A stretch of 64,000 nt of DNA from a virus (taxonomy: Duplodnaviria > Caudoviricetes). Position 1 is the first letter of the stretch. The number at the start of each line of letters is the position of its first letter. Location of the stretch: IMG/VR virus record IMGVR_UViG_3300013121_000005, positions 64,001-128,000 of that record; one strand, written 5' to 3'. Below, piece after piece: positions 1-64,000 of the stretch. The position numbers were made by a program, and so were the translations under genes. The notes beneath the pieces are model-generated. The model did no database searches, had not been told where the DNA came from, and saw nothing but the letters and a program-made list of their open reading frames with translations.

Positions 1-222
1 CCTCTTTCTGTCGCTCCCGCTGAGGATGTTTTCGACTTAGAGCGAAAGGCAGCCCAAGAAAAGGAGCGGCATGACATTGAGCAGTTTGTTCTTCAGCTCG
101 TTAGTGACGGGGTGTCGGACCCGGAAGCCAGCGTTGAGGACAATATACGATCTCTTGGGTTTGCTGATGAAGTTCGGGACGAAGCCCTTCGGTACTTGGA
201 ACTTGTTGACTCTGTGGGGTGA
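1..222 (+). CDS. C-terminal fragment of a gene starting before the window (possibly SbcD/Mre11-like nuclease)
   Basis: Frame 1 open from base 1 (PLSVAPAEDVFDLERK...LELVDSVG*) to TGA 220-222, which overlaps the next ATG. Function is guessed only from the nearby SMC-type ATPase half. Confidence 0.55.
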   Translation, partial: PLSVAPAEDVFDLERKAAQEKERHDIEQFVLQLVSDGVSDPEASVEDNIRSLGFADEVRDEALRYLELVDSVG

Positions 223-1199
223 TGCTCATGTACGTGTCTTACTCTGGATTCAAGACTTATGAGCAATGCCCTTACTCATACTGGCACAAGTATGTGAATA
301 AGACCCATCTTTCAACGCCAGACAACGGCGTCAACGCGCTCTTTGGGACGATCGTTGGCACGATCTTCGAGTCCTTCTACCGGGACCGAATCTGGCGCCA
401 CCCGGACTTCCTCGAACGCCTTCAGGGTCTTGTTGAGCCCCACTACAACAACGCTATCAAGTCGCAGCGTGGTCGGGTCTACGACTGGAACGACGAGAAG
501 GCCAACTACCACTCGAAGGAGGAGCTTCTGGTTGATGTCCGGGAGGCTCTTCCTCGTGGGGTGCGCATCATCAAGGAGCATCGGCTCCTAGGCGCCCAGG
601 CTGATCCAGAGGTGAAGCTCGACACGAAGTTCGGCAACCACATCATCGGCGGTCGAGCTGACTTCGTGATCCGACGGATTGAGCCCCACAAGGACCTCGT
701 GATCCTTGACGGGAAGGGGTCGAAGCATCGCGAGAAGTACGTCGATGGGCAGCCCAAGAAGGCTGGACAAGAGGTCGAGGGTACTCAGCTCAAGTGGTAT
801 GGGCTTCTCTACCGTGCCAAGTTCAGCTCGATTCCAGACAAGATCGGCTACGTCTTCTGGCGGTTCGAGGGGGATCAGGCCATCGAATGGGTTCCGTTTG
901 TCCCCTCAGACCTCGATCGTTTGCAGCATGAGGTGCTTACCACGATGGGGCGTGTGGAGACCTCAATCTCAAACTTAGAAGGAGTTTCAGGTCAGAGGAA
1001 GGTCTATGATGAGCTTCGACAAGAGCTTTTCCCGGCACAGCCTGGAGGTCATTGTCGATTCTGCGTATATGCCTCTACGTGTGAAGAGGGGAGTGCAAAG
1101 GTCAAATCTTTTGACCGTAAGAGACCCCCTAGAGCTACCCTTCCCGTGGACGGTGTAGTAGACCCTGGCATGAGCCTCGATAGTATTGAGGATGAGTGA
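222..1199 (+). CDS. PD-(D/E)XK nuclease, RecB/AddB/Cas4-like, with Fe-S 'staple' cysteines
   Basis: SYSGFKTYEQCPY at the N-terminus; GRADF..ILDGKGS..QLKWY nuclease motifs; C-terminal CRFCVYASTC. Confidence 0.85.
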   Translation: MLMYVSYSGFKTYEQCPYSYWHKYVNKTHLSTPDNGVNALFGTIVGTIFESFYRDRIWRHPDFLERLQGLVEPHYNNAIKSQRGRVYDWNDEKANYHSKEELLVDVREALPRGVRIIKEHRLLGAQADPEVKLDTKFGNHIIGGRADFVIRRIEPHKDLVILDGKGSKHREKYVDGQPKKAGQEVEGTQLKWYGLLYRAKFSSIPDKIGYVFWRFEGDQAIEWVPFVPSDLDRLQHEVLTTMGRVETSISNLEGVSGQRKVYDELRQELFPAQPGGHCRFCVYASTCEEGSAKVKSFDRKRPPRATLPVDGVVDPGMSLDSIEDE

Positions 1200-1216
1200 G
1201 AGAGGAAAAAAAGCGA

Positions 1217-1489
1217 ATGCTCTCCCCGGAAGAACTTCAGAATCGAATTGCGGATCTTCTTCGACGTAATCAGCGTGTCCTCAAGCGTAAGACAGAGCTT
1301 GGGGGTGAATTGAAGTCGAAGAAGGCCGAACTGGCGAACCTCGTAAAAGAGATTCAGGACGCTGGCTTTAATCCTAAGACCCTTGTAGCAGACCGAGATA
1401 AAGCCCAAGAAGAACTAGAGTCTTTGATGGATGCCTTTGAGAAGGGGTTGTTGGAAGCTGAGCAGTCCTTGGCTGATTACGATAAGTGA
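1217..1489 (+). CDS. small coiled-coil protein
   Basis: Heptad-rich, E/K/L-rich ORF; GAGG upstream of ATG 1217; fills the gap between its neighbours. Confidence 0.7.
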   Translation: MLSPEELQNRIADLLRRNQRVLKRKTELGGELKSKKAELANLVKEIQDAGFNPKTLVADRDKAQEELESLMDAFEKGLLEAEQSLADYDK

Positions 1490-1499
1490 GAGAGACAAG

Positions 1500-2756
1500 A
1501 TGAAATTCAAAGTAAATGTCACGGACTTGAATGCAGCCGTAGATGTAGCCAAGATTGTCACCCCCAAGCCCGTAACCTCTAAAGGAGGGGCTGGCTTCTT
1601 GTTTGTGGTTAAGGGGGATCGTTGTTTTGTCTACTCACGGGATACTCTCTGTGTATCCCGTGCTAGTTTCGGTATTTTCGAGGCAGACGGGGAAGGGTCA
1701 TTTGTGTACCCGGCTGAGTACATTGATTCCTTCAAGTACTTAGACGGGCACACCTGTACCTTTGAGGCGATGGCTTTGGAGGACGATAAGTTCTTAGTTC
1801 GGTACGAGGCGTCGAATGGGGCCAAATCTGAACGTATGTCCTTTAACCCCCAACTCCTCTCAACTTGTGACGAGGACTTGACAGCCACTACTACGAGTTA
1901 CGATTTCCCTTCTGCGATCCTTAGGGATGCGATTGGGGCAGCTCGCCCTTTCATGGTTAAAAGCGATCGGGGAGGAGAAGACCATCTCAAAACCCTTCAG
2001 ATTTTCGACACCTCTCGGCCTGAGTACTCCCGGGGAGATGGGAATCTGTATGCTTCCGACAGCACCCGTATGATTTGGTACTGGAGTGAAGCCTTCATGG
2101 GCAAGGGGATCTCCATCCATGGGCAACACCTTTCTTCGTTGGTGGGGTTCCTTGCGAAGAGCACGGATAAGGTCACTGTTCGTGTCGGAGATCACTTCAC
2201 TTTTGTCGAAAATGCTGAGGGTCATGTTCTGGGGTGGCCTAAGCATTACAAGATGCACCCCAAGTACGCTTACTACTCCACTGATAGTGACCTTTATGTC
2301 CTACTGGTTGATCGGGTCCCTCTTTTGGGGGCTCTTAACTACGTGAGGGGAGAGCTAGATAGCTCTAGGGACACAATCAAACTTCATTTCGACCATGCTC
2401 GTTCCGTCCTTCGGTTTGTTATCTCGGAGGGTAGCTCTAAGGCAGAGTACACCCTGCCTGTGAAAATCAAGCCTAGGGTTGTGGAAGAAGAGGGGAAGGA
2501 AGTAGTAACCCCTTGGGCAGAAGCTAGTGATTGGGCACATCCGGTAAGTGTCAATCACCTTATGGACTTGGTGCGGGAGGTTCGAGGGAATCAGGTTGAG
2601 ATTCGAGTTATTGCCTTCCAGAAGGGGTCAAAGAAGGTCGCTATGCTTCGCACTATCGACGACTTCCGACTTGATGGGCAGGGCAAGGTTGTGATTGAAG
2701 CAACAGAGGGGTCTTACCCATGCAGGGTAACACGATTCATGCCCTCGAAGGATTGA
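1500..2756 (+). CDS. DNA polymerase III beta sliding-clamp-like protein
   Basis: DnaN-like start MKFKVNVTDLNAAV, an ASDSTR motif resembling DnaN ATDxHR, ~420 aa, and a DnaX gene nearby. Confidence 0.65.
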   Translation: MKFKVNVTDLNAAVDVAKIVTPKPVTSKGGAGFLFVVKGDRCFVYSRDTLCVSRASFGIFEADGEGSFVYPAEYIDSFKYLDGHTCTFEAMALEDDKFLVRYEASNGAKSERMSFNPQLLSTCDEDLTATTTSYDFPSAILRDAIGAARPFMVKSDRGGEDHLKTLQIFDTSRPEYSRGDGNLYASDSTRMIWYWSEAFMGKGISIHGQHLSSLVGFLAKSTDKVTVRVGDHFTFVENAEGHVLGWPKHYKMHPKYAYYSTDSDLYVLLVDRVPLLGALNYVRGELDSSRDTIKLHFDHARSVLRFVISEGSSKAEYTLPVKIKPRVVEEEGKEVVTPWAEASDWAHPVSVNHLMDLVREVRGNQVEIRVIAFQKGSKKVAMLRTIDDFRLDGQGKVVIEATEGSYPCRVTRFMPSKD

Positions 2757-3409
2757 GCCCGGCAGCTCGTGTTCGGCGTTTACAGGATGTCTCTACTCGT
2801 CTTAGGGCGGTTCGAGATCAAGTCCAACAGGACCTAACCAGCACGAAGCAAGAGATTGAGGTTCTTGTCCATCGGCAAGAAGTCTTACAGAAGGTAATCG
2901 AGTTGTATCGGGTCCTTATGGACCGGATGTTGTTGGGTCAAGTGCGTAACATTGAGGCCATTGTGTCTGAAGGGTTGCGTACAATCTTCTTCGACCAAAA
3001 CCTTAGCTTCAAGGCGGAAGTCTCCTCGAAGTACAACAAGGTCAGTGTAGACTTCTTCATTTGCGTAGGTGACCCAGAACATGGTGGGATTAAGGGGTCT
3101 CCTTTGGACTCCTTTGGAGGCGGGCCCACTAGTATCGCTAGCCTCATCCTTCGTATCCTCACTCTGCTACGCCTTAGGCGTAAGAAGCTTCTTTTGCTTG
3201 ATGAAACTCTTGCGGCGGTCTCGGATGACTACATTGAGACTACGGCTAAATTTCTCCAGAAATTGGCTATTGTGAGTGGATTGACAGTTCTGCTGGTCAC
3301 CCATAAGGCAGCATACTTGGAGCACGCCAAGACTGCCTACCAAGGGGATTCAAAGGAATCTGACGGTCATGATGAGTTTGTGATCAAGAAACTTCGAGGG
3401 GCCTCATGA
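2720..3409 (+). CDS. C-terminal half of SMC/Rad50(SbcC)-type ABC ATPase
   Basis: N-terminal coiled coil, then signature-like SFGGG, Walker B LLLLDE and H-loop LLVTH; no Walker A. Confidence 0.8.
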   Translation: MQGNTIHALEGLSPAARVRRLQDVSTRLRAVRDQVQQDLTSTKQEIEVLVHRQEVLQKVIELYRVLMDRMLLGQVRNIEAIVSEGLRTIFFDQNLSFKAEVSSKYNKVSVDFFICVGDPEHGGIKGSPLDSFGGGPTSIASLILRILTLLRLRRKKLLLLDETLAAVSDDYIETTAKFLQKLAIVSGLTVLLVTHKAAYLEHAKTAYQGDSKESDGHDEFVIKKLRGAS

Positions 3410-3936
3410 AGACGAAGATGGACATCGAGCATCGTCTCAAGGTTCTTTTGGACGCGGAATTGGAGCAGAGACTTAAGGTGCTATCTTTGCGTTTGCCTCA
3501 GAGTTGCGTTCACAATCACCGTCAACCTCTTGACCCCAGAAAGAAGGTAGGGGGGGAGCCCAATGAGGAGTACAACCGCATTGTAGGTAAGAATGCCCTT
3601 CCTGTTGTCCAAACTATCGGGCTTTGTATGTTAGGGGCTGAGGACCCGGAGACTTGGCCTGGGTCCATTTGTGAGGACCCCTTGGATGCTAAGCGATGCT
3701 CGTTTTTTACCCATACTCAGAACAAAGCTCAGGTTATCCAGGAGTTTTCGGAGCAGCTTAGGGATTTGGAGTGGGTGAAGACGCACTATCCGGAAATCTA
3801 CACTCTTTTGTGGGTTCTGGAGGAGACCAAACTTCTTCAGATTCCTTGGTGGAAGCGTCTGTTGTTGAAGTTACGTGTGATTCGTCTGGAGCCCGTAACC
3901 CCTTCGATTGACCCCACAAAGCTTTTACCGGGGTGA
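3406..3936 (+). CDS. hypothetical Cys/His-containing protein
   Basis: ATGA overlap with the upstream gene; CVHNH..C..C..C pattern. Confidence 0.65.
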   Translation: MKTKMDIEHRLKVLLDAELEQRLKVLSLRLPQSCVHNHRQPLDPRKKVGGEPNEEYNRIVGKNALPVVQTIGLCMLGAEDPETWPGSICEDPLDAKRCSFFTHTQNKAQVIQEFSEQLRDLEWVKTHYPEIYTLLWVLEETKLLQIPWWKRLLLKLRVIRLEPVTPSIDPTKLLPG

Positions 3937-3937
3937 C

Positions 3938-4534
3938 ATGTTCTCGGTTCTTTCCCATTTGTTTGTGACGGAGCGCCATCGAGCACGGGGGGCTCGATCA
4001 GGATTTGTCTCCGTCCCAGCGATGATGGAGTTGGAAGGGCCTAAGGGTGAGGCGGATCCGGTCGTAGTTTCAACAGCCCGGGGGAAGTTTGTTCAAACAC
4101 GGAAGACCAGTGAGGGTCTCTACCGATTCGCTTTTTTCCCTTGCTCTCTCGAAGAGGAGGGTGAAGTACCCGCCCAGTTGCTTAAGTCCCTTTGGGCTAT
4201 GTCTCTGGGGTCAAATTGGAGTAATCGGCATCGAACAGTGTCTGAAGCCATCCAGGTCATGAAAGAGTCCCCTTTCAAGCCTAAAACGGTTGTATTGCCT
4301 AGAGCTTTAGCTGAAAGCTTCGCAGGGTGCACACTTCCGGAGGGGACTCAAGCTTTTGTGGTGGGTGGGCTTAACATCTTGATTGCTTCGCTCCCTGAAC
4401 AATCTGCGATAGTTGCGACCCACCCGGCTTGTCTCGGTGTCTATGCAAGAATAGGTGACCACATTGGTCTCCAACTCTATGGGGTCTCTCAGACATTGAG
4501 GCTTGTCTATGCCGGAAGCGAAGGGTTGGGTTGA
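3938..4534 (+). CDS. hypothetical protein
   Basis: Long ORF tiling the operon; no motif recognised. Confidence 0.6.
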   Translation: MFSVLSHLFVTERHRARGARSGFVSVPAMMELEGPKGEADPVVVSTARGKFVQTRKTSEGLYRFAFFPCSLEEEGEVPAQLLKSLWAMSLGSNWSNRHRTVSEAIQVMKESPFKPKTVVLPRALAESFAGCTLPEGTQAFVVGGLNILIASLPEQSAIVATHPACLGVYARIGDHIGLQLYGVSQTLRLVYAGSEGLG

Positions 4535-5210
4535 CGTTTTCGTTGACTATGCCCATAGGAGTCTCAATTCAAATGAGGGGGCTCGTGAGATTCTTTGGGC
4601 TCGTGGGGCTTCAGAAGAACAGCTTGCCTTGTTCAAGGTAGGGTATGTGGAGGAGGAGGGGGGCCTTCCTCCTGCGGAGTACCCAGCTCATTTTCTTGAG
4701 TGGTCTGGGAGAGGGCAAAAGCTCGCGGAGTGCTTTCTCTTCCCTTTGACGAATGGGCTTGGGGAAGTTAAGGGGTTTCAGTTTCGGCATCGAACCAAGA
4801 AGGAGTATATGGACTTCTTTTTGGTTCGATCTGAGCCCGTGTTCTTTGGGCTTGGACAAGCCTTGCCTGCTATTTGGGCTAAGGAGGAAGTAGTGTTGGT
4901 TGAGGGGGTATTTGACTTGTTCCCGACTCAACGAGTGCACTCAGGTACTGTGTCGACATTGACGGCTAAGGTAAGTGGTGGTTTACTCCGAACTCTGCGT
5001 CGGCTTGTGCGCAAGGTCTTCCTGTTCTACGATAAAGACCAATCGGGTCGGCTAGGAGCTGAGAAGTTTTTGGCTAGCCATGGTTCTGAGTTTGAAGTAG
5101 CTCGATCTATTCCCTATCCGTTTGGGGTATCTGTTAAGGACCCTGCTGATCTCTGGGAGGCTTGGGGCGATGAGCGCTTCAATCCATATCTCACGAAGCA
5201 ATTGGAGTAA
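4509..5210 (+). CDS. DnaG-like primase catalytic core (TOPRIM), without zinc-binding domain
   Basis: RG..FKVGY, FPL..G.VKGFQFR, LVEGVFD, YDKDQSG and KDPADL motifs. Confidence 0.85.
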   Translation: MPEAKGWVDVFVDYAHRSLNSNEGAREILWARGASEEQLALFKVGYVEEEGGLPPAEYPAHFLEWSGRGQKLAECFLFPLTNGLGEVKGFQFRHRTKKEYMDFFLVRSEPVFFGLGQALPAIWAKEEVVLVEGVFDLFPTQRVHSGTVSTLTAKVSGGLLRTLRRLVRKVFLFYDKDQSGRLGAEKFLASHGSEFEVARSIPYPFGVSVKDPADLWEAWGDERFNPYLTKQLE

Positions 5211-5213
5211 GTT

Positions 5214-5696
5214 ATGGCTCAAGTCTACGAAAATGCTGAAGCGGTTGAGACCATCGCGAATAGTCTGATCCCTACCCATCACCCTGACTTAGCTACTGCT
5301 AAATTTCGCTTTATTTTCAAGGAAAAAGCATCTAAGAAGGGGGGTCGTCCGGTATTGGGTACGGTTAAGAAGTCGAGTGACTTGCTCTACTTTCTTATCG
5401 ACGTTCACTACCTTGTTGAGGTCCCCCTTGAGATATGGAATACTCTGGAGGAGGCGAAGCGTGTTGCTCTAGTTGACCACTTACTGGAGCGATGCTTCGG
5501 GGAAGAATCTGAAGAGTTGGGTGGGCAGATGGTGTGGAAGATCCGTGAGCCCGAGGTACAGGAGTTTGCTTCCATTCTTCGTCGTCATGGGGCTTGGACC
5601 GAAGACCTCGTAAACTTCGTGTCAGTAGGGCAGTCTATTGACTTGGGCTATATGACTGGCGAAGAAGTCAATCGAGTTACGGTAGAAACGAACTAA
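5214..5696 (+). CDS. putative phage metallopeptidase-like protein (degenerate metal motif)
   Basis: HHPDLATAK..G.VKK..W..L...RVALVDHLL..PEVQEFASILRRHG resembles the phage putative metallopeptidase family, but the HExxH position reads HLLER. Confidence 0.6.
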   Translation: MAQVYENAEAVETIANSLIPTHHPDLATAKFRFIFKEKASKKGGRPVLGTVKKSSDLLYFLIDVHYLVEVPLEIWNTLEEAKRVALVDHLLERCFGEESEELGGQMVWKIREPEVQEFASILRRHGAWTEDLVNFVSVGQSIDLGYMTGEEVNRVTVETN

Positions 5697-5707
5697 GGGG
5701 GCTTGTT

Positions 5708-7222
5708 GTGTGGGATACCAAGTACAGACCTCTTAGGTTTTCGGATGTACTTGGACAGCCAGGCGCTGTCCAAATTCTCAAGTCTAGGTTGAGAAATGGT
5801 ACTGCGCTTGACACCAGCTACTTGTTCTGTGGGGGGCCGGGCCAAGGGAAAACAACCTTGGCCCGTATCCTTGCGAGAGCAGTACTTTGTCAACAGCTCA
5901 ACAAGGAAGATCCCGACCCGTGTAATGAGTGCGACAATTGCAGAGCGGTTTTGACAGATACCTCAACAGCCTTTGTTGAAAAGGATGCTGCTAGTCAAGG
6001 TACGATCGATCATATGCGTAGGATCGTTGAGGAGCTTCCCTTTGCGGTCTTTGGGGCGCCTAAGCGGGTCTATCTTTTTGACGAGTGCCATCGAATGAGC
6101 AAGGATGCTCAGGATGTTCTCCTCAAGCCTCTTGAGGAGAAGAAGATGGTTGGGATGTTTTGCACTACGGAGCCTGAAAAAGTACGTGGTGCAATTCGCT
6201 CACGTTGTGAGGAGTACGCCATCCGAAAGGTGACCCGGGAGGACATCCTTGTCCGAATGCGGGGGGTTCTTCAATCAGAGGGGGTCGAATTTGAGGATGA
6301 TGCGGTCCTCATTGTGATTGATTACTCCGGAGGTCATGTCCGTGACGTGTTGAACCGTCTGGAGATGGTGGCTCAGATGGGGCCGGTGACTGTAGAGAGC
6401 GTTAGGGACCATCTGAATCTTTCAGTCATTTCAACATACTATGAGATTCTCCTTAACCTCTTTAGTAATACTAAAGAGGCCCTTATCCTTATTGACAAGG
6501 CGTGTGAGCGAGTAACTCCAGAAGAAGTTGCTTCTGGCATCGCTGAAGCCGCAATGAATGCCTACCGTTTGGCTTCGGGGATGGTTGCAGACTTTACCTT
6601 TTCCGATAAGGCTTTGGGTGCTAAAGCTCACCAACTATATGGGGATGGGTTGGTTAAAATAGCTGAGCATTTTGTGCAGTCTAGGCGTAATTCAACCCAT
6701 ATTGGGTTGGTGTGTGATGTTGTAGCTCTTGCTGGGGGGATGCCCGTAGCACCTTCCCCCGCTTTTTCTGTACCCCTTTTTTCTCCTCCTTCCCCCGGTC
6801 CTTCTGCAAGTCCCCCTCCTAGCCCTTCTGCAAGTCCCCCTAGCCCTTCTGCAAGTCCCCCTAGCCCTTCTGCAAGTCCCCCCAGCTCAGGCCCTTCCCC
6901 TAACCCTCCCTCAGGCCCTGCATCTCCTGCTAGGGTTGTAGTTAGTCCGTCTGGGGCCAAATATGTCCCTCAGCCAATAGTGGCTACTGTGGGAAGGCCC
7001 GATGGAGTTGGTAACCTTTCTTCCGGGGACCCCTGTGCTCTTAGTGAGTTAGACGCTGAGGTGATTCAGGTTGGGTACAAACCGAATGGTTCCCACACTA
7101 AGAAGCAGCTTATCCATTACGGTCAGTTTCGGGCGAAGGATGGTCGTGACATCTTGCCCTCTTCAGTATGGAAGAGAGGTTTTGAGTCCCTTTGGTTGAC
7201 TCGGGGGCAAAGTGACTCCTGA
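5708..7222 (+). CDS. dnaX: DNA polymerase III gamma/tau-like clamp loader
   Basis: KYRP..F.DVLGQ, Walker A GPGQGKTT, Zn motif C..PCNECDNC, Walker B DECH, SRC arginine finger, Pro/Ser linker. Confidence 0.92.
   Translation: MWDTKYRPLRFSDVLGQPGAVQILKSRLRNGTALDTSYLFCGGPGQGKTTLARILARAVLCQQLNKEDPDPCNECDNCRAVLTDTSTAFVEKDAASQGTIDHMRRIVEELPFAVFGAPKRVYLFDECHRMSKDAQDVLLKPLEEKKMVGMFCTTEPEKVRGAIRSRCEEYAIRKVTREDILVRMRGVLQSEGVEFEDDAVLIVIDYSGGHVRDVLNRLEMVAQMGPVTVESVRDHLNLSVISTYYEILLNLFSNTKEALILIDKACERVTPEEVASGIAEAAMNAYRLASGMVADFTFSDKALGAKAHQLYGDGLVKIAEHFVQSRRNSTHIGLVCDVVALAGGMPVAPSPAFSVPLFSPPSPGPSASPPPSPSASPPSPSASPPSPSASPPSSGPSPNPPSGPASPARVVVSPSGAKYVPQPIVATVGRPDGVGNLSSGDPCALSELDAEVIQVGYKPNGSHTKKQLIHYGQFRAKDGRDILPSSVWKRGFESLWLTRGQSDS
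6800..6886 (+). repeat. in-frame 21-nt tandem repeat (PSASPPS) in DnaX linker
   Basis: ccttctgcaagtccccc at 6800, 6824, 6845 and 6866. Confidence 0.9.
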
Positions 7223-9077
7223 GTGGGTAGTTCTGGAGCTTAGCCCACAAGGAGAAGAAGAGGACCCCGAAGTTCTTCTGTCTGCGTTGAAGCGGCGTCT
7301 CCGAGTGGAAGTGGAAGTCTTTGTTCCAGCCTCGGTTTCGATTGTGGGGGACAGTCGCATATCCCATAAGTTGATTGACAACTATGTGTTTGTTCGGCGT
7401 ACCCTTAGGGACTCGGCTTACCTACAGCTAGAGGGCACGAAGTATGTTTCTTCTGTCCTGACTGCTAGAAAAGGGCGTGTCCGTCACATTGTATGTGTGA
7501 CGGACAAGGACATCGACCAGATGCGTCGCCAGATATCGGTCGAGACAGAGCAAGGTATCAATGTTGGGGACGAAGTTCAGGTAATGAGTGGCCCTTACAA
7601 GGGCATCAATGGCAGAGTCATCGAGGAAATTCCCGAGACGGATTCTGTTCAAGTATACATTCAACTCAGGTCGAAACAGGCAATTGTTACCCTCCCTCGA
7701 TCCTTTCTTTGGTTCGTCTCTAAGGAAAACAGTGCGGAGGTGCCTGTTTTCTCTCCGTTCCTCAATAAGATCATTCGGGTTCGGGAATGGGTCAAGGGGA
7801 TCAGGCCAGTAGTTCTGTGGACCTCTAAGAATTGGATTCCGATTGCGGCACAGCTTTCAAAGCATGCCCGGATTTCGGAGTGGGTTGAGCGTGGGGCCCG
7901 CCTTTTTAGGGAGCTGCAAGCTCCTTCTGTCGACTCCCTCCAGCGGAAGTACCTAAAGGTTCAGAGGCAGACAGAGCTTATTAGTAAGCTCCCTGCTTTT
8001 TTCGAGCTTTTGTCGCTAGGTCAGGGGTTAGAGAAGACTCAGTTAGTTACGGGGGCGCTTAGTGCAAAGCTAAAAGAAGTCCAACGATTTCATGACGTTA
8101 TGTCTCGTTTCGAGGCTATACAGGAGGCCGTTGGGGGTATAGAGGCAGCTCTTGTGGAATGGAGACTCGATATGGTGGAAAATCTCTTGTTCGATGGTCA
8201 TAATCTTGCCTATCGGGTTATGTATGCGTTGGGGGCAATGCGTGTACCTCTAACCGACCCTGAAGGTCAGCCTACGGGTATGATCTATGGCTTTTTGAAG
8301 AGTTTGGCAGGGTTCAAGAAGCGGTTCCCTAATGCTAAACTGCATGTAATTTGGGATGGGTCCCCTCAACGTAGGGTGCTCCTATACCAAGGCTACAAGG
8401 CTAATCGACGTAAGGCAGATGGTTCTTCGTCCTCTAACCCTCAAGCAGATACTCAGATGGCGAGGCTGCGGGGCATTCTTGGCTCTCTGGGGGTTTACCA
8501 GGCGTGCAACCAAGATGAAGAGACTGATGATGTCATTGCTTGTTTGGTCCGAGGTAAGCTCAAGGGGCAACGCAACATCATCGTTTCGACCGATCGTGAC
8601 TTCTTGCAGCTAGTCACCTACACAGACCTACTTCTAACCCCAAAAGTTGGAAATCGTCCGGAGACCCTTTACGACCGGGATAAGGTTGTGGAAGAATATG
8701 GGGTCACTCCTGACCGTATGGTTCATCTCCGTGCCCTACTCGGCGATTCGTCCGACAATATCCCAGGGGTTCCTAGGGTCCCCACAAAGGTTCTTACAGC
8801 TCTTGTGAACACACACGGAACCGTGGATGCTCTATGTGCCTCAAGTTTGGCGGGAGTTACTCCTGCTCAATATGAGAAGATTCGGGCAGCGGAAGAGCAG
8901 ATTCGTCTGAACGTTGAACTCATGACTCTTCGTACCGATCTCTCGTTCGAGGAGAGTCCAGTAGAACCAAATGCCCCTCGTGTGTCGGAGTTTTTAGGGG
9001 GTTTGAACATTCAAGCCGAGCCAATCATCGGGCCGTTTTTTCAAGAGGGTTCCCAAGGTTTCCTGAAAAGTTCCTAG
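7212..9077 (+). CDS. NusG-family (NGN+KOW) domain fused to 5'-3' exonuclease/flap endonuclease
   Basis: N-part: EWVVL..EVFVP..LIDNYVFV, and KOW motif VGDEVQVMSGPYKGING. C-part from aa ~321: LLFDGHNLAYR, WDG..R...Y.GYKANR, ETDDVIA, STDRDFLQ, LLGDSSDNIPGV. Confidence 0.85.
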   Translation: MTPEWVVLELSPQGEEEDPEVLLSALKRRLRVEVEVFVPASVSIVGDSRISHKLIDNYVFVRRTLRDSAYLQLEGTKYVSSVLTARKGRVRHIVCVTDKDIDQMRRQISVETEQGINVGDEVQVMSGPYKGINGRVIEEIPETDSVQVYIQLRSKQAIVTLPRSFLWFVSKENSAEVPVFSPFLNKIIRVREWVKGIRPVVLWTSKNWIPIAAQLSKHARISEWVERGARLFRELQAPSVDSLQRKYLKVQRQTELISKLPAFFELLSLGQGLEKTQLVTGALSAKLKEVQRFHDVMSRFEAIQEAVGGIEAALVEWRLDMVENLLFDGHNLAYRVMYALGAMRVPLTDPEGQPTGMIYGFLKSLAGFKKRFPNAKLHVIWDGSPQRRVLLYQGYKANRRKADGSSSSNPQADTQMARLRGILGSLGVYQACNQDEETDDVIACLVRGKLKGQRNIIVSTDRDFLQLVTYTDLLLTPKVGNRPETLYDRDKVVEEYGVTPDRMVHLRALLGDSSDNIPGVPRVPTKVLTALVNTHGTVDALCASSLAGVTPAQYEKIRAAEEQIRLNVELMTLRTDLSFEESPVEPNAPRVSEFLGGLNIQAEPIIGPFFQEGSQGFLKSS

Positions 9078-9107
9078 TTAACCAAATGGACGTGGGAGGA
9101 GAACGCG

Positions 9108-9722
9108 ATGGGTGGGTATGTCATTTCCGTTGATCCCGCAGAACTAGCCAATCGGTTCTCTACCCCTGCAAAAGAATTTGAGGAAGAGGAGGAGAAAGTC
9201 AGTTCAACGGCGATTCCTCTGGACTATGAAAGTCAGATCGAACCCCTGTTGTGTCGAATCCCTGAACGTGAAGCGGATCTGATATCCCTCTACTTCATTC
9301 AAAAGAAGCGTCAGGCGGATATTGCAGAGATTTTTGGGGTGACTCAGGCTGCAATTAGCTACCGTCTCGATCGTGGTCTCCAACGAATCCGATTTCTCTT
9401 GTCAATCCCTCAGGTCACTGAAGAGGAAATGCGAGAGGTTTTACCTGAGGTGCCCTTTCGGCCTATTGATGTGGACATTCTGATTGGAATGTGGGAAACA
9501 ACCTGTCAATCAGAAGTCGCAACTCGGTTGGGGCTTACTCAGGGTCGAGTGAGACATCGGTTCTTTGGGGCAGTGAAGACTCTTGGGAAGCGGGCTGAGG
9601 AGGATGAGCGATTCGTCCCTTACAGCAAGGTCTTTTCTGCTATCGCTTCCAAGAAGTTCAATATTCTGCGTGAGGTCAGGTTACCTCAGTGGGCTAATCG
9701 AGGTGGTGACGGCTGTTTTTAG
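9108..9722 (+). CDS. sigma-70 region-4-like tandem HTH protein (possible late transcription factor)
   Basis: RIPEREADLISLYF..KRQADIAEIFGVTQAAIS and a second HTH QSEVATRLGLTQGRVR; strong GGAGG RBS. Confidence 0.7.
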   Translation: MGGYVISVDPAELANRFSTPAKEFEEEEEKVSSTAIPLDYESQIEPLLCRIPEREADLISLYFIQKKRQADIAEIFGVTQAAISYRLDRGLQRIRFLLSIPQVTEEEMREVLPEVPFRPIDVDILIGMWETTCQSEVATRLGLTQGRVRHRFFGAVKTLGKRAEEDERFVPYSKVFSAIASKKFNILREVRLPQWANRGGDGCF

Positions 9723-9755
9723 GTAGCGGGGTGGCGAGGCTAGGGTTTCCCAGTT

Positions 9756-9765
9756 TCTTCTTATG
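9756..9765 (+). promoter_or_regulatory. putative late-promoter motif TCTTCTTATG
   Basis: The identical 10-mer recurs at 26220 and 40293, each 14-32 nt upstream of a start codon; this copy marks the start of the structural region. Confidence 0.5.
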
Positions 9766-9787
9766 CCTTGGGCTTTGAAGAGGAACC

Positions 9788-10687
9788 GTGCTCGTCACAA
9801 GCCTACAGAGTCACGATTACAAGTTCGTGTTTGACACCCCTGCTGGCAGGTGGAAGTGGGTAACTCGCCTTGATGTGTCGCAGGCAACCCCCTCCTTTTC
9901 TGTAAGGGACATCGTTTCACCTTACGGGCTACTTCGAGATTCAATTCCGATTCCGGGTGAGATCATCACTGCGATGGCGGAATCGATTACGGAACTTCGG
10001 TCTAACTTTACGCCCTCTATCTTGGTAGGGCCTCCCCCAGCTCTTACCTTTACGGTGGATGAGGGGCGTGGTTTTAGTCCGGGTGTAGCTGTAACCCTCA
10101 CGAATAATGGGACGTATGGTTCCATTCTTGGGGCAACGCTTACGAAGTCGGCGTCGTACTTGCGAGTCACTCCAGCTAGTGTGGGGGGTCTTGCCATCAA
10201 TGAGGCAGGGCAGTTTACTGTTGAGGTGGACTCCACCTCTCTCCTAGCTACTTCGAGCCCGTACAATGAGACTGTTACAGTACAGGACTCGGCAGCGAGT
10301 AATAGCCCCCAGGTCTTTCCGGTTACTGTCGTAGTTAGGCCGAAGGCTACAATTACTGTGACCCCTACTGCGCGGTCTTTTAGCGTAGTCAAACCCCTCA
10401 CCGGAGCGTTTCCGGCAATCGCGGACCAGACCTTTGTGGTTCAGAATACGGGGCCTGCTGGGTCGGTATTGAGTTTTCAAATTCAGAAGCTTACGGGCTT
10501 GTCTGATTGGTTGGTGGCCTTTTTGCCAGCTTCAGATACTTTGAGTTCGGGGCAGAGCGATACCATTACGGTTAGTGTACAGCCTCCAAGTACAATGTTG
10601 CCTGGGACTTACACTGAAAAGCTGAGGGTTTCTGGGTATAGCACGAACTCTTACGTGGATGTTGATATTCAACTTGTGATTACGTGA
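9788..10687 (+). CDS. Ig-like/BACON-type beta-sandwich virion protein
   Basis: Two T/V/S-rich beta domains (..YLRVTPASVGGL.., ..SDWLVAFLPASDTLSSGQS..PGTYTE). Confidence 0.65.
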   Translation: MLVTSLQSHDYKFVFDTPAGRWKWVTRLDVSQATPSFSVRDIVSPYGLLRDSIPIPGEIITAMAESITELRSNFTPSILVGPPPALTFTVDEGRGFSPGVAVTLTNNGTYGSILGATLTKSASYLRVTPASVGGLAINEAGQFTVEVDSTSLLATSSPYNETVTVQDSAASNSPQVFPVTVVVRPKATITVTPTARSFSVVKPLTGAFPAIADQTFVVQNTGPAGSVLSFQIQKLTGLSDWLVAFLPASDTLSSGQSDTITVSVQPPSTMLPGTYTEKLRVSGYSTNSYVDVDIQLVIT

Positions 10688-10694
10688 GGGCAGG

Positions 10695-10961
10695 ATGTCT
10701 AGGGACTACGACCTTGGTTTGTTTGAAGTTCAGGGCTCTTCTGGGTTGGATTCCTTCTTTGCCAGAGAGCCTGAAATTGTGACTCCTCGTTCTCGGCGTA
10801 AGATTGCGTCGATTCAGGACCTTTCAGCTTTTGTCCGGATCGGAGCTGACCAGTTGGTTCATAAGGCAGATAGAGACCTTTGGGCAATCAAGCGTGATGC
10901 GCAAGGTACCCTATCCATTGAACGACAGTTTGACGATAATGGTCAACCTCTACGCTTTTGA
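10695..10961 (+). CDS. hypothetical protein
   Basis: RBS present, tiles the operon; contains RKIA|S. Confidence 0.7.
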   Translation: MSRDYDLGLFEVQGSSGLDSFFAREPEIVTPRSRRKIASIQDLSAFVRIGADQLVHKADRDLWAIKRDAQGTLSIERQFDDNGQPLRF

Positions 10962-10971
10962 GGGGTTTTGA

Positions 10972-12324
10972 GTGAACACTCGGCAAAGAGTTAGGGTAGT
11001 TGTTGCAAGGGAGGGAGGTGCGCCTCTTCCTCTTGATTCTGATGGGTCGTCCTCTGGGAAGCGAGCGATCCCGTCTAAGCATCGCTTTGACCCTAAGGCT
11101 TTAAAGTCTCTAGCGAGAGCCCTTTTCTCGGCTAGTGTGGCTTTGGGGCATTCTGTTACAGCGTACAAGGTATTTGCTCGTATCAAGTCGGCCAGCATTT
11201 CTCCTGATGGGATGCTTGGGGGTCGAGGGTACGTTCTGCAAGTTAAAGAGGTTCGGGCGAAGCTTCAGCAGGCATGCGAGCTTCTTTCTGCTGTTACTGA
11301 TACGATGCATGATGAGATTAATGCTCCGCATTGGAAGCCTAAGCTTGGTGAGCTTGGTGCAAATGATGCGGAGGATATCCTTGAGCTTCTTGGTGAAGCG
11401 GACGATGTTCTGAAAGACCCTGAGGCATTTGGCGACAAGGGTCTGGAACAGGTAGAGGAAAAGAATGATGGCCCTAAGGGTACTTCTAACGCTTTGAAGT
11501 GGAAGGACACTGAAGAGGGATCTCAAATGCCTGGGGGCGAGGAATCTCGCCCTCCCAAGGAAACCTCTAAGTTGGCCAATAGTTCGGTCCCCGTGACAAC
11601 TCTTCCGGGACCCCGAGTGGATCATTTGGATCGTGGGGAGCAGCTTGGTCCAGGGGGGTCTTATAATAGGGATGAGCCCCCGGTAGAAGATGCTTGGGGT
11701 CTTCCAACTGGGGATGAGATTTACGAAGGGTCAAGTTCTTTGACCGGGACCTGGGGTGTTCAGCTCGCTGCTGAAGGGGCTTGGGGTGCAGCGGCCTTGC
11801 CTGACGGCAAAGGGGATGGGACAGCTACCCAGGCAGATGATTTTGGTCTTGGTTACGGGGCGAAGGGTCAGGGTTCTCAAGGGTATGGTACCCGTAGCCC
11901 TGATGGTCATGGTGTGTGGGGCCCTGCAAGTGGTTTGCCCCATGACCCTAAGACTCCAACCCGAGACCCAGAGGAAGGTGCTACGCCTTACCTGGATGGG
12001 ATTGGGCGTAATGTATGGGCGTGTGATTCTGGTTGCTCTTGTTCCCAATCCAAGTTGCCTTTTGACGGACCTGACGAGGTTGCTCGATCAGACTACTACA
12101 GGGAGGATCGGGGCAACCAGTTCAATGTGAACCGTTCTGCTTGGCGTCCTGTGGAGTCTGACTCTACTCTACCTGGGGATCAGGGCTCTGCGTACAACTT
12201 TGACCGAGATTTACCTGATGTTGGGGGTAAGCTGGAACGACAGGATGTGCCCTATGTCAAGTACGATTGGGGTACCCATCAGTATCGCCATGATAAGCAG
12301 GATCTTTGGGGCGTGACAAAGTAA
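10972..12324 (+). CDS. hypothetical protein with disordered G/D/P-rich C-terminal half
   Basis: 450-aa ORF with GAGG RBS; repeated S-x-LP-x-D elements. Confidence 0.75.
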   Translation: MNTRQRVRVVVAREGGAPLPLDSDGSSSGKRAIPSKHRFDPKALKSLARALFSASVALGHSVTAYKVFARIKSASISPDGMLGGRGYVLQVKEVRAKLQQACELLSAVTDTMHDEINAPHWKPKLGELGANDAEDILELLGEADDVLKDPEAFGDKGLEQVEEKNDGPKGTSNALKWKDTEEGSQMPGGEESRPPKETSKLANSSVPVTTLPGPRVDHLDRGEQLGPGGSYNRDEPPVEDAWGLPTGDEIYEGSSSLTGTWGVQLAAEGAWGAAALPDGKGDGTATQADDFGLGYGAKGQGSQGYGTRSPDGHGVWGPASGLPHDPKTPTRDPEEGATPYLDGIGRNVWACDSGCSCSQSKLPFDGPDEVARSDYYREDRGNQFNVNRSAWRPVESDSTLPGDQGSAYNFDRDLPDVGGKLERQDVPYVKYDWGTHQYRHDKQDLWGVTK

Positions 12325-12335
12325 GGTGCGTAACA

Positions 12336-14345
12336 ATGTCTACTGAGTTAGACCTTTCTGAATTTCTGAAGGCAGGCGCGGTGTCCAACCTGGATTGGTT
12401 GGAGGTCAACGAGGAAGACTACCGACGTCTAGACCGTCTGCCAAAGCAGAACCTTGATTTTGCTCCGGATCTTGAGGCTATGTGGGCTCATGAGGGTAAG
12501 TCTGCGAGTGCCCACCTAGTTCCAAATTCGGGTGCCCCTCGACCTGCGGACTTGAGCGAGGTGGGAGTCTCGAAGGAGTCTTCAGAGCAGGTCCTTAGAG
12601 TTGCTCGTCTTGCTTTGATGCAGTCGAGAGACCTGCAAAAGTTCAAACACGCCTTGGTATCTCGGTTCGACAAGACGGTCCTTCGAGCTTCTCGGGGTGC
12701 CCTCGCTTCTCTACTCCAAGAGCGTGGGCTTCTTGGGTCGTATTACCTCGATGCGGCTGACTTTCCTGGGTGCCATCAGGCACCCAAGAAGGTGCTCGCC
12801 TTCGTTAGGAAGTACGCGAGTAGCTCACTGTTTGTTGTCTCGAAGAGTCAGTGCCAAGGTTGTGTCCATGCCGGGGACACCTGTGGGGTGTTCCAAAAGA
12901 AGCTTGTTTTGGAGGTCCCTTACTCAGAGAGTCTGGCAAAGGCTGTTGAGCGTTCACAGTCGTCTAAGGGTAAGCAAGTCCAAGCTAATACGACCGCCGA
13001 CCCTAAGGATAGGATTCGTCTAGCCTTTTTGGCGGATGATGTGTCGGTAGTGGGGTCTGCGGAAACCCCAAAGCCAATTCTCAACCCCTCTCAACAACTC
13101 CGTGAGGTAAAGGCTCCTGGTAGGGTTCATCTTCCTGTACTTAGCTCAGAGCAGCAGCGTCTCATTGAAGCTGAACAGGCTTGGGAGCCCGAGATTGCAG
13201 CGGGCAAGACGGCTTCTTCCAAAGTTAAGGAAAGCAGGACAGCATTCGAGATCGTAAACCTTCTTCGTCGTGAAATGCTTAGGGGTCGAGGTGAGTCTGA
13301 GCTGTTGCAATCCTTGAAGCTTTCCTTCAGCTTGGCAGATTTGAAGGCAACTCGGGCTTCTTGGGAGCCTCTTTTCAAGCAGGCAGGCTTTTACGGTACG
13401 ATTTATGCAACTCAGACCTCATTCGACGATTGTCCTACGGGAGCTGACTTCCTTGCGAAGTTTAACCCTAGCCTCAAGGTGATCGTTGCTGGGGGTAAGT
13501 GCCAGGGTTGTTTCTACAACAAGATGGCCCGGTGCATGATGTATGGGCGTCCTTTGGTAGCTCGGGCTGAGGATGCTTTCACTCCTGAGGTGGTTCAGAG
13601 TGTTATTTGGGAACACCGATTGGCTGGGCGCTTGAGTACAGGGGCCGATAAGGTTGTGTGGGGCTCAACTCCACAAGAAGCACTGAAGGCAATCTACCGA
13701 GTTGCCTCGGAAGCTAATCAACCGAAGAAGTCTTCGTCAGTTAGGTCGTACGTTGAGCAAGCTTTTCGTGGGAAGGACCACAGGCATGTTACAGCAGGTC
13801 TCACGAAGCGGGAGATTCTGAGGGCTACAACTCGGTATCTCAATGAAGGTCTGTATGGTGCTCAACTTGAAGAGGCTCTTAGGCGTCGGTTTGACCCTAG
13901 AGATTTGGTTGCCTCTCGTGAGGACTTGAAGAGTGTTATGGCTGAGCAGGGGCTACAGGGGATTTACTTCGTAGACCCTACAATTTACGAGGACTACGCT
14001 AAGGGTTGCGAGGAAGGTGCTCGTCTTCATCGGGCTCGCCTGGTTCCGTATGTTAAGTTGGGCTCGAAGTGCTCGACTTGTATTAGCCAGTCGAACCCAG
14101 GGACCTGTTCCAAGTATAACAAGCCGCTTGTTGTGGATCCTCCCTATGCGGACAAGCAGGCTCAGCAACGTGAGATCCTTGACTCTGGCAATTCTACGGA
14201 AGTCTCTCTTGCTAGCCTCATGAATGGGAGCAAGTCGATTGTGGCTGAGTTTGGAATGCAGAGCATGACTATTGATTTGGACCCTGAGCCCGTGAAGGGC
14301 CCACAGGTTCAAGTGGAGCTTGGTGGTACCAAGTTTGATCTATGA
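12336..14345 (+). CDS. hypothetical protein with three internal 4-Cys repeats
   Basis: Three ~110-aa units, each G[LF]xGxxY..C..CxxC..C..K/P-LV. Confidence 0.8.
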   Translation: MSTELDLSEFLKAGAVSNLDWLEVNEEDYRRLDRLPKQNLDFAPDLEAMWAHEGKSASAHLVPNSGAPRPADLSEVGVSKESSEQVLRVARLALMQSRDLQKFKHALVSRFDKTVLRASRGALASLLQERGLLGSYYLDAADFPGCHQAPKKVLAFVRKYASSSLFVVSKSQCQGCVHAGDTCGVFQKKLVLEVPYSESLAKAVERSQSSKGKQVQANTTADPKDRIRLAFLADDVSVVGSAETPKPILNPSQQLREVKAPGRVHLPVLSSEQQRLIEAEQAWEPEIAAGKTASSKVKESRTAFEIVNLLRREMLRGRGESELLQSLKLSFSLADLKATRASWEPLFKQAGFYGTIYATQTSFDDCPTGADFLAKFNPSLKVIVAGGKCQGCFYNKMARCMMYGRPLVARAEDAFTPEVVQSVIWEHRLAGRLSTGADKVVWGSTPQEALKAIYRVASEANQPKKSSSVRSYVEQAFRGKDHRHVTAGLTKREILRATTRYLNEGLYGAQLEEALRRRFDPRDLVASREDLKSVMAEQGLQGIYFVDPTIYEDYAKGCEEGARLHRARLVPYVKLGSKCSTCISQSNPGTCSKYNKPLVVDPPYADKQAQQREILDSGNSTEVSLASLMNGSKSIVAEFGMQSMTIDLDPEPVKGPQVQVELGGTKFDL

Positions 14346-14731
14346 GCGATGATGCTCTCATTCTTCGGGTTGCAGCTCGCTTTCTTCACGCTGATCAGCC
14401 CCCTGGTCAGCGTCGTCGAGACAAATCCTTAGTGAAACCGGTCAACCCTCCTAAGGGGATCGACCGTAGTATCGCTAAAGAACATGGTCAACCCATGGAG
14501 GATGCCCATGATGAGGTGGTATCTCCAGATCGTCGAGACCTCCGTCCTATAGACTTGTTTGTCCCGAAGCCAGATCAGGTTAGTGTCCGAAATTTGGCTG
14601 AGACTGGTCGTGATTTGGCAAGAGCTATCCAGAAACAGATTCCAAAGGACAAGGGCTATGCTACAGTAAGGAATCTGTCTCAGTATCTTATCGAGACTGA
14701 GGGCGGTGGCGGTACTCCTCGAATTCAGTGA
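14342..14731 (+). CDS. hypothetical protein with N-terminal RVAARF motif
   Basis: ATGA overlap; starts MSDDALILRVAARFLHAD. Confidence 0.75.
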   Translation: MSDDALILRVAARFLHADQPPGQRRRDKSLVKPVNPPKGIDRSIAKEHGQPMEDAHDEVVSPDRRDLRPIDLFVPKPDQVSVRNLAETGRDLARAIQKQIPKDKGYATVRNLSQYLIETEGGGGTPRIQ

Positions 14732-14739
14732 GGTTAGCT

Positions 14740-15357
14740 ATGAAGGACGGGACTGTTGTGGATGAGACTACTGTGGAAGAAGAGGGGGTTGATGCAGTAG
14801 GCTCTGTATTGCAGTTTGTACCGGTTCAACATGCCCCTAGGACTGGCAAAAACGATCTGAAGGTCAAACGGGGTCCAGGTCGTCCTAGGAAGGTTGAGCG
14901 TGCTCCAACAGTTAGTGACCTGGAGTACCATGCGCTGATGGCTGAGGAGCGGCAGAAATTCATTGGTTCTGACGCACTAGTTAAAGCTATCGAGGAACAT
15001 GGGGATGCGCTTGGTATCCTTCACCTAATCAAGAAGGAGGTGGCTCGTGAGGCTGCTAGCCTTCATTTTGAGCGGATTGAGACAGAGAAGCGAGGCCGGG
15101 ACACGGGTCAAGTCTCGACTCGTCGTGTTGAGGCGCTTAAGAAGATCGCGGACATCGAGTTGAAGATCAAGGAGATTGACTCGGAGTCTGTCAATCTTTC
15201 GAGTGAACGGATGCAGAAGGTCTTTAGCCTTTGGGTTGAGACCATGCGTGAGGTTGCCCAGGAGATCCTCCCCCAAGAGACATTAGACCTCTTTTTCAAT
15301 CGTTTTGCGACTGCAATGGATGGTTGGGAGGAGCGAGCGGCGAATAAGTTGAGGTAG
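14740..15357 (+). CDS. AT-hook protein, candidate terminase small subunit
   Basis: KRGPGRPRK AT-hook followed by a helical body; immediately upstream of TerL. Confidence 0.55.
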   Translation: MKDGTVVDETTVEEEGVDAVGSVLQFVPVQHAPRTGKNDLKVKRGPGRPRKVERAPTVSDLEYHALMAEERQKFIGSDALVKAIEEHGDALGILHLIKKEVAREAASLHFERIETEKRGRDTGQVSTRRVEALKKIADIELKIKEIDSESVNLSSERMQKVFSLWVETMREVAQEILPQETLDLFFNRFATAMDGWEERAANKLR

Positions 15358-15358
15358 T

Positions 15359-18300
15359 ATGCCCCCGAAAGTTAAGAAATCGGCGGGTATCTCACACCTT
15401 ATCCGAAGTGCGGGGCATAAAGCTCGTGCAATTGCGGAAGAGCGGTCAGATCAAGGTGATGTTACAGAGATCACTGTAGACGGCCGACAAACCCGCATCT
15501 TCAACGTCCTGAACTACGTCGAGTCCCCGTGGGGGCTGAACATGACGCTGTACCCTGTACAGCGTTTCATTGTGAAGCTTTACTACAACTTACCTCTCGA
15601 TGACAAACTGCCCGAAGAGACGAATCGACGGATTCGGATCTCGGACATGTTCAACACCAAGACCCTATACACCTTCACCGAGAAGGAGTACCTGCAATAC
15701 CTCTACAACGAGGGGCGCTGCAATATCGGGGAGCAGGACCACATGCGGAGGCAACTGACGCTTCCCATTGGGAGAAGGGCGGGGAAGTGTTGCTTACATG
15801 GTACGATATGTGCTACATCGGAGGGGTTCCGAGAAATTCAAGACCTTGGGGACCCAAACGGTCCTGAGTATCAGCCTCTTAAAGTCGGGGTTGCTCAAGA
15901 GGGATCAAAGAGGTCAACGTCTGCTTACTTCTATAATGGAGGGGTGAGAGACACGATCCGGGTTCGTAGTCGGTGTGGGTATGAGATTGAGGGTACCCCC
16001 AATCATCGTATCCGTGTGATGGCCGAGGACGGGACCATTCAGTGGCGGTTCCTTGGAGACATGCGGGTAGGGGACCGAATTGGAATCCACCGTAAGACGG
16101 ATCTTTGGGCGTCCGCCCCTTTTGAGACCTCGGCGTACCATCCCCCCTTCAGTGGCAGAGAGATCGAACTCCCAGAAGTCATTAATGAAAGGTGGGCTAC
16201 TCTGCTCGGGGTGCTTGTGGGGGATGGTTCTTGGAACTACCCTTCAACGTTGGAGGTTACGGTTGGCCCTTACCAGGAGTGGCTCACACAGGTTGAGGAA
16301 CTGTTTCGTAGCACTTTAGGTCGTGTGCGAGTGATCAAGGAATCCCATCGTGATGTTTTTAGAGTCCGATGTTATTCCCTCAGAGCCCGACAGTTTTTTT
16401 CGGGTATTGGCTACACACTCAACGTAGCCAGTGATGCTAAGCGGATCCCGTGGGTTATTTGGCGTTCTCCGAAGTCGGTTGTTGCAGCATTTCTTCGAGG
16501 TCTCTTCGAGACTGATGGGGGTGTTGAGCGGGGCGGTCGTATCGTTTCCTTTTCCACCGCCAGTCAGAAGCTCGCCAGTGAGCTTCAACTTCTCCTCTTG
16601 AACTTTGGAATCGTCTCTCGGGTCAAACCTCGTTTCAACAAGCGGTACTCGAAGACGTACTATCATTTGACAGTACTTGGCGCGGAGTCTGTTAGGCTTT
16701 TCTCCAGTGAGATCGGCTTCCTAAGCGAGCGAAAAAACGCCCTTTTGCGGGCTCATATCACCAAGGGGGATCTCGGGAACAAGAGCCCTACGGAGTCAAT
16801 CCCATTTCAACGTGTATGGTGTCGTCGGCTTCTTGAGTCAGTCCCAAAAAACACTGGGGACCATGCGAGAGGTAAAGCGCTGGGTTGGAGGAGAAGCCTT
16901 CTCCGTGCAGCTCTTGGTAACGTCATCAAGAGCACGACGGAAGACCTGTCTTATCCTCGTCTTCGCGCTGCTCTTGCAGTGGCTCGTGAAGTTGGGGCTT
17001 CACAGGAAGCTGTCGCCCATTTTGAAACCTTACTTGGAGCTGGTTACTTTTACGACGAAGTAACCGAGATTACTCCAAGTCGTGGGAGGGTCTACGACCT
17101 TACGGTCCCCGATGGGGAGTCGTTCGTCGCCAACGGCATGACGAACCACAACACGACCCTATCCGCCATTTTTGCAAGCTACGAGCTGTATCGGCTTCTT
17201 TCCTTGGGGAATCCCCAGGACTATTATGGGCTTCCGAATGGCAACCGTATCCAGATTATCTCGGTTGCAACCGACAAGGACCAGGCGGGTCTGCTCTTCA
17301 ATGACGTGACCTCGCACATGGCGAAGTGCGAGTTCTTCAAGCCGTACATCGCGAACAACACCCTCTCCTACGTTCAGCTTCGGACCCCCTACGACATCGA
17401 GAGATACGGTCCGACGGTCCGCCACGAGAGCGGCAAGTTCGCTAGTTTCAACGGTAAAGCGTCTATCCGTGTTACCTTCAAGGCGAGCATCTCGAAGGGT
17501 CTTCGTGGCTCGGGTAACGTCGTCATTATCCTTGACGAGATCGCCCACTTCCAAGAAAAGGGGACTAGCTCAGCCAAGGACATCTACGACGCCATCACCC
17601 CGTCCGCTGCTGCTTTCTCACCCAAGGATCCGAACGATTCAACACGTCCCGTCGGTCCTGTTGAAAGCCGGATCATCTGTATCTCGTCGCCCCTCAACAA
17701 GTCAGGTAAGTTTTACGAACTGTACCACCTCGGCATGAGCCGAGCTGCTGGCTCGGAGAACATGCTGGTCATCCAGGCTCCAACCTGGGAGGTCAACCCG
17801 ACGATCGAGTCCTCCTACTACCGCGAGAAGTACCACGAGGACCCAGCCGTCTTCATGACGGAGCACGGGGCCCTGTTTTCGGATCGGGTCAGGGGTTGGA
17901 TTGAACGCGAACAGGACCTTGTTGATTGCATCCGAACTGATCTTCGTCCAAAAAGTTACGGGCCTCCTCGGTTCCCTCATCAGATTGGGGTTGACGTGGG
18001 TATGGTGGGTGACGGTACGACGGTCGCCATTACCCATTGTGAGGGGCCGAACATCGTCCTCGATTACCATGAGGCTTGGTACGCGGGCGTCCCGTGGAAG
18101 AAGACGAACCCTCACTTGACGGCTCCCTTGGTGGAGTACGCCAAGACGTTAGAGTCGGTTGATCGTCTTGATTTTGACGAGATTGCTAACTGGATTTTCG
18201 AGCTGTCGAAGCGATTTTACCTGACTTCTGGGTTGTTTGACCGATGGAATGGTCTCCCGTTGGAGCAGGCTCTTCACAAGAAGGGTCTTAAGCAGTTTCG

Positions 18301-18718
18301 CAGCGAGTTTTTCACTAGAGACGACAGAAGCCGCATGTTCCAGGCCATGAAGCTTATGTTGTTTGATCGTAGGGTTGTGTTGTATGACTGGCCTTTACCA
18401 AAGGAGGGGGAGGCACAGTCAAAGCACTCTCCTTTGATCGAGGAGATTTTGAGCCTCCAGGCTCAACAAATGGCTCGTAACCAGATTTTGGTTGAGGCCC
18501 CTAAGATTGCTGGGGCTCATGATGACATTTCAGATGCTTTGGTTCGAGCAGTTTGGCAGTCTCTTGAGAGGATTTCGACCCAGAAAATAACGGCCCCCCT
18601 AGGGGATTTCCATCCCCAGTCTCGTGGTATTAGCCTGCCTCATTATCAGTTGATGCGTGCTAGGAAGCATGGGATCCATAGGGATCGTCTTGTACCTCGT
18701 TCCTTGAGGAGGAGATGA
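15359..18718 (+). CDS. terL: terminase large subunit (intein-interrupted)
   Basis: LYPVQR, Walker A GRRAGK|T split by the intein, Walker B IILDEIAH, ISSP coupling motif, nuclease GVD..D..HDDISDA; spliced length 664 aa. Confidence 0.93.
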   Translation: MPPKVKKSAGISHLIRSAGHKARAIAEERSDQGDVTEITVDGRQTRIFNVLNYVESPWGLNMTLYPVQRFIVKLYYNLPLDDKLPEETNRRIRISDMFNTKTLYTFTEKEYLQYLYNEGRCNIGEQDHMRRQLTLPIGRRAGKCCLHGTICATSEGFREIQDLGDPNGPEYQPLKVGVAQEGSKRSTSAYFYNGGVRDTIRVRSRCGYEIEGTPNHRIRVMAEDGTIQWRFLGDMRVGDRIGIHRKTDLWASAPFETSAYHPPFSGREIELPEVINERWATLLGVLVGDGSWNYPSTLEVTVGPYQEWLTQVEELFRSTLGRVRVIKESHRDVFRVRCYSLRARQFFSGIGYTLNVASDAKRIPWVIWRSPKSVVAAFLRGLFETDGGVERGGRIVSFSTASQKLASELQLLLLNFGIVSRVKPRFNKRYSKTYYHLTVLGAESVRLFSSEIGFLSERKNALLRAHITKGDLGNKSPTESIPFQRVWCRRLLESVPKNTGDHARGKALGWRRSLLRAALGNVIKSTTEDLSYPRLRAALAVAREVGASQEAVAHFETLLGAGYFYDEVTEITPSRGRVYDLTVPDGESFVANGMTNHNTTLSAIFASYELYRLLSLGNPQDYYGLPNGNRIQIISVATDKDQAGLLFNDVTSHMAKCEFFKPYIANNTLSYVQLRTPYDIERYGPTVRHESGKFASFNGKASIRVTFKASISKGLRGSGNVVIILDEIAHFQEKGTSSAKDIYDAITPSAAAFSPKDPNDSTRPVGPVESRIICISSPLNKSGKFYELYHLGMSRAAGSENMLVIQAPTWEVNPTIESSYYREKYHEDPAVFMTEHGALFSDRVRGWIEREQDLVDCIRTDLRPKSYGPPRFPHQIGVDVGMVGDGTTVAITHCEGPNIVLDYHEAWYAGVPWKKTNPHLTAPLVEYAKTLESVDRLDFDEIANWIFELSKRFYLTSGLFDRWNGLPLEQALHKKGLKQFRSEFFTRDDRSRMFQAMKLMLFDRRVVLYDWPLPKEGEAQSKHSPLIEEILSLQAQQMARNQILVEAPKIAGAHDDISDALVRAVWQSLERISTQKITAPLGDFHPQSRGISLPHYQLMRARKHGIHRDRLVPRSLRRR
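15788..17152 (+). mobile_element. intein with LAGLIDADG homing endonuclease (455 aa)
   Basis: Starts with C (CCLHGT), block B GTPNHRI, LAGLIDADG motifs LLGVLVGDG and FLRGLFETDGG, block F/G VYDLTV..FVANGMTNHN, Thr at +1. Confidence 0.95.
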
Positions 18719-18719
18719 C

Positions 18720-19775
18720 ATGGGGCTTGTTTACCTAGACTCAATTGCACTTCGAGTGGCGGCTCGGTACAAGTCCAAGAAGACTTTGGAGTCTGGGACG
18801 GTTGTGTACGAGTATGGTCCTCGCCAGATAGCAAATCGCAATCGCCAGAAGGCGGAGCGGGTTGAGAAGCTTCGGCAGTCTATCAACAAGCTCCGAAAGA
18901 AGGTCATGTCTGACCTCAAGAGTGATGACCTGAAGACCAAGCTGACAGCTTTGGCTGTGGCCCTCATCGACCACACTTACGAGCGCGTTGGGAACGAGGA
19001 CTCGGCTGAGGGGGGTCATTTTGGAGTCACGGGCTGGCAACGTCAGCATGTGACCTTTGGGAAGGGTACCGCGACGATCAAGTACGTTGGGAAGTCTGGT
19101 GTCAAGCATGAGAAGAAGATCAAGGACGGCACCATCCTCTCGGCTCTTCGTTCGGCTTACGACGCTGTTGAGGAGAACGAGAGCAGCATCTTCGCCCACA
19201 AGGACGCAACCGTGTCCTCGAAGGAGGTCAACGAGTACCTCAAAGACTTCGACATTACGGCTAAGGACCTTCGCGGGTTTCATGCGAACCGTGAGATGCA
19301 AGAACGGCTGAAGGGTATCCGGAGCAAGGGCCCCGAGCTTCCTCGGGAGCGCAAGGCAAAGGACAAGATTCTCAAGTCCGAGTTCAAGAAGGCTCTTGAG
19401 GGGACTGCTGAAGCGGTCGGACATGAAGCTTCAACTCTACGGAGCCAGTACCTCGTCCCTTCTCTGGAGGAAGCCTACCTACACGACGGCTCTGTTATCG
19501 AGAAGTTGAACGAGAAGGTGGCTATGGAGTGCAGCCCAGACCCGCCTTTGTTGTTCGCAGATCGGATCATCCGTCAACTTGTGGACCATATGTTAGGGGC
19601 TGATCTCATTGTCGAAGAGAACGACTTCCAAGTCATTCGTTCCGTTTTTCGGAGTTGTAGTGGAAGTTGGGAGAAGATTCTGAGTGGGGATCCCGTTCAC
19701 AATGAGTTGCTGAAAACGGTGGTTACTTCTTGGGGTCAGATGCCTGGGCGCAAGAAGGACATGGAGCGCGTCTGA
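18720..19775 (+). CDS. DNA topoisomerase IB (poxvirus/bacterial type)
   Basis: ERVGNE, YVGKSG, TAKDLRGFHA, VGHEASTLRSQY catalytic motifs. Confidence 0.9.
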   Translation: MGLVYLDSIALRVAARYKSKKTLESGTVVYEYGPRQIANRNRQKAERVEKLRQSINKLRKKVMSDLKSDDLKTKLTALAVALIDHTYERVGNEDSAEGGHFGVTGWQRQHVTFGKGTATIKYVGKSGVKHEKKIKDGTILSALRSAYDAVEENESSIFAHKDATVSSKEVNEYLKDFDITAKDLRGFHANREMQERLKGIRSKGPELPRERKAKDKILKSEFKKALEGTAEAVGHEASTLRSQYLVPSLEEAYLHDGSVIEKLNEKVAMECSPDPPLLFADRIIRQLVDHMLGADLIVEENDFQVIRSVFRSCSGSWEKILSGDPVHNELLKTVVTSWGQMPGRKKDMERV

Positions 19776-20293
19776 TGGAACTGCCCCGGTCTAGAGATTG
19801 TATCGCCTTGATGAAAGGTGATGCCTACCCGGTTACGGTTTCGACCGCTATGGCTGTTGGCGGGTGGCAGGGGGGTCAAGGAGTTCAATGGGTATCGTCC
19901 TCTAAGGATGAATTCCTGGTGACCTACTCGGATGGGTATTACGCCGGGTTCATGCTCTGGGGGTCAAATGAGGAGGGGGACAAGCACACGGCGATGTCGG
20001 GGAACCAATCATTCTACCGATTTGCCACATGTGGTGCGGGGGGCTGGCAAATCTCAACTCGAAGCTATGAGAAGTACACTTACGCCTCTAGGATTGGAGG
20101 TGGGCCCCTTGTCCCCATTACCTACAATGCGAGTGACCGACTTGTTTTTAGTTTGAGGGGTTACTGGACGGTCCAGGATGAGTGGACCCTTTCGGGAGAC
20201 CCTCGGGGGGCTAACACCTATTACATAGGGTTTGTGTCTCAGGTTCCAAGTGCGGTGAACAACTTTTACTTAGGCATTCAGGTAAGCATCTAG
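19775..20293 (+). CDS. decoration-protein-like paralogue 1
   Basis: PRSRDC..KGD, GGWQGGQGVQW and YTYASR motifs shared with 20734 and 21269. Confidence 0.7.
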   Translation: MELPRSRDCIALMKGDAYPVTVSTAMAVGGWQGGQGVQWVSSSKDEFLVTYSDGYYAGFMLWGSNEEGDKHTAMSGNQSFYRFATCGAGGWQISTRSYEKYTYASRIGGGPLVPITYNASDRLVFSLRGYWTVQDEWTLSGDPRGANTYYIGFVSQVPSAVNNFYLGIQVSI

Positions 20294-20308
20294 GAAGGAG
20301 CTAGTCTC

Positions 20309-20629
20309 ATGGAAGAACGTTGGAAGGTTTCATCAGTAGATGAGCTGTCTGTGTTTGTCACAGATGCTAAAAACCTAAGTAAGAAGTATATTGAAGATAG
20401 TGTACGTATGGTTGACCAGTACCTTGCAACGGTAAAGCCAATTTTGGCTAGATTAGGTGCTATGCCAGAACGTGCTTTGGGAGGTGAAAAAGCTACGCTT
20501 GAGGCGATAATGAGGTCTGCACAAGAGATGAAGGTCCTTTTCAACTACGAAGCTAATAGCATCTCATTTACCTACCTAGTCAGGGTTGAAGAGACTGCAC
20601 GTAGGCTGTTACAGAAAGCAAGGCGTTAG
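20309..20629 (+). CDS. hypothetical helical protein (possible moron)
   Basis: AGGAG RBS; more A/T-rich codons; interrupts the paralogue triplet. Confidence 0.65.
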   Translation: MEERWKVSSVDELSVFVTDAKNLSKKYIEDSVRMVDQYLATVKPILARLGAMPERALGGEKATLEAIMRSAQEMKVLFNYEANSISFTYLVRVEETARRLLQKARR

Positions 20630-20637
20630 CCACGATC

Positions 20638-20684
20638 GTGAAGCTGGCGTAGGCTGCCTCGACGGCGGCCTACGCCAGCTTCAC
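20638..20684. repeat. inverted repeat / 21-bp hairpin
   Basis: GTGAAGCTGGCGTAGGC-T-GCC-TCGAC-GGC-G-GCCTACGCCAGCTTCAC; 17-bp perfect arms. Confidence 0.85.
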
Positions 20685-20733
20685 AACTATTTCATGATGG
20701 AGGTTGAAGGAACGGTAGGGCATAGGTAACCAG

Positions 20734-21258
20734 ATGAATATGCAAAGCTTCCCACGTAATCGAGATTGTGTGGTCCTTTTCAAAGGGGATGCCTATGCAG
20801 TTGCAGTGTCTTCCCAAATGCGTGCTCAGGGGTGGCAGGGAGGGCAAGGCGTAAGATGGGACTCAAGTAGTCGAGACGAGTTCCAGGTTACGTTCTCTGA
20901 TGGCCTCTATGGGGGCTTTTTGCTTTGGGGCTCTAGTGAAGATTCGGATCAGTTTGTTTCTCTGACAGGTGCGCAACCCTTGTATGGGTTTGGCCTCCTT
21001 TGCACAGGCGGGTGGTTGATTTCCACTCGAACCTTTGAGCGGTACACCTATGCTTCGAGGATTGCTGGCGGTCCTTTGGTTGCATTGAACTATCTGGTTG
21101 GGGAAAGAGTTCGGTTTTCCCTTCGTGGGTGGTTTACGAAGGAGGACGAGTGGACTCTTTCGGCGGACCCTCGGGGGGCTAACGGTTACTTCGTTGGTAG
21201 TGTTGTCCAATCTCCGTCTGTTGCTGCTAACTACCTGACCTTGCAGACATCTATATGA
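20734..21258 (+). CDS. decoration-protein-like paralogue 2
   Basis: Same motifs as 19775 and 21269. Confidence 0.7.
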   Translation: MNMQSFPRNRDCVVLFKGDAYAVAVSSQMRAQGWQGGQGVRWDSSSRDEFQVTFSDGLYGGFLLWGSSEDSDQFVSLTGAQPLYGFGLLCTGGWLISTRTFERYTYASRIAGGPLVALNYLVGERVRFSLRGWFTKEDEWTLSADPRGANGYFVGSVVQSPSVAANYLTLQTSI

Positions 21259-21268
21259 GGTTTGTTTG

Positions 21269-21787
21269 ATGCCTGAGATCATCCGTTCTCGTGACTGCGA
21301 GGTCTACTTTAAAGGTGACACTCAAACGGTTGCTGTTGATGCAGCGATGGTTGCTGGGGGTTGGCCTGGCGGGCAGGGGGTGCAGTGGGCTACCTCTACT
21401 CTGGATGAGAGGGTGGTGACCTATTCCAATGGCCTTTATGGGGGCTTTTTGGTTTGGGGTTCTGATGAGGACGGGGACAAGTTCACATCAATTACACGGC
21501 AGCAGCCTCAGTATCGCTATGCCACCCTGTTTTCTGGGGGCTGTCTGATTTCAACTAGCAGTTACGAAAGGTATACCTATGCCTCTCGGGTTGGCCCTGG
21601 ACCTCTTGTGCCCCTAGTTTACCAAGCCCAGGACATACTTTACTTATCTCTTCGTGGCTTGTGGACCAAGCAAGATGAGATGTCTCTTTCTGGGCACCCT
21701 CTTGCTCCAGCTTTTTTCACAGGCTTTGTGGCCCAAGTACCTAAGGCGAGTAATCGATTCTTCTTGGGAATTCAGACTTCGATGTGA
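21269..21787 (+). CDS. decoration-protein-like paralogue 3
   Basis: Same motifs as 19775 and 20734. Confidence 0.7.
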   Translation: MPEIIRSRDCEVYFKGDTQTVAVDAAMVAGGWPGGQGVQWATSTLDERVVTYSNGLYGGFLVWGSDEDGDKFTSITRQQPQYRYATLFSGGCLISTSSYERYTYASRVGPGPLVPLVYQAQDILYLSLRGLWTKQDEMSLSGHPLAPAFFTGFVAQVPKASNRFFLGIQTSM

Positions 21788-22260
21788 AGTGGGGTCCAAT
21801 GCCTTCTAATCAGCAGCTCGAAGAAAGTCAGATGGAGGTTGGGGGTCAGACTCCTGAGGAGTTGTGCGTTGAAGCTCGCCGACTAAGGGGGGTCATTGCT
21901 TCAGCAGCCGAGCAGCTTCACCATCTCTACTCCTTGCTATACCATCAGGCCCGCAGAAGCAAAGCTACCGAAACCACCTACGCTTACATCAATGTGGCTA
22001 ACTCTGGTCGTCGTCTTGCAGGGGCTGTACTTCAAGGCATTCGACGGGCGTCGGCATTTGATCGTGCACTAGAGGTTGCTAGGCAGGAAACTCAAGATCG
22101 GGAGTCTCGTGAGGAGAAGGCATCTCGTGAGGCTGCCCGTGGTAAACGAGACCTTTCTGGGTCTAAGGGTGCGACGATTCGACAGATGCTTCAAGACACT
22201 CAGGATGATGCTGCTTTGTCAAATGACCTTGATAGCCTCTTCGGACAGGAGGAGGGCTGA
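21784..22260 (+). CDS. hypothetical helical protein
   Basis: Tiles the operon; TGATG overlap with the portal gene. Confidence 0.65.
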   Translation: MKWGPMPSNQQLEESQMEVGGQTPEELCVEARRLRGVIASAAEQLHHLYSLLYHQARRSKATETTYAYINVANSGRRLAGAVLQGIRRASAFDRALEVARQETQDRESREEKASREAARGKRDLSGSKGATIRQMLQDTQDDAALSNDLDSLFGQEEG

Positions 22261-24050
22261 TGTCATCGGATCGGTACACGAATGTTCGTAGGGGGGTGTC
22301 TGGGGCCTCTCAGCTTCAACAGGGCCCTCGTTATCACGCTCCCTATACGTCTAAGGGGGGTTTCTCAACTTTGACCGAGAAAGAGAAACTGGCTCGCAAA
22401 ATCACGAAGACTGCGGTTAGTGGTAGTGTCTCTGGCACGAATACGGCGATGTCTGGGACGAGTTCATTCTTCTCGCCTCAGCTTTCTACTGACTTCTTGG
22501 AGTTGCCTCAGAGCCTACGTGAAAAACGAGAGGTTTTCAGGCACTTTTACAACACGGACCCGATTGTAGGTCAAGCTATTGACCTACATACAGAATTACC
22601 CCTCTCCAAGATTCGTCTGGCGAAGCCAAAGCCTCGAACGTGCCCGGAAGCCTTTAAGAGTCCTGAGGATTACGGCAGGTACATTCTCAGCTTCTTCCAA
22701 AGGATGACTAAGCGGGTGAAGTTGTTTCAACGCTTGATCACTGCCGCACATCACTACTACTTGGATGGCAACGTTTTCATTTTCGCTGAGGATGGGGTTG
22801 TCGATGTGCCTCGTGAGATTGGGCATGAGGTAACTAAAAAAGTATCGCGGACATTGGAGGAAGATGGGACGGGTCGTGAGGAGGTAGAAGAGAACGTTTC
22901 CGAGCTTCCCGACCGGGAAGACCGTGAATTGGCTTACTACCAGAAGCATTACAAGGGCTGGGATAAGCTTATCATCTTGCCCATTGATCAAGTAAAGCTC
23001 ACTAGCTTTAGCTTTGTGGATAAGTTTACCATAGACTTGATCCCTTCAGATCGGGATAGGGCGCTCATCGAGCGAGCTAAAGCTGGGGATGAGATTTCTG
23101 CCAAGATAGTTGATGAGATCCCACCGGAGGTAAGGGACTTCATTGAGTCTGGTAAGTTGATTCCTCTTGGTACGGATCCTGATGAGGGTTCATTTTGCTT
23201 TCACCTGAAAGCACGAGCTGGGGCTGGAGAGGAGCTTGGCGCAAGTCTCTTAGAGCGTTGTCTTAGAACCCTTTACTATCGTGAGAAGCTTCGTCAGGCT
23301 CAGACCCTTATTGCGTCTCGTGCAATGACTCCCAAGCGACTTGTCTGGGGTGAAAACCTTTCGGACACAGATACCGACGACCTTCGTGAGCAGGTGGACC
23401 TTGCTCTTGTCGACCCAGACTACTCGATCGTCACGAACTACGAGGTCCACTGGGAGGAAATTGGAGCCCGGGATAGGCTTCTTGACTTGTCGGGTGAGTA
23501 TGAGATCACGGATAAGCAACTCTATGCTGGTCTTGGGGTGACAGAGAGCCTTCTCAACGGGGAGAGTTCCTTTTCTGGTGACCGTGTGAAGTTGGAGGTT
23601 CTCAACACAAGGTACCTCCTCTTTCGCGAGGTCATCCAGGAGTACGTTGAAGAGTACCTTTTCAAGCCGGTTGCTAAACGGAAGGGTTTCGTAGAGACCG
23701 ATGAATGGGGGGATGAGGTGGTGCTTTTCCCTCGTCTTTCGTTCACTCGGCTCGCTCTCCGCGACAGTCAGGATACGTACGACGCTCTCTTCAATTTGTA
23801 TCAGAAGGGGAGTGTCAATATCGATCTCATTCTGGAGATGTTCAATATTGATCCGGAGGACACCAAAGAGAAGATTGAGCGAGACATGTTCACGGTTAAT
23901 GACGCCGTGTTCAATGAGGTTCTACGTGGGGTCTATGGCGAAGTCGGTAGGCTACTAGCTGAGAAGACCGACATTGTGGACCGAATCGCTCAATACTTGG
24001 GGCTCCAGACCAAGGCTGAACCGGCTGCGGAAGAGCCGGGTCGGTTCTGA
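22260..24050 (+). CDS. portal protein
   Basis: RHFYNTDPIVGQAIDLH, YYLDGNVFI, GASLLERC, LYAGLGV..LL.G motifs; ~600 aa; lies between TerL and protease. Confidence 0.85.
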   Translation: MSSDRYTNVRRGVSGASQLQQGPRYHAPYTSKGGFSTLTEKEKLARKITKTAVSGSVSGTNTAMSGTSSFFSPQLSTDFLELPQSLREKREVFRHFYNTDPIVGQAIDLHTELPLSKIRLAKPKPRTCPEAFKSPEDYGRYILSFFQRMTKRVKLFQRLITAAHHYYLDGNVFIFAEDGVVDVPREIGHEVTKKVSRTLEEDGTGREEVEENVSELPDREDRELAYYQKHYKGWDKLIILPIDQVKLTSFSFVDKFTIDLIPSDRDRALIERAKAGDEISAKIVDEIPPEVRDFIESGKLIPLGTDPDEGSFCFHLKARAGAGEELGASLLERCLRTLYYREKLRQAQTLIASRAMTPKRLVWGENLSDTDTDDLREQVDLALVDPDYSIVTNYEVHWEEIGARDRLLDLSGEYEITDKQLYAGLGVTESLLNGESSFSGDRVKLEVLNTRYLLFREVIQEYVEEYLFKPVAKRKGFVETDEWGDEVVLFPRLSFTRLALRDSQDTYDALFNLYQKGSVNIDLILEMFNIDPEDTKEKIERDMFTVNDAVFNEVLRGVYGEVGRLLAEKTDIVDRIAQYLGLQTKAEPAAEEPGRF

Positions 24051-24080
24051 TAGTCATCTTGTTTGGTCGAGTGATCGACG

Positions 24081-26969
24081 ATGGATGTCTTAGCTACAAA
24101 AACCTTTGGGGAAGTTGAGGATGAAGAGGCAGAGCGTCTTGTACGCCCACTTCCTAAAAAGAAGCCTCCTCGTAGGGATCGTCGTCGTGAGGAGATGCAA
24201 ACGGAACGAGATCCTGATGTAGAGGGGGATTCGGATCTCAAAGGGGACCCAGACCTGTCCTTGAATTACAAGTCGGTTGGGGGTTCTATGCCCCGTCGAG
24301 TAGCTCGTAGATTCTTAGGGCAAGAGGACAGGACGATTTCAGTCCGTCGTCGAGACACGGGTCGAGTTGTTCAGGTTTCTGAGGAGACGCTCAAGGAAGA
24401 GGGTAGTAAGTACGAGAAGCTGGAAGAAGAGGAGAGGGGGGAGGGGGGCTCTAAGGGGGATGCTCTCAGGGACTTGGCCAAAGACAAGCCTCAACTCCAG
24501 TCGGTCTTGAAGGACTTGATGAACCCAAGGTCAGACCTTGGGGGTTTGGCGGAGGGAAATCCTAACCTACCTGCTTCTACAGTCGTCAAAGGGGTACCTC
24601 TTCCCGAAGGGATCAAAACTCTTGGGGACCTAGTGAAGGCTTTGCGAGCAAAGCCTTCCAAGCCAAAGCCAAAGTCTAAGACCCCCTCTGCTCCTACGCC
24701 TCCTCAGGCTCCCTCTGAGGCTCCTACGCCTCCTCAGGCTCCCTCTGAGGCTCCTACGCCTCCTCAGGCTCCCTCTGAGGCTCCTCAGGCTCCCTCTGAG
24801 GCTCCTCAGGCTCCCTCTGAGGCTCCTCAGGCTCCCTCTGAGGCTCCTACGCCCCCTCAGGCCCCCTCGCCCGAGGGGAAGAAGCCAAAGTCTAAGCCCA
24901 AGCCTGAGCCTGAGGAGAAGCCTGAGGAGAAGCCTAAGTCTGCGGTGGACTTCCCACCTCCACAACGTAAGCCGCCAACAGAGCAAGAGATTCTGGAGGC
25001 AATGGATTTGGTCCATAGCACGAACCTCCCTCCTGGGATTCGGGCTAAATTGCTGGTCCTACACCCAGCCGACGTGAAGGAGGTCCTTGCTAGCTACAAT
25101 GGCTTCAATTCCTTGGAGGACCCTAAGGATTTCAAGGAAGAGCTTGAGGCTGCCGGGAGGAACTTTACCTTGGACCCCAGCAAGGTCACTTCTTTGCCTA
25201 CAAAGGTGACAAATGCGAAGGGGGAGAAAAAGCCTTTCGAGAGTTTGTCAGAGACGGAACAAGCGCAGGCTGTACAGGCACATCGGAATGCGGTTGTAGC
25301 TGCAAGCTTAGCCTCACAGATGCGCGTAGTTCGTTCAATGGTTAGCTCGGGGATCCCCGAGTACCTAGCAGCTAAGCTCTCCTACTTTTCGCTGTCGACT
25401 GCAAACTACCCTCCGGAAGTGCGAGAGCGTAAAGCACACGAAGCGGCTCTGTCCACATTTACGGAGGCGGTTACCGGGTTTTCAGGTAAGGCGGAAGAAG
25501 AGGACGAAAGATTTGGGTCCTTTATCCAAAAGATACGGCGTAAGCTTTTCGGGGATGACGAGCGTAGGAAGTACTTGAAGGCTATTGAAAAGCTTGACCC
25601 TCATACGCAGATGGCTGCGGTGGCACACCTTCAGGGTGAAGACTATAGGTCAATTTCAAGTCGATTTCTGAATTCAGATTCGAGAGATAGAATCTCTGAG
25701 TTTGACTCTCCGCAGAAGATTAGCCGTAAGCTCTCATTGGCTTTGGATGCCTTTCGGAAAGCGAGTCGGCAGTACCCCTCTGAAGTTCGAGCCGCACTCC
25801 CAGACCCTTCAAGGGTTTTTCGGATCGTGGTGCGCCAGTCCTTGAGGGAGCTTGATCCTGAGAAGGCTAAGGCAGTCAGTAGGGTTATGCTTGAGGTTGA
25901 TGCTGACGCCTACGATAAGGCTATGATTGAGTACAAGGAGGAGGAAAAGCTCTTTCAGAAGGCTTACAAGGAGTACGAGCGGGAGTACCAGTTGTGGGAG
26001 AAAGCCAAGAAGAAGTACGAGGCTCAACAGTTGAAGGGTAGTCCTTATCGGGTTGTTACGGAGCCCTTTAATCAAAGCCCCCCAGAGCTTCCGTTGAGTC
26101 CAGAACTTCCGGTTAAGCCCATTGGGTATGAGACTGTCCGAAAGACATCCAAGAAGGATCGGGAAGAAATTCAAGACAAGCTTGACGAGCTTCGTGGAGG
26201 TAAGACCGCTTCTCTCTATTCTTCTTATGCCAGGCGAAAGCAGATGACGTCAGCTATTGCTCCTTATCCAAAGTGGCAACAGGCCCATCAACGGGACCTT
26301 GGGGCTAAAGATTTTGACGTGATCTTGAAGGCTGCCAAGGATTGGCTCAAGTCCCCTATGCTTTCTACCCATATTGAGGGGATGGTCCCTGATGCTAGGT
26401 TTCGAGCATCGCTTGATTTGGCTATCCAAACCTCTGAGGACGGGAAGTATGCGAATGCGCTAAGTCCAGTCCTCTACAATATGCTTCTTGCCAAGCTCTC
26501 GAATCAGCCTGAAGGTGAGACTCTTTTGACGGTGCGCAAGGCACAAAGTGAATTGAAACTAGGAACCGCTGAGGGAAATGCCATGACAATCAAGTTTGCT
26601 AAGGCTCATGCCAACAATATCCTGGCCCGTCTGGACAAGATTGCGGCAGAAATTCAGGACAAGTATGCCCAGTGGGGCATGGACTTTGATGATGCCAAGC
26701 GCATGGTGAATGACCTCGATCAGGCTGCTGACGCGATCGAGAAGGCAGCTTTTGGCGAGGAGTCGTTTAGGGCTCGACAGATTGAAGTTCTCAAGTCCGC
26801 AAAGGTTATCCAGCAAGATTCAGATGAAGGGTATATGGGGACATTCAATGCCCCCACAGCACCTCATCAGTCTGATTCGGATGAGGAGTACATGAGCCTT
26901 TACAAGGATGACCAGACGCAGGGTGTGCAGAGTGGCAAGTCGTCAACAGGCCGCCCCCTTGCTCCTTGA
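24081..26969 (+). CDS. large head-associated multi-segment protein
   Basis: 962-aa ORF with RVARRF and KTAS motifs and a Pro-rich linker; possible internal starts at 26244 and 26583. Confidence 0.75.
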   Translation: MDVLATKTFGEVEDEEAERLVRPLPKKKPPRRDRRREEMQTERDPDVEGDSDLKGDPDLSLNYKSVGGSMPRRVARRFLGQEDRTISVRRRDTGRVVQVSEETLKEEGSKYEKLEEEERGEGGSKGDALRDLAKDKPQLQSVLKDLMNPRSDLGGLAEGNPNLPASTVVKGVPLPEGIKTLGDLVKALRAKPSKPKPKSKTPSAPTPPQAPSEAPTPPQAPSEAPTPPQAPSEAPQAPSEAPQAPSEAPQAPSEAPTPPQAPSPEGKKPKSKPKPEPEEKPEEKPKSAVDFPPPQRKPPTEQEILEAMDLVHSTNLPPGIRAKLLVLHPADVKEVLASYNGFNSLEDPKDFKEELEAAGRNFTLDPSKVTSLPTKVTNAKGEKKPFESLSETEQAQAVQAHRNAVVAASLASQMRVVRSMVSSGIPEYLAAKLSYFSLSTANYPPEVRERKAHEAALSTFTEAVTGFSGKAEEEDERFGSFIQKIRRKLFGDDERRKYLKAIEKLDPHTQMAAVAHLQGEDYRSISSRFLNSDSRDRISEFDSPQKISRKLSLALDAFRKASRQYPSEVRAALPDPSRVFRIVVRQSLRELDPEKAKAVSRVMLEVDADAYDKAMIEYKEEEKLFQKAYKEYEREYQLWEKAKKKYEAQQLKGSPYRVVTEPFNQSPPELPLSPELPVKPIGYETVRKTSKKDREEIQDKLDELRGGKTASLYSSYARRKQMTSAIAPYPKWQQAHQRDLGAKDFDVILKAAKDWLKSPMLSTHIEGMVPDARFRASLDLAIQTSEDGKYANALSPVLYNMLLAKLSNQPEGETLLTVRKAQSELKLGTAEGNAMTIKFAKAHANNILARLDKIAAEIQDKYAQWGMDFDDAKRMVNDLDQAADAIEKAAFGEESFRARQIEVLKSAKVIQQDSDEGYMGTFNAPTAPHQSDSDEEYMSLYKDDQTQGVQSGKSSTGRPLAP
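24690..24863 (+). repeat. in-frame 30-nt (APTPPQAPSE x3) and 21-nt (APQAPSE x3) tandem repeats
   Basis: gctcctacgcctcctcaggctccctctgag x3, then gctcctcaggctccctctgag x3. Confidence 0.92.
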
Positions 26970-27020
26970 GTAGGGTGGCATTCTCCTTGAAGTAGCCTAA
27001 CTCTCGCGCGGGGTTTCACA

Positions 27021-28805
27021 GTGATTGACTACTGGCGTCTTGTCAAAGAGTTTTCCCAAGGGGATGCGGTCCAAAAGATCGACGTTCAAACGGGACAGCT
27101 CTCCCCGTATGTTGGGAAGGTTACAGCCGTCCATCGAGGGATTGGGTGTCTTGACGTACAGTGGCCATTCGGTAATGAGCGAGTCTTTCCTGATGATGTG
27201 GTAAGAGTTAGCCCTGAGTTTATCAGGTATCTACCCCCTGCCTTTGATCAGAGCTACAACTCAATTGAGATTGAGAATGCGAGAAAGGCGTCGACCCCCC
27301 TCTGGCGGCATACCCAATTTTCGCCAAGTCTATATGTCACCTTAGCTAAGTACTGGCACAAGGGGGCTAATGAGGTCCTCGCGTATGATGACCTCTATCG
27401 AGCTTATGCCCCCAACATTGATGATGAGGCTCTTCGGGATGAGGTGTCGAAGTTTTATCGTTTCGCTACTAATGCTGGGGAGCTTCGGATTCAACAAGCC
27501 ATTCAAAAGTCTGGGGCTTATTGGGTAGCTCAAAATCGGCAGTACCGGGCAACAGGGGAAGACCTCAAACTCGGGAAACCGGCTTGCCCGAAGTGCAGTG
27601 CGAGGATGCGTCGGGCAACGTACAAGATGCATGAGGGGGCGAAGCACAAGGTTTTTGCTTGCCCTAAGTGCCTCTATCTAATTGACCCTCAATCGATTCT
27701 TGGTCCAACTGGAGAGCCTCATAACTGGTTTGGGACCGCTTTACCCCCCATCAGGGCTTCGGTCCGCCCTTTTGTAGCCGAGGAAGAGGAGACAGGTAAA
27801 GGTGGGGTTCCAGCACGATGGCAGGAATGGTTGGATTCCGTACATCAGCAGGGACGAGAGAAGGTACCTAACCCCAATTTAGCTACTAAAAAGCAGCACC
27901 CACAAGTCAGCTTTTCAACTGCATTGAAGGATGAGTCTGTTTTTCGCAAGGCGCTCAAGGATTACCACGAGTGGGCGAAAAAGAACCCTGGTAAAGGGGA
28001 GGCTTCTACGTCTGCTGAGAAGTCTAGTGCTAAGGGGCTTACGGTAAGTGTCAAGGTTGTTGAAGGTATACTTGAGAAGCATAAGTCCAAGTTTGAAGCC
28101 ATTTCTGCCCTCATGCGGTCAGACCTAAAGGCATTTGAGAAAGAGCTAAAGAAGCCACCTCAAAGCTCTATGGCGAAAGCTGGGCACAAGTGGGCACTCA
28201 AGCAGTGGGAGAAGTTATCTGAGCCAGAGAAAATGATGGTTGCGGGGGGGCATCGGGTTGCTGAGTACTTTGAAAACCATGTGGTGAAGGACCCTGAGGC
28301 CCATGAAGAGTACATGGGGGGTTGGGCAGGCTCTACGGGGGGTGAGGCTGCTCAAAAGATATGTGGCGCATTAGCTGCAATGGGGGTTAATGGTAGCCCT
28401 TCCCCTACTGATAAAGAGGATGCAGAAAAGCAACGTAGGGAGGGAGCTAAAGCCAAGGAGCTTGGTAGCTACCTTGAGGAGCTTTATGCCTTCACCCAGG
28501 CCCATTTCAAGTATATGGGTCTGAAGTCTATTAAAGGGTTCCGAGGGGTCAAGGGGCAGGGGTTGGATAAAGACCCTCCTTCGGAAAATGACGAGGTGCA
28601 ATTCAAAACAAGAGAAGCTTCCTCTTTTTCCATGAACCCCAAAGTTGCAGTAGGTTTCGGGCGGGTAGTAGAGTACAGTATTCCTGTAGAGAAGATCCTT
28701 GCTTCTCCTGGTACGATGGGTCAGAAATTCAAAGGGGAGGCTGAGGTAATTATGATGGGGGCTTCAGATATGACTGGTAAGGTAGTTAGCGGAGCTAGGG
28801 TATGA
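27021..28805 (+). CDS. zinc-ribbon protein with C-terminal R-S-E type ADP-ribosyltransferase-like domain
   Basis: CPKC..CPKC ribbon; C-terminal GFRGV, SSFSMNPKVA and GEAEVI motifs. Confidence 0.65.
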   Translation: MIDYWRLVKEFSQGDAVQKIDVQTGQLSPYVGKVTAVHRGIGCLDVQWPFGNERVFPDDVVRVSPEFIRYLPPAFDQSYNSIEIENARKASTPLWRHTQFSPSLYVTLAKYWHKGANEVLAYDDLYRAYAPNIDDEALRDEVSKFYRFATNAGELRIQQAIQKSGAYWVAQNRQYRATGEDLKLGKPACPKCSARMRRATYKMHEGAKHKVFACPKCLYLIDPQSILGPTGEPHNWFGTALPPIRASVRPFVAEEEETGKGGVPARWQEWLDSVHQQGREKVPNPNLATKKQHPQVSFSTALKDESVFRKALKDYHEWAKKNPGKGEASTSAEKSSAKGLTVSVKVVEGILEKHKSKFEAISALMRSDLKAFEKELKKPPQSSMAKAGHKWALKQWEKLSEPEKMMVAGGHRVAEYFENHVVKDPEAHEEYMGGWAGSTGGEAAQKICGALAAMGVNGSPSPTDKEDAEKQRREGAKAKELGSYLEELYAFTQAHFKYMGLKSIKGFRGVKGQGLDKDPPSENDEVQFKTREASSFSMNPKVAVGFGRVVEYSIPVEKILASPGTMGQKFKGEAEVIMMGASDMTGKVVSGARV

Positions 28806-28951
28806 GTAGTCCAAAAAAGAAGCCCCTTGAAGTTCATTTGGATGAAACTAATGAGGATTGGCTTGCGGGGATGCGAAAGTCTAAGAAGGCTGGCTCCCAA
28901 GTTAGGGTTAACCGTATTGTAGCCAAGGTGATTAGGAATTGGGTTACTTGA
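28802..28951 (+). CDS. 49-aa ORF not in the track (MSSPKKKPLEVHLDETNEDWLAGMRKSKKAGSQVRVNRIVAKVIRNWVT)
   Basis: ATGA overlap with the upstream stop, GGAG upstream, fills the gap to the protease gene. Confidence 0.55.
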   Translation: MSSPKKKPLEVHLDETNEDWLAGMRKSKKAGSQVRVNRIVAKVIRNWVT

Positions 28952-28963
28952 AGGTAGTTGAAG

Positions 28964-30664
28964 ATGGGATTCTCCAAGTACGCTAATGCAACCATCCTTC
29001 AATCCTCTATCAATCAGGGGGTTTGGGATGAGATTCGGCAGTCGGCTTTGGGGGCAGGTTCCGCCTTCGAGAGTAGGCAAGCTGCTCAAGTTGTATTGGA
29101 CCAATACGACCCCTCTAAGTACCTTCTTTCCCACTGTTCGATTGTTGCGTCGGTAGATACCGAAAATCCCCAAGGGAACCCCTTGGGGATTCAAATGGTG
29201 GATGGGGTCCAGATCAATAGGAAGTACCCTGATTACTTTGTCACTGTTGGGACTAGCAAGTACATCAACAACAACAATGACTGCTGGGAACGTAAGCTTC
29301 TGCTTTCGGCCTACAAGACGTTCATTGGGGCTGAGAATTACGTTGAGCACATTCAGATCCCCGAGCTGAGCAAGGGTAAAATTATCGACACTGCTGCTAG
29401 GGATATTGGGGATTCAGTCTACGTTGACATCCTCATTGCTACGGACAAGAAGCACAAGCCTCTAATTGAGGCTATCTCCAGTGGTCAGCTTACAACCCTT
29501 TCAATGGGTTGCCACGTCAGTTTCACGATTTGTACGAAGTGTGGAAACGTGGCCGAGGACGAGATTCAACTCTGTCGGCACATCAAGTACCAAAAGGGCA
29601 ATTGGTTTATTGACGCAATGGGCCAGCGTCGAAAGATTGCTGAGCTTTGTGGCCATGTTAGTGCAGAGCCAGGCTCGGTTAAGTTCATTGAGGGGAGTTG
29701 GGTAGGGAACCCTGCTTTTACAGGAGCGGTTCTTCGTAACATCCTTGACCCCACAACGGCCCAGATGGCAGACCAGACGCGGGAGAAGATCCAAGTGGCC
29801 TTCTCCGAGCCCGCTCGGGCAGCCAATCCTCACTTGCTACAGAAGGCAGCTCGTCTTGCCCCCATTGGTGTGGGTCGAAGGGCCACCCCCGCAGATCATC
29901 TTCCAAGTCTTTTTGGAGCTGCCCCCTCGCTTGGGAAGCTTACTGCCACGAAGCCTTTCTCGACGCAGGCCAAGGCGGAAAAGAACCTCGTTGAGCGTCA
30001 AGCAGAGATTGCTGAGACTCAAAGTCCGGAGTTTATCGCTCGTCAAGAGGCGGAGACCGCTCTGTACTGGGCACGGAGGGCTCAGGAAGACTTCCCAGGA
30101 GAAGGAGGGGGACAGCAAACTCCTTCTGAGCCTGAGGCCCCCTTCAAGAAGGTTGTGGAGGATCTGTACACAACCATCAAGAAGCAGGTTGAAGACCGGG
30201 TTCGAGAGGACCTGGCTAAAGGGGAAGCTCGAAATGTACGGAAGATTCTCGATGAGAATCACTCAAATGAGTCCCTAATTAAATCTGCCTTGCGCTACCC
30301 TAAGTGGAGGGTTCGGGCAAAGGAGGTTTTGGCTATGGTCAAGACTCCTTCTGTGGCTCGTACCATTCTTGCCGGGTTGATTCTCCATGACTGTGGCGGA
30401 TGGGAAGCTGTACGCCAGGCTAAGCGGTTTACTGGTCGTGAGATTTTGGTTGTGTCTCGGTTGCTTGATCGGATGACTAAACGATCGTCTAAGGCAGGAG
30501 ATTCAAGACTGTACCAAACCGTGATCGCTGTTGGTGGTACCGGGAGATATGCAAATGTGAATGCCTACCTGACAGCTTGTCGTCAGGTTCTCGGTAGAGC
30601 CCTCCTTGAATCGGAAAAGGCACAACTCCTAGAGAAGGGCACGTTGTTTTCATTCGGGCTCTGA
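28964..30664 (+). CDS. prohead maturation protease (HK97/assemblin-like fold) with C-terminal extension
   Basis: INNNNDCW, NYVEH (His), TLSMGC (Ser), FIEGSWVGNPA; position between portal and scaffold. Confidence 0.75.
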   Translation: MGFSKYANATILQSSINQGVWDEIRQSALGAGSAFESRQAAQVVLDQYDPSKYLLSHCSIVASVDTENPQGNPLGIQMVDGVQINRKYPDYFVTVGTSKYINNNNDCWERKLLLSAYKTFIGAENYVEHIQIPELSKGKIIDTAARDIGDSVYVDILIATDKKHKPLIEAISSGQLTTLSMGCHVSFTICTKCGNVAEDEIQLCRHIKYQKGNWFIDAMGQRRKIAELCGHVSAEPGSVKFIEGSWVGNPAFTGAVLRNILDPTTAQMADQTREKIQVAFSEPARAANPHLLQKAARLAPIGVGRRATPADHLPSLFGAAPSLGKLTATKPFSTQAKAEKNLVERQAEIAETQSPEFIARQEAETALYWARRAQEDFPGEGGGQQTPSEPEAPFKKVVEDLYTTIKKQVEDRVREDLAKGEARNVRKILDENHSNESLIKSALRYPKWRVRAKEVLAMVKTPSVARTILAGLILHDCGGWEAVRQAKRFTGREILVVSRLLDRMTKRSSKAGDSRLYQTVIAVGGTGRYANVNAYLTACRQVLGRALLESEKAQLLEKGTLFSFGL

Positions 30665-30707
30665 AGAAGTTTCTATATGAGTCCCCTATCAAGGAAAGGA
30701 TCCTCCG

Positions 30708-31997
<1,290 letters not shown>

Positions 31998-32019
31998 CCC
32001 TCGCTCATCAATAATCCTT

Positions 32020-32065
32020 CAATCACTCCTCTAGGGGTGATTGCTAAGATGTAAATGTAGATGTG
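32020..32065 (+). promoter_or_regulatory. leader hairpin followed by AGATGT-AAATGT-AGATGT hexamer array
   Basis: CAATCACTCC-TCTA-GGGGTGATTG stem (32020-32043), then hexamers from 32047; similar arrays at 42133 and 54222-54302. Confidence 0.45.
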
Positions 32066-32102
32066 AAGAACCCAACTTTTTCCGCTCTCAGGAGAACTCA
32101 AA

Positions 32103-32753
32103 ATGAGCCTTCGCGGTCAAAGCTCGGGTGACTTCAAGGAAACGTCCGGCCGAGTTCATCTGTTTCATGTGGTTACCCGTAACTCTATGGGTGCCCTTAC
32201 AGCAGATGCGTTTACCCAGGCAAATCCTGTCGTCTACACGAGCGCAAATCTCAAGAGTACCACTCTCGCCAACATTACAAAGGTTGGCGTGCTTGGTGGA
32301 TCGGTCGCGTTTACGCGGCCTCAGGCAGGCAACAACCTCATTGGTGGGCCTTCGGTAACTGCGGGTCCCGTTTTCCTTGCAGGACAACGCCCCCTTGGCA
32401 TCTTCCTTAATGATGCCGTGGGTAATGCCTATGAGAACACTCCCGGTCCGGCTTCCGGGCGTGGCGCTTACGTGTGCGGCTCCGGCTCCACAATTGGCGT
32501 GACGATCTACGAGACCAAGATCCTTCAGGCCACGGGCCCTGGCAACGCAGGTGACAACCTCACCTACTCGGCAGGCGATCTGCTCTACGCTTCGGCGAAT
32601 GGGCTCCTCACCAATAACCCCGATGACTCGTATGAGCAGCTCTTTGCGGCTGCCGCGTACGCTGCTGCATCTTGGGTTCCCACTATTGTCGGCGTTGTCA
32701 AGGCAGCTCCCGACTCTAACACCCCCATGCTCGTGCTGGATCTCCGGATCTGA
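32103..32753 (+). CDS. capsid decoration/cement protein
   Basis: G/A/T-rich beta protein immediately upstream of the MCP; strong AGGAG RBS; PLGIFLND, YSAGDLLYASANGLLT. Confidence 0.7.
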   Translation: MSLRGQSSGDFKETSGRVHLFHVVTRNSMGALTADAFTQANPVVYTSANLKSTTLANITKVGVLGGSVAFTRPQAGNNLIGGPSVTAGPVFLAGQRPLGIFLNDAVGNAYENTPGPASGRGAYVCGSGSTIGVTIYETKILQATGPGNAGDNLTYSAGDLLYASANGLLTNNPDDSYEQLFAAAAYAAASWVPTIVGVVKAAPDSNTPMLVLDLRI

Positions 32754-32777
32754 GCGGAAAGGTAAAAAGGCACGAAC

Positions 32778-33650
32778 ATGGTATCTAACGAAATTAAGCA
32801 GCAGATCATCGGCGAGTACATCAAGACGGCCGCAGGTCGTGCGAAGCTCGCTGCTTCGATGGTCCAACCTCTTCGTAGTCGGCGTGACTACTCGGCAGTT
32901 GGTCGTAAGACCTTCCTTGTTGAGCAGCTACCCGATAGCGCGATTCCAATCTACGACAAGGACCCGGATGTCACGGCCTATGTCGTTGGTGAGGAAGGCG
33001 AGAACATCCTGGCGATCCAGAAGCCGCGTCGCGTGATCTTCCCCCTGTTCGAGATCGCCTCGAACCCGGAGATCCCGCTCACGCAGATCAAGGAGCGTCG
33101 GTTCGACCTGATCGAGCGTTCGCAAGACCTTGCGAAGGCTCAGATCCAGGCGGCAGAAGACGAGCGTGTGTTCGCGGTCCTCGACAGCATCGCTGTCTCG
33201 GGCTTCGATACCCTCCCCGGCCAGACGAACCCCGACATCAACGTCGTGGCTCCGATCTCGCCGTCGGTCCTCGCGGACGCCTTCGCCGAAGTGGAGCGTC
33301 ACGACCTTCGGGTTGCCCGCATCTACATGAACGCGACGGACTACGCGGACATCCGCAAGTTCGGCCGGGACATCCTCGACATCGAGTCGCAGGCGGTCCT
33401 CCTCAAGACGGGCCTCCAGGCCACGCTTTGGGGCGCCCAGATCATCACGAGCCGCCTGGTTCCGGCCGGGTTCGTGTACATCTGTGCGGAGCCTGAGAAC
33501 TTCGGTCGGTTCCCGGTCCGTACGGAACTGACGGTCCTTTCGGCGGATGACCCGAAGGCCCGCACCATCGGCTTCTCGTGCTTCGAGAACATCGGTATCG
33601 GTGCCTTCAACCCACGTGGTCTCACGCGGTTGGTTGTCACTCGTCTCTGA
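32778..33650 (+). CDS. major capsid protein (HK97 fold, compact)
   Basis: PLFEIASNPEI..IKERRFDLIERSQ..AQIQAAED long helix, YMNATDYADIRK, LWGAQIITSRLVPAG; strongest C/G-ending codon bias; followed by a terminator. Confidence 0.88.
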   Translation: MVSNEIKQQIIGEYIKTAAGRAKLAASMVQPLRSRRDYSAVGRKTFLVEQLPDSAIPIYDKDPDVTAYVVGEEGENILAIQKPRRVIFPLFEIASNPEIPLTQIKERRFDLIERSQDLAKAQIQAAEDERVFAVLDSIAVSGFDTLPGQTNPDINVVAPISPSVLADAFAEVERHDLRVARIYMNATDYADIRKFGRDILDIESQAVLLKTGLQATLWGAQIITSRLVPAGFVYICAEPENFGRFPVRTELTVLSADDPKARTIGFSCFENIGIGAFNPRGLTRLVVTRL

Positions 33651-33664
33651 TAGGCTGAGGGACT

Positions 33665-33711
33665 AAAGGTTAGAGGGCTACTCTGGAAACAGGGTAGCCC
33701 TCTAGCTTTTT
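33665..33711 (+). terminator. intrinsic terminator after MCP
   Basis: TAGAGGGCTACTCTG-GAAA-CAGGGTAGCCCTCTA followed by GCTTTTT. Confidence 0.88.
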
Positions 33712-33727
33712 CTTCTTGTACCTTGAC

Positions 33728-34339
33728 ATGGGTAAGATGCCTAACATTCTCTACCCCTCTGGTATGGTTGGTGACCTAACAATGAACCCTGGGTTACCTA
33801 TGGTGGGCGTAGGTATGGCCCCTACGCTTGTAACCCAACCCTTGCCTGGGTTGGGTTTTGCCTCAAGTGGTCTTGGAAAGACCTCTGTGTCTACGCTTAC
33901 GGGACGTCAGGGGGCTTTGGAGGTGTGGCTCACGACGGGAGCTACTGGTTCGGCTAGGTCTGTAGTTGTATTGAGTGACGGGGGGGCGAATTACCTAGAG
34001 GTTCTTTTGGACGCTAACAATAGAGTTAGCCTCATCCATAAGAATGACGCAGGGGTGACTATCGCAGCTCTAACTTCGCAGTACTCGGCTGAGGCTTCAG
34101 GGGTTCGGATGCGTCTTCGGTACACCTGGGATTCAACCAAGGCGATTGATGGTTCTCGATTCGCTTTGTTCCGTAAAAATGGGGAGGCTGCTAGTACTTG
34201 GGCAACAGACCCCACTTCAGTGTGGTCTGGGTTTTACCCTACGGTTGTCTATCTTGGGGTTGGTGGGATCGGCACCGGGACGTCTTTTAACGGGTCCATC
34301 GATAAGGTTCAGGTTGGAACTCAAGTAGTTCTGGTGTAA
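33728..34339 (+). CDS. LamG/concanavalin-like beta-sandwich virion protein
   Basis: QGALEVW..., RYTWDS, VYLG....SFNGSIDKV pattern. Confidence 0.55.
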   Translation: MGKMPNILYPSGMVGDLTMNPGLPMVGVGMAPTLVTQPLPGLGFASSGLGKTSVSTLTGRQGALEVWLTTGATGSARSVVVLSDGGANYLEVLLDANNRVSLIHKNDAGVTIAALTSQYSAEASGVRMRLRYTWDSTKAIDGSRFALFRKNGEAASTWATDPTSVWSGFYPTVVYLGVGGIGTGTSFNGSIDKVQVGTQVVLV

Positions 34340-34348
34340 ACAGGGGTT

Positions 34349-34894
34349 ATGCCGCCTGACAACAGTAAGTTTGTGACCCCGTTGAGTCTTCTTGCCGAAA
34401 CGCTCCATCTCTTTGGTAAGGCTGTCTCGTCAGACAGTCTCACAAAGGTTAAGTACGAGTTTTTTCATTCGGGAACAGATTTGGCATCTTTCCCTATGTG
34501 GACCTTCTCGGTCACCCTTAGGTGTCTCAAGGGTATTATTCCTCAGGAAGAGGGGAACTCTCATGAGGATACCCACTATGTGCGTACTTGGGAGGGGGAG
34601 GGGGATACAGAGTCGGAAGCCTTTGATAGTGCGGTTGCCCAAGTAAGGAGGGACCTTCATAATTATCGGCTTACCCGAGCTGCTGAGCTTGAGTACCTTA
34701 GTCAAGCGGAAGGTTTGTTGAATGCGGCAGATAAGGGTGAATGGAAGACTCCTCATCCTGGTCTTTGGCGTAGGGCTCCAGAGGATCCCCCAAAGGACGT
34801 TCTTGAGGCTCTTTGGATCCCCACCCCCCCAGAGGTAACCTCAGCTCCTCCAGAGGAGGGTTCGACTCCAAGTGAGTCCCCAGAGGCTTCGTGA
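34349..34894 (+). CDS. hypothetical protein
   Basis: 181-aa ORF in operon orientation. Confidence 0.6.
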   Translation: MPPDNSKFVTPLSLLAETLHLFGKAVSSDSLTKVKYEFFHSGTDLASFPMWTFSVTLRCLKGIIPQEEGNSHEDTHYVRTWEGEGDTESEAFDSAVAQVRRDLHNYRLTRAAELEYLSQAEGLLNAADKGEWKTPHPGLWRRAPEDPPKDVLEALWIPTPPEVTSAPPEEGSTPSESPEAS

Positions 34895-35089
34895 AATGAC
34901 TGCCCTTTAATGGCTCTTTGGGGTATGTCTTTGGTGATCCTCCTCTTGCCCAAAGTGCTCAGTGGAGATTTGTTTACTCTACTGTGATTTTTTTCTGGCT
35001 TAAGTGTAGTAGGTGGGTTAAATTGACCCTCTCTCGGGGGCACTCGCCTCATTGACGTCAAGATCAAAAGTAACTCAGAAGGAACCAAG

Positions 35090-35419
35090 ATGACTAAGAC
35101 TCAATTGATTGCGGATTTGGCAGCAGAGATGCCTGGAACCACCAAGACCCATGTCAGGGCATTCCTGAATGCCCTGGAGGCTGTCGCAGCGAAGACGCTC
35201 AAGGCTAAGGACGGCAAGTTCATGATCCCTGGGATTTTGAAGATTCTTGTCGTGAAGGTTAGCCCAAAGCCTGAGCGAAAGGCCCGGAACCCTGCAACAG
35301 GCGCGGTCATGACTGTTCCTGCAAAGGCCGCAGGTAAGCGACTGAAGGCCCGTTTCCTGAAGCGACTGAAGGTGGCTGCGGGGCAGATCCCTCAGCCTGA
35401 GGGTCGCAAGAAGAAGTGA
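35090..35419 (+). CDS. HU/IHF-family DNA-binding protein
   Basis: MTKTQLIADLA..IPGILK..ERKARNPATG..VPAK..KARF. Confidence 0.92.
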   Translation: MTKTQLIADLAAEMPGTTKTHVRAFLNALEAVAAKTLKAKDGKFMIPGILKILVVKVSPKPERKARNPATGAVMTVPAKAAGKRLKARFLKRLKVAAGQIPQPEGRKKK

Positions 35420-35436
35420 CACTCCCTAAAGGGGGC

Positions 35437-35474
35437 AAAGCAGCAACGGCTCTCTTGGACCCGTTGCTGCTTTT
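35437..35474 (+). terminator. intrinsic terminator after HU
   Basis: AAAGCAGCAACGG-(11 nt)-CCGTTGCTGCTTTT. Confidence 0.75.
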
Positions 35475-35498
35475 CATTTAAACCACTGCTGTCAAGGG

Positions 35499-35981
35499 GT
35501 GGTTATGTCTGGTCTAATTGATCTTCCAGTTCCGGACCTGAGGGGCACGTACTTCATTTTGGTGGAGCCTGATGTAGTACGAGTTGGGTCAGGTAACCTA
35601 AGTGTTCGATGGATGCGTCGGTTACGAACTTCAACGCATCGTCGAATTGCATTGTTGGCGTGGTCAAACTACCCGCAAAAGAGCCCTCAGCTATCTTTTG
35701 GGGAGGATTGGATTACAGGGGAGTTTTTCTGGCTCTCTGCTAACCTACTTACTCACATCAACAAGTGTAGAGTTTCGGCTGGATTTCCATCTGTTGAGGA
35801 GTTTGAGCTTTGGGAGTTCGGGGTACCAATTTCACCTCAGGCTCAAGTTGTGCTTTCTGCGGAAGAACAGGCTAAACGAGGTCGGTTCCATACTCATGTA
35901 CGGTGGCATACTCACAAGCCTAACTCAGCTTGTGAGTTTTGTGTTGCCTCAGAGCCCGTAGGACCCCTGAAGTCTTTATAG
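35499..35981 (+). CDS. degenerate GIY-YIG/T5orf172-like protein with C-terminal HxRWH..CxxC motif
   Basis: TYFI..VRVGS..R..RLRT..GEFF, then HVRWHTHKPNSACEFC. Confidence 0.45.
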   Translation: MVMSGLIDLPVPDLRGTYFILVEPDVVRVGSGNLSVRWMRRLRTSTHRRIALLAWSNYPQKSPQLSFGEDWITGEFFWLSANLLTHINKCRVSAGFPSVEEFELWEFGVPISPQAQVVLSAEEQAKRGRFHTHVRWHTHKPNSACEFCVASEPVGPLKSL

Positions 35982-36030
35982 GGCCCCTATGGGTAGTGGG
36001 GGGCTTTCTTTCCCTTCCCGCAGGAGCACT

Positions 36031-37236
36031 ATGGAGACCAATCAGATCAGATACCGTACTGGGCAACAATTGACCTTCTTGGCAACAAAGAGTTTTGCCC
36101 TCGGGAATACCGGGTATACGATTATGGAGGGGCAAGAGGTTCTCTTCGATGGTACCAATGTCGAGGTAGGGGGGAATAAGTTTTCGCTCCCTTCTCTTCG
36201 TGGGGCGGTTAGAATGGGGTGGTTGGTCCCCCCTGAGGACTATGATGCAGCGATGGACAACCCTCGTCCTGCTGTGGCTGCCAACATTCAGGTGCGTTCG
36301 GCTAATGACCTTGGTCAGAATCCTATGCAGCCTGTGAGACGAGCTGCAATTGTGACTACTGCGACGGATGAGCATGTGATCATGAATAGGGCGGCGCGGG
36401 CTGAGGCTGCTGCGGATCAAACTCATTTTGTTCGAGGGGGTCGAGGGATGGAAACCCATGCTAGTTCGGAGGGGGTTCCAGTTGCGCGAACCCTTCTGAC
36501 GCGGGCTCGATCAGAGACCCAGGTAACCCCGGATACAGTTGGTCAGGCTATTCTTGCAGCCGACAAGGTTAAGGTCCAGCCCGGACAAGGAATCTCTGAG
36601 GATGAGATGCTGCGCCGGATGTCTGAAGAGGACCGTGCCAAATATGTTGAGGAAAAAGCGCTCCGTAGGGAGGAGGTACTGAGTCGCACAAAAGACTATT
36701 CTCTGCCCCCAGCTCAGACAACCAATCTTGCGGCCTACAATAACTCAACTCAAGTTGTGGCAAGGGTCCCGCCGCAGCGAGCGAAGGTTACTGAGACGGA
36801 GGGGGCCAGGGTGTCTTTTTCTGTTGGAGGGGGCACTGAAATTGCTGACTTTACCGGTAGCTCTGAAAAGCCGCCTCAGGAGAGTATGGTTACGGCCGAG
36901 GGGATGACATTTCGGAACACCAATGGGCCAAAGGTTGCATTTCAGGCTCAAGCTCAAGTAGAGCCTAAGCCCCAAGCTGCTGAGCCTAAGCCCCAAGCTG
37001 AGGAGTCTCGGATTGACAAGGATGGGACTGCGGAGGCCAGAAAGCAGATTGCAAAGACTCTCTGCAAAGACTTTCCTGATGAGTACAGCTTTGCGGATCA
37101 TTGGAAGCGACGGCTAGCAATGATCCGGTTGCACTACGAGGGTCGATATGATGTGATTCGTGCGATTTTCGCTGCTGAGTCGGATGACTTCAAGCGAACC
37201 CTTCTTGAGGAGTTCCCCGAGGCGTTTCGTTCGTAG
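36031..37236 (+). CDS. hypothetical protein
   Basis: AGGAG RBS before ATG 36031; contains a 21-nt duplication (EPKPQA). Confidence 0.75.
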   Translation: METNQIRYRTGQQLTFLATKSFALGNTGYTIMEGQEVLFDGTNVEVGGNKFSLPSLRGAVRMGWLVPPEDYDAAMDNPRPAVAANIQVRSANDLGQNPMQPVRRAAIVTTATDEHVIMNRAARAEAAADQTHFVRGGRGMETHASSEGVPVARTLLTRARSETQVTPDTVGQAILAADKVKVQPGQGISEDEMLRRMSEEDRAKYVEEKALRREEVLSRTKDYSLPPAQTTNLAAYNNSTQVVARVPPQRAKVTETEGARVSFSVGGGTEIADFTGSSEKPPQESMVTAEGMTFRNTNGPKVAFQAQAQVEPKPQAAEPKPQAEESRIDKDGTAEARKQIAKTLCKDFPDEYSFADHWKRRLAMIRLHYEGRYDVIRAIFAAESDDFKRTLLEEFPEAFRS

Positions 37237-37301
37237 CTCCTTACATATTTCTCTTGTAGCCCTGCTCATCTTGCAATGGGTATGGCTAGCAGTTTGAGGT
37301 C

Positions 37302-37343
37302 AAGGGTAGGTCTGCATAGCACAGACCTACCCTTTGTTTGTCT
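37302..37343 (+). terminator. perfect 13-bp hairpin with T-rich tail (terminator/attenuator)
   Basis: AAGGGTAGGTCTG-CATAGCA-CAGACCTACCCTT-TGTTTGTCT, immediately before a GGAGG RBS. Confidence 0.7.
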
Positions 37344-37355
37344 GGAGGTAGTCAA

Positions 37356-38342
37356 GTGACCACGGAGAAAGAAGCGGGGGCTCTCGTATACCTCCAGGAG
37401 GAGCTTACAGATGCTCGTATGCGCTGTGACCAGCTCAAACGTCTTGTGGACAAGGCGGTGAGATTGATCGCAAAGTCTACTCATAGAGACCACTTCTACG
37501 AGGTGGCTGGAGACATCATTTACGGACTCCCGGACACTCTCTTTCGTTTGGACAAGGCTCTTGATGCTACGGCGCTTGCTGCTTCTCGTCTGGATTACGA
37601 GGAGCTGAAGCAGCAATTAAGGCCAGAGAAAGTTGAGGAGTTGGAATTGGCCCTTAAAGATGTTCGGATTAGGCATCTTGATCGTCGTTCTCCAAATCTT
37701 CAACCCCAACCTGTTGCCCCCCAACCTATTGCCCCCCAGAATGGAAAGTTAGCCATGTTGAGACTTGCTTCGACCAACTTCGTTTCAGCGGCGCTTCGCG
37801 GTCTTGCTGACTACATCGACGATAACCCTTCGCCTAACCGTCATGTCATCATCGGGGGCCTTCATCGGGTCAAGATGGCGCTTTCACAGACGGCTCAAGA
37901 GGCAGTAGAAGCGATGGGTCCTCTTCAGGCTTCTTCGCGTGAGGATGTCATGGAGGGTTTCAAGAAAGCTAACCCTTCTCTCTCGTCGGAACAGCTTGAA
38001 GAGATTGCGGATCATTGGGAAGCGAACAAGGATGTAGTCAAGGACAAGCAAGCTCACGTTAGCAAGCTGGCTAGCTATCCAAAGGATTGGACTATGACTC
38101 GTCGAATGAACCAGCTTTATGCTGACTTCAAGGGGGATGTGGAGAATGCCCTCAAGGACATGGAGCCCCAGCCTGGGGTTGCACGGAAGGTAAAGTTGGT
38201 TTGGGCTCCTCAGAGTTCTGGCTTTTCGTGGTTGGTTGTCAGTATGGAAGACGCCAACGGGGAAAGTAAGACATTCAAGTTGCTTCCAAGTGAGCCCAAT
38301 GTTGTCGCAGGGGACATTCTGTTCAAGTATGGGGGCTACTGA
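37356..38342 (+). CDS. hypothetical multi-segment protein (probable head-internal)
   Basis: GGAGG RBS; segments separated by KLA/RLA|S and KQA/KLA|S sites. Confidence 0.7.
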   Translation: MTTEKEAGALVYLQEELTDARMRCDQLKRLVDKAVRLIAKSTHRDHFYEVAGDIIYGLPDTLFRLDKALDATALAASRLDYEELKQQLRPEKVEELELALKDVRIRHLDRRSPNLQPQPVAPQPIAPQNGKLAMLRLASTNFVSAALRGLADYIDDNPSPNRHVIIGGLHRVKMALSQTAQEAVEAMGPLQASSREDVMEGFKKANPSLSSEQLEEIADHWEANKDVVKDKQAHVSKLASYPKDWTMTRRMNQLYADFKGDVENALKDMEPQPGVARKVKLVWAPQSSGFSWLVVSMEDANGESKTFKLLPSEPNVVAGDILFKYGGY

Positions 38343-38345
38343 GGC

Positions 38346-39182
38346 GTGCAAGTTCTTCGCCCACCCTACGGTACAGCGGGAGGCCCAGCGCTTTCGGAGT
38401 CCAAGCTCCCAAGCGGCGACCCTGCTGGGAAGGGGATCTCTCTTGACCCGGAGATCCCTGGGGCGGCGACGTATGCCAAACCTTCCCAGGAAGGGCCCCG
38501 GGAGCCCCCGAAGAACGACCAGTCGATGTACCATGTCGACAACGCGGACGACCTTTTGAAAGGTCAGGGGCGAGGTGACGAGATCGATCACCAGTATGCG
38601 AAGCCGAACTACAATGGGTTGGGGGTACGTCCAGATAACGACTACTCGAAGACGAAGTACCCGTATCGGGACGGCATCCCCAACCGGCACAATGCGAGCA
38701 TCATTGCTACGGTTACTCAGTTATGGCTTCTTCGGACGTCCCATGAAGTTCCAGTAGCATTCTCTGGGCCTGTTAAAGTTGCGGTTCGGCTTTCGGAGAT
38801 CGAACAAGGTCTCAACCCTAAGGTTCGTGACCGAGCAAGCACCTGTAAGGCTACCCTCAAGCGAGCAGACGTTAGAAACCTTCGTTGGATCTTCTCAGTT
38901 GATTGTGGCAATGGGCCTAAGATGGTCAGGTTGAAGGCCCAACGAAAAGGGCGGGTGGTTGCTCTTTCCAAGATGGACCTACACTTTTCTTGTTCCTGTC
39001 CTGCTTGGCGTTGGCTTGGTTCCGAGTTTCATGCCAAGGAGGAGACGTATCTTGACGGTAAGCCAAGAGGAACAGCCTCCCCTCCAGATATCAAAGATCC
39101 TCAACGTGTAAATCGGGTTTGTAAGCATGTTGCGGCAGTGCTTACTCAAGTTCGCTCGTGGGAAATTCCTACATCTAGATGA
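38346..39182 (+). CDS. SWIM zinc-finger protein
   Basis: FSCSCPAW...RVCKHVAAVL. Confidence 0.8.
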   Translation: MQVLRPPYGTAGGPALSESKLPSGDPAGKGISLDPEIPGAATYAKPSQEGPREPPKNDQSMYHVDNADDLLKGQGRGDEIDHQYAKPNYNGLGVRPDNDYSKTKYPYRDGIPNRHNASIIATVTQLWLLRTSHEVPVAFSGPVKVAVRLSEIEQGLNPKVRDRASTCKATLKRADVRNLRWIFSVDCGNGPKMVRLKAQRKGRVVALSKMDLHFSCSCPAWRWLGSEFHAKEETYLDGKPRGTASPPDIKDPQRVNRVCKHVAAVLTQVRSWEIPTSR

Positions 39183-39195
39183 ATAGGAAAGTCAG

Positions 39196-39609
39196 ATGCC
39201 TACATATCAGATTGAATGTCTTGAGTGCGGTAAAGTTCGGGATGAGCGTCTCACCTATTCTGAGTATGATCAGGTGAAAGCTGGGACCATGGAGCTTACC
39301 TGCAACGTCTGTCACCTTCGTGCCGTCATTGGATTTACCCCCGGTAACCTTGGATTTGTTCTGAAAGAGGGGGTGTCTGGGGGGTGGGTTAGCAAGTCTG
39401 GTAAAGAGAATGCCTATCGTGCTAAGCGGCGAGAGGAGATGGCTCGGCGGGAGAGAGACCACGTTTTTAAGCCCACGCTCCAGGCTAACTACGAGGGTAT
39501 CGAAACGGGTTCGTGGAGAGAGGCTCAAGAAATGGCTCGGCGGGAGAAGGGTGAGGCGTCTGCGGCTACCTATGATCCTCTTGTTACCCAGGAAAGGGTG
39601 ACCCCATGA
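39196..39609 (+). CDS. FmdB-like zinc-ribbon protein
   Basis: MPTYQIECLECG..CNVC..FVLK..GW. Confidence 0.75.
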   Translation: MPTYQIECLECGKVRDERLTYSEYDQVKAGTMELTCNVCHLRAVIGFTPGNLGFVLKEGVSGGWVSKSGKENAYRAKRREEMARRERDHVFKPTLQANYEGIETGSWREAQEMARREKGEASAATYDPLVTQERVTP

Positions 39610-39622
39610 AGGATGGATTTAC

Positions 39623-40267
39623 ATGAGCGTCCCCCGTCGATTTTCAGTCCTCCGTAGGGCTCCTGGGCTGATTGACATCATCACGCCACTTCGTCCTGTT
39701 TCGGAAGGAGTTGAGCAGTATAGACTTAAGGCGGACACCTCTCCGACTGGTGCTTTTGCTACAACTGTGATGACGGTCCCAAGGACTGGGAAGATTGACC
39801 CAGCTTTTCAAGGACCTCAGACTGTTATCCAGCAAGGTGAGAATGTCCGGATGGTGTTCAAACCATCTGATTACACCCTTTCTGATGATGCTCTTTGGTT
39901 GAAGCTTGTTTACATCAATGCGGCAGTTGCGGAGATGGTTTCGCCTACTCCAAGTGCTCCGACATTGGTTTTGCCTCCATTCACAGGGCCCGGTCTGTTT
40001 GGGTTTACAGCCACAGCTTCCGTAGGGGCGAGTTTTGCGAACTCCCTACAAATTGATTTGCCCCGAGCTATGGAGAGTATCCGAGTGATGAACAATGATG
40101 GGGCTAACCCACTGTTCGTAGCTTTTGATGGTGGGGGTCCAGAAATCAAGATCCCAGCAGGTAAGGACCTCATTGGGTACCTTGGAAATGCTGCTTCTAT
40201 TTTTGTGCGTACCACAGGTGGACCTGCTGAGTTTACAGCTACGTTTGCTTACGCTTTCCCCCGTTAG
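39623..40267 (+). CDS. beta-rich structural protein
   Basis: ORF in the structural block; V/T/P-rich. Confidence 0.6.
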   Translation: MSVPRRFSVLRRAPGLIDIITPLRPVSEGVEQYRLKADTSPTGAFATTVMTVPRTGKIDPAFQGPQTVIQQGENVRMVFKPSDYTLSDDALWLKLVYINAAVAEMVSPTPSAPTLVLPPFTGPGLFGFTATASVGASFANSLQIDLPRAMESIRVMNNDGANPLFVAFDGGGPEIKIPAGKDLIGYLGNAASIFVRTTGGPAEFTATFAYAFPR

Positions 40268-40292
40268 GGGTGGATACGGTTCTCTCTCTTGA

Positions 40293-40302
40293 TCTTCTTA
40301 TG
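40293..40302 (+). promoter_or_regulatory. putative late-promoter motif TCTTCTTATG
   Basis: Exact copy of the motif at 9756 and 26220; intergenic. Confidence 0.5.
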
Positions 40303-40334
40303 TGCTGTGTTCGATGAACAAGGAGTGATGAGGA

Positions 40335-40964
40335 ATGCTGAGGCTCACCCATACCCAGGTTGCGCAGAGTGCGCTGTACATCCCCGATATCGATAGCGGT
40401 CTTCCTCGTAGGACTGCTCGGCGTGGCATTGGTGATCCAAAGCGGTACGAGACTGATGGTTCTGTACTGTCTGGCTCGGACAGGAGCACTAAGCCTGGTA
40501 TCAACTACAACAAGCAGAAGTGCTATGTCCCTCGGGTTAAGCCGGGGGAAACTTCAATTGCTGGGTACATTGATATCGTAGAGAGCGATGCGGTTCTGAT
40601 GTCCCAGTCTCGTGGGACAATCAAGGGCCTCCAGACGGCCGGGCACCTGACGGTCACGTCTTTTGTCTCTACCGATGTGGCTGCTCCGACTCTGACTTTG
40701 GCTGACTTTGGGGCGCCTGGAGTTGCCGACCTGACCCTCACGGGTACAAATTTCACCTCCCTTGCTCCAGACATCACTACGGTCATTATCACGGGTACTG
40801 GAGCAGTCACTCTTACTCAAGCGCAGATCATTGCAGGTGGAGGCTCAGTTGCAGCTACCTCAATTGTAATCCCTGCGGCTTTGGTACCAGGTATCAACGT
40901 CACGGTGTCTTCGGCTCAGGTTCGAGCTGATGGGCAGCTTTCTGCTGTTGTTGTGATGACGTGA
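40335..40964 (+). CDS. structural protein with C-terminal IPT/TIG-like domain (paralogue of 41353)
   Basis: PTLT..LTLTGTNF..TGTGA..LTQ..GGG..IPAALVPGI. Confidence 0.7.
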   Translation: MLRLTHTQVAQSALYIPDIDSGLPRRTARRGIGDPKRYETDGSVLSGSDRSTKPGINYNKQKCYVPRVKPGETSIAGYIDIVESDAVLMSQSRGTIKGLQTAGHLTVTSFVSTDVAAPTLTLADFGAPGVADLTLTGTNFTSLAPDITTVIITGTGAVTLTQAQIIAGGGSVAATSIVIPAALVPGINVTVSSAQVRADGQLSAVVVMT

Positions 40965-40974
40965 GTGTAAAAAC

Positions 40975-41328
40975 GTGGCGCTACTTGATTTGTTGGAGCA
41001 AGAGGCGGGAGCCTTCAAGCAGGTTGACAATCGTTGGCGACCACAGAACCTTTTGTTTGAGTTGCAAATGACGGAGTTAATGAACGATATGACCCGACGA
41101 TTTCTTCGTCTGAAGGAATCGGAGAAAGAGCTGAAGACGCTCGATCGGGCTGAGTTGTTCATTAAGCACCTTCGGCGGATGGGTCTTATCCTTAAGCGTG
41201 CGAACTTCGTTCGCCGGACTAATGACCTAGCGTTCGTTCAAGCCGTTTCAGACTTCTATGCGGCTTACGGAGAGGTGTTGCGTTACCTCAAAATTGATCA
41301 GGCAAGAGGTCAGTTACAGCCCGGCTAG
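40975..41328 (+). CDS. hypothetical helical protein
   Basis: 117-aa ORF between the two paralogues. Confidence 0.55.
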   Translation: MALLDLLEQEAGAFKQVDNRWRPQNLLFELQMTELMNDMTRRFLRLKESEKELKTLDRAELFIKHLRRMGLILKRANFVRRTNDLAFVQAVSDFYAAYGEVLRYLKIDQARGQLQPG

Positions 41329-41352
41329 GGTGGTATTTCAGGAGGACTTACA

Positions 41353-42114
41353 ATGCGTGTCGCCGTTATTCGAGGGGATCTCAGCAGGGCTCTGTTCATT
41401 GCGGATGTAGAGCCGAAGTCGCAGCATGGTGCGGGCGATTCCACTAGAGGTAACTCTCGGTATGTGGGGCGTCCGAATGCTACTGCTATTCAGACCTATC
41501 TAACCGCTCAAGGGCTGGCTGCTTCGGCTACAACGCTGATCACGGCTACGGTCCCTGTAGGCGGTCCAGTGAACGTAGCGTCAGCTACAATCACTGCTGT
41601 CGCGGGTCTTGGAGGAGCTACGGCTGCTCAGGTAGCAGCTCTTCAAGAGCTTCTGGCTCCTCAGTTTGTGGAGACGGATGCTTTGAAGAAGAGCTTTCTG
41701 TATGGCAATCTTGCTGGATTTAGGTCTGCAAACTTCAATCCAGACCCTCGTCGATCGCCTGCTCTTTCAAATGGAGCGGCTATTACTTGCGTTCAAGATG
41801 ATGGGGTGACAGCATTTTCTGTCCTTCCTCCAGTTATCACGCTTGCCGACAAGGATACCCCAGTTGCTGGGGCTCTTCGTATCACGGGTACGGGTCTCGT
41901 GGCTTATGGGCTCTACCAATTGACGGTTATCCTGGAGGGGACTGGCGCGAAGAAGCTCACTCAGGCAACTATCGTTGGGGGTGGGGGCACTATCAACTCG
42001 GCGGGGACTCAAATTGACATCCCTGCGGCTCTTGTCCCAGGCATTGCTTTGACTACCACTACAGCTCGTGTCCGAGTTAACGATATGCTATCGGCAGCCG
42101 TTGCTTTGACATGA
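41353..42114 (+). CDS. structural protein with C-terminal IPT/TIG-like domain (paralogue of 40335)
   Basis: PVITL..LRITGTGL..EGTGAKKLTQ..GGG..IPAALVPGI; AGGAGG RBS. Confidence 0.7.
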   Translation: MRVAVIRGDLSRALFIADVEPKSQHGAGDSTRGNSRYVGRPNATAIQTYLTAQGLAASATTLITATVPVGGPVNVASATITAVAGLGGATAAQVAALQELLAPQFVETDALKKSFLYGNLAGFRSANFNPDPRRSPALSNGAAITCVQDDGVTAFSVLPPVITLADKDTPVAGALRITGTGLVAYGLYQLTVILEGTGAKKLTQATIVGGGGTINSAGTQIDIPAALVPGIALTTTTARVRVNDMLSAAVALT

Positions 42115-42170
42115 GTTCAAGGTTTCTAATTCAGATGTAAACTCGTAAACTAGACCCAGATGAGGCTGAA

Positions 42171-42422
42171 ATGACAAAGAACTTGAAGGAGCAGCGAGAA
42201 TTCCGTACGCCAGACCTATACTTCGCGGCTTTTCTTCAGACGGCTGGAGTTGAGTTGAAGCGTACAGATCGGGAGAACGCAAGAGTCTTTTTTGTGTTCA
42301 GTACGGAAATCGCGGACATTGAGGAGTTGAAAACGGGTTGGTTCAACAATACAGCCAAAGTCGCAGCTCAACCCTATGCAAACAACGTGAAGTCTCTCAA
42401 GTCTGTATGCCATATGGGTTGA
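42171..42422 (+). CDS. DUF5659-like small protein
   Basis: FRTPDLYFAAFL..G..L......RVFFVF pattern. Confidence 0.65.
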   Translation: MTKNLKEQREFRTPDLYFAAFLQTAGVELKRTDRENARVFFVFSTEIADIEELKTGWFNNTAKVAAQPYANNVKSLKSVCHMG

Positions 42423-42457
42423 ACCCTTGCTTTTGGTAAATCCCCAGAGGGTGAGTA

Positions 42458-43003
42458 ATGGCTGCTGTAGATATTGACGCAACTCTAGGTGGAGGCGGAA
42501 CCCTGGTAGGGGGGGCTACGGCTCTGTACGCCCTTGGTGGTTCTGCCCTAGCTGGAGGCGGAACCCTGGTAGGAGGAGCTACGGCTCTGTACGCCCTTGG
42601 TGGTTCTGCCCTAGCTGGGGGTGGAACCCTGGTAGGGGGAGCTACGGCTCTGTACGCCCTTGGTGGTTCTGCCCTAGCTGGGGGTGCAACCTTGACGGTG
42701 GACGCGAAGGTGCTGCTTAGCGCTATTCTGTCGTCAGCCGGTGCGGGGCAAGTTACAGCAGTCTTGTTCCTTTCGCAGGGGTCTTCTGTGACTTTCGCAG
42801 GGGGTGCAACGTTTGTGAACGGGGACCTTGGATGGACCCCTCATCCAAATGCCCCTCCCCCAAAGCCCGCTGTCAATGCTGCGGCCACACTCCAACAATT
42901 CATTGATTCAACAGGCTCAGGCAGGGCTGCTACTCGGACCCCACTGGCCGGAAACACTGTAGTAGATCCAAACCCCCCACGTAAACCGCCTAAGCCTCAA
43001 TGA
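42458..43003 (+). CDS. Gly/Ala-rich repeat structural protein
   Basis: Three 21-aa repeats GGGTLVGGATALYALGGSALA. Confidence 0.7.
   Translation: MAAVDIDATLGGGGTLVGGATALYALGGSALAGGGTLVGGATALYALGGSALAGGGTLVGGATALYALGGSALAGGATLTVDAKVLLSAILSSAGAGQVTAVLFLSQGSSVTFAGGATFVNGDLGWTPHPNAPPPKPAVNAAATLQQFIDSTGSGRAATRTPLAGNTVVDPNPPRKPPKPQ
42490..42692 (+). repeat. 63-nt in-frame tandem repeat x3
   Basis: ggaaccctggtagg..gctacggctctgtacgcccttggtggttctgccctagctgg repeated at 63-nt spacing. Confidence 0.9.
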
Positions 43004-43036
43004 TTGAGGGATTATTAACCAGCAGGAGAAACGACA

Positions 43037-43435
43037 ATGACCGCGAAGACTGATTACCTTGAGGACCGTGTTCTTGACCGCGTTCTCAAGAACAACACCC
43101 AATTCACGTACACCTTCCCCGCGACTGTGTACGCGGCTCTGTTTACGGCAGACCCGACGGATACAGGTTCTCAAGCTTCGGAAGTCGCTGGGGGCTCGTA
43201 TGCCCGTCAGTCGATTACCTGGGGTACGATTTCTGCGGGTTCGGTGTCCAACTCGGGTGCCGTGACCTTCCCCGTGGCCTCTGGGTCTTGGGGTACGGTC
43301 AGCTATGTTGGGATCATGGATGCCCTTACAACAGGCAACATGTTGTACAAGGGGGCCCTTACGACTGCTAAGGCTGTAGGTATTGGGGATCAGGTGTCGT
43401 TTGGCATCGGGACCCTTACCGTTACGGAGGGCTGA
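43037..43435 (+). CDS. small tail/fibre-associated structural protein
   Basis: YAALFTADP..EV.GGSYARQ..W..VSNSGAVTFP.ASGSWGTV...GIMDA.T.GNML, a common phage minor tail protein pattern. Confidence 0.75.
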   Translation: MTAKTDYLEDRVLDRVLKNNTQFTYTFPATVYAALFTADPTDTGSQASEVAGGSYARQSITWGTISAGSVSNSGAVTFPVASGSWGTVSYVGIMDALTTGNMLYKGALTTAKAVGIGDQVSFGIGTLTVTEG

Positions 43436-43443
43436 GGTAGCCA

Positions 43444-44157
43444 GTGCCTTTGGTTAGCGTCGAAGCGAGCCTGGTTGGGGGCTCTTCGGTCACTTCGGGG
43501 GCGTCCCTTGCGCTTCCGTTGGGATCGACCCTACCAGGCAGCTCCGATTTTGTATCCGCCTCTTTGGTCACCAGAGGGGTCGTAGCTTCCCTTAGTGGAG
43601 GCTCGACCTTCTCAGCTTCATCACTCCTGAGTATTCTGACCGTGAGCCTTGGGGGCGGGGCAACGTTCAGTCCAACAGCTACTGCAACGTTTGTGGCCCG
43701 AGCGACTGTATCGGGTGGGGCTGCTTTAACAGCCGCGATTGGTGTTGTAGTTGGCCCAGTTGCTCCAGTTCGCTACATCCCGAGTCGACAAGCACCATCG
43801 TCGAGGATGGTCTTCGACCAAGTAGACTTGTTTTTGGTGGACGGAAAAACTAGAGCCCAGGATGTCCGAATCACGGACCTGTACCTAAGGGTATACTACA
43901 ATGGGGTTCAGCTCCCTTGGGTTTTAGCTTCTGGGGCGGGTATTCCGGATGTACGAGTCGCTGCTGGAAAGGTCTATTGGACTGAGTTCTCTGCGGGATT
44001 CTATAGCATTCGATTCTTCCCAAATGCGGTTGGAATTTGGAGGGTTCTTGTAACCTATCCAACTTACGACCAAGCAGTTTCACTTACTTACGATGTGGCC
44101 CCTCAGGACTCAGCAGCAGGGAGCGTTGGGCTTCGAGCGTCGTTCCTTCGTCCGTAG
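43444..44157 (+). CDS. structural protein (G/S/A-rich N-terminus, Ig-like C-terminus)
   Basis: LxGGS repeats, then GFYSIRFFPNAVGIWRV. Confidence 0.6.
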   Translation: MPLVSVEASLVGGSSVTSGASLALPLGSTLPGSSDFVSASLVTRGVVASLSGGSTFSASSLLSILTVSLGGGATFSPTATATFVARATVSGGAALTAAIGVVVGPVAPVRYIPSRQAPSSRMVFDQVDLFLVDGKTRAQDVRITDLYLRVYYNGVQLPWVLASGAGIPDVRVAAGKVYWTEFSAGFYSIRFFPNAVGIWRVLVTYPTYDQAVSLTYDVAPQDSAAGSVGLRASFLRP

Positions 44158-44169
44158 AGGGAGGGGTAG

Positions 44170-44634
44170 ATGACTGCCACTAGCAGCCCAGGGGTGTTTC
44201 GAGTCGGGCACGTGTTTCAGCGTGGCGACTTGCCCCTCTTTGTTACAGACCTAGCAGGTAATGCAGTCACCCCGTACAAGGTGACCTTCACGATTTTCTA
44301 TCAGTCAAGTGGGGATGTCTGTGCTAGGCAGGTCGGTCCCAGTGATCGGACCCCAGTCCAGGCAGCTATAGGGGAGTACTACGTCTCTGGTGTTGCGTGT
44401 GGGCAGTCTGGCCAATGGTATGTGGAGTGGAAGCTTCAAGAGGGGGCAAGTACTTCCCTTGTGTCAGAGCGTATGGGCTTCCAAATTTTCGACTCCTCTA
44501 GACTTTCCCCAAGTACTTACATCTCGGGATCGTCTTGTGGGTGCTCTTGTGGGTGCTCTTCCCATGCAGGGTGTCAGTGGGGGTGTCGTAACCCTTGTCT
44601 TCGTACGACTTCGTGCGGAAAGTATGGGTGGTGA
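44170..44634 (+). CDS. Ig-like protein with Cys-rich tail (paralogue of N-terminal domain of 44638)
   Basis: DLPLFVTD..G..VGPSDRTPV...IGEYY shared with the next gene; ends SSCGCSCGC..C..C..C..C. Confidence 0.65.
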   Translation: MTATSSPGVFRVGHVFQRGDLPLFVTDLAGNAVTPYKVTFTIFYQSSGDVCARQVGPSDRTPVQAAIGEYYVSGVACGQSGQWYVEWKLQEGASTSLVSERMGFQIFDSSRLSPSTYISGSSCGCSCGCSSHAGCQWGCRNPCLRTTSCGKYGW

Positions 44635-44637
44635 CCA

Positions 44638-45525
44638 ATGAGTGTTGGGTTCCTTCGAGGACAACAGCTTGGTCGGGATGACCTGAACATCTTTTTGACA
44701 AACGCATCGGGGCATCCTAGCAATGCGGCTGAGATCAGCTATGCCATCTATGACTATACGACAGGGCAGGAAGTCCTTGTGGGTTCCTCTCAAAGAACCC
44801 CTGTAAATCCGTCCATTGGGGAGTACTACGCGAGTATCATCGTCCCACTTGACGCTAACTTAGGGGACTATCGTATTCGGTGGGTCATGCGGGAGACTGT
44901 AGGGGGCCCCATTCAAACGGTTGTTCAAGAGTTTCACGTCCGGGATCGTGAAACGGTAACCCCAACGTGTTTTACGGTAGCCCAGGCTGACTTGATTCGT
45001 CGGCTTCGTATTCTCCTTCGAGACCAGAATCCTGATAAGTTCTACAAGTTTCGGCCTCCTGCTCACGAAGAAACTGTTGACCAATTCAGTCGAGTTTTTG
45101 GCTATATTTGGGAGGATGAGGAGCTTGCGGAGTACTTGGAGCAGTCTCTAGGTATGGTGATCTCAGCTCCTCCTCGAACTCCATTTAGGGATGTGGATGA
45201 CTTGGTTGTCTCACGTCCAGAGTGGAAGACGCTTCTGCTCACAGGGGGGATGTTCTGGGCCCTTCAGGCACTCCAGATTAATTGGGTTGCGGATGAGTTT
45301 GATTACTCGATTGGCGGAGTTTCTCTGACCATTGACAAGTCAAGCAAATACGAGTCCCTTAAGCAAGGAGCCTCTGACCAGTTTGACAAGCAGCTTGAGA
45401 AGGCCAAGGCCACTATTAAGTACATCAAGGGACTTCAGCAGCCCAAGTATGGGGCTGGCATTCGTTCTTCGTTCGGCCCTTATACAGGCCGTGGGACACT
45501 GACCCCTCGTAAATTTTTGGGGTAG
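44638..45525 (+). CDS. head-tail adaptor/neck protein candidate
   Basis: LIRRLRILLRD..WEDEELAEYL..FDYSIGGVSLT adaptor-like pattern; position before neck genes. Confidence 0.55.
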   Translation: MSVGFLRGQQLGRDDLNIFLTNASGHPSNAAEISYAIYDYTTGQEVLVGSSQRTPVNPSIGEYYASIIVPLDANLGDYRIRWVMRETVGGPIQTVVQEFHVRDRETVTPTCFTVAQADLIRRLRILLRDQNPDKFYKFRPPAHEETVDQFSRVFGYIWEDEELAEYLEQSLGMVISAPPRTPFRDVDDLVVSRPEWKTLLLTGGMFWALQALQINWVADEFDYSIGGVSLTIDKSSKYESLKQGASDQFDKQLEKAKATIKYIKGLQQPKYGAGIRSSFGPYTGRGTLTPRKFLG

Positions 45526-45580
45526 TCCTGGTCAAGTGTGCAGTATTGCTGTGTAATTGGCTCAGCCTTAGCTTGGTAAG

Positions 45581-47041
45581 GTGCCAATCACTTGCCCCCA
45601 CTGTCAAACCCATTTTCCCAATTCCGATAGCACCAACGCCCGCCACAAGGCCGTGTGTGCGGGGTGGCAAGCCACCCTTGGGGACCGTAAGCCCCTAGCT
45701 TGTCTTTGCGGACACGAGTCCACCTCGGGAACGCAGATGAAGAGGCATCGAGTTTCCTGCCCTACCTGGAAGGCTAGGCATCGTGGCACGGTCCAAATGG
45801 CCCGGCTGGCCGAGACGCTCCAGAAAAACCATGGTGAGGGTGTCCTAAACCCGAGGCATCTTGCGAGCGCTGAAGAACAGCGAAAGGCTACCCTCAAGGA
45901 ACGCTACGGAGCCGAAAACGTTTTTTCGAGGGAGTCTTCTCTTTTCAATACCGTACAAACGTCTCTCGAAGGTAAGCGTCCTGTTTTGAAAGGACCAGAC
46001 AACCCGTTCGCGTGGCCCGAGGTTCAAGAGAAGATCCGGCAAGTCCACTTAGAGAAGCGGGGTGTTGAAAATCCTCAACAGGACCCAGAGGTCCGGGCGC
46101 GTACGCAAGCTACCAATTTGGAGCGTTGGGGAACCGAAGAGGTCCTTGCTTCACCTTTCATTCGGGAGCAGATAGTAGTTACGAACCAAGAGCGATATGG
46201 CGGCCCGGCTCCGTCATGTTCATCAGAGATTGTTGAAAAAGCTCGTCAGACGAATCTTGAACGTTGGGGTGTGGAGTGGACAGGCCAACATCCCGAGATC
46301 CGTGCTCGTCAGATGCAAACGCATCTTGAAACTTACGGGAGTCACTTCTTTGCGTCTGAAGAGGGTCGGGCCGCTGTCAAGACGGCACTCCAAGAGAAGT
46401 ACGGAGTGGACCATCCCGCCAAGATTGAAGGCTTCTGGGAGCGCATGGTGGCGACGTTCATGCGTCGATATGGAGCGGCTCATCCTCTCTTGCTGACCGA
46501 GTTTTTAGAGAAGAGACGCCTTACCTGTCAGGACCGCTTTGGAGTAGACAGCCCTCTTCAGAGCCCAGAGGTGTATGCCAGGCTAGTAGCCACGAACATC
46601 GCAAAGTATGGTTTCCCTCACCCGATGATGAATCGCGAATATGCCCTAGCTCATCTGGAGAGGATGAGGCGTCCAGGGCCAAATCTTCCCGAACGCTTGC
46701 TTGGTGCTCTTATCCCAGAGTTGTTGTATACTGGGGACGGCTCTTTCTGGCGTTGGCTCCCTCTTCTTGGTCACCACAAGAACCCAGACTTCATTCTTCC
46801 GGGTTCAGACCTTAATAATCCCAAGAAGGGGGTCATCAAGGTCGTCGAGTTGTTTGGAGACTTCTGGCATTCTCGTATGTTCACCGGGAAGGCTAATTTC
46901 GAGCACGAAGCTGAGCTGGTCTCCGCGTACGCAGATATTGGTATTGAGTGCTTGATCGTCTGGGAGAGTGCGGTTAAAAAGACTCCGAATGAGGTCCAAG
47001 CTCGTGTGAAAGAGTTTCTCAACAATAGACCTCTGGTGTAG
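45581..47041 (+). mobile_element. free-standing putative homing endonuclease: Zn fingers + (E/K)(R/K)(Y/W)G repeats + Vsr/DUF559-like nuclease
   Basis: CPHC..H..C, CLCG..H..C; many ERYG/ERWG/EKYG..P units; NPDF..VVELFGDFWH..LIVWE. Confidence 0.7.
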
Positions 47042-47137
47042 TATACTTTCTTCCGAATCCTCTTATCCCCAACCTTTTGGTGCCTCGATGTTGGGGCCTC
47101 GATGTTGGGACTCAAATCAAGATTCACCCTGGAGAAG

Positions 47138-47482
47138 ATGAAAATGTCAACTGACCAATCGCAACCGTCCGAAACGAAAAAGCTTACTGTCGAAGACCCG
47201 CTTGACCCTGATACTTTGGAGAAGTTCAAGCAACTACAGACTGCACGGCTTCAGTTGGCTGAACGTTTACTGGACCTAAAAGAGGAGGAGATTCGGCTCC
47301 TTCGGTTGGCAGGTGGCGTTGCTCAGGAGCGAACTAAGCTTTTTGAGACGGTTCTGGTCAGTCGCGGTCTCCCTCCGAACTTCCCTGTTGAAATCGATGC
47401 GGTTACTGGGAAGTTTACTCTTGTCCAGCCTCTTCCCGAGTCGGCCCCTGAGCAGGTTCCTGCGGGCGCCTCTAAGCACTGA
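47138..47482 (+). CDS. hypothetical coiled-coil protein
   Basis: GGAG RBS; tiles the operon. Confidence 0.65.
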   Translation: MKMSTDQSQPSETKKLTVEDPLDPDTLEKFKQLQTARLQLAERLLDLKEEEIRLLRLAGGVAQERTKLFETVLVSRGLPPNFPVEIDAVTGKFTLVQPLPESAPEQVPAGASKH

Positions 47483-47507
47483 TCCCCTTATGGATCTGCC
47501 TTGGTAA

Positions 47508-48857
47508 ATGGCAGATGTCGGACAACGAGATCGGAAACCGGACCTAAGGGAGATTACTAAGCTTCCTTGGCCCGCACCTCCTTTGAACTTGTTCATGCTG
47601 GATGGGACACGCGGGGTCGTAGACCTTCGATGGGAGGACCCCGCGAACCTTTCCCTCAATAGTACGTTTCGGGTGCTTGGGGTTAACATCTACCGCTCAT
47701 TCGATTCGGAGTTCGGCCCATTTCATCAAATCTCTGACCTTCCGATAGGCTCAACATTCTGGCGGGACCAGACGGATAATGAGCTAGTGGTGGAGGAGGA
47801 GATTCCCTTGGGGGACTTCATTCTGTTCGGGGTGAAGTCCACGGGGTCGGATGCCCCTCGGTATGTTTTCAAGACCCTTCATTACCCCATAGTTGCAGAG
47901 GGAAGTCGTAACGTCCCCTCTAACAACCCTAGTGATGTTCGGGTTTTTGTAGATGGGGTGGAGGCTCGAATTCAAAAGGTCTCCGGGGTGACAGGGGAGA
48001 TTGAGATTGACGCGAACACGTACATTGATGTGGCGCGTCAGAAAACCTTTCCCCCAGTGGTACCTACAGCACAGAGTCGAGTGACGTGTACCTATCGATA
48101 CCCACGTAGTTTTCTCAAGACTGACTTGAATCAGCGGGTCTTCTACCGGGTTACTACGGTGGGGGTACCCGTGTCTTTTGACTTGTCTGTTCTTACGCCC
48201 CAGGATCTCCTTGAGACTCCGTTGGAGCATGCAGCGGCCACTAACACCTTCGAGATTGAGAAGCTTGACTACATTTGGAGGGAGGCCATTCGTCGTAACC
48301 GTTGGATCCTACAGCAAGGTGGGGAACGAGTTAGCGTCTTCCTGAGAAAAAATGTAGGAGTGCCGTGTCTTTGCGGCTCTTTTCATCACAAGCAGCCTCA
48401 GTCCGATTGCTTGAGTTGTTATGGGACTGGAATTTTGGGTGGGTACGAGGGGCCTTACGAAATCCTCGTAGCTCCGGATGATGCAGAGATAGCCATTCGC
48501 CAAAAGGATCTTGGGCGTATGGCTGAACATACCTATGAAGTATGGACAGGCCCAACTCCATTGTTGTGTCACCGTGATTTCATCCTGAAAATCAACGGAG
48601 ATCGGTACTCGGTAGGCCCAGTCAGAATGCCATCGAATCGAGGCAACATTCTTCAGCAACACTTTTCGATATCTTCGTTTGACGACAAGGACATTCGATA
48701 CAAAGTTCCAGTGGACCCCATTCGGCATTCTGCGGTTCAGTTTGGTCCGTCTGGGCCTGAGTTAGAAGCTAGCTCGAACATCACGAACAACCCCAACATT
48801 GGGGATGAACGTGAGATTCGTGGTCGTACGCTCGCTTGGAAGAATCAGAACTACTGA
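47508..48857 (+). CDS. neck/head-closure protein candidate (FN3-like N-terminus, Zn motif)
   Basis: PAPPLNL..LRW..GVNIYRS; GGERV..F.RK..G..C.C..CLSCYGTG..GGY. Confidence 0.55.
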   Translation: MADVGQRDRKPDLREITKLPWPAPPLNLFMLDGTRGVVDLRWEDPANLSLNSTFRVLGVNIYRSFDSEFGPFHQISDLPIGSTFWRDQTDNELVVEEEIPLGDFILFGVKSTGSDAPRYVFKTLHYPIVAEGSRNVPSNNPSDVRVFVDGVEARIQKVSGVTGEIEIDANTYIDVARQKTFPPVVPTAQSRVTCTYRYPRSFLKTDLNQRVFYRVTTVGVPVSFDLSVLTPQDLLETPLEHAAATNTFEIEKLDYIWREAIRRNRWILQQGGERVSVFLRKNVGVPCLCGSFHHKQPQSDCLSCYGTGILGGYEGPYEILVAPDDAEIAIRQKDLGRMAEHTYEVWTGPTPLLCHRDFILKINGDRYSVGPVRMPSNRGNILQQHFSISSFDDKDIRYKVPVDPIRHSAVQFGPSGPELEASSNITNNPNIGDEREIRGRTLAWKNQNY

Positions 48858-49357
48858 TGGATACTCTGGGTACCTTCTACGGAAAGCCTCTTGTTAGAGG
48901 GATTGGGGCAGCTCAAGACCGAGCCCTTAAGCTTCTACGTACAGAAGTTCTGAAGAGGGTTCGATCGAAGTTGGTCCAGTCGACCTTTTCTGACCGGGCG
49001 AAGAGGGCTTTTTCTAAAGCCTTGTCTGTGCGAATTGGTCCTTCATCTTTGACTTTGGTTGCCAAGCACCCAGCATTTGCGATGATGCTTAGAGGTCAAG
49101 CTAAGGGTCAGATGAAGTGGCTTGTGAAGGCCAAAGCTCCTATTCCTATCATTACTGAGTCCGGAGAGTTGATTTTTCGATCAGCTACCGCCCGATCTAT
49201 GCAGAATCGTAAGTGGATTCACCCTGGGAGGGGACCTCATGATTTTGTGGAGAAGGCGAAGAAGGAGTCGAAGGAAGCAATTCGGGAGCGGTTGGTAAAG
49301 GAGTTGAGGTCGGCTGCGAAACAGGCTGCTCTAGATGCTCGGCGGGGGCGTAGATGA
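48857..49357 (+). CDS. tail-completion/neck protein candidate (HK97 gp10-like)
   Basis: Basic protein ending KWIHPGRGPHDFVEKA; TGATG overlap. Confidence 0.5.
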   Translation: MDTLGTFYGKPLVRGIGAAQDRALKLLRTEVLKRVRSKLVQSTFSDRAKRAFSKALSVRIGPSSLTLVAKHPAFAMMLRGQAKGQMKWLVKAKAPIPIITESGELIFRSATARSMQNRKWIHPGRGPHDFVEKAKKESKEAIRERLVKELRSAAKQAALDARRGRR

Positions 49358-49983
49358 ATCCAGGTGATTTGGTTGTATGTGGGGTGGTTACAGACGTTCT
49401 TCTGGAGGACATCCGTATTTCTGTGCCAAAAGGGCATGCTGTGACAATACCTGCGGACCTGGCACTTCGTTCTATTGACCTTCACCGTCAACTTTCAGCG
49501 GGGACCATTTTTCAGCTTAACGTAAACAGCCTTCTTAGCCTCAAAGTTCGACCAGAGCCAGACGTCCCCAGGGAAGAGCAGCAGCAGGTTTCACAAGGCA
49601 GGGTCCCTTCTCAAGAGGCTTTGACGCTTCAGGCGGAGGTCAATAGGCTTCAGGCGGAGGTCAGTAGACTTCAAACTGAGAATGCTGACCTTCGAGCCTT
49701 TAACGAAAAGATCAATGCGCGGTTTGATGAAGTTGTAGGGATGCTTCGACACCAGCAGCCTTCTTCATCGTCGGCTCAAAAGGCATTGGTTTCCTCCTTG
49801 AGAGAGGAGGAAGGTAACGTTCCATTGTACATTCCAGCCCAAATCCGTCCCGAGGTAGACGCCCTGCGAATTGAAACTCAAGAGAAAACTTCGGAGTCTG
49901 CTGGGGTGAATCAAGCTGCGGGGGCACTAAAGCGGTTCAAGAGGCAGTTGGGGACGGGGGGGTCGGGGACGGGGGACCAATAA
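49354..49983 (+). CDS. hypothetical coiled-coil protein
   Basis: LQAEVNR-LQAEVSR-LQTENAD heptads. Confidence 0.7.
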   Translation: MNPGDLVVCGVVTDVLLEDIRISVPKGHAVTIPADLALRSIDLHRQLSAGTIFQLNVNSLLSLKVRPEPDVPREEQQQVSQGRVPSQEALTLQAEVNRLQAEVSRLQTENADLRAFNEKINARFDEVVGMLRHQQPSSSSAQKALVSSLREEEGNVPLYIPAQIRPEVDALRIETQEKTSESAGVNQAAGALKRFKRQLGTGGSGTGDQ

Positions 49984-50033
49984 AGTTCTTTCGGGTAGGG
50001 GCTAACAGGAACCATCTTTAGGGAGAGACGCCA

Positions 50034-50708
50034 ATGCACACTCTTGTTCGAGCCCGAGACCTTGCCTGGAAGGTAGCTGCTGTTGTTCTTTGGAAGTACA
50101 CGGACGACGACGGCAAGGAGTTCTACCTCCCGGAGAAGAAGACCGGGACGATGAAGAGCCCCTACACGGGTAAGAGCTTCACGGTGAAGCCGGAGAAGTC
50201 GTCCCTCAGTGATGTGAGCAAGGAGCTGAAGGAGGAGGATGCCAAGGTTAAGGGGGCCCTCTTCAAGTACACGGACGACGATGGCAAGGAGTTCTACTTA
50301 CCTCAGCGGGTGACGGGCACGCTCAAGAGCCCTTACACGGGCAAGAGCTTTACGCCTAAGGCGGAGAAGTCGACCCTCAGCGATGTGGGTAAGGAGCTGA
50401 AGCAAGACGCGAAGACGAAGACGGCCACCTCCGAAGAGCAGTGGGAGCTGGCAGCCGAGATCCTTGACAAGGGGGAGGCCCACCCAGCTATTAAGGCTCT
50501 TAAAGTTCAGTACGACAAGATCCTAAGTGGTATCAAAGAGGCTGCTGAACGTTCCGCTAGGATGAAGAGGGTGGGGGTAGGTCGTACTGAGGACCCTACT
50601 CTTGTGCTTGCTCACGTCATGCCTGAGATTAAGGAGCTGGGTGAAACGGCTGAGGTTATCGCTAAGCAGATGATACAGCGATTCAAGCCGAAGAGTCCGG
50701 GTTGGTGA
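50034..50708 (+). CDS. protein with duplicated 57-aa module
   Basis: KYTDDDGKEFYLP..G..KSPYTGKSFT.K.EKS.LSDV.KELK twice (period 171 nt, from 50094 and 50265). Confidence 0.8.
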   Translation: MHTLVRARDLAWKVAAVVLWKYTDDDGKEFYLPEKKTGTMKSPYTGKSFTVKPEKSSLSDVSKELKEEDAKVKGALFKYTDDDGKEFYLPQRVTGTLKSPYTGKSFTPKAEKSTLSDVGKELKQDAKTKTATSEEQWELAAEILDKGEAHPAIKALKVQYDKILSGIKEAAERSARMKRVGVGRTEDPTLVLAHVMPEIKELGETAEVIAKQMIQRFKPKSPGW

Positions 50709-50713
50709 GCCAT

Positions 50714-51430
50714 ATGAAGAACCTTCTCGCATGGAAGAGTAGGTCTGCGTCTGAGATGGCGCCTCCCGCAACTTACCCAGGGATGGCTCCGCTTCCTCCC
50801 TCCAAGGGGGATGCAACCCAAGTTATTTGGCATGACCCTTCCACCTATGACCCTTACTTCCATGGGCCCCCGTATCTACCTGGGGTGCAAGGCCATCTAG
50901 ATCGGACAGCTTCAATGAAGAGCAGTGCAGAATTGGTTGTAGCGGGGCAAGAGCTTCCCGTAGCTTTGACGTTGCTACGGGCTCTTGGTGTTGTGCATCA
51001 AACTCACCACTGGCTTACTAAGGGTCCCAACTACTATGCCGACCATCTCCTGTTCGAGAGGGTTTACAGCCCCCTTGCTGAGGAGATTGATAGCCTTGCT
51101 GAAAGAGCTGTTGGGACTGGCTCTCCTTCAGTCCTTCTGCACCCCGCTATTCAAGCACGAAAGGCAGCAGAGATCGTTGAATCTCTGTGTGATGGGGTAG
51201 ACTATGAGGAAGGTGCAAACACAGAGTCCTATGTGGCTGCCAGCCTAAGAGCTGAACAGTGGTTCGTTTCTTTCATGAAGAAAGTTGCTGAATCAATGAA
51301 GGCATCCGGGACGCTTTCTCGGGGGATGGACAACCTACTTGCTGGCATTGAGGATAAGCACGAAGAGCATATCTATTTGCTTTCGCAACGACACAAGACA
51401 GCCTCTGACCCGTGGAAGATCACTGAGTAG
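50714..51430 (+). CDS. Dps/ferritin-like protein
   Basis: HHWLTKGPNYYADHLLFERVY..EIDSLAER ferroxidase motif; EEHIYLL. Confidence 0.8.
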   Translation: MKNLLAWKSRSASEMAPPATYPGMAPLPPSKGDATQVIWHDPSTYDPYFHGPPYLPGVQGHLDRTASMKSSAELVVAGQELPVALTLLRALGVVHQTHHWLTKGPNYYADHLLFERVYSPLAEEIDSLAERAVGTGSPSVLLHPAIQARKAAEIVESLCDGVDYEEGANTESYVAASLRAEQWFVSFMKKVAESMKASGTLSRGMDNLLAGIEDKHEEHIYLLSQRHKTASDPWKITE

Positions 51431-51448
51431 CTTGAGTAGTAATACCAG

Positions 51449-52501
51449 ATGAAAAGGAAGATGAGTATGTCAAACGAAGAATCAATGGAGCCTGGTGTTG
51501 GGCTTGATGTCGGGACGATGAACATTGTTTCCGCCCGCCAGGCGGAGGACCGAACTCAAACAAGACGAGTTCGGGACGCTTTTATCGACTTAGACGTTGA
51601 AGCTAAACGATCGCTCCGAATGTCTAAGGTGAGCTACATCGAGAAGGGGGGTCAGCTCATTGTCATTGGGGATAGTGCCCTGGACATGGCCAACCTCTTC
51701 AATCGGGAAGTTCGTCGTCCTCTTGCTAAGGGGCTTATCTCCCCTGGGGAGTTGGATGCTCAAGAAGTTCTATCCTTGATGATTTTTCAGGTTCTTGGCG
51801 AGCCTCTCCGGCATGGGGAGCATTGCTACTACAGTGTTCCTGCTGAGCCTGTTGATGTCCCGGACCAAGATGTGGCCTATCATCGTGAGGTCTTCAAGAG
51901 CATCATAGCTGAGCATGGGTACACCCCTCACCCAATGAATGAGGCTTTGGCAATTATCTACAGCCAGTGCGCTCAGGAGCAATTCTCTGGGTTGGCCATT
52001 TCGTATGGCTCAGGTATGTGCAATGTTGCTCTGTCTTACCAAACGATGATGGGGCTTGACTTTTCAATCTCTCGGGGTGGGGATTGGATTGATCTTCATG
52101 CTGCTAAGGCGTTGGGGTCTACGGCAGCTCGTATGTGCTCCATTAAGGAGAAGGGGGGTTTCAATTTGGCAAGTCCCCCGAGAGGCAATCGGGAGGCAGA
52201 GGCCCTCTCCCTTTATATCCGAAGCCTTATCTCCTACAGTTTGGAGAAGATTGCTGTCCAATTCCGGAAGGATTCAGGGAAGGTGAATCTTCCTACTCCG
52301 ATTCCATTCGTGGTAAGTGGGGGGACTACGAAGGCTGAGGGGTTCATGTCCCTTTTCGAGGAGGAATTCGCTTCAATCAGGAAGAGGGGGTTCCCCATTG
52401 AAATTTCGGAAATTCGTCGGGCTAAGGACCCTATGACAGCCGTTGCAGAAGGTCTTCTGGTTCTTGCTTTGCAAGAGGAAGAAGAGACTCGTGGGGCCTG
52501 A
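51449..52501 (+). CDS. actin-fold ATPase (FtsA/MreB/ParM-like)
   Basis: Phosphate 1 GLDVGTMNI, connect NEALA, phosphate 2 SYGSGMCN, adenosine VSGGTT, C-terminal DPMTAVAEG. Confidence 0.8.
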   Translation: MKRKMSMSNEESMEPGVGLDVGTMNIVSARQAEDRTQTRRVRDAFIDLDVEAKRSLRMSKVSYIEKGGQLIVIGDSALDMANLFNREVRRPLAKGLISPGELDAQEVLSLMIFQVLGEPLRHGEHCYYSVPAEPVDVPDQDVAYHREVFKSIIAEHGYTPHPMNEALAIIYSQCAQEQFSGLAISYGSGMCNVALSYQTMMGLDFSISRGGDWIDLHAAKALGSTAARMCSIKEKGGFNLASPPRGNREAEALSLYIRSLISYSLEKIAVQFRKDSGKVNLPTPIPFVVSGGTTKAEGFMSLFEEEFASIRKRGFPIEISEIRRAKDPMTAVAEGLLVLALQEEEETRGA

Positions 52502-53694
52502 TGTACTACTACCTGATTTCGTCTCTCAAGCGTCGTTTGATCTTGGAGCTTCAGGATAGCTTCACACGGCACCCTGTTTACAATAAGGCTGTACCCTACA
52601 TACAGAACAAGTATGCATTTGAGGAGAGGCCCCAGTTTGGCATTGTTGTCAAGGGGTCCTCTGCCAACAAGGTTCAACTGTCTAGCGAGAACTTTGTTGG
52701 GACAATTGAGAGTCATATCATGCTCTCCTATATGGAGACTCCTGCTTTCCTTGTTGAGTGGGCAAGGGAGGATTTGGCTAGGGTTCAGGAGAACAATGGG
52801 GTAATGCCAATTGCCCCTGGGGTTTACTACCTTGAGTGCCTGACAGTCCCTACCCATGCGGGGGAGTCGGGTACTTTTGTGGTAGACCCTCTTTTGTCAG
52901 TCGTGGATGAGCCGTTGCTCCTTGTGCGGTCTGGAGTTGAAACGGAAGCTGTTCTTCAAAATTCGCCCGTCGAGCAGACCTTGCGAATTTGGGAAGACCG
53001 GAGGATCCTTCTGACTGAGGGTCAGGATTACTCTGTTGACTACCTTACAAGAAGGGTGACTTTGAAGAGTCGCTTGCCCCCCGGTTCAGTCTTGACGGCT
53101 GACTATAGGTATGCAGCAGATTCCATTGGTCCAGTTGCGTGGAAGTGGAACACTGCTGACTTCAACACTCTACCTGGGGTTGTTTTGGCGTTTGGGAAGC
53201 GAGGTAAGCCTGGGGATAAAATGGCACTTGTAGTCTACGCAGATCGAGTAGACACCGCCCTAGCTTATGGTGGTAGGTCTGACGTCAGTTTCGATCTGGA
53301 TGTTATTGCCACGGACCCTAGTCAAGCGGAGGAGATGGCTGACTTCGCGACAATGGTTCTTTGGGGCGAAAAGCGTTCTCGTCTCTCTGCTGAGGGTGTC
53401 GAAGTTGTTGACGTTTCAATTGGAGGGGAGGCGGAGGAAGCGTACGATGAAACGGCCGACCACTACTACTATACAATTTCATTGTCGGTCCAATTCCAAG
53501 CGGATTGGGAGGTCCATATCCCACTTCCGCTCACAATCAGTAAGGTAGTAGCTGCAACTCGTCAGGCTGAGGAGTCTGTTACTGTGGATCGACGTGGGGG
53601 TGCTTCAAGTCTTATCCCTACTGAAGGCGGCCTGTTCTTCGCTACGACCCCAGTGCTTGTTGGGCGAAACAACTTCTACGAGAGAATCACATGA
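52501..53694 (+). CDS. tail terminator/sheath-stabiliser candidate
   Basis: Beta-rich; DVSFDLDVIATD..YYTISLSVQFQADW; upstream of the sheath gene. Confidence 0.45.
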   Translation: MYYYLISSLKRRLILELQDSFTRHPVYNKAVPYIQNKYAFEERPQFGIVVKGSSANKVQLSSENFVGTIESHIMLSYMETPAFLVEWAREDLARVQENNGVMPIAPGVYYLECLTVPTHAGESGTFVVDPLLSVVDEPLLLVRSGVETEAVLQNSPVEQTLRIWEDRRILLTEGQDYSVDYLTRRVTLKSRLPPGSVLTADYRYAADSIGPVAWKWNTADFNTLPGVVLAFGKRGKPGDKMALVVYADRVDTALAYGGRSDVSFDLDVIATDPSQAEEMADFATMVLWGEKRSRLSAEGVEVVDVSIGGEAEEAYDETADHYYYTISLSVQFQADWEVHIPLPLTISKVVAATRQAEESVTVDRRGGASSLIPTEGGLFFATTPVLVGRNNFYERIT

Positions 53695-53715
53695 AGACAG
53701 ATGGAGAGTCCCCCA

Positions 53716-54147
53716 ATGCCGAAGTATGTTTTTGAATGTCAGTTATGTTCGGTTCGTTTTGAGAGGACCTTGAGCATAGGGGAGCACCCAACGCATTCTT
53801 GCCCTAAGTGCAAGGAAGAAGCTCCTCGACTCTTTACTGGTTTCATGTTTGCTTTCGCAGCAGGTGGTTCTTCCCCCGCTAATTCGGGGGTTCATGATCA
53901 TGACTACCCTACAGCGGATAAGATTGTGGGGCGTAGCGCAGTAGAGCGTTGGGAAGAGTATCGAGAACGGGATAAGGTGAAGAGAAAAGTCCGTGAGTTG
54001 GGGGGTACAGAAGCTCTTCTTCGAGTGGATGGGGATGGATTTGTCGAGTATGACGCTATGACCCCAGATGATAAGAAGGTTCGAGAGACGGTTGTGGATT
54101 ATGCTGTCACCATGGAGCACCAACCTAAACTCGACGGGGGTCAATAA
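53716..54147 (+). CDS. FmdB-like zinc-ribbon protein
   Basis: MPKYVFECQLCSVRFE..CPKC..R.F. Confidence 0.78.
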   Translation: MPKYVFECQLCSVRFERTLSIGEHPTHSCPKCKEEAPRLFTGFMFAFAAGGSSPANSGVHDHDYPTADKIVGRSAVERWEEYRERDKVKRKVRELGGTEALLRVDGDGFVEYDAMTPDDKKVRETVVDYAVTMEHQPKLDGGQ

Positions 54148-54183
54148 AGCATTGTTTTACCCCCTACGGGTAGAAGAGAACCC

Positions 54184-54325
54184 ATCCGGCTTATGGCTCG
54201 GGACTTCGAGGCACCGGATTTAGATGTACTTCAGATCAGACCCAGATAAGCCCCCTTTCGGGGGGAAGCCTTGATAAGTCGTATAGATGCAGACCCAGAT
54301 GCATAAGGCTCTGACCTGAGGAGAA
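54184..54325 (+). promoter_or_regulatory. structured leader of tail sheath gene with AGACCCAGAT/AGATG repeats
   Basis: ATCCGG..CCGGAT stem, CCCCC-TTTCG-GGGGG hairpin, AGACCCAGAT at 54238 and 54291. Confidence 0.5.
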
Positions 54326-54329
54326 TCGG

Positions 54330-57300
54330 ATGGCTCTCGGACCGTTTGACCCGTACGTCCCCCCTGGAGTGTACAGCCGTAGTTTGACGGAGGCTAATGT
54401 AGCGTCGTTGATCGCTGGCCTTCGTATCCCAACTCTTATTGGTGTTGGCCAAGAGGAATTGGAGCAGCTTGACCTGGAAATGGTTAGGGGTTCTAGTTCT
54501 ACTTTGGACCAGAAGGTCACCAATGAGGACGTGACGGCTCGTTGGGTGGTGAGTGACGTCAACCCTCAAAACCTTGTCCTTGGGGTTAACAGTGGGGCTT
54601 TGACTCGATTCGTTGTGCGAAACTTCCCCATTGTCGATGGGCAGGGGTTTGGCCGTACAACGAATGATGTTCGGTCCGTGGCTGTCACTGTGGATGGGGT
54701 CCCAGTGGCAGTGGGTGCGGTTCGAGGGGCAACGGGAGAAATCATCCTTCAAGTCCCCCCTCCCCCCGGTGGGGTGGTGCGATGCACCTACTTCTTCCAC
54801 CGTGGGGATACAGCTTTTACGGATGATGTGTCTAGTCAGGTGACTACGACCAATGCGGAGATCACAACCCCTGGGTACGAGACCTTCGCTATCGTATCTG
54901 GCTCCAACGACATTTTCAAGATCAAGGTCAATGGGCTAGAAGCCACGGTGGTTTTTGTGGCTGCTGCGGCGGCTACGGCTTCGTCCCTCAAGACTCAAAT
55001 CGATGCAGCAGCTATCCCTGGGCTTGCAACCTCGGTATTTACTGCTAACAACGGTGCTCTTCAACTGAAGTTCTCAGCCACCACTTCGTTGGAGATTGGG
55101 GATGGTACGGCTAACGGCGTCCTTGGCTTGTCCGCAGGTCAAAAGACTGCACGTAACGTTAGTTTCCGCACCTTCCAGCGTCCCATTGTGGATGGGACCT
55201 CTGGAGGTATTACAACTACGGATACCTCCAAAGTTGTTGTTAAGGTCAATAGCGTACAGGTCATCCCTACCTCGGTAGATGGGACGAATGGCGTTGTAAC
55301 TCTGCCTACAGCCCCGCCCCCTGGGGCTGTTGTCCAGATTACGTACTTTGCCAATACCTGGCAGGATACGTTCGACTATCTCCCAAATACTTTGGTCACC
55401 AATGTGATCCGAGCTGGGATTTCGTCTGGGCGTTCGGATTACATTCAGAATCAGGACTTCGTGATCTCAAATCCGAGTCCAGATGTCTCGATTATCCATT
55501 GGGGCACCAGCTACTCTATTTCGTCAACCTTGCGGTCCCCTGGGGCAGAGCCCTTTGACGACTCACAGATTACCCCTACGCTTGTAGATGACAAGCTTTG
55601 GAATGCTTTGTGTACGAGGTACGTAGACACCTCAGTTACACCAGCAAAGACGTCTTCTACTGAGTTCTTGCTTCCTGCTGTTCCTACTACGGGCAATGGT
55701 CGGGATTCGGTCCTAGGCCAAACACTCTATAGTACGGTAACGAATAGTCGGCAGAGCAGCCTTACAACCTCTCGTCCGGATCTTGTCGTGGTTCGTGTAG
55801 GTCGAACCCTTCGGGATGCTCTTGGGCGCCCAGCAGCCAAGGTGCTTGCGGTGGACGGGCCTAATCGTAAGGTCACATTGAAGGATCCGGTCCCTCCGGA
55901 TTTCAATGCTTATGCGACATTCTACTACAATCGAATCACGGACGACACCTTCATTTTGACCAACAAGACTCCTGGTCCAATTGGGTCTGGGCAGTTTGAG
56001 GTCTTCAGCACCCTGTTCAACACGAACCTGATGCAGGTCCGGTTCGGGGTGAAGGGTGGCGGTCTGGTTGACACGGTTCAGTGGCCACGTGGTGTGGAGC
56101 AGATTCCAGATGCTTTCCATTTTGGGGGCACCCCGGTTTCTGAGACGGTCACGGTGACCTTTGGGACCTCGGCTGCTACAAGTGCCGTGTACACCAATAA
56201 GGGGGCAGGCCCCTGGTCGTTCTACACTCCGTCTTCGGCCACTTGGCGCACCATCGTCAATGGGGTGACAGTTACGACCAGCCTTGCTGTGGCGACAAGG
56301 GGTTACCTTGTCTCGCAGTTGGTGGCTCTTTCGGGTGGTGGTTTGGCTATCACTTTGGGCACCAATGACCAGTTGGAGCTTACAATTGATGGGACCAACA
56401 TTTCGGTAACTCTGCCGAATGGTGTGGCCGTTACCCCTGCGGCAATTGCAACTGCGGTCAACGCAGCGATCGACGCAAACATCGCCTTCTCTGGCACGGC
56501 TCCGAACAATCTGTTCACGCCGGTACCCAGCACGAATGCAACGTACTTTGTCCTACGTAGCTACTCAACCCCAGCGGCGCTTCCTGGGGGGTTTGACCAC
56601 AAGTCTTACGCTTCGATCCGGCAAGGTACTGCGGAAACGACGCTTGGGTTCACGACCTTCCAGCGTGCAGACGGGACTCCTACAGCGGTTAATAAGCCAG
56701 CTACGTTGCTTAGCTCGTTGGCTCAGCCCTACGCTTTTACGAGTGGCGTAGATGATACGTTCAAGGTTCGGATTGATGGTGTTGACTTCACGGTCACCAT
56801 CAACCCAGCCTCGACGACAGCAACCCTTGTAGCTGCGGACATCAATGCCGTCATTGCATCGAAGGGTGTGGCGAGCGTAGGTACGCTCGGCAACTTGAAC
56901 AAGATCCGCATTACGAGCAACTCGAACTCGGACCAGTCGTCGGTGCTCATCCTCAATGGGACGTCAAACCCAATTCTAGGCTTTAGCGAGGGAAGCTTCG
57001 CAAGCCAAACTCGGGTTGGAGTCCAAGAGGTAGTGGATCGGCTCATGGACACCGTGAACTTTGCGGTGACCACGTGGTCTCCCCCAACTCCCCTTGCAAC
57101 GGGCGCAGTGGCGTATCCTTCGACGATTGGCGGGGCCACCTACCTAACAATTGCGTCGGTGGTCGTGGGTACAACGTCTTCGATTGGATTTGCTACAGGA
57201 ACCAACTCGGCTTTCAATGTCCTTACCGGCACTCAGATTACACCTGGGACGGACGGGGATACGGGCGAGGCAGCCTACGACAACTTCGTGGTCACCTCTA

Positions 57301-58619
57301 CGAACCCAATTGGGTCGGCAGGTGTGGGTACCCCTGGGCAAACCTACACGGACGCTCGTACAGGGCTCCGGTTTACGGTTCTCCCTGCATTGGATGGGTC
57401 CTACAATACCAGTGGTTACTTTACACTGGATGTGTCCCCTACCTGGAAGGTGAACCCTTCGGTTTCGTACCTTTCGGTACCTGGTCTGGAGTTGATTGTT
57501 GCGAACACGGTTAACGTGGGAGTCAACGATACAGCTCAACTCCAAACCTTCCACCCGTCTGGGGTGGAACCTCGGAACGGGGACTTCTACTTCGTATCGT
57601 ACCGGTTTTTGAAGCAAGACTACTCGACTCGAATCTATCGTCAATTCAAGACGATCGAGGCGAACTACGGGCGTCTTTCCCCTGAGAATCGGGTTACTTT
57701 TGCAGCCTACCTCGCAATCCTCAACGGGGCTGTTCTTGTTGGGATCAAGCAGGTTCTAAAGGTCCCCAATACGAACCAAGGGAGCGATCAGTCGTTTATC
57801 GACGCGATCGGTAAACTTGCAACTCCCTTGCCGGGTAACATCAAGCCAGACATTCTGGTTCCTTTGGCTACCTCGACCGCAGTTTACTCGTATCTGACTC
57901 AACACTGCGAGGTGATGAGTAATATCCGTAACCAGTCGGAACGAATGGGCTTTATTGGTTTTGCAAGTGGCACTTCTCCAACGAATGCCCAGACGATTGC
58001 CAGGAGCCTTACGAGTCAGCGAGTGGTAGCGTTCTACCCAGATTCGGCAGTCATCACTCTTTCAAATGAAGTAGGTGAGACGTTTGAAGCTCTGGTGGAC
58101 GGTAGCTTCTTTGCAGCAGCGTTCTCGGGAGCTGCTGTAAGCCCCACTCTTGACGTCGCAACTCCTTACACCCGTCGTAGAGTTCAGGGGTTCACTCGTA
58201 TTCCACGCATTCTAGATGTGGTGGATATGAACCAGACAGCAGTGGCTGGGGTCACTCTATTGGAGGATTTGGACCCGATCATTCGAGTCCGTCAAGGTCT
58301 CACGACGAACATGACCTCGATTTTGACTCGCCTTCCAACGGTGACTCAGATTGCGGACCATGTGGGTATCAACTCGCGGTCTGTACTTGACGCCTTTGTG
58401 GGAACCAAGTTCTTGTCGAGTCGCGTAAACGAGGTTGAGGTCTCGATGACCAACCTCTTCAAGCAACTCATTCAACAAGAAATTGTTACTTCCTTCACTG
58501 GAATTTCAGCAGTTACAGATGTTGCGGACCCGACTGTCCTCAGGGCAGAGGCGTACTACCAGCCGATCTTCCCGCTCCTCTATCTGGTCTTGACTTTCAA
58601 CTTGCGAGCAAGAATCTAG
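54330..58619 (+). CDS. tail sheath protein (1429 aa, with large insertions)
   Basis: N-terminal YVPPGVYS; C-terminal HCEVMS..ERMG, DGSFFAAA, RVRQGLTT, FVGTK, YYQPIFPLLYLVLTF. Confidence 0.9.
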   Translation: MALGPFDPYVPPGVYSRSLTEANVASLIAGLRIPTLIGVGQEELEQLDLEMVRGSSSTLDQKVTNEDVTARWVVSDVNPQNLVLGVNSGALTRFVVRNFPIVDGQGFGRTTNDVRSVAVTVDGVPVAVGAVRGATGEIILQVPPPPGGVVRCTYFFHRGDTAFTDDVSSQVTTTNAEITTPGYETFAIVSGSNDIFKIKVNGLEATVVFVAAAAATASSLKTQIDAAAIPGLATSVFTANNGALQLKFSATTSLEIGDGTANGVLGLSAGQKTARNVSFRTFQRPIVDGTSGGITTTDTSKVVVKVNSVQVIPTSVDGTNGVVTLPTAPPPGAVVQITYFANTWQDTFDYLPNTLVTNVIRAGISSGRSDYIQNQDFVISNPSPDVSIIHWGTSYSISSTLRSPGAEPFDDSQITPTLVDDKLWNALCTRYVDTSVTPAKTSSTEFLLPAVPTTGNGRDSVLGQTLYSTVTNSRQSSLTTSRPDLVVVRVGRTLRDALGRPAAKVLAVDGPNRKVTLKDPVPPDFNAYATFYYNRITDDTFILTNKTPGPIGSGQFEVFSTLFNTNLMQVRFGVKGGGLVDTVQWPRGVEQIPDAFHFGGTPVSETVTVTFGTSAATSAVYTNKGAGPWSFYTPSSATWRTIVNGVTVTTSLAVATRGYLVSQLVALSGGGLAITLGTNDQLELTIDGTNISVTLPNGVAVTPAAIATAVNAAIDANIAFSGTAPNNLFTPVPSTNATYFVLRSYSTPAALPGGFDHKSYASIRQGTAETTLGFTTFQRADGTPTAVNKPATLLSSLAQPYAFTSGVDDTFKVRIDGVDFTVTINPASTTATLVAADINAVIASKGVASVGTLGNLNKIRITSNSNSDQSSVLILNGTSNPILGFSEGSFASQTRVGVQEVVDRLMDTVNFAVTTWSPPTPLATGAVAYPSTIGGATYLTIASVVVGTTSSIGFATGTNSAFNVLTGTQITPGTDGDTGEAAYDNFVVTSTNPIGSAGVGTPGQTYTDARTGLRFTVLPALDGSYNTSGYFTLDVSPTWKVNPSVSYLSVPGLELIVANTVNVGVNDTAQLQTFHPSGVEPRNGDFYFVSYRFLKQDYSTRIYRQFKTIEANYGRLSPENRVTFAAYLAILNGAVLVGIKQVLKVPNTNQGSDQSFIDAIGKLATPLPGNIKPDILVPLATSTAVYSYLTQHCEVMSNIRNQSERMGFIGFASGTSPTNAQTIARSLTSQRVVAFYPDSAVITLSNEVGETFEALVDGSFFAAAFSGAAVSPTLDVATPYTRRRVQGFTRIPRILDVVDMNQTAVAGVTLLEDLDPIIRVRQGLTTNMTSILTRLPTVTQIADHVGINSRSVLDAFVGTKFLSSRVNEVEVSMTNLFKQLIQQEIVTSFTGISAVTDVADPTVLRAEAYYQPIFPLLYLVLTFNLRARI

Positions 58620-58730
58620 CAGGTCAGGAGGGCAAGGGGCATCCAGCCGTGACATAGGTCCGCCGCTAAAGCGGCACCTGTCACGGCTGGTGTGCATTTT
58701 GCCTCAGACCTTGTTCGTCTTGCCCTTTCC
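58619..58730 (+). other. long intergenic stem-loop after the sheath gene
   Basis: CCAGCCGTGACA/TGTCACGGCTGG 12-bp perfect stem with inner GCCGC-TAAA-GCGGC and outer arms. Confidence 0.7.
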
Positions 58731-58756
58731 CGCTCCTCGGTTTGAAAGAGAGAAGC

Positions 58757-60835
58757 ATGGACGTTCTCAAAGCTCTAGTGGCGGTTCGTAAGGCTATTCG
58801 GGTTGCCACCATCCGATTGAACGAAGTTGGGGACCGGGTAGAGGTCTCGGGGCCCTATAGCGAGATGGTAGCTATCAACCCTAAACTTAAGTCTAGGGGA
58901 TTTTGGTGGGACCCCTCGAAGAAAGTTTGGTGGATCTCTAGGGGTAAGTTGACAGACCGACAGATGCAAGGGCTAAATGACCTTCTGTATGGGAAGTCTA
59001 AGAGCAAGGAAGAACCAGCAAAAGACACCACGCAGGAACTCACTGATCTGTTTGACCAAGCCGCAGGAGAGAAACTTGTTGGGTTTGACTTTGTGAAACT
59101 TCGTGGGGGGTTGACCCTCTCTGGGCGTACCTTTGACTTGACAAGGGAAATCAAGAAGGCGGGAGGCTTTTGGCGGGCTGATTCCAAAGAGTGGTGGTTC
59201 TCTGTCAGTGAGACGAATCTCGATGGTTTCAAGCTATTGTTGCGGGACCTAAAGCGTGAGTCGAAGGTTTTTGAGGGTCGTCAGAAGGATGTCCTGGACT
59301 TGGTGGGGGGCCAGGATCGGAAATGGCCCAGACTTAGAGTTTGGGTTCAAGTAAGTCCAGATGGGAAAGGTATTCCTCAAGTAGTCGTTGGGGGGGACAC
59401 TAAACCCGTGTACTTGCTAATCAAGGAGTGCCTCTCAGAGGTTCGTTTCGGAGGTTCGTCTTGGTCGGTACCTGCATTAGCAACAAGTAAAGACGAGTTG
59501 ACTAGACTCTTTTCAAAGCTTGACAAACAGGAAGCGGCTAAGGAAGAGGTTGAGGGAAAGGCCCCACAGAAGCGAGAAAACTCCCGAGGGGCCCATTGTG
59601 AACGGTGTGGAGTTTGGGTCCCTCCTGGGGAAGGCTACCTTCAACAGGAGCTGAACTCAGATGATGAGGACTTCGTGTGGAAGGTTTTCCACAAGGATGT
59701 GGAAGTCTGCAAAAAGCGTCTTGAAGAGGTGAAGCTCCAGCGGGAGTTGGCTCAAACGCAAAAGGAAGCGTTTCGGAACCTCCACAGGCTAATTGCAACT
59801 CCAGGTAACTACGTGTCTGGGAAGAACATCATCCCTCCCGGGCAAGAGATTCCGTTGTCAGGTAGTGGGTCTCGCCTTTATGGGGGAGGGACATGGCTTG
59901 TTCTAGAGCCTGATGGCCGACATGTGTGGTATGTCCAGAACAACGGCGCTGATGGGGATGATTGGGCACGGAATAATATCCAAACTGGTGGGGCTGGCGC
60001 CATTGGGTGGCGTGCGGCTGTGACAGATGAGCTTCAAGTTTTGATTGACGCTGTTTCTGGGAAGAAGACGGCTTCCTATTCCTATGATAGGACAGCGAAG
60101 TCATTTGACCTCCAGAGATGGGGCTTAGGGGGTCTTCTTCAGGGGGAGCCCGTTGTTTTGTACCACGGTACAACTCGAACCTTCAAAGCGTTTGACCTCT
60201 CGAAAAGTCGGGAGGATCTCGTCAACAAGTACTACGGCAGGGGTATTTTCTTGGTCCCCTCGAAGCGGATTGCGGAACAGTACGCCGAAGCCAATCGTAA
60301 TATCGGCTTTGACCCTTCGATTGTTGACGACTTGAAAATGCGCAACCCTGGTGCGGGCAAGTTCATGGAGGAGTTGGTTGCCCGTGGGGATGATGTTTGG
60401 GAGGACCTCACCCCTGATAAGTTAGGGGTGGAGCCTGGTGAACAATTCCAGGAGGCTGTCGTTCGGATGGTTGGAGGTGTAGACCCTAACACGATTGCGG
60501 ATGTGGCTAGGTACGTCCTCGGCAGTAAGCTCTCCCTCTCCTTCAGTGAAGAGCCAGTTCACATTTTCAACATGAGTACTGGTATGCCTGAGTACATGTA
60601 CGCGAACTTGGATGAGTTGGGTTTGGATTCAGAGGTCTATCGCCCGAAAGTTTACAAAGTGGCTGTCAAGGTAGAAAACGTTCTTGTCACAGCTAGTAAG
60701 TCTGAGGCTCGTAAGGCGCAGTCTAGGGGGTATGATTGTGTCGTTTTCCATGGTTCGGATCTTGTAGGTGGTGTCCCAGAGGTTGCGGTCTTTAGCCCCC
60801 ATAGGGTCAAGATTCTTGGTTATGAAGTGGTGTAG
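58757..60835 (+). CDS. multidomain protein: three GxxW..W modules, Zn-like motif, and C-terminal H-type ADP-ribosyltransferase-like domain
   Basis: LKSRGFWWDPSKKVW, IKKAGGFWRADSKEW; CERCG..H..C; after KTASYSYDRTA: LYHGT..FD..GRGIFL..AEQYA..GYDCVVF..EVAVFSP. Confidence 0.7.
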   Translation: MDVLKALVAVRKAIRVATIRLNEVGDRVEVSGPYSEMVAINPKLKSRGFWWDPSKKVWWISRGKLTDRQMQGLNDLLYGKSKSKEEPAKDTTQELTDLFDQAAGEKLVGFDFVKLRGGLTLSGRTFDLTREIKKAGGFWRADSKEWWFSVSETNLDGFKLLLRDLKRESKVFEGRQKDVLDLVGGQDRKWPRLRVWVQVSPDGKGIPQVVVGGDTKPVYLLIKECLSEVRFGGSSWSVPALATSKDELTRLFSKLDKQEAAKEEVEGKAPQKRENSRGAHCERCGVWVPPGEGYLQQELNSDDEDFVWKVFHKDVEVCKKRLEEVKLQRELAQTQKEAFRNLHRLIATPGNYVSGKNIIPPGQEIPLSGSGSRLYGGGTWLVLEPDGRHVWYVQNNGADGDDWARNNIQTGGAGAIGWRAAVTDELQVLIDAVSGKKTASYSYDRTAKSFDLQRWGLGGLLQGEPVVLYHGTTRTFKAFDLSKSREDLVNKYYGRGIFLVPSKRIAEQYAEANRNIGFDPSIVDDLKMRNPGAGKFMEELVARGDDVWEDLTPDKLGVEPGEQFQEAVVRMVGGVDPNTIADVARYVLGSKLSLSFSEEPVHIFNMSTGMPEYMYANLDELGLDSEVYRPKVYKVAVKVENVLVTASKSEARKAQSRGYDCVVFHGSDLVGGVPEVAVFSPHRVKILGYEVV

Positions 60836-60841
60836 TGAGGA

Positions 60842-60851
60842 TCTTTCTATC
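60842..60851 (+). promoter_or_regulatory. variant of putative late-promoter motif (TCTTTCTATC)
   Basis: Lies in a 33-nt intergenic gap, 17 nt before ATG 60869. Confidence 0.35.
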
Positions 60852-60868
60852 TCTTAGGTAGTAACAGA

Positions 60869-63800
60869 ATGAATGCACTTGAAGCTATTCGTAGAGTGAT
60901 CTCTCATCGTCCCTCCGTGGCTTCGGGGTCCGGCCCCGGCCCCGAACAAGAAGACTTGGGGGAGGTTCAGGTAGCCGAGTACGTAATTCTTCTGCTAGCG
61001 GTGGATACTTACATCCGCTATGTTGAGGAGGCTACTGGGCAAGAGGACCCGCTCGACGAAGTAATCGACAAGGGCATTCGCCTCATTAGGCTGGCAGATG
61101 CGAACTTGGACAGCATCACTGCGTTCATGTCTGGGCACTTGGCGACAGACTCTCACAAGAAGATGCTCAGTAAGTACCTTGCGATCCGTGGGACAACTTC
61201 CCAAGGGGTAGGGCGCCGGGCACTAGGTCTTCGTACGGTTCTTTCGAGGGGTGGCCCTAACACACTTCGGGGGGTTTTTGGTACTTCCAACAAGGCGCTC
61301 AAGCAGGTCCGTGAGGCCATGGCTGCGGCGATGATGGATGACCCAGATATCGCGCTTGACCAGTTTGCGAAAATCCCTCTTCCCAATATGAGGGTTCGGG
61401 GGTGGATTAAACTGGCGGCAGATACAGCCGTGTCTAAGCAACTCCCCGCAAATGTCGTGGAAGTTGGAGCTAAGGAGGCAGTTGACGAGAATGCGAAGAT
61501 TCTTGCTCAAGGCGTAGAGCAGGCAGCGGCCTCTGGGGCAAGTGCTAGCAAGGCAGCTCAAGATGAGCAGACTCGTCGACTTCAGAAGGTCCAGGAGGAA
61601 GCGACTGCGGCAGCCCAACAGGCCCTTGCGCAGTCGGGGGAGCCTGATGTCCCACTTACCAAGTCCGAGGTGGTAGGGGTGGCTGTAGCAGCGGCTACGG
61701 CTGCGTTGAGTGACCCATCAAATCCTCAAAATATCCCAGAGTCTCTACGTGGTCTCGATGATGAGCAGCGAGCAGCCGCTCTGACGGATGGGCGGGTTGG
61801 GGTTTTTGCTGGGGCTGGTTCGGGTAAGTCCACAACGCTTGTGGCTCGGGTAGCTTACCTTGTTCGGGATCGTCGAGCTACACCAAGTAAGATTCTTGTC
61901 ACTAGCTTCAACACCAAAGCGGCTTCGGAGTTGAAGGAAAAGATTGGCCGAGCTGCGGGTGGGGATGCCCTTCAGCAGATGTCGGTTGGGACGATGCACT
62001 CCCTTTTCCGTCGGTTCGTAATCGAATTCGGTACGCCAGTTGAAAAGACTTCGTTGACCGTTGGGTTCGTTCAGGGAGGAGAAAGGGTAGCTTACGCGGT
62101 TCAGAAAATTTGGGAGGAGTGCTACGGCAATAAGGAACCGCCCCCCAAGTTGAAGACTGCGACGATGAGCAAGGCCAAGTGGTCTGGGAATGATATTTCG
62201 CCTGAGATGGCAAAGAGCCAAGCGACTTCTTCGGAAGAGGAATCCCTCGCTAGGTGGTACGAAATCTACGAGGGGCTTAAGGGCACCTCTGGCGGCGATT
62301 GGCAACCTCCTTGTGTGTCGAAAGCCTACGAGAGCTTCATGGCGAAGTATCGCTCTAAGGTTTCTCGTCTTGGGGATTTCACGGATATGCTCAAAATCTT
62401 CAGGGATATCCTTAAGCGGAATCCTGCTGTGCGAGCTAAGGTCCAGGGGATGTTTGACCACATCATTGTGGACGAGGCGCAAGACCGGAATACGCTTATG
62501 TCAGACATCATCGACATGATGTCTGAGCACATTACGGACGGTTCCGACGGCAAGTCCGTGTGGATCGTCGGCGATGACAAGCAGGCCATCAACTCCTTCC
62601 AAGGCGCAAAGGCCCAGCTCTTCAAGGAGTTGTTCGACAAAGAGGGCTGGAAGACTCGTACCATTCGTACGAATTACCGCTGTGAGCCGGAGATTGTGGA
62701 CGCTGCAAATCGTCTCATTGGGAATAATGAGGGGAATGTCCCGATCCCTCAAGTTCCGGCACCCGGTCGTAAGCGGGGGGTAGGGAGCATTCAAGTTCGG
62801 AAGCCTGGAGATGAGGCGGAAGCTGCCATTGGAGTAGTTGCTGAGATTAAACAGAATCAGGTTCTTGGTGGGGACTTGACTGACAACGCGATTCTATGTC
62901 GAACCAATAAGGAGCTTCACTCTTACGAAACAGCCTGCATCATTCGAGGTATCCCTTACGCTCGTCGGGGTGCGGGTTCGTTTCTTGGATCTCCCGAGAC
63001 GGCTGCTGTGCTTGGTTATGTCCAAATGTCAACCGGTACAGATTACGAGAAGATGCAAAAGTCTCTCGGTCAGGTCATCAACAATCCAAATCGCTTCTTT
63101 TTGTCTGACTCAAAGAAGAATGCGCCTGAGGCTGTTGAGCAAGCCCTTTCTCAGTACGCTAGGATTACGAGGCGTAGTGTCAAAGAGATCAACCCCATTG
63201 AAGCCCTTGGGGACAGAACATTTGTACGACTACTAGCGGATTCCCTAGCTAAGTTCACACATACAGGTCGTGGTTTCAAGTTTGAAGAGAAAATTTACGA
63301 CTTTGCCGCAGCCCTGCAAGACCTTCGTGCGCGTGCAACGAGTGAGGATTACACGACAAAGGACCTCTTTGATGACATCCTTGGACTAGAGGGCGTCGCA
63401 ATTGTGGGCGGGAAGTTTGTCACTCAAACGTTCAGAGAGAGTCTCCAGGCTAATCTTCGTGACGCTCTAGGTAGCGAAGAAGAGAGAGTAGACGAGGGGG
63501 AGGAGGATGATGATCCTACGAAGGGTCTAGGGAACGTATCTTTCCTTTACAAGCTGGCAGAATCCGATCCAACGGATGAAGAGGACGCGATTCTTCCCCC
63601 TACGTCTCCTGTAGGATTTGCGGCGAAGATGTCTCGATATGCCAATAAGATGCGTGATCTGCGCACGGATATCGACAAGTGGAACAAGGAACAAGATGCG
63701 CTTCCTCCTGAGCAGCGTCGGCGACCACCTGGGGTGTACATTGGTACTGTACACTCGGTGAAGGGCGCACAATGGAAAACCACCTTTGTGCAGATGCCAA

Positions 63801-64000
63801 AGGGCAAGTTTCCCATTGAGATTAAGCCTAAGCCGGGGGAGCCCCCGCCTGATCCTGCCAAGGAACAGGAAAGGTGGGAGGATGAGCGTCGGCTTGCCTA
63901 CGTAGCCCTCACCCGAGCTGCCCAGAATCTACGTGTGGTTTGTCCTACGGTGGTTGGGGGTAAGGCTGCTGGGGTCAGTTCGTTCGTGTCTGAAGCTGGG
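60869..64000 (+). CDS. UvrD/PcrA SF1 helicase with ~290-aa N-terminal extension (truncated by window end, not in the ORF track)
   Basis: LDDEQRAA, FAGAGSGKSTTL, SFNTKAA, TMHS, VDEAQD, VGDDKQAINSFQGA, NYR, TVHSVKG, ERRLAYVALTRA. Confidence 0.93.
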   Translation, partial: MNALEAIRRVISHRPSVASGSGPGPEQEDLGEVQVAEYVILLLAVDTYIRYVEEATGQEDPLDEVIDKGIRLIRLADANLDSITAFMSGHLATDSHKKMLSKYLAIRGTTSQGVGRRALGLRTVLSRGGPNTLRGVFGTSNKALKQVREAMAAAMMDDPDIALDQFAKIPLPNMRVRGWIKLAADTAVSKQLPANVVEVGAKEAVDENAKILAQGVEQAAASGASASKAAQDEQTRRLQKVQEEATAAAQQALAQSGEPDVPLTKSEVVGVAVAAATAALSDPSNPQNIPESLRGLDDEQRAAALTDGRVGVFAGAGSGKSTTLVARVAYLVRDRRATPSKILVTSFNTKAASELKEKIGRAAGGDALQQMSVGTMHSLFRRFVIEFGTPVEKTSLTVGFVQGGERVAYAVQKIWEECYGNKEPPPKLKTATMSKAKWSGNDISPEMAKSQATSSEEESLARWYEIYEGLKGTSGGDWQPPCVSKAYESFMAKYRSKVSRLGDFTDMLKIFRDILKRNPAVRAKVQGMFDHIIVDEAQDRNTLMSDIIDMMSEHITDGSDGKSVWIVGDDKQAINSFQGAKAQLFKELFDKEGWKTRTIRTNYRCEPEIVDAANRLIGNNEGNVPIPQVPAPGRKRGVGSIQVRKPGDEAEAAIGVVAEIKQNQVLGGDLTDNAILCRTNKELHSYETACIIRGIPYARRGAGSFLGSPETAAVLGYVQMSTGTDYEKMQKSLGQVINNPNRFFLSDSKKNAPEAVEQALSQYARITRRSVKEINPIEALGDRTFVRLLADSLAKFTHTGRGFKFEEKIYDFAAALQDLRARATSEDYTTKDLFDDILGLEGVAIVGGKFVTQTFRESLQANLRDALGSEEERVDEGEEDDDPTKGLGNVSFLYKLAESDPTDEEDAILPPTSPVGFAAKMSRYANKMRDLRTDIDKWNKEQDALPPEQRRRPPGVYIGTVHSVKGAQWKTTFVQMPKGKFPIEIKPKPGEPPPDPAKEQERWEDERRLAYVALTRAAQNLRVVCPTVVGGKAAGVSSFVSEAG

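What the first reader, a model, noticed from the sequence alone, without database searches (positions are those of the whole stretch)
7212..9077. NusG-family transcription factor fused in frame to a 5'-3' exonuclease/flap endonuclease
Seen: one uninterrupted 621-aa ORF with NGN+KOW (aa ~1-170), a ~150-aa helical linker and a full PolI/T5-FEN-like nuclease with acidic active-site motifs. It sits between dnaX and a sigma4-like gene. There is also a GGAG RBS at 8161 before an in-frame ATG at 8172, so long and short isoforms are possible. Known: NGN domains bind elongating RNA polymerase; FEN-family enzymes remove RNA from RNA:DNA hybrids and flaps. Inference: the fusion tethers a nuclease to RNAP (R-loop removal, torpedo-like termination or host shut-off) or couples late transcription to replication. 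I do not know of a characterised fusion like this.
Basis: partly seen in the sequence, partly recalled or inferred. Interest (0 to 1): 0.75.

Follow-up and report, generated by a model that had tools for sequence, protein, structure and literature searches.

The report
Huge-phage NusG-like factor fused to flap nuclease
An uncultured huge phage joins a copy of the RNA-polymerase-riding factor NusG to its only DNA flap nuclease in one 621-residue protein; relatives keep the same two parts either fused or as neighbouring genes, which points to an undescribed and testable link between phage transcription and DNA replication.

Summary
ORF 7212-9077 (+) encodes NGN + KOW (aa 1-170), a helical linker of about 145 aa with no known fold, and a Pol I-type 5' nuclease with all eight acidic metal ligands. 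It lies between a clamp-loader gene and a double sigma-region-4 gene.

The fusion is real and conserved. More than 120 protein clusters at 39-63% identity cover the full length, on contigs up to 529 kb. It is not obligatory:
- A sister clade of the same syntenic phage lineage has the NusG-like and FEN genes adjacent but separate, without a linker.
- Inside the fused clade the gene has re-split at least twice, each time at the codon equivalent to Met321.
- That codon can start translation in 29 of 31 fused genes and often follows a Shine-Dalgarno-like motif (GGAG-N7-ATG here). A short FEN-only isoform is therefore plausible.

The record has no phage RNA polymerase, no RNase H and no second FEN. 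Its family-A DNA polymerase lacks a 5' nuclease.

Best reading: a specialised NusG paralogue on host RNA polymerase, physically coupled to the phage's replicative flap nuclease. The purpose of the coupling is inferred, not shown. The torpedo and host shut-off ideas have no support.

This scan found the same family earlier on other genomes. I found no paper describing it.

The parts
7212..9077 (+). Whole ORF, 621 aa: NGN-KOW, helical linker, 5' flap nuclease (P0001)
7212..7547 (+). NGN domain (aa 1-112). Carries the family motifs W5-V-V-L-E-L, F37-x-P39 and Y58-V-F60-V.
   Evidence: Pfam NusG; 24.2 bits, over the cut-off; profile against PDB NusG; NCBIfam nusG hit in 60 of 60 members; model strands and helices
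7557..7721 (+). KOW domain (aa 116-170), a five-strand barrel. The invariant loop L152-R153-S154-K155 sits where NusG has its Rho/S10-contacting I-F-G-R.
   Evidence: Pfam KOW above the cut-off; alignment to NusG KOW; invariant columns
7737..8171 (+). Helical linker (aa 176-320): five helices, the last about 46 residues long. Weakly conserved, with W193, W224 and R299 nearly invariant. No known fold.
   Evidence: only generic coiled-coil matches
8161..8174 (+). Internal Shine-Dalgarno-like GGAG (8161-8164), then ATG 8172-8174 (Met321): candidate start of a FEN-only isoform of about 301 aa
   Evidence: The aligned codon is ATG, GTG or TTG in 29 of 31 fused genes, and an SD-like motif precedes 14 of those 29, against 14-17% background. 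Fission relatives start FEN at this codon.
8172..9029 (+). Pol I-type 5'-3' exonuclease / flap endonuclease (aa 321-606). Acidic ligands D328, D382, E437, D439, D440, D461, D463, D512 and D515 are present.
   Evidence: Pfam; alignment to the Taq 5' nuclease motifs; invariant columns; Foldseek FenA 1e-18
9009..9074 (+). C-terminal tail with two conserved short motifs: I-Q-x-E-P-I-I-x-x-F-F and a terminal G-F-x-K-[ST]-[SG]. Candidate docking peptides; function untested.
   Evidence: F609 nearly invariant
5708..7222 (+). Upstream neighbour: clamp-loader ATPase (DNA_pol3_delta2 / AAA). Overlaps the ORF start by 11 nt.
   Evidence: syntenic in all relatives
9108..9722 (+). Downstream neighbour: 204-aa protein with sigma-70 region-4-like HTH(s)
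   Evidence: syntenic in all relatives, including the split clade

Best explanation
The gene encodes a phage-specific NusG paralogue (NGN + KOW), joined through a helical linker of about 145 aa to the phage's only Pol I-type 5' flap nuclease.

Most likely mechanism:
- The NGN domain docks on the clamp helices of the host RNA polymerase. The phage has sigma-like factors but no recognisable polymerase of its own. As in other specialised NusG paralogues, this would make transcription of the very long, co-directional phage gene arrays processive.
- The attached nuclease is the same enzyme that removes RNA primers and flaps during phage replication. On RNAP it would be held at the transcription complex, where it can act on RNA:DNA hybrids, nicks and flaps at the interface of transcription and replication.
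- A second product, FEN alone from Met321, probably serves ordinary Okazaki-fragment processing.

Shown: the architecture, catalytic completeness, conservation of the fusion, the split forms, the conserved internal start codon and the gene context.
Inferred: RNAP binding, and what the coupling is for.
For: Architecture and family:
- Architecture.
- The NGN-KOW module is as conserved as the nuclease (column identity about 0.6-0.7, against about 0.3 in the linker).
- It matches NusG-family models full length in 60 of 60 members and solved NusG at 1.4e-9.
- The invariant F60 in 'Y-V-F-V' aligns with the NusG 'Y-V-(L/F)-V' strand. In RfaH the Phe at that position (F56) is required for RNAP binding (PMC7593976). 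That the positions are equivalent rests on my recollection of the RfaH sequence.

Predicted RNAP docking:
- NGN (aa 1-115, with alignment) against E. coli beta' 201-350 gave weak support: score 0.39 (runs 0.36, 0.39, 0.55), best control 0.00.
- In calibration the mark was reached by 58 of 80 solved complexes and 2 of 110 mismatched pairs. At 0.60 or under it was reached by only 7 of those 80 and by both mismatches that passed.
- The runs share at least 93% of contacts, and the partner's pLDDT is at least 74.
- NusG-RNAP complexes are solved, so the pass may reflect likeness only. E. coli is a stand-in host.

Nuclease and genome inventory:
- All acidic ligands of the nuclease align with Taq D18, D67, E117, D119, D120, D142, D144 and the GDxSDN motif, and are invariant. 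The Taq numbering is from memory; the motifs are in the alignment.
- The 363-kb record has one FEN and one NGN and no RNase H1.
- It has a family-A polymerase, and no second PF02739 5'-nuclease hit anywhere in the record.
- It has no Pfam-detectable RNAP but does have sigma-like genes.

Conservation of the fusion:
- It is kept in more than 120 clusters down to 39% identity and in 30 of 34 sampled lineages of its clade.
- It appears in 53 of the top 150 representatives of the NGN-KOW family among 1.84 billion proteins.
- L055 may be an independent second fusion without the linker.

Context and isoform:
- The gene sits at the border between replication genes and the packaging/structural genes; the terminase is at 15359.
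- Precedent for a phage FEN needed in transcription: the T5 D15 nuclease is essential for late gene expression (PMC12673091).
- Short isoform.
Against: - No measurement shows RNAP binding. The host is unknown, and the complex prediction is only a weak pass with a stand-in polymerase.
- The covalent link is dispensable. The sister clade (22 rows) has separate genes, and two sublineages re-split the fusion.
- The whole block of about 14 genes is syntenic across these phages, so adjacency of the two genes alone is not evidence that they work together.
- L085 keeps the NusG-like gene next to the sigma-4 gene with no FEN between them.
- The record is only about 76% complete, so absences (RNAP, RNase H, a second FEN) are provisional.
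- The linker has no recognisable fold or partner.
Confidence: 0.55

Rival explanations
1. Two functionally independent proteins that happen to share a frame. A phage NusG-like antiterminator and the replicative FEN are ancestrally adjacent, translationally coupled genes. In this clade the stop codon was lost and the long product is merely tolerated. The working units are the NusG-like part (with a helical tail) and FEN made from the internal start.
For: - The sister clade has separate genes overlapping by 4-8 nt.
- Fission recurred within the fused clade, each time at the Met321 codon and with its own SD.
- The start-capable codon is conserved in 29 of 31 fused genes. Every Val there is GTG and the one Leu is TTG, although only 27% of Val codons are GTG and 22% of Leu codons are TTG. 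SD-like motifs are enriched upstream.
- The whole block is syntenic, so adjacency is uninformative.
Against: - The open frame across about 145 linker codons is maintained in 30 of 34 sampled lineages, down to about 37% identity, and in more than 120 clusters. A neutral read-through would be expected to break more often.
- The linker is predicted as confident helices with three nearly invariant residues. It is retained on the NusG half after fission, so it is a selected part and not junk.
- L055 may be an independent second fusion.
Confidence: 0.25
2. The NGN-KOW module has been recruited as a replisome adaptor. It binds a phage replication protein or DNA rather than RNA polymerase, and the protein is simply an Okazaki-fragment nuclease with a targeting domain.
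For: - The gene lies among a clamp-like gene, clamp loader and Toprim genes.
- The FEN is the only one in the record.
- The KOW loop that contacts Rho/S10 in NusG is replaced by an invariant L-R-S-K. This implies a different, conserved partner.
Against: - To my knowledge, NGN domains have no known function other than binding multisubunit RNAP at the clamp helices and gate loop (see PMC7593976).
- The RNAP-contact strand motif is invariant here.
- There is a weak predicted fit to the beta' clamp helices, with zero-scoring controls.
- The next gene is sigma-like, and L085 keeps the NGN-KOW plus sigma-4 pair without a FEN.
Confidence: 0.1
3. RNAP-tethered 'torpedo' or host shut-off nuclease. The FEN degrades nascent RNA from its 5' end to terminate transcription, or attacks host transcription complexes.
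For: Only the architecture (a nuclease on an RNAP-binding module) and the analogy with Xrn2/Spt5 and RNase J torpedoes (PMC11695829 and PMC8501993, listed).
Against: - The nuclease is a Pol I-type, structure-specific 5' nuclease. Its known substrates are flaps, nicks and RNA in hybrids, not free single-stranded RNA (established knowledge).
- It is the phage's sole FEN, and the phage's PolA lacks one, so it is needed for replication.
- Nothing in the sequence distinguishes host from phage transcription complexes.
Confidence: 0.05

Closest known systems
Specialised NusG paralogues (RfaH, LoaP, UpxY, ActX/TaA) and housekeeping NusG/Spt5
   Same: - Two-domain NGN + KOW architecture with a beta-barrel KOW.
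- Best family hits are nusG, UpxY, LoaP and RfaH.
- Encoded by a mobile element with very long co-directional operons, the setting in which these paralogues act as processive antiterminators.
- Lacks NusG's Phe-Gly Rho-contact loop, as RfaH does.
   Different: - Scores far below every curated cut-off (39-44 bits against 100-145).
- Forms its own small family: 491 hits at E <= 0.001 among 1.84 billion representatives.
- Carries a helical extension of about 145 aa and a complete nuclease. No known NusG paralogue is fused to an enzyme, and none was found in the NusG review PMC7819879.
Bacteriophage T5 D15 flap endonuclease (and T7 gp6 / Pol I 5' nuclease)
   Same: - Stand-alone Pol I-type 5' nuclease of a phage whose family-A polymerase lacks that domain.
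- T5 D15 is essential for late gene expression (PMC12673091), the only documented link between a phage FEN and transcription.
   Different: - T5 D15 has no RNAP-binding domain, and how it supports late transcription is not settled.
- Here the link is physical (a fusion) or genomic (adjacent genes).
Chimallivirus Rhc (RNase H-clamp) of phage Goslar
   Same: A FEN/RNase H-family nuclease of a jumbo phage fused to a non-catalytic targeting domain. It is reported to serve both replication and late transcription, probably by resolving R-loops (PMC13648698).
   Different: - Rhc's partner domain is derived from a sliding clamp and binds the phage DNA polymerase.
- Those phages use their own RNAPs inside a phage nucleus.
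- Here the partner domain is NusG-like, and no phage RNAP is detected.
T4 replication-coupled late transcription (gp45 clamp, gp44/62 loader, gp33, gp55)
   Same: Similar gene neighbourhood: clamp-like protein, clamp loader, then small sigma-like protein(s) at the border with the late genes. The concept is the same: host RNAP tied to replicating, nicked DNA.
   Different: T4 has no NusG-like protein or FEN in this system. Clamp binding by the C-terminal tail of this protein is only a guess from conserved motifs.

Membership tests
NusG/Spt5 family | NGN domain (alpha/beta fold) recognisable by sequence and structure | tested here: met
   Pfam NusG at 20.6 bits for the protein and 24.2 bits, over the cut-off, in the six-frame search. 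Profile against PDB NusG: 1.4e-9 over positions 6-165. Foldseek 6gov_G: 6.7e-9.
NusG/Spt5 family | C-terminal KOW beta-barrel | tested here: met
   Pfam KOW at 26.1 bits, above 22.3. Five strands at 121-170 in the model.
NusG/Spt5 family | NGN binds the RNAP clamp helices / gate loop | tested here: inconclusive
   ESMFold2 complex with E. coli beta' 201-350 gave weak support: 0.39 against a best control of 0.00. The polymerase is a stand-in, and similar complexes are solved. This is not a binding measurement.
Housekeeping NusG (TIGR00922 equivalog) | Score above the curated equivalog cut-off, and the KOW loop (I-F-G-R) that contacts Rho and S10 | tested here: not met
   39.4 bits against a cut-off of 135.7. 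The loop is an invariant L-R-S-K. The role of the loop is taken from PMC7593976.
RfaH / LoaP / UpxY subfamilies | Score above the curated subfamily cut-offs | tested here: not met
   UpxY 43.7 against 100, LoaP 29 against 125, RfaH 25.8 against 144.5. The protein works like them at most; it is not a member.
RfaH / LoaP / UpxY subfamilies | Recruitment by a specific DNA or RNA element (ops-like) | not tested
   I did not search for a recruitment element.
Pol I-type 5'-3' exonuclease / FEN (PF02739 + PF01367) | Both domains above the gathering score | tested here: met
   101.9 bits against 34.3, and 62.1 bits against 40.
Pol I-type 5'-3' exonuclease / FEN (PF02739 + PF01367) | Full set of acidic metal ligands for both metal sites (unlike ExoIX/Xni) | tested here: met
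   D328, D382, E437, D439, D440, D461, D463, D512 and D515 align with the Taq motifs DGH, FD, E-x-DD, D-x-D and GD-x-SDN. They are invariant or nearly so in 90 sequences.
Pol I-type 5'-3' exonuclease / FEN (PF02739 + PF01367) | Flap endonuclease / 5' exonuclease activity | not testable with these tools
   Needs an enzyme assay.
T4-type sliding-clamp-coupled transcription factors | C-terminal clamp-binding peptide shared with the polymerase and other clamp clients | tested here: inconclusive
   The conserved C-terminal motifs exist. Only one other ORF in the 363-kb record ends in a similar G-F-x-K tail. No clamp docking was modelled.

The most novel reading that the evidence does not exclude
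The NusG-FEN protein, together with the adjacent double sigma-region-4 protein and the clamp/clamp-loader genes, forms a replication-coupled transcription system of a new type. The NGN domain holds host RNAP. The FEN domain and its conserved C-terminal tail recognise nicks, flaps or the sliding clamp on newly replicated phage DNA. Late transcription would then be licensed only on replicating genomes. This would be a NusG-based functional analogue of the T4 gp45/gp33/gp55 system, and a mechanistic explanation for why T5 needs its FEN for late genes.
Probability: 0.15. Interest if true: 0.85.

Novelty: new variant of a known kind. Interest (0 to 1): 0.62.

Why it matters
- NusG/Spt5 is the only transcription factor conserved in all domains of life, and its known partners are Rho, the ribosome and RNA-processing factors. 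A conserved fusion, or a conserved gene pair, with a replication nuclease would add DNA-flap and R-loop processing to the activities that NusG proteins bring to RNA polymerase.
- It would give a direct handle on how huge phages coordinate transcription and replication. Their genomes are hundreds of kilobases long, and in this 64-kb window every main gene lies on one strand.
- It offers a possible molecular explanation for the old, unexplained requirement of the T5 flap nuclease for late transcription.
- The natural series is a ready-made experimental design for asking what the tether contributes: separate genes, fused with a linker, re-split with the linker, plus a conserved internal start.
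- The phage NGN-KOW family, fused or not, is itself an uncharacterised lineage of NusG paralogues.

Tried and rejected
- GenBank phages (tblastn): 493 records match the FEN part only, and none covers the full length. No cultured relative is available.
- Linker fold: the Atlas search gave only TM < 0.5. VIA-align against 48,161 PDB chains, using a linker-only model (pLDDT 85, pTM 0.34), gave only generic long-helix and coiled-coil matches with Z <= 5.9. No fold or partner can be named.
- RNA evidence: no RNA holder is listed for this stretch. Only small DNA contigs from freshwater and activated-sludge metagenomes could be laid.
- Promoter and terminator scan of 5000-11000: nothing above shuffled expectation, and no internal promoter ahead of Met321.
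- Shared C-terminal docking tag: only one other ORF in the genome ends in a similar way. I dropped the idea of a shared tag.
- Host identification: not achieved, so E. coli beta' was used as a stand-in.
- Torpedo and host shut-off readings: rejected for lack of any supporting feature.
- Literature: no paper in the searched library describes a NusG-nuclease fusion or a NusG homologue of huge phages.
- Two paper searches failed on term syntax.
Full report
**1. Observation.**

The window lies at 64001-128000 of a 363,484-bp IMG/VR virus record that is estimated to be 76% complete. All of its main ORFs are on the + strand.

ORF 7212-9077 is open for 621 codons. Pfam finds four domains:
- 5_3_exonuc_N at aa 325-497, 3.9e-29.
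- 5_3_exonuc at aa 498-582, 7e-17.
- KOW at aa 118-148, above the cut-off.
- NusG NGN at aa 5-105, just below the cut-off for the protein. In the six-frame genome search it scores 24.2 bits, above the cut-off.

PHROGs gives 'exonuclease' and 'transcription antiterminator'.

The AlphaFold2 model, built from 90 homologues, has mean pLDDT 87. It shows an NGN fold (1-112), a five-strand KOW barrel (121-170), a disordered hinge (173-181), five helices (182-316) and a FEN fold (322-606). Its pTM of 0.56 says the relative positions of the domains are not fixed. Foldseek finds M. smegmatis FenA (1e-18), Taq and T5 nucleases, and E. coli NusG in the lambda-N antitermination complex (6.7e-9).

So are the neighbours: clamp loader at 5708-7222 and sigma70_r4 at 9108-9722.

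**2. The nuclease is complete, and it is the phage's only one.**

The alignment with Taq polymerase's 5' nuclease places D328, D382, E437, D439, D440, D461, D463, D512 and D515 on the motifs that hold the two metal sites. These columns are invariant or nearly so in 90 homologues.

What the record does and does not contain:
- One PF02739 hit and one NGN hit, both in this ORF.
- No RNase H1.
- No family-B or Pol III alpha polymerase.
- One family-A polymerase at 202.5 kb. It carries no 5' nuclease domain, since there is no second PF02739 hit.

So, as in T5 and T7, the Pol I-type 5' nuclease is detached from the polymerase. Here it is attached to a NusG-like module instead.

**3. The N-terminal module is a true but divergent NusG-family member.**

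- A profile of 60 N-terminal segments matches T. maritima NusG over NGN+KOW (1.4e-9) and other NusGs.
- All 60 members hit TIGR nusG, 57 hit UpxY, 56 LoaP and 48 RfaH. All score far below the curated cut-offs.
- Against 1.84 billion cluster representatives the profile finds only 491 proteins at E <= 0.001 and 284 at E <= 1e-10. This is a small, separate lineage, not a captured host nusG.
- The module is as conserved as the nuclease.
- The strand motif Y58-V-F60-V is invariant. It aligns with NusG 'Y-V-(L/F)-V'. In RfaH the Phe at that position (F56) is needed for RNAP binding (PMC7593976). The positional equivalence rests on my memory of the RfaH sequence.
- The KOW loop that in NusG contacts Rho and S10 (I-F-G-R) is an invariant L-R-S-K here. 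This argues for a conserved partner other than Rho.

No RNAP is detectable in the record with PF00562, PF00623 or PF00940. The record does carry sigma-like genes. A factor acting on host RNAP is therefore coherent.

A complex prediction of NGN (1-115) with E. coli beta' 201-350 gave weak support:
- Score 0.39 (runs 0.36, 0.39, 0.55), best control 0.00.
- In calibration the mark was reached by 58 of 80 solved complexes and 2 of 110 mismatches. At 0.60 or under it was reached by only 7 of the 80 and by both mismatches that passed.
- The runs share at least 93% of contacts, and the partner's pLDDT is at least 74.
- NusG-RNAP complexes are solved and E. coli is a stand-in, so this shows likeness and not binding.

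**4. Relatives: fused, never fused, and re-split.**

More than 120 clusters at 39-63% identity cover 92-100% of the protein, with lengths of 593-682 aa, on contigs up to 512 kb. IMG/VR gave 77 loci. I scanned them with domain HMMs that I built and with the window's neighbouring proteins.

The block g3406, g3908, Toprim, metallopeptidase, clamp loader, [NGN-KOW, FEN], sigma-4, g9788, g10695, g10972, g12306 is syntenic throughout.

A maximum-likelihood tree of NGN-KOW + FEN (59 rows; quick search, SH-aLRT support) shows:
- (a) A clade of 34 rows (support 99) that has the linker. Thirty rows are fused and four are split.
- (b) A sister clade of 22 rows (support 100) in which a NusG-like gene of 180-200 aa sits directly upstream of a FEN gene of about 335 aa. 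The two often overlap by 4-8 nt, and there is no linker.
- (c) Outside these, L044 and L045 (split) and L055. L055 is a 474-aa fusion without a linker on a long branch. It may be an independent fusion, but its NGN is seen only by my family HMM at 4e-6.

The four split rows inside clade (a) fall in two places: (L038, L086, L087) and L043. That means at least two secondary fissions. More split forms exist among close relatives, such as the P0127 contig with 309 + 290 aa.

In every fission the linker stays with the NusG half (287-320 aa; 380 aa in L038, where it runs on past the FEN start). FEN begins at the codon equivalent to Met321, with its own GGAG or GGGAG in L043, L086 and L038 and a weaker AAGG in L087. 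The break is made by an ATGA overlap, a nearby stop or a frameshift.

Among the top 150 representatives of the NGN-KOW family:
- 53 are fused.
- 11 are NGN-KOW + linker.
- 86 are NGN-KOW only; 64 of the 150 are under 270 aa.

**5. Internal start.**

In 31 distinct fused genes the codon aligned with Met321 is ATG, GTG or TTG in 29. This column has the highest share of start-capable codons in the whole alignment (93%). That is only slightly above a conserved structural Met of the FEN domain (90%), but position 321 sits in a poorly conserved stretch.

Every Val at this position is GTG (4 of 4) and the one Leu is TTG. Overall only 27% of Val codons are GTG and 22% of Leu codons are TTG. An SD-like tetramer lies at -16 to -4 in 14 of the 29, against 14-17% for other in-frame positions. 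The sequences are related, so these counts overstate independence.

Most genes in the window have GGAG-type ribosome-binding sites. A FEN-only isoform is therefore plausible, but it has not been shown.

**6. Linker.**

The linker is weakly conserved, with mean column identity 19%. W193, W224 and R299 are nearly invariant. It is confidently helical, but the arrangement of the helices is uncertain (pTM 0.34). It has no informative structural match. Its last helix, of about 46 residues, resembles coiled-coil segments. Oligomerisation or partner binding is possible but untested.

**7. Reading.**

The safest statement is this. A lineage of huge phages, with genomes of roughly 350-530 kb, carries its own NusG-like factor next to its only flap nuclease. 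The pair sits at the border between the replication genes (a clamp-like protein at 1431-2756, a clamp loader and a Toprim protein) and a sigma-4-like gene followed by the packaging genes (the terminase is at 15359). One large clade, including this phage, has welded the two genes together through a helical linker.

Going by what NGN domains are known to do, the N-terminal part should ride host RNAP and act like the specialised antiterminators of long operons. This fits a genome whose genes run in one direction for tens of kilobases.

What the nuclease does there is inferred. My preferred idea is that it removes RNA:DNA hybrids and flaps where co-directional transcription and replication meet. 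A related idea is that it couples late transcription to replicating DNA. Two precedents make a dual role credible:
- The T5 D15 FEN is essential for late gene expression (PMC12673091).
- The chimallivirus RNase H-clamp protein Rhc serves both replication and late transcription (PMC13648698).

Against over-reading:
- The tether is dispensable in many relatives.
- Synteny of the whole block weakens the argument from adjacency.
- One relative (L085) has the NusG-like and sigma-4 genes with no FEN between them.

**8. Novelty.**

Both domains are well known. I found the fusion, and indeed any NusG homologue of huge phages, in no paper of the searched library.

Earlier agents of this scan reported the same family on other genomes, with the same verdict: confirmed, and partly supported.
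- The never-fused sister clade.
- The repeated fissions at Met321.
- The codon-level evidence for an internal start.
- The divergent KOW loop.
- The point that the phage's PolA lacks a 5' nuclease.
- The T5 and Rhc parallels.

I rate it a new variant of a known kind, of good but not top interest, because the mechanism remains inferred.

Noticed in passing
window 15359-18718 (+): The 1119-aa large terminase (PHROG 17415 and 9) is interrupted by an intein with a LAGLIDADG homing-endonuclease domain (Pfam Intein_splicing and LAGLIDADG_3).
   Followed up: no
L025:1278-3992, L030:1228-4002, L035:1221-3959: In some relatives the clamp-loader gene upstream of the fusion is about 900 aa instead of about 500 aa. 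This suggests an insertion there, possibly an intein.
   Followed up: no
window 58742-60835 (+): A 697-aa protein with an ART-PolyVal ADP-ribosyltransferase domain (2.5e-12). It is followed, from 60869, by a large UvrD-type helicase that runs off the window.
   Followed up: no
window 1431-2756 (+): A 441-aa protein with a weak match to the phage 'DNA polymerase processivity factor' family (phrog_947, 1e-4). It is a candidate sliding clamp at the head of the conserved replication block.
   Followed up: no
window 9009-9074; C-termini of the FEN genes in L044-L076: Fused-clade FENs end in I-Q-P-E-x-(I/L)-(I/L)-x-x-F-F ... G-F-x-K-T-S. Many FENs of the split clade instead end in P-(D/E)-(F/W)-L-x-D-(I/V) at the very C-terminus. 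Both look like short docking peptides, possibly for the sliding clamp. Only one other ORF of the genome (324669-325040) has a similar G-F-x-K tail.
   Followed up: partly
L085:3974-5129: One relative has the NusG-like gene directly followed by the sigma-4-like gene, with no FEN between them. The FEN may have moved or been lost.
   Followed up: no
G000:C1:202572-203786 (outside the window): A family-A DNA polymerase in a 935-aa open frame (1.7e-71). There is no 5' nuclease domain anywhere else in the record.
   Followed up: partly
window 8167: Contigs more than 99% identical, from freshwater and activated-sludge metagenomes of two studies, cover parts of the gene. Two of them read C for T at 8167 (Leu319 to Pro), which matches the family consensus Pro at that position.
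   Followed up: partly

Follow-up and report, generated by a model that had tools for sequence, protein, structure and literature searches.

A putative prohead protease cut motif and a candidate N-terminal docking tag in a giant relative of Bacillus phage G

Two short peptide motifs recur in the proteins encoded by the 64,000-nucleotide stretch of DNA analysed here (the window), which comes from a 363-kb uncultured giant phage, a relative of Bacillus phage G. The motifs are both real but separate, and they are unequally supported. Judged from sequence patterns and the protease fold, [KR]-x-A-[SA], typified by KTAS, is quite likely the cut site of a herpesvirus-like head protease, with cleavage after Ala, and the RVAARF-type N-terminal peptide is a plausible capsid-loading address, at something short of even odds. 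To the joint explanation, a protease cut site plus an N-terminal docking tag, we assign a probability of about 0.55. Motif enrichment, conservation and within-protein position are demonstrated, as is the protease fold. A preliminary description had listed the motif instances; all are present at the coordinates it gave, but two placements (RIVAKVIRNW and RVAARF) needed correcting.

Protease fold and frequency of the cut motif

The prohead protease gene (28958..30664; all features given here are on the + strand) matches the head maturation protease family phrog_18299 (E 5.6e-12). Its true start is likely the ATG at 28964, and the catalytic domain (about nt 29090-29857) is followed by a conserved C-terminal domain. 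The product is homologous to the annotated prohead proteases of Tunturi_5 and Rhodococcus phage E3. Its AlphaFold model (pLDDT 91) aligned with herpesvirus assemblins at Z 8-10.6 and with T4 gp21 at Z 9.3 in VIA-align, the next fold scoring 6.2, and at such values the modelled structure bears out the assemblin-like character claimed for it earlier.

Just ahead of the catalytic domain lies RQAA (29075..29086), a putative N-terminal self-processing site in a conserved F-x-x-[RK]-x-A context, which is kept in about 32 orthologues and found in 86 of 99 protease homologues, with Ser or Ala at P1' in 41 of 73. The same position is occupied by KTAS in L053 and by KTAA in both Tunturi_5 gp331 and phage G gp19. 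RQAA coincides with a peak of motif density: across 176 protease homologues, density was 0.07 at -14..-10 ahead of the catalytic domain, 0.018 at +30..+49 and 0.0005 inside the domain. [KR]-x-A-[SA] thus brackets the catalytic domain in these family members and is depleted within it, and the domains of phage G gp19 and Tunturi_5 gp331 are bracketed likewise.

Expected motif counts were derived from within-protein shuffles. KTAS occurs 6 times in the late block against about 0.3-0.35 expected and 10 times genome-wide against 1.8, although two of the genomic copies derive from paralogous inteins, and the broad motif [KR][TLVQ]A[SADT] occurs 25 times in the late block against 12.2. In an unbiased tetrapeptide ranking of the late block, KTAS took rank 16 (p = 2e-6, Bonferroni about 0.3), and it was rank 3 among words found in 4 or more proteins; the signal from the window alone is suggestive and does not survive multiple-testing correction. 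Its absence from the replication genes is uninformative because only about 0.05 copies are expected in their 3445 residues. [KR]xA[SA] is enriched genome-wide at residues 11-16 (12 vs 4.8) and, protein by protein, in the scaffold (6 vs 0.65) and the Dps-like protein (4 vs 0.47); the same per-protein test gave no enrichment in the portal (0 copies), the type IB topoisomerase (TopoIB), the ART protein or the 962-aa protein described below.

With the window suggestive only, replication is supplied by relatives. Eighty related head modules contain 92 KTAS against 7.0 expected, at many non-homologous positions, these counts being phylogenetically non-independent. In the whole genome of Tunturi_5, a distant phage, 5 of 6 KTAS fall inside the 35-kb head/ejection module and the sixth is a Walker A loop; KTA[SA] occurs 15 times against 4.5 expected, mostly in virion-type or ART proteins, and gp348, gp328, gp350 and gp332 are individually enriched in [KR]xA[SA]. 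Counted as the preliminary description had asked, both motifs exceed their expected numbers in this genome, and KTAS does so in relatives as well.

Candidate sites in head proteins and possible cargo

The gene for the scaffold-like protein (30708..31997) has the protease gene on one side and the decoration/MCP genes on the other. The protein begins with a conserved region, continues with an acidic tract and a Gln-rich body, and closes with 45 conserved C-terminal residues; 47 orthologues were aligned. Three motif positions are near-invariant and adjoin hypervariable segments. KTAS at residues 89-92 (30972..30983) lies in an almost invariant 'NHPE-KTA[SA]' and is directly followed by a hypervariable acidic indel in the 47 orthologues; at residues 113-116 (31044..31055), again KTAS, [KR]-x-A-[ST] is retained in most of them. 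RTAA at residues 381-384 (31848..31859) marks the boundary ahead of the conserved C-terminal domain, where R381, T382 and A383 do not vary across 23 sequences, the consensus being RTAS-TRTVGTRP, and by analogy it appears to be placed like the herpesvirus maturation site. The 290-aa major capsid protein (MCP; 32778..33650; PF05065 and phrog_2522), which is without a delta domain, has KTAA at 32823-32834 and KLAAS at 32844. These are invariant in the clade, read KSAA/KLAA in Tunturi_5 and are absent in phage G; cleavage of the MCP there is uncertain.

Among possible cargo, the Dps/ferritin-like protein with an N-terminal extension (50702..51430; NCBIfam DpsA over residues 84-227) carries RSAS (50741-50752), RTAS (50903-50914) and KTAS (51395-51406). 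At the junction of extension and core, [KR]-x-A is present in all nine orthologues with the extension and absent in all three without it, and in orthologues variable short tails come after the C-terminal KTA[SA]. Together with the bracketed protease and the scaffold, these junctions indicate that [KR]-x-A-[SA] behaves as a recognition site, as had been proposed for KTA(S), and from them we infer the scissile bond. The neighbouring 224-aa protein (50034..50708), with an internal 57-aa duplication, has KVAA (50070-50081), KTAT (50418-50429) and a leader, 'LAWK..A[AS]', similar to that of the Dps gene.

The 697-aa protein (58742..60835) ends in an ART-PolyVal domain from about nt 60140 (PF18760, E 2.5e-12); only one partial relative of it was found. 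Its KTAS (60065-60076) is directly followed by YSYDR (60077-60091), a second leader peptide that is found at the N-termini of other proteins, where [KR]xA[SA] comes after it and the leaders end in RTAA, RAS or RVAA. The 962-aa protein encoded after the portal (24081..26969), a candidate internal or ejection protein, combines a tag-like RRVARRF (24294-24314), which 22 orthologues have retained near residue 70, with KTAS (26202-26213). Its [KR]-x-A-[SA] persists where a hypervariable segment meets the conserved YSSYP...QRDL domain, and some orthologues have KTAA-RVAARF at that junction.

Some sites listed earlier are probably chance. KTAS of the 679-aa protein (12306..14345; 13206-13217, residue 301) lies within a hypervariable, indel-rich linker and is conserved in none of three orthologues, so it is not upheld as a site and would be either lineage-specific or fortuitous. 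TKTAV (22404) in the portal protein (22260..24050; phrog_16240) is probably no site either, the 596 residues holding no [KR]xA[SA], and EKVA of TopoIB (19512-19523), conserved only loosely as K-x-A, probably arose by chance.

The RVAARF-type tag and its alternatives

RVA[AR]R[FY] occurs 5 times genome-wide against 0.03 expected from within-protein shuffles, and the wider RVAARF type 18 times against about 1. Fourteen of the 18 copies lie within the first 30 residues (P = 9e-11), and their codons vary synonymously, which implies that the peptide, rather than a DNA repeat, is under selection. The 129-aa protein (14342..14731), for which family searches gave zero matches, has RVAARF at residues 9-14 (14366-14383) followed by a Pro/Gly/Arg-rich linker. 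TopoIB (18720..19775; PF01028, E 3e-26) has RVAARY at residues 12-17 (18753-18770); five lineages of orthologues keep this tag, and it has degenerated where a fusion places another domain ahead of it. The motif had been described as sitting at or near protein ends, which holds for the N-termini of these two but not for residues 73-78 of the 962-aa protein. The weaker RIVAKVIRNW exists, but it belongs to the C-terminus (RVNRIVAKVIRNWVT) of a separate ORF of 49-50 codons (28802..28951) and not to the 594-aa protein. Other carriers across the genome are zinc peptidases (three HExxH zincins) and DnaJ-domain proteins. The 129-aa protein and TopoIB have no KTAS-type site downstream of the tag, and KTAS sites show nothing comparable to the R-[FY] that is strongly conserved behind 'RVAA'. 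Tunturi_5 and the phage G head region share the cut motif but have no such tag; it is also missing from the head region of LR745208, and the head module accounts for only 3 of the 18 carriers. RVAARF as the prohead-targeting tag paired with KTAS is unsupported or weaker than proposed.

The cut site may hold while the tag docks to another hub, as a client or adaptor signal in proteostasis (a ClpX-like unfoldase, the DnaJ-domain proteins or host DnaK) or as a general oligomerisation handle. We regard this as rather unlikely, although several observations favour it. Genes outside the head module encode fifteen of the 18 carriers, and eight are grouped at window coordinates 150-163 kb, next to a ClpX-like gene; DnaJ-domain proteins with the tag adjoining the J domain make up two of the eight, and zincins are also near that gene. 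The basic-hydrophobic-basic pattern of the tag agrees with the general rule for DnaK binding; Tunturi_5 has the head protease code and no tag. A capsid-loading role, on the other hand, agrees better with relatives in which the tag heads many unrelated small, variable proteins directly downstream of the MCP, once in tandem, with its retention in the protein after the portal, sometimes directly behind KTAA, and with the location of the tagged TopoIB gene between the terminase and portal genes. Its strict conservation also argues for one specific receptor pocket over generic chaperone binding. RVAARF could instead be a special N-terminal cut site (R-V-A|A) marking a propeptide of about 11 residues, with targeting information elsewhere. 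RVAA, RIAA and RFAA do fit [KR]-x-A-[SA], the enrichment at residues 11-16 and the endings of the YSYDR leaders agree with this, and placement is narrow, 7-12 residues from Met. About half of the tags, however, are without A-[SA] (RVVSRF, RIATRF, NIIARF, KVVTRY), the best conserved part, R-[FY], lies on the downstream side of the supposed bond, and the predicted amphipathic helix would be a poor protease substrate; this reading, in which the peptide is no address at all, is distinctly improbable.

It is more improbable still that [KR]-x-A-[SA] is a conserved but non-proteolytic linear motif, a binding or modification site in head-protein linkers. The motif does sit in linkers, which are home to many kinds of short motif, but a catalytic domain bracketed by the motif and depleted within is expected of a self-processing enzyme, the motif matches the Ala|Ser specificity of the same fold, and scaffold-like proteins, which have to leave the head, are rich in it. 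That both motifs are artefacts of chance, composition or paralogy is largely refuted. KTAS fails Bonferroni correction within the window, intein paralogy and a Walker A loop account for three copies (two here, one in Tunturi_5), and three internal tag copies are in neighbouring, possibly paralogous genes. Against this stand independent replication in 80 relatives and a distant genome, the positional profile in 176 proteases, and the N-terminal bias of the tag with its synonymous codon diversity.

Comparison with known systems and proposed mechanism

Herpesvirus assemblin (MEROPS S21) cuts its release and maturation sites at (V/L/I)-x-A|S. The phage enzyme shares its fold, Ala at P1 and Ser or Ala at P1', with a putative site directly behind the catalytic domain and another close to the C-terminal end of the scaffold, before a conserved tail. 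It differs in having Lys/Arg at P3 in place of a hydrophobic residue, separate genes for protease and main scaffold, an extra N-terminal self-site and a bacterial host, and its sites are predicted. T4 gp21 and the capsid-targeting sequence (CTS) of IPI-III and Alt offer the same protease fold, a short N-terminal leader on unrelated proteins that contains or precedes the protease motif, and, in Alt, a precedent for a packaged ADP-ribosyltransferase. T4, however, cuts after Glu (L/I-x-E) and removes its CTS, whereas the candidate tag here may or may not be cut off; the tag is unrelated in sequence and its carriers include TopoIB, zincins and DnaJ proteins.

The prohead proteases phiKZ gp175 and SPN3US gp245 cut many head and ejection proteins at A/S/G-x-E, sites established by mass spectrometry (PMC10052503). 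These giant phages likewise have many processed internal proteins, multiple propeptide sites and protease self-cleavage (PMC10052503), but their specificity is after Glu, their lineage is unrelated, and the sites proposed here come from sequence. Polyvalent proteins and packaged phage effectors (Iyer et al. 2017; PMC5512222), together with the phage P1 Dar system, resemble the present case in that enzyme domains, here ART-PolyVal, zincin-like peptidase and, in Tunturi_5, DarB-like ones, are encoded among virion genes, with packaging and release by proteolysis predicted for them. The polyvalent-protein framework specifies neither a linear address nor a cut code (PMC5512222), and the cargo candidates here are mostly single-domain proteins with short tags, not giant fusions. 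Encapsulin cargo-loading peptides and the C-terminal capsid-targeting tail of the HK97 protease also dock cargo inside an HK97-fold shell through a short terminal peptide; they are C-terminal and unrelated in sequence, and docking to the MCP is only putative here.

Under the joint explanation, an assemblin-fold prohead protease would recognise [KR]-x-Ala followed by Ser or Ala and free itself by cuts on either side of its catalytic domain. The scaffold would be cut at three or four conserved sites, one of them between the Gln-rich body and the conserved C-terminal tail, as at the herpesvirus maturation site, and a few head-associated proteins, namely the Dps-like and 962-aa proteins and probably that with the ART domain, would be trimmed at domain junctions. 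Packaging of any enzyme, like the tag receptor, we infer. The tag, h-h-x-R-[VI]-[AV]-x-[RK]-[FY] at about residues 7-17 followed by a flexible linker, would be a portable docking tag, most likely T4-CTS-like in recruiting its carriers to the prohead during assembly; the R-V-A-A core of the tag is itself a match to the cut motif, and the first 11 or so residues may be removed. It would be a younger, clade-specific feature with about 14 unrelated carriers, among them TopoIB, three HExxH zincins and DnaJ-domain proteins, and the [KR]-x-Ala-[Ser/Ala] code would be common to the whole phage-G-like lineage.

Genome setting and relatives

The genome is that of a giant phage, a single 363,484-bp contig with 53% G+C of which the window covers bases 64001–128000, and all real genes of the window are carried on the + strand. 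The replication genes (1–9.7 kb) are followed by an intein-interrupted large terminase (15359–18718), a type IB topoisomerase (TopoIB, 18720–19775), three small tandem paralogues of ~175 aa each downstream of TopoIB (19730–21787), and the portal (22260–24050). A 962-aa protein and then a 594-aa protein are encoded between the portal and the prohead protease (28958–30664), after which come a Gln-rich scaffold-like protein (30708–31997), a 216-aa protein, and a 290-aa HK97-type capsid protein (MCP, 32778–33650). Neck and tail genes downstream of the MCP are interspersed with a Dps-like gene (50702–51430) and an ART-PolyVal gene (58742–60835). The order of portal, protease, scaffold, and MCP is identical in Tunturi_5 and phage G.

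By capsid protein identity, the closest named relatives are LR745208 (uncultured, 485 kb; 83%) and Tunturiibacter phage Tunturi_5 (47%), followed by Bacillus phage G (37%) and cluster C mycobacteriophages (~28%); a DNA-level search for relatives among deposited phages gave no match. IMG/VR holds hundreds of contigs of 280–530 kb in which the capsid protein is 91–97% identical and other head proteins only 40–70% identical, a range suitable for conservation tests. The clade is very large and uncultured, the protease family alone amounting to ~1850 clusters at 50% identity.

The three ~175-aa paralogues all match one gene of LR745208 (~22119–22649 of that genome). The terminase intein has a LAGLIDADG domain, and paralogous inteins (KFIPH.YKTASRE.RL...AGL.DT) occur in a ClpX-like protein and a 1099-aa protein encoded elsewhere in the genome (151735–154077 and 222238–225537 in window coordinates); inteins are also frequent in database homologues of the protease. 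The upstream word (C/T)TGGTGTA(G/A) is enriched genome-wide ahead of 25 genes, often 9–18 nt or 41–61 nt from the start codon, and may be a promoter or translation-related element.

A recurrent [KR]-x-A-[SA] motif in head proteins

The preliminary description had combined a putative protease site (KTAS typically) and an RVAARF peptide into one capsid addressing and maturation system. All the instances it listed exist, with two corrections: RIVAKVIRNW belongs to a separate ORF of ~49 codons (28802–28951), and the RVAARF copies are N-terminal, not placed at protein ends in general. The absence of KTAS from the replication genes, which it had noted, carries no weight, as only ~0.05 copies are expected there.

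Measured against within-protein shuffles, KTAS occurs six times in the late block beyond the replication genes (0.3 expected) and 10 times genome-wide (1.8 expected), while the broader motif [KR][TLVQ]A[SADT] is found 25 times in the late block versus 12.2 expected. Because these motifs had been picked after viewing the sequence, all tetrapeptides were ranked instead. This put KTAS 16th for the late block (p = 2e-6, Bonferroni ~0.3), below Gln- and Pro-rich repeats, and third among tetrapeptides found in at least four proteins. The k-mer enrichment in this block is dominated by low-complexity repeats of the 962-aa protein, which has seven PQAPS/PSEAP units, and of the scaffold, which has long GQQQ/QAQQ tracts. 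Taken alone, the KTAS signal of the window is suggestive but short of decisive.

The enrichment over background that had been anticipated was found for both motifs, RVA[AR]R[FY] having five copies versus 0.03 expected in the genome and KTAS 92 versus 7.0 in 80 related head modules; with relatives counted in, the sequence observation is solid. Fifty-four of the 92 copies lie in scaffold orthologues, and the others occupy many non-homologous positions in the 962-aa family, the family of the protein encoded at 37338, the protease, Dps-like proteins, and unrelated accessory proteins, often 7–20 residues from the C-terminus or ~16 from the N-terminus. In the complete Tunturi_5 genome, five of six KTAS copies lie within the last 35 kb, which is the head/ejection module, and the remaining one belongs to the Walker A loop of a helicase. 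KTA[SA] occurs 15 times in that genome versus 4.5 expected, and about 12 of these copies are in proteins that Phold predictions, as opposed to proteomics, annotate as the protease, a “DNA ejection protein”, a minor head protein, tape measure, virion structural and DarB-like proteins, gp348, and an ART toxin (three copies).

Per protein, [KR]xA[SA] is enriched in Tunturi_5 gp348 (12 versus 2.6 expected), gp328 (11 versus 2.7), gp350 (9 versus 2.4), and gp332 (7 versus 1.7), in the scaffold (6 versus 0.65) and Dps-like protein (4 versus 0.47) of the window, and in the phage G protease gp19 (3 versus 0.47). By the same count, the portal, TopoIB, the ART protein, and the 962-aa protein are not enriched. 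Genome-wide, there is a modest excess of the motif at residues 11–16 (12 versus 4.8, P = 0.004).

The sites tend to stand at segment boundaries. In the scaffold, NHPE-KTA[SA] is near-invariant among 47 orthologues, with a hypervariable acidic indel directly behind it; another site is retained as [KR]-x-A-[ST], and Arg381-Thr382-Ala383 is invariant where the Gln-rich body meets the conserved C-terminal 45 residues. In the 962-aa family, [KR]-x-A-[SA] persists between an insertion-rich segment and a conserved YSSYP...QRDL domain. Among Dps-like proteins, [KR]-x-A is present at the junction of extension and core in all nine orthologues with an N-terminal extension (IWxDPSxYDPxxxGPPYLP) and in none of the three without it; their C-terminal KTA[SA] is followed by short variable tails such as DPWKITE, DLWKRR, and SYDRR. 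The KTAS of the 679-aa protein (12306) lies in a variable linker and is not conserved among orthologues, and for the ART site a single partial relative was found. The GKTAS of the 679-aa protein and that of the 962-aa protein were considered as possible Walker A loops and rejected, since an upstream Gly at the right spacing is missing and orthologues vary there.

The prohead protease and its putative cut site

The protease matches phrog_18299 (“head maturation protease”, E 5.6e-12), and sequence and profile searches against PDB, Pfam, and NCBIfam gave no match. A first model from a 20-sequence alignment was unusable (pLDDT 44) and was superseded by a model of the catalytic domain from an alignment of 60 diverse homologues (pLDDT 91). 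Its best VIA-align matches are the assemblins of VZV (1vzv, Z 10.6, rmsd 3.4 Å, 128 aligned) and PrV (4v08, Z 10.0) and T4 gp21 (5jbl, Z 9.3). The HSV, EBV, HCMV, and KSHV assemblins score Z ~8, all 37 top rows have the assemblin/gp21 fold, and the first unrelated fold follows at Z 6.2. Foldseek, weak alone, also ranked gp21 and assemblins first, with gp21 at the top (probability 0.87, E 0.011). The predicted structure thus places the catalytic domain in the assemblin/T4 gp21 fold (clan SH). Three residues, His131, Ser182, and His233 in the numbering of the 568-aa protein, are conserved across the 60 homologues, His233 being nearly invariant, and are candidates for the catalytic Ser and His. 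An invariant cluster of C192, C195, and C206 with nearby His208 (about residues 185–235, window 29500–29700) looks like a small zinc-binding insert, and a comparable cluster is not known in T4 gp21 or the herpes proteases.

The motif avoids this domain and flanks it. A count over 176 members of the family, taken from a library clustered at 50% identity, puts the per-residue density of [KR]xA[SA] at 0.0005 within the catalytic domain, compared with 0.07 at 10–14 and 0.05 at 20–24 residues upstream of it and 0.018 at 30–49 residues downstream. An N-terminal F-x-x-[RK]-x-A is present in ~32 orthologues and in 86 of 99 close homologues; the next residue is Ser or Ala in 41 of 73 distinct sites, windows that were chosen by [KR]-x-A and so provide no independent test of P3. 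The same position reads KTAA in Tunturi_5 gp331 and phage G gp19, the proteases of these phages, both of which have K[VI]AS right behind the catalytic domain.

Assemblins recognise (V/L/I)-x-Ala|Ser and cut it behind the protease domain, at the release site, and again close to the C-terminal end of the scaffold, at the maturation site. The phage motifs occupy the corresponding positions and, by sequence pattern, have Ala as P1 and Ser or Ala as P1'. The difference is a basic P3, which is Lys or Arg in place of V/L/I at the conserved scaffold and Dps-junction sites. Given that the layout of flanking sites matches the assemblin release and maturation sites, the basic P3 excepted, we infer that [KR]-x-A|[SA], with the bond as drawn, is the cut site of the protease, at a probability of about 0.75. 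The proteases of phiKZ and SPN3US cut after A/S/G-x-Glu (PMC10052503). A literature search turned up no rule for cleavage in phage G or in phages related to it, and the phage G multi-omics paper gives no cleavage sites.

Leader peptides and a possible capsid address

Generalised as h-h-x-R-[VI]-[AV]-x-[RK]-[FY], the RVAARF-type tag has 18 copies in the genome versus ~1 expected. Fourteen of these fall inside the first 30 residues (P = 9e-11), the Arg typically 7–12 residues from the Met, and a Pro/Gly/Lys-rich linker follows. Tag codons differ synonymously, which indicates that selection acts on the peptide. The carriers have unrelated bodies and include TopoIB, the 129-aa protein (14342), three of four HELGH zincins, two DnaJ-domain proteins, and several unknowns. 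In TopoIB, the usual N-terminal domain of the cellular and poxviral enzymes is replaced by the short tag and a KSKK linker; the tag is kept in five lineages (RVAARY, VVAKY, RVVARY, RVAARF, and IVAARY) and decays to KSAKF where another domain is fused in front. Some relatives have TopoIB fused to HAD-like or very large partners (ORFs of 907–1605 aa), and among 50,697 records of deposited phages only LR745208 has a homologue.

Two tag-like stretches were treated as incidental: GREILVVSRLL, in the C-terminal domain of the protease, falls within a conserved fold, and the MCP C-terminus LTRLVVTR[VFIL] (33609–33650), which resembles the tag core R-x-V-V-A-R-F, ends in a residue that varies among relatives.

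A second leader, M-x-Y-[SDNK]-Y-D-R-[RT] (typically YSYDR), occurs in the phage's own genome (window coordinates 203120, 272778, and 280846) and in relatives (contigs L030, L031, L034, L063, and L075); RTAA, RAS, or RVAA comes no more than a few residues later. The leader is found internally as KTAS-YSYDR in the ART protein, and in some Dps orthologues YSYDR/SYDRR also forms the C-terminal tail behind KTAS. The tails after C-terminal KTAS share an Asp/Trp-Lys pattern (DPWKITE, SDQWKAG, VDDLIWKA, and DLWKRR; window 51395–51430 and relatives L064:15986–17587 and L053:17180–18676) and may represent a third, C-terminal tag. In LR745208, two proteins of the head region (33171–33575 and 24893–25948, both on the − strand) share a different N-terminal peptide, MTTLRSKLIRLAHxxPxLRPxLLPLLKEA, and a similar DNPSLRPGLM follows the C-terminal KTAS of a 962-aa orthologue (L043:1548–5048).

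Phage heads package enzyme payloads and free them by proteolysis, as with T4 Alt and the internal proteins that bear a capsid-targeting sequence (CTS). The tag shares with the CTS its form as a short peptide at the extreme N-terminus of unrelated proteins, and many small, mutually unrelated proteins from genes next to that of the capsid begin with it in relatives, in one case as a tandem pair. By this analogy the tag may be a capsid address, a candidate role to which we give somewhat less than even odds. Only three of the 18 carriers lie in the head module of the phage's own genome. Eight cluster beside the ClpX-like gene and the J proteins, which would suit docking to a different hub, a less likely reading. 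This cluster (150177–162911 in window coordinates) encodes the ClpX-like protein with a Zn-ribbon N-terminus, two DnaJ-domain proteins, and HExxH zincin-like proteins, and most of its proteins bear the tag, whether N-terminal, internal, or C-terminal. The tag is also absent from Tunturi_5 and from the LR745208 head region, although both have the cut motif. In a complex prediction, TopoIB residues 1–45, which include the tag, scored 0.19 against MCP and scaffold, under the 0.32 mark, a value that speaks neither for nor against docking. A promoter comparison did not tie tagged genes to head genes, either by TGGTGTA, the sole clearly enriched word, or by two other candidates; since long operons hold most of these genes, the comparison weighs neither way.

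About half of the tags fit [KR]xA[SA] (RVAA or RIAA), as they would if RVAARF were just an N-terminal cut site; RVVSRF, RIATRF, and NIIARF do not, and we consider that explanation improbable. The lack of Ala-Ala/Ser in half of the tags counts against a capsid address as well. In the 962-aa family, the tag is conserved at about residue 70 and in some orthologues directly follows the cut motif as KTAA-RVAARF. The unified system originally proposed is only partly supported: the cut code is made probable by the motif in relatives and by the protease fold, and the pairing with the RVAARF tag is the weaker part.

It is possible, though less likely than not, that RVAARF or YSYDR leaders, short C-terminal tails, and [KR]-x-A|S cuts form a modular grammar that loads a changing enzyme set into the capsid and releases it for injection. 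The proposed set would comprise the type IB topoisomerase, Dps, the ADP-ribosyltransferase, zincins, and DnaJ co-chaperones. The ART-PolyVal domain (PF18760, E 2.5e-12) of the 58742 protein, encoded directly downstream of a sheath-like gene, is a polyvalent-repertoire effector domain amid virion genes, and ART and zincin domains are known among polyvalent proteins (PMC5512222).

The sequences thus point to a herpesvirus-like cut code in a tailed-phage lineage, together with a clade-specific leader tag. If the [KR]-x-A|S rule is true, trimmed head proteins and their cut positions could be read from sequence in phage-G-like giant phages, and the Ala|Ser specificity of herpesvirus assemblin would also exist in tailed phages, adding to the evolutionary link. 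Should the tag be a capsid address, the injected proteome would be unusual, with TopoIB (as in poxvirus virions), Dps, ART, zincins, and J proteins, and foreign proteins could be loaded into large capsids by means of this short tag. If the modular grammar also holds, it would constitute a second capsid-address system beside that of T4, independently evolved and usable for foreign cargo.
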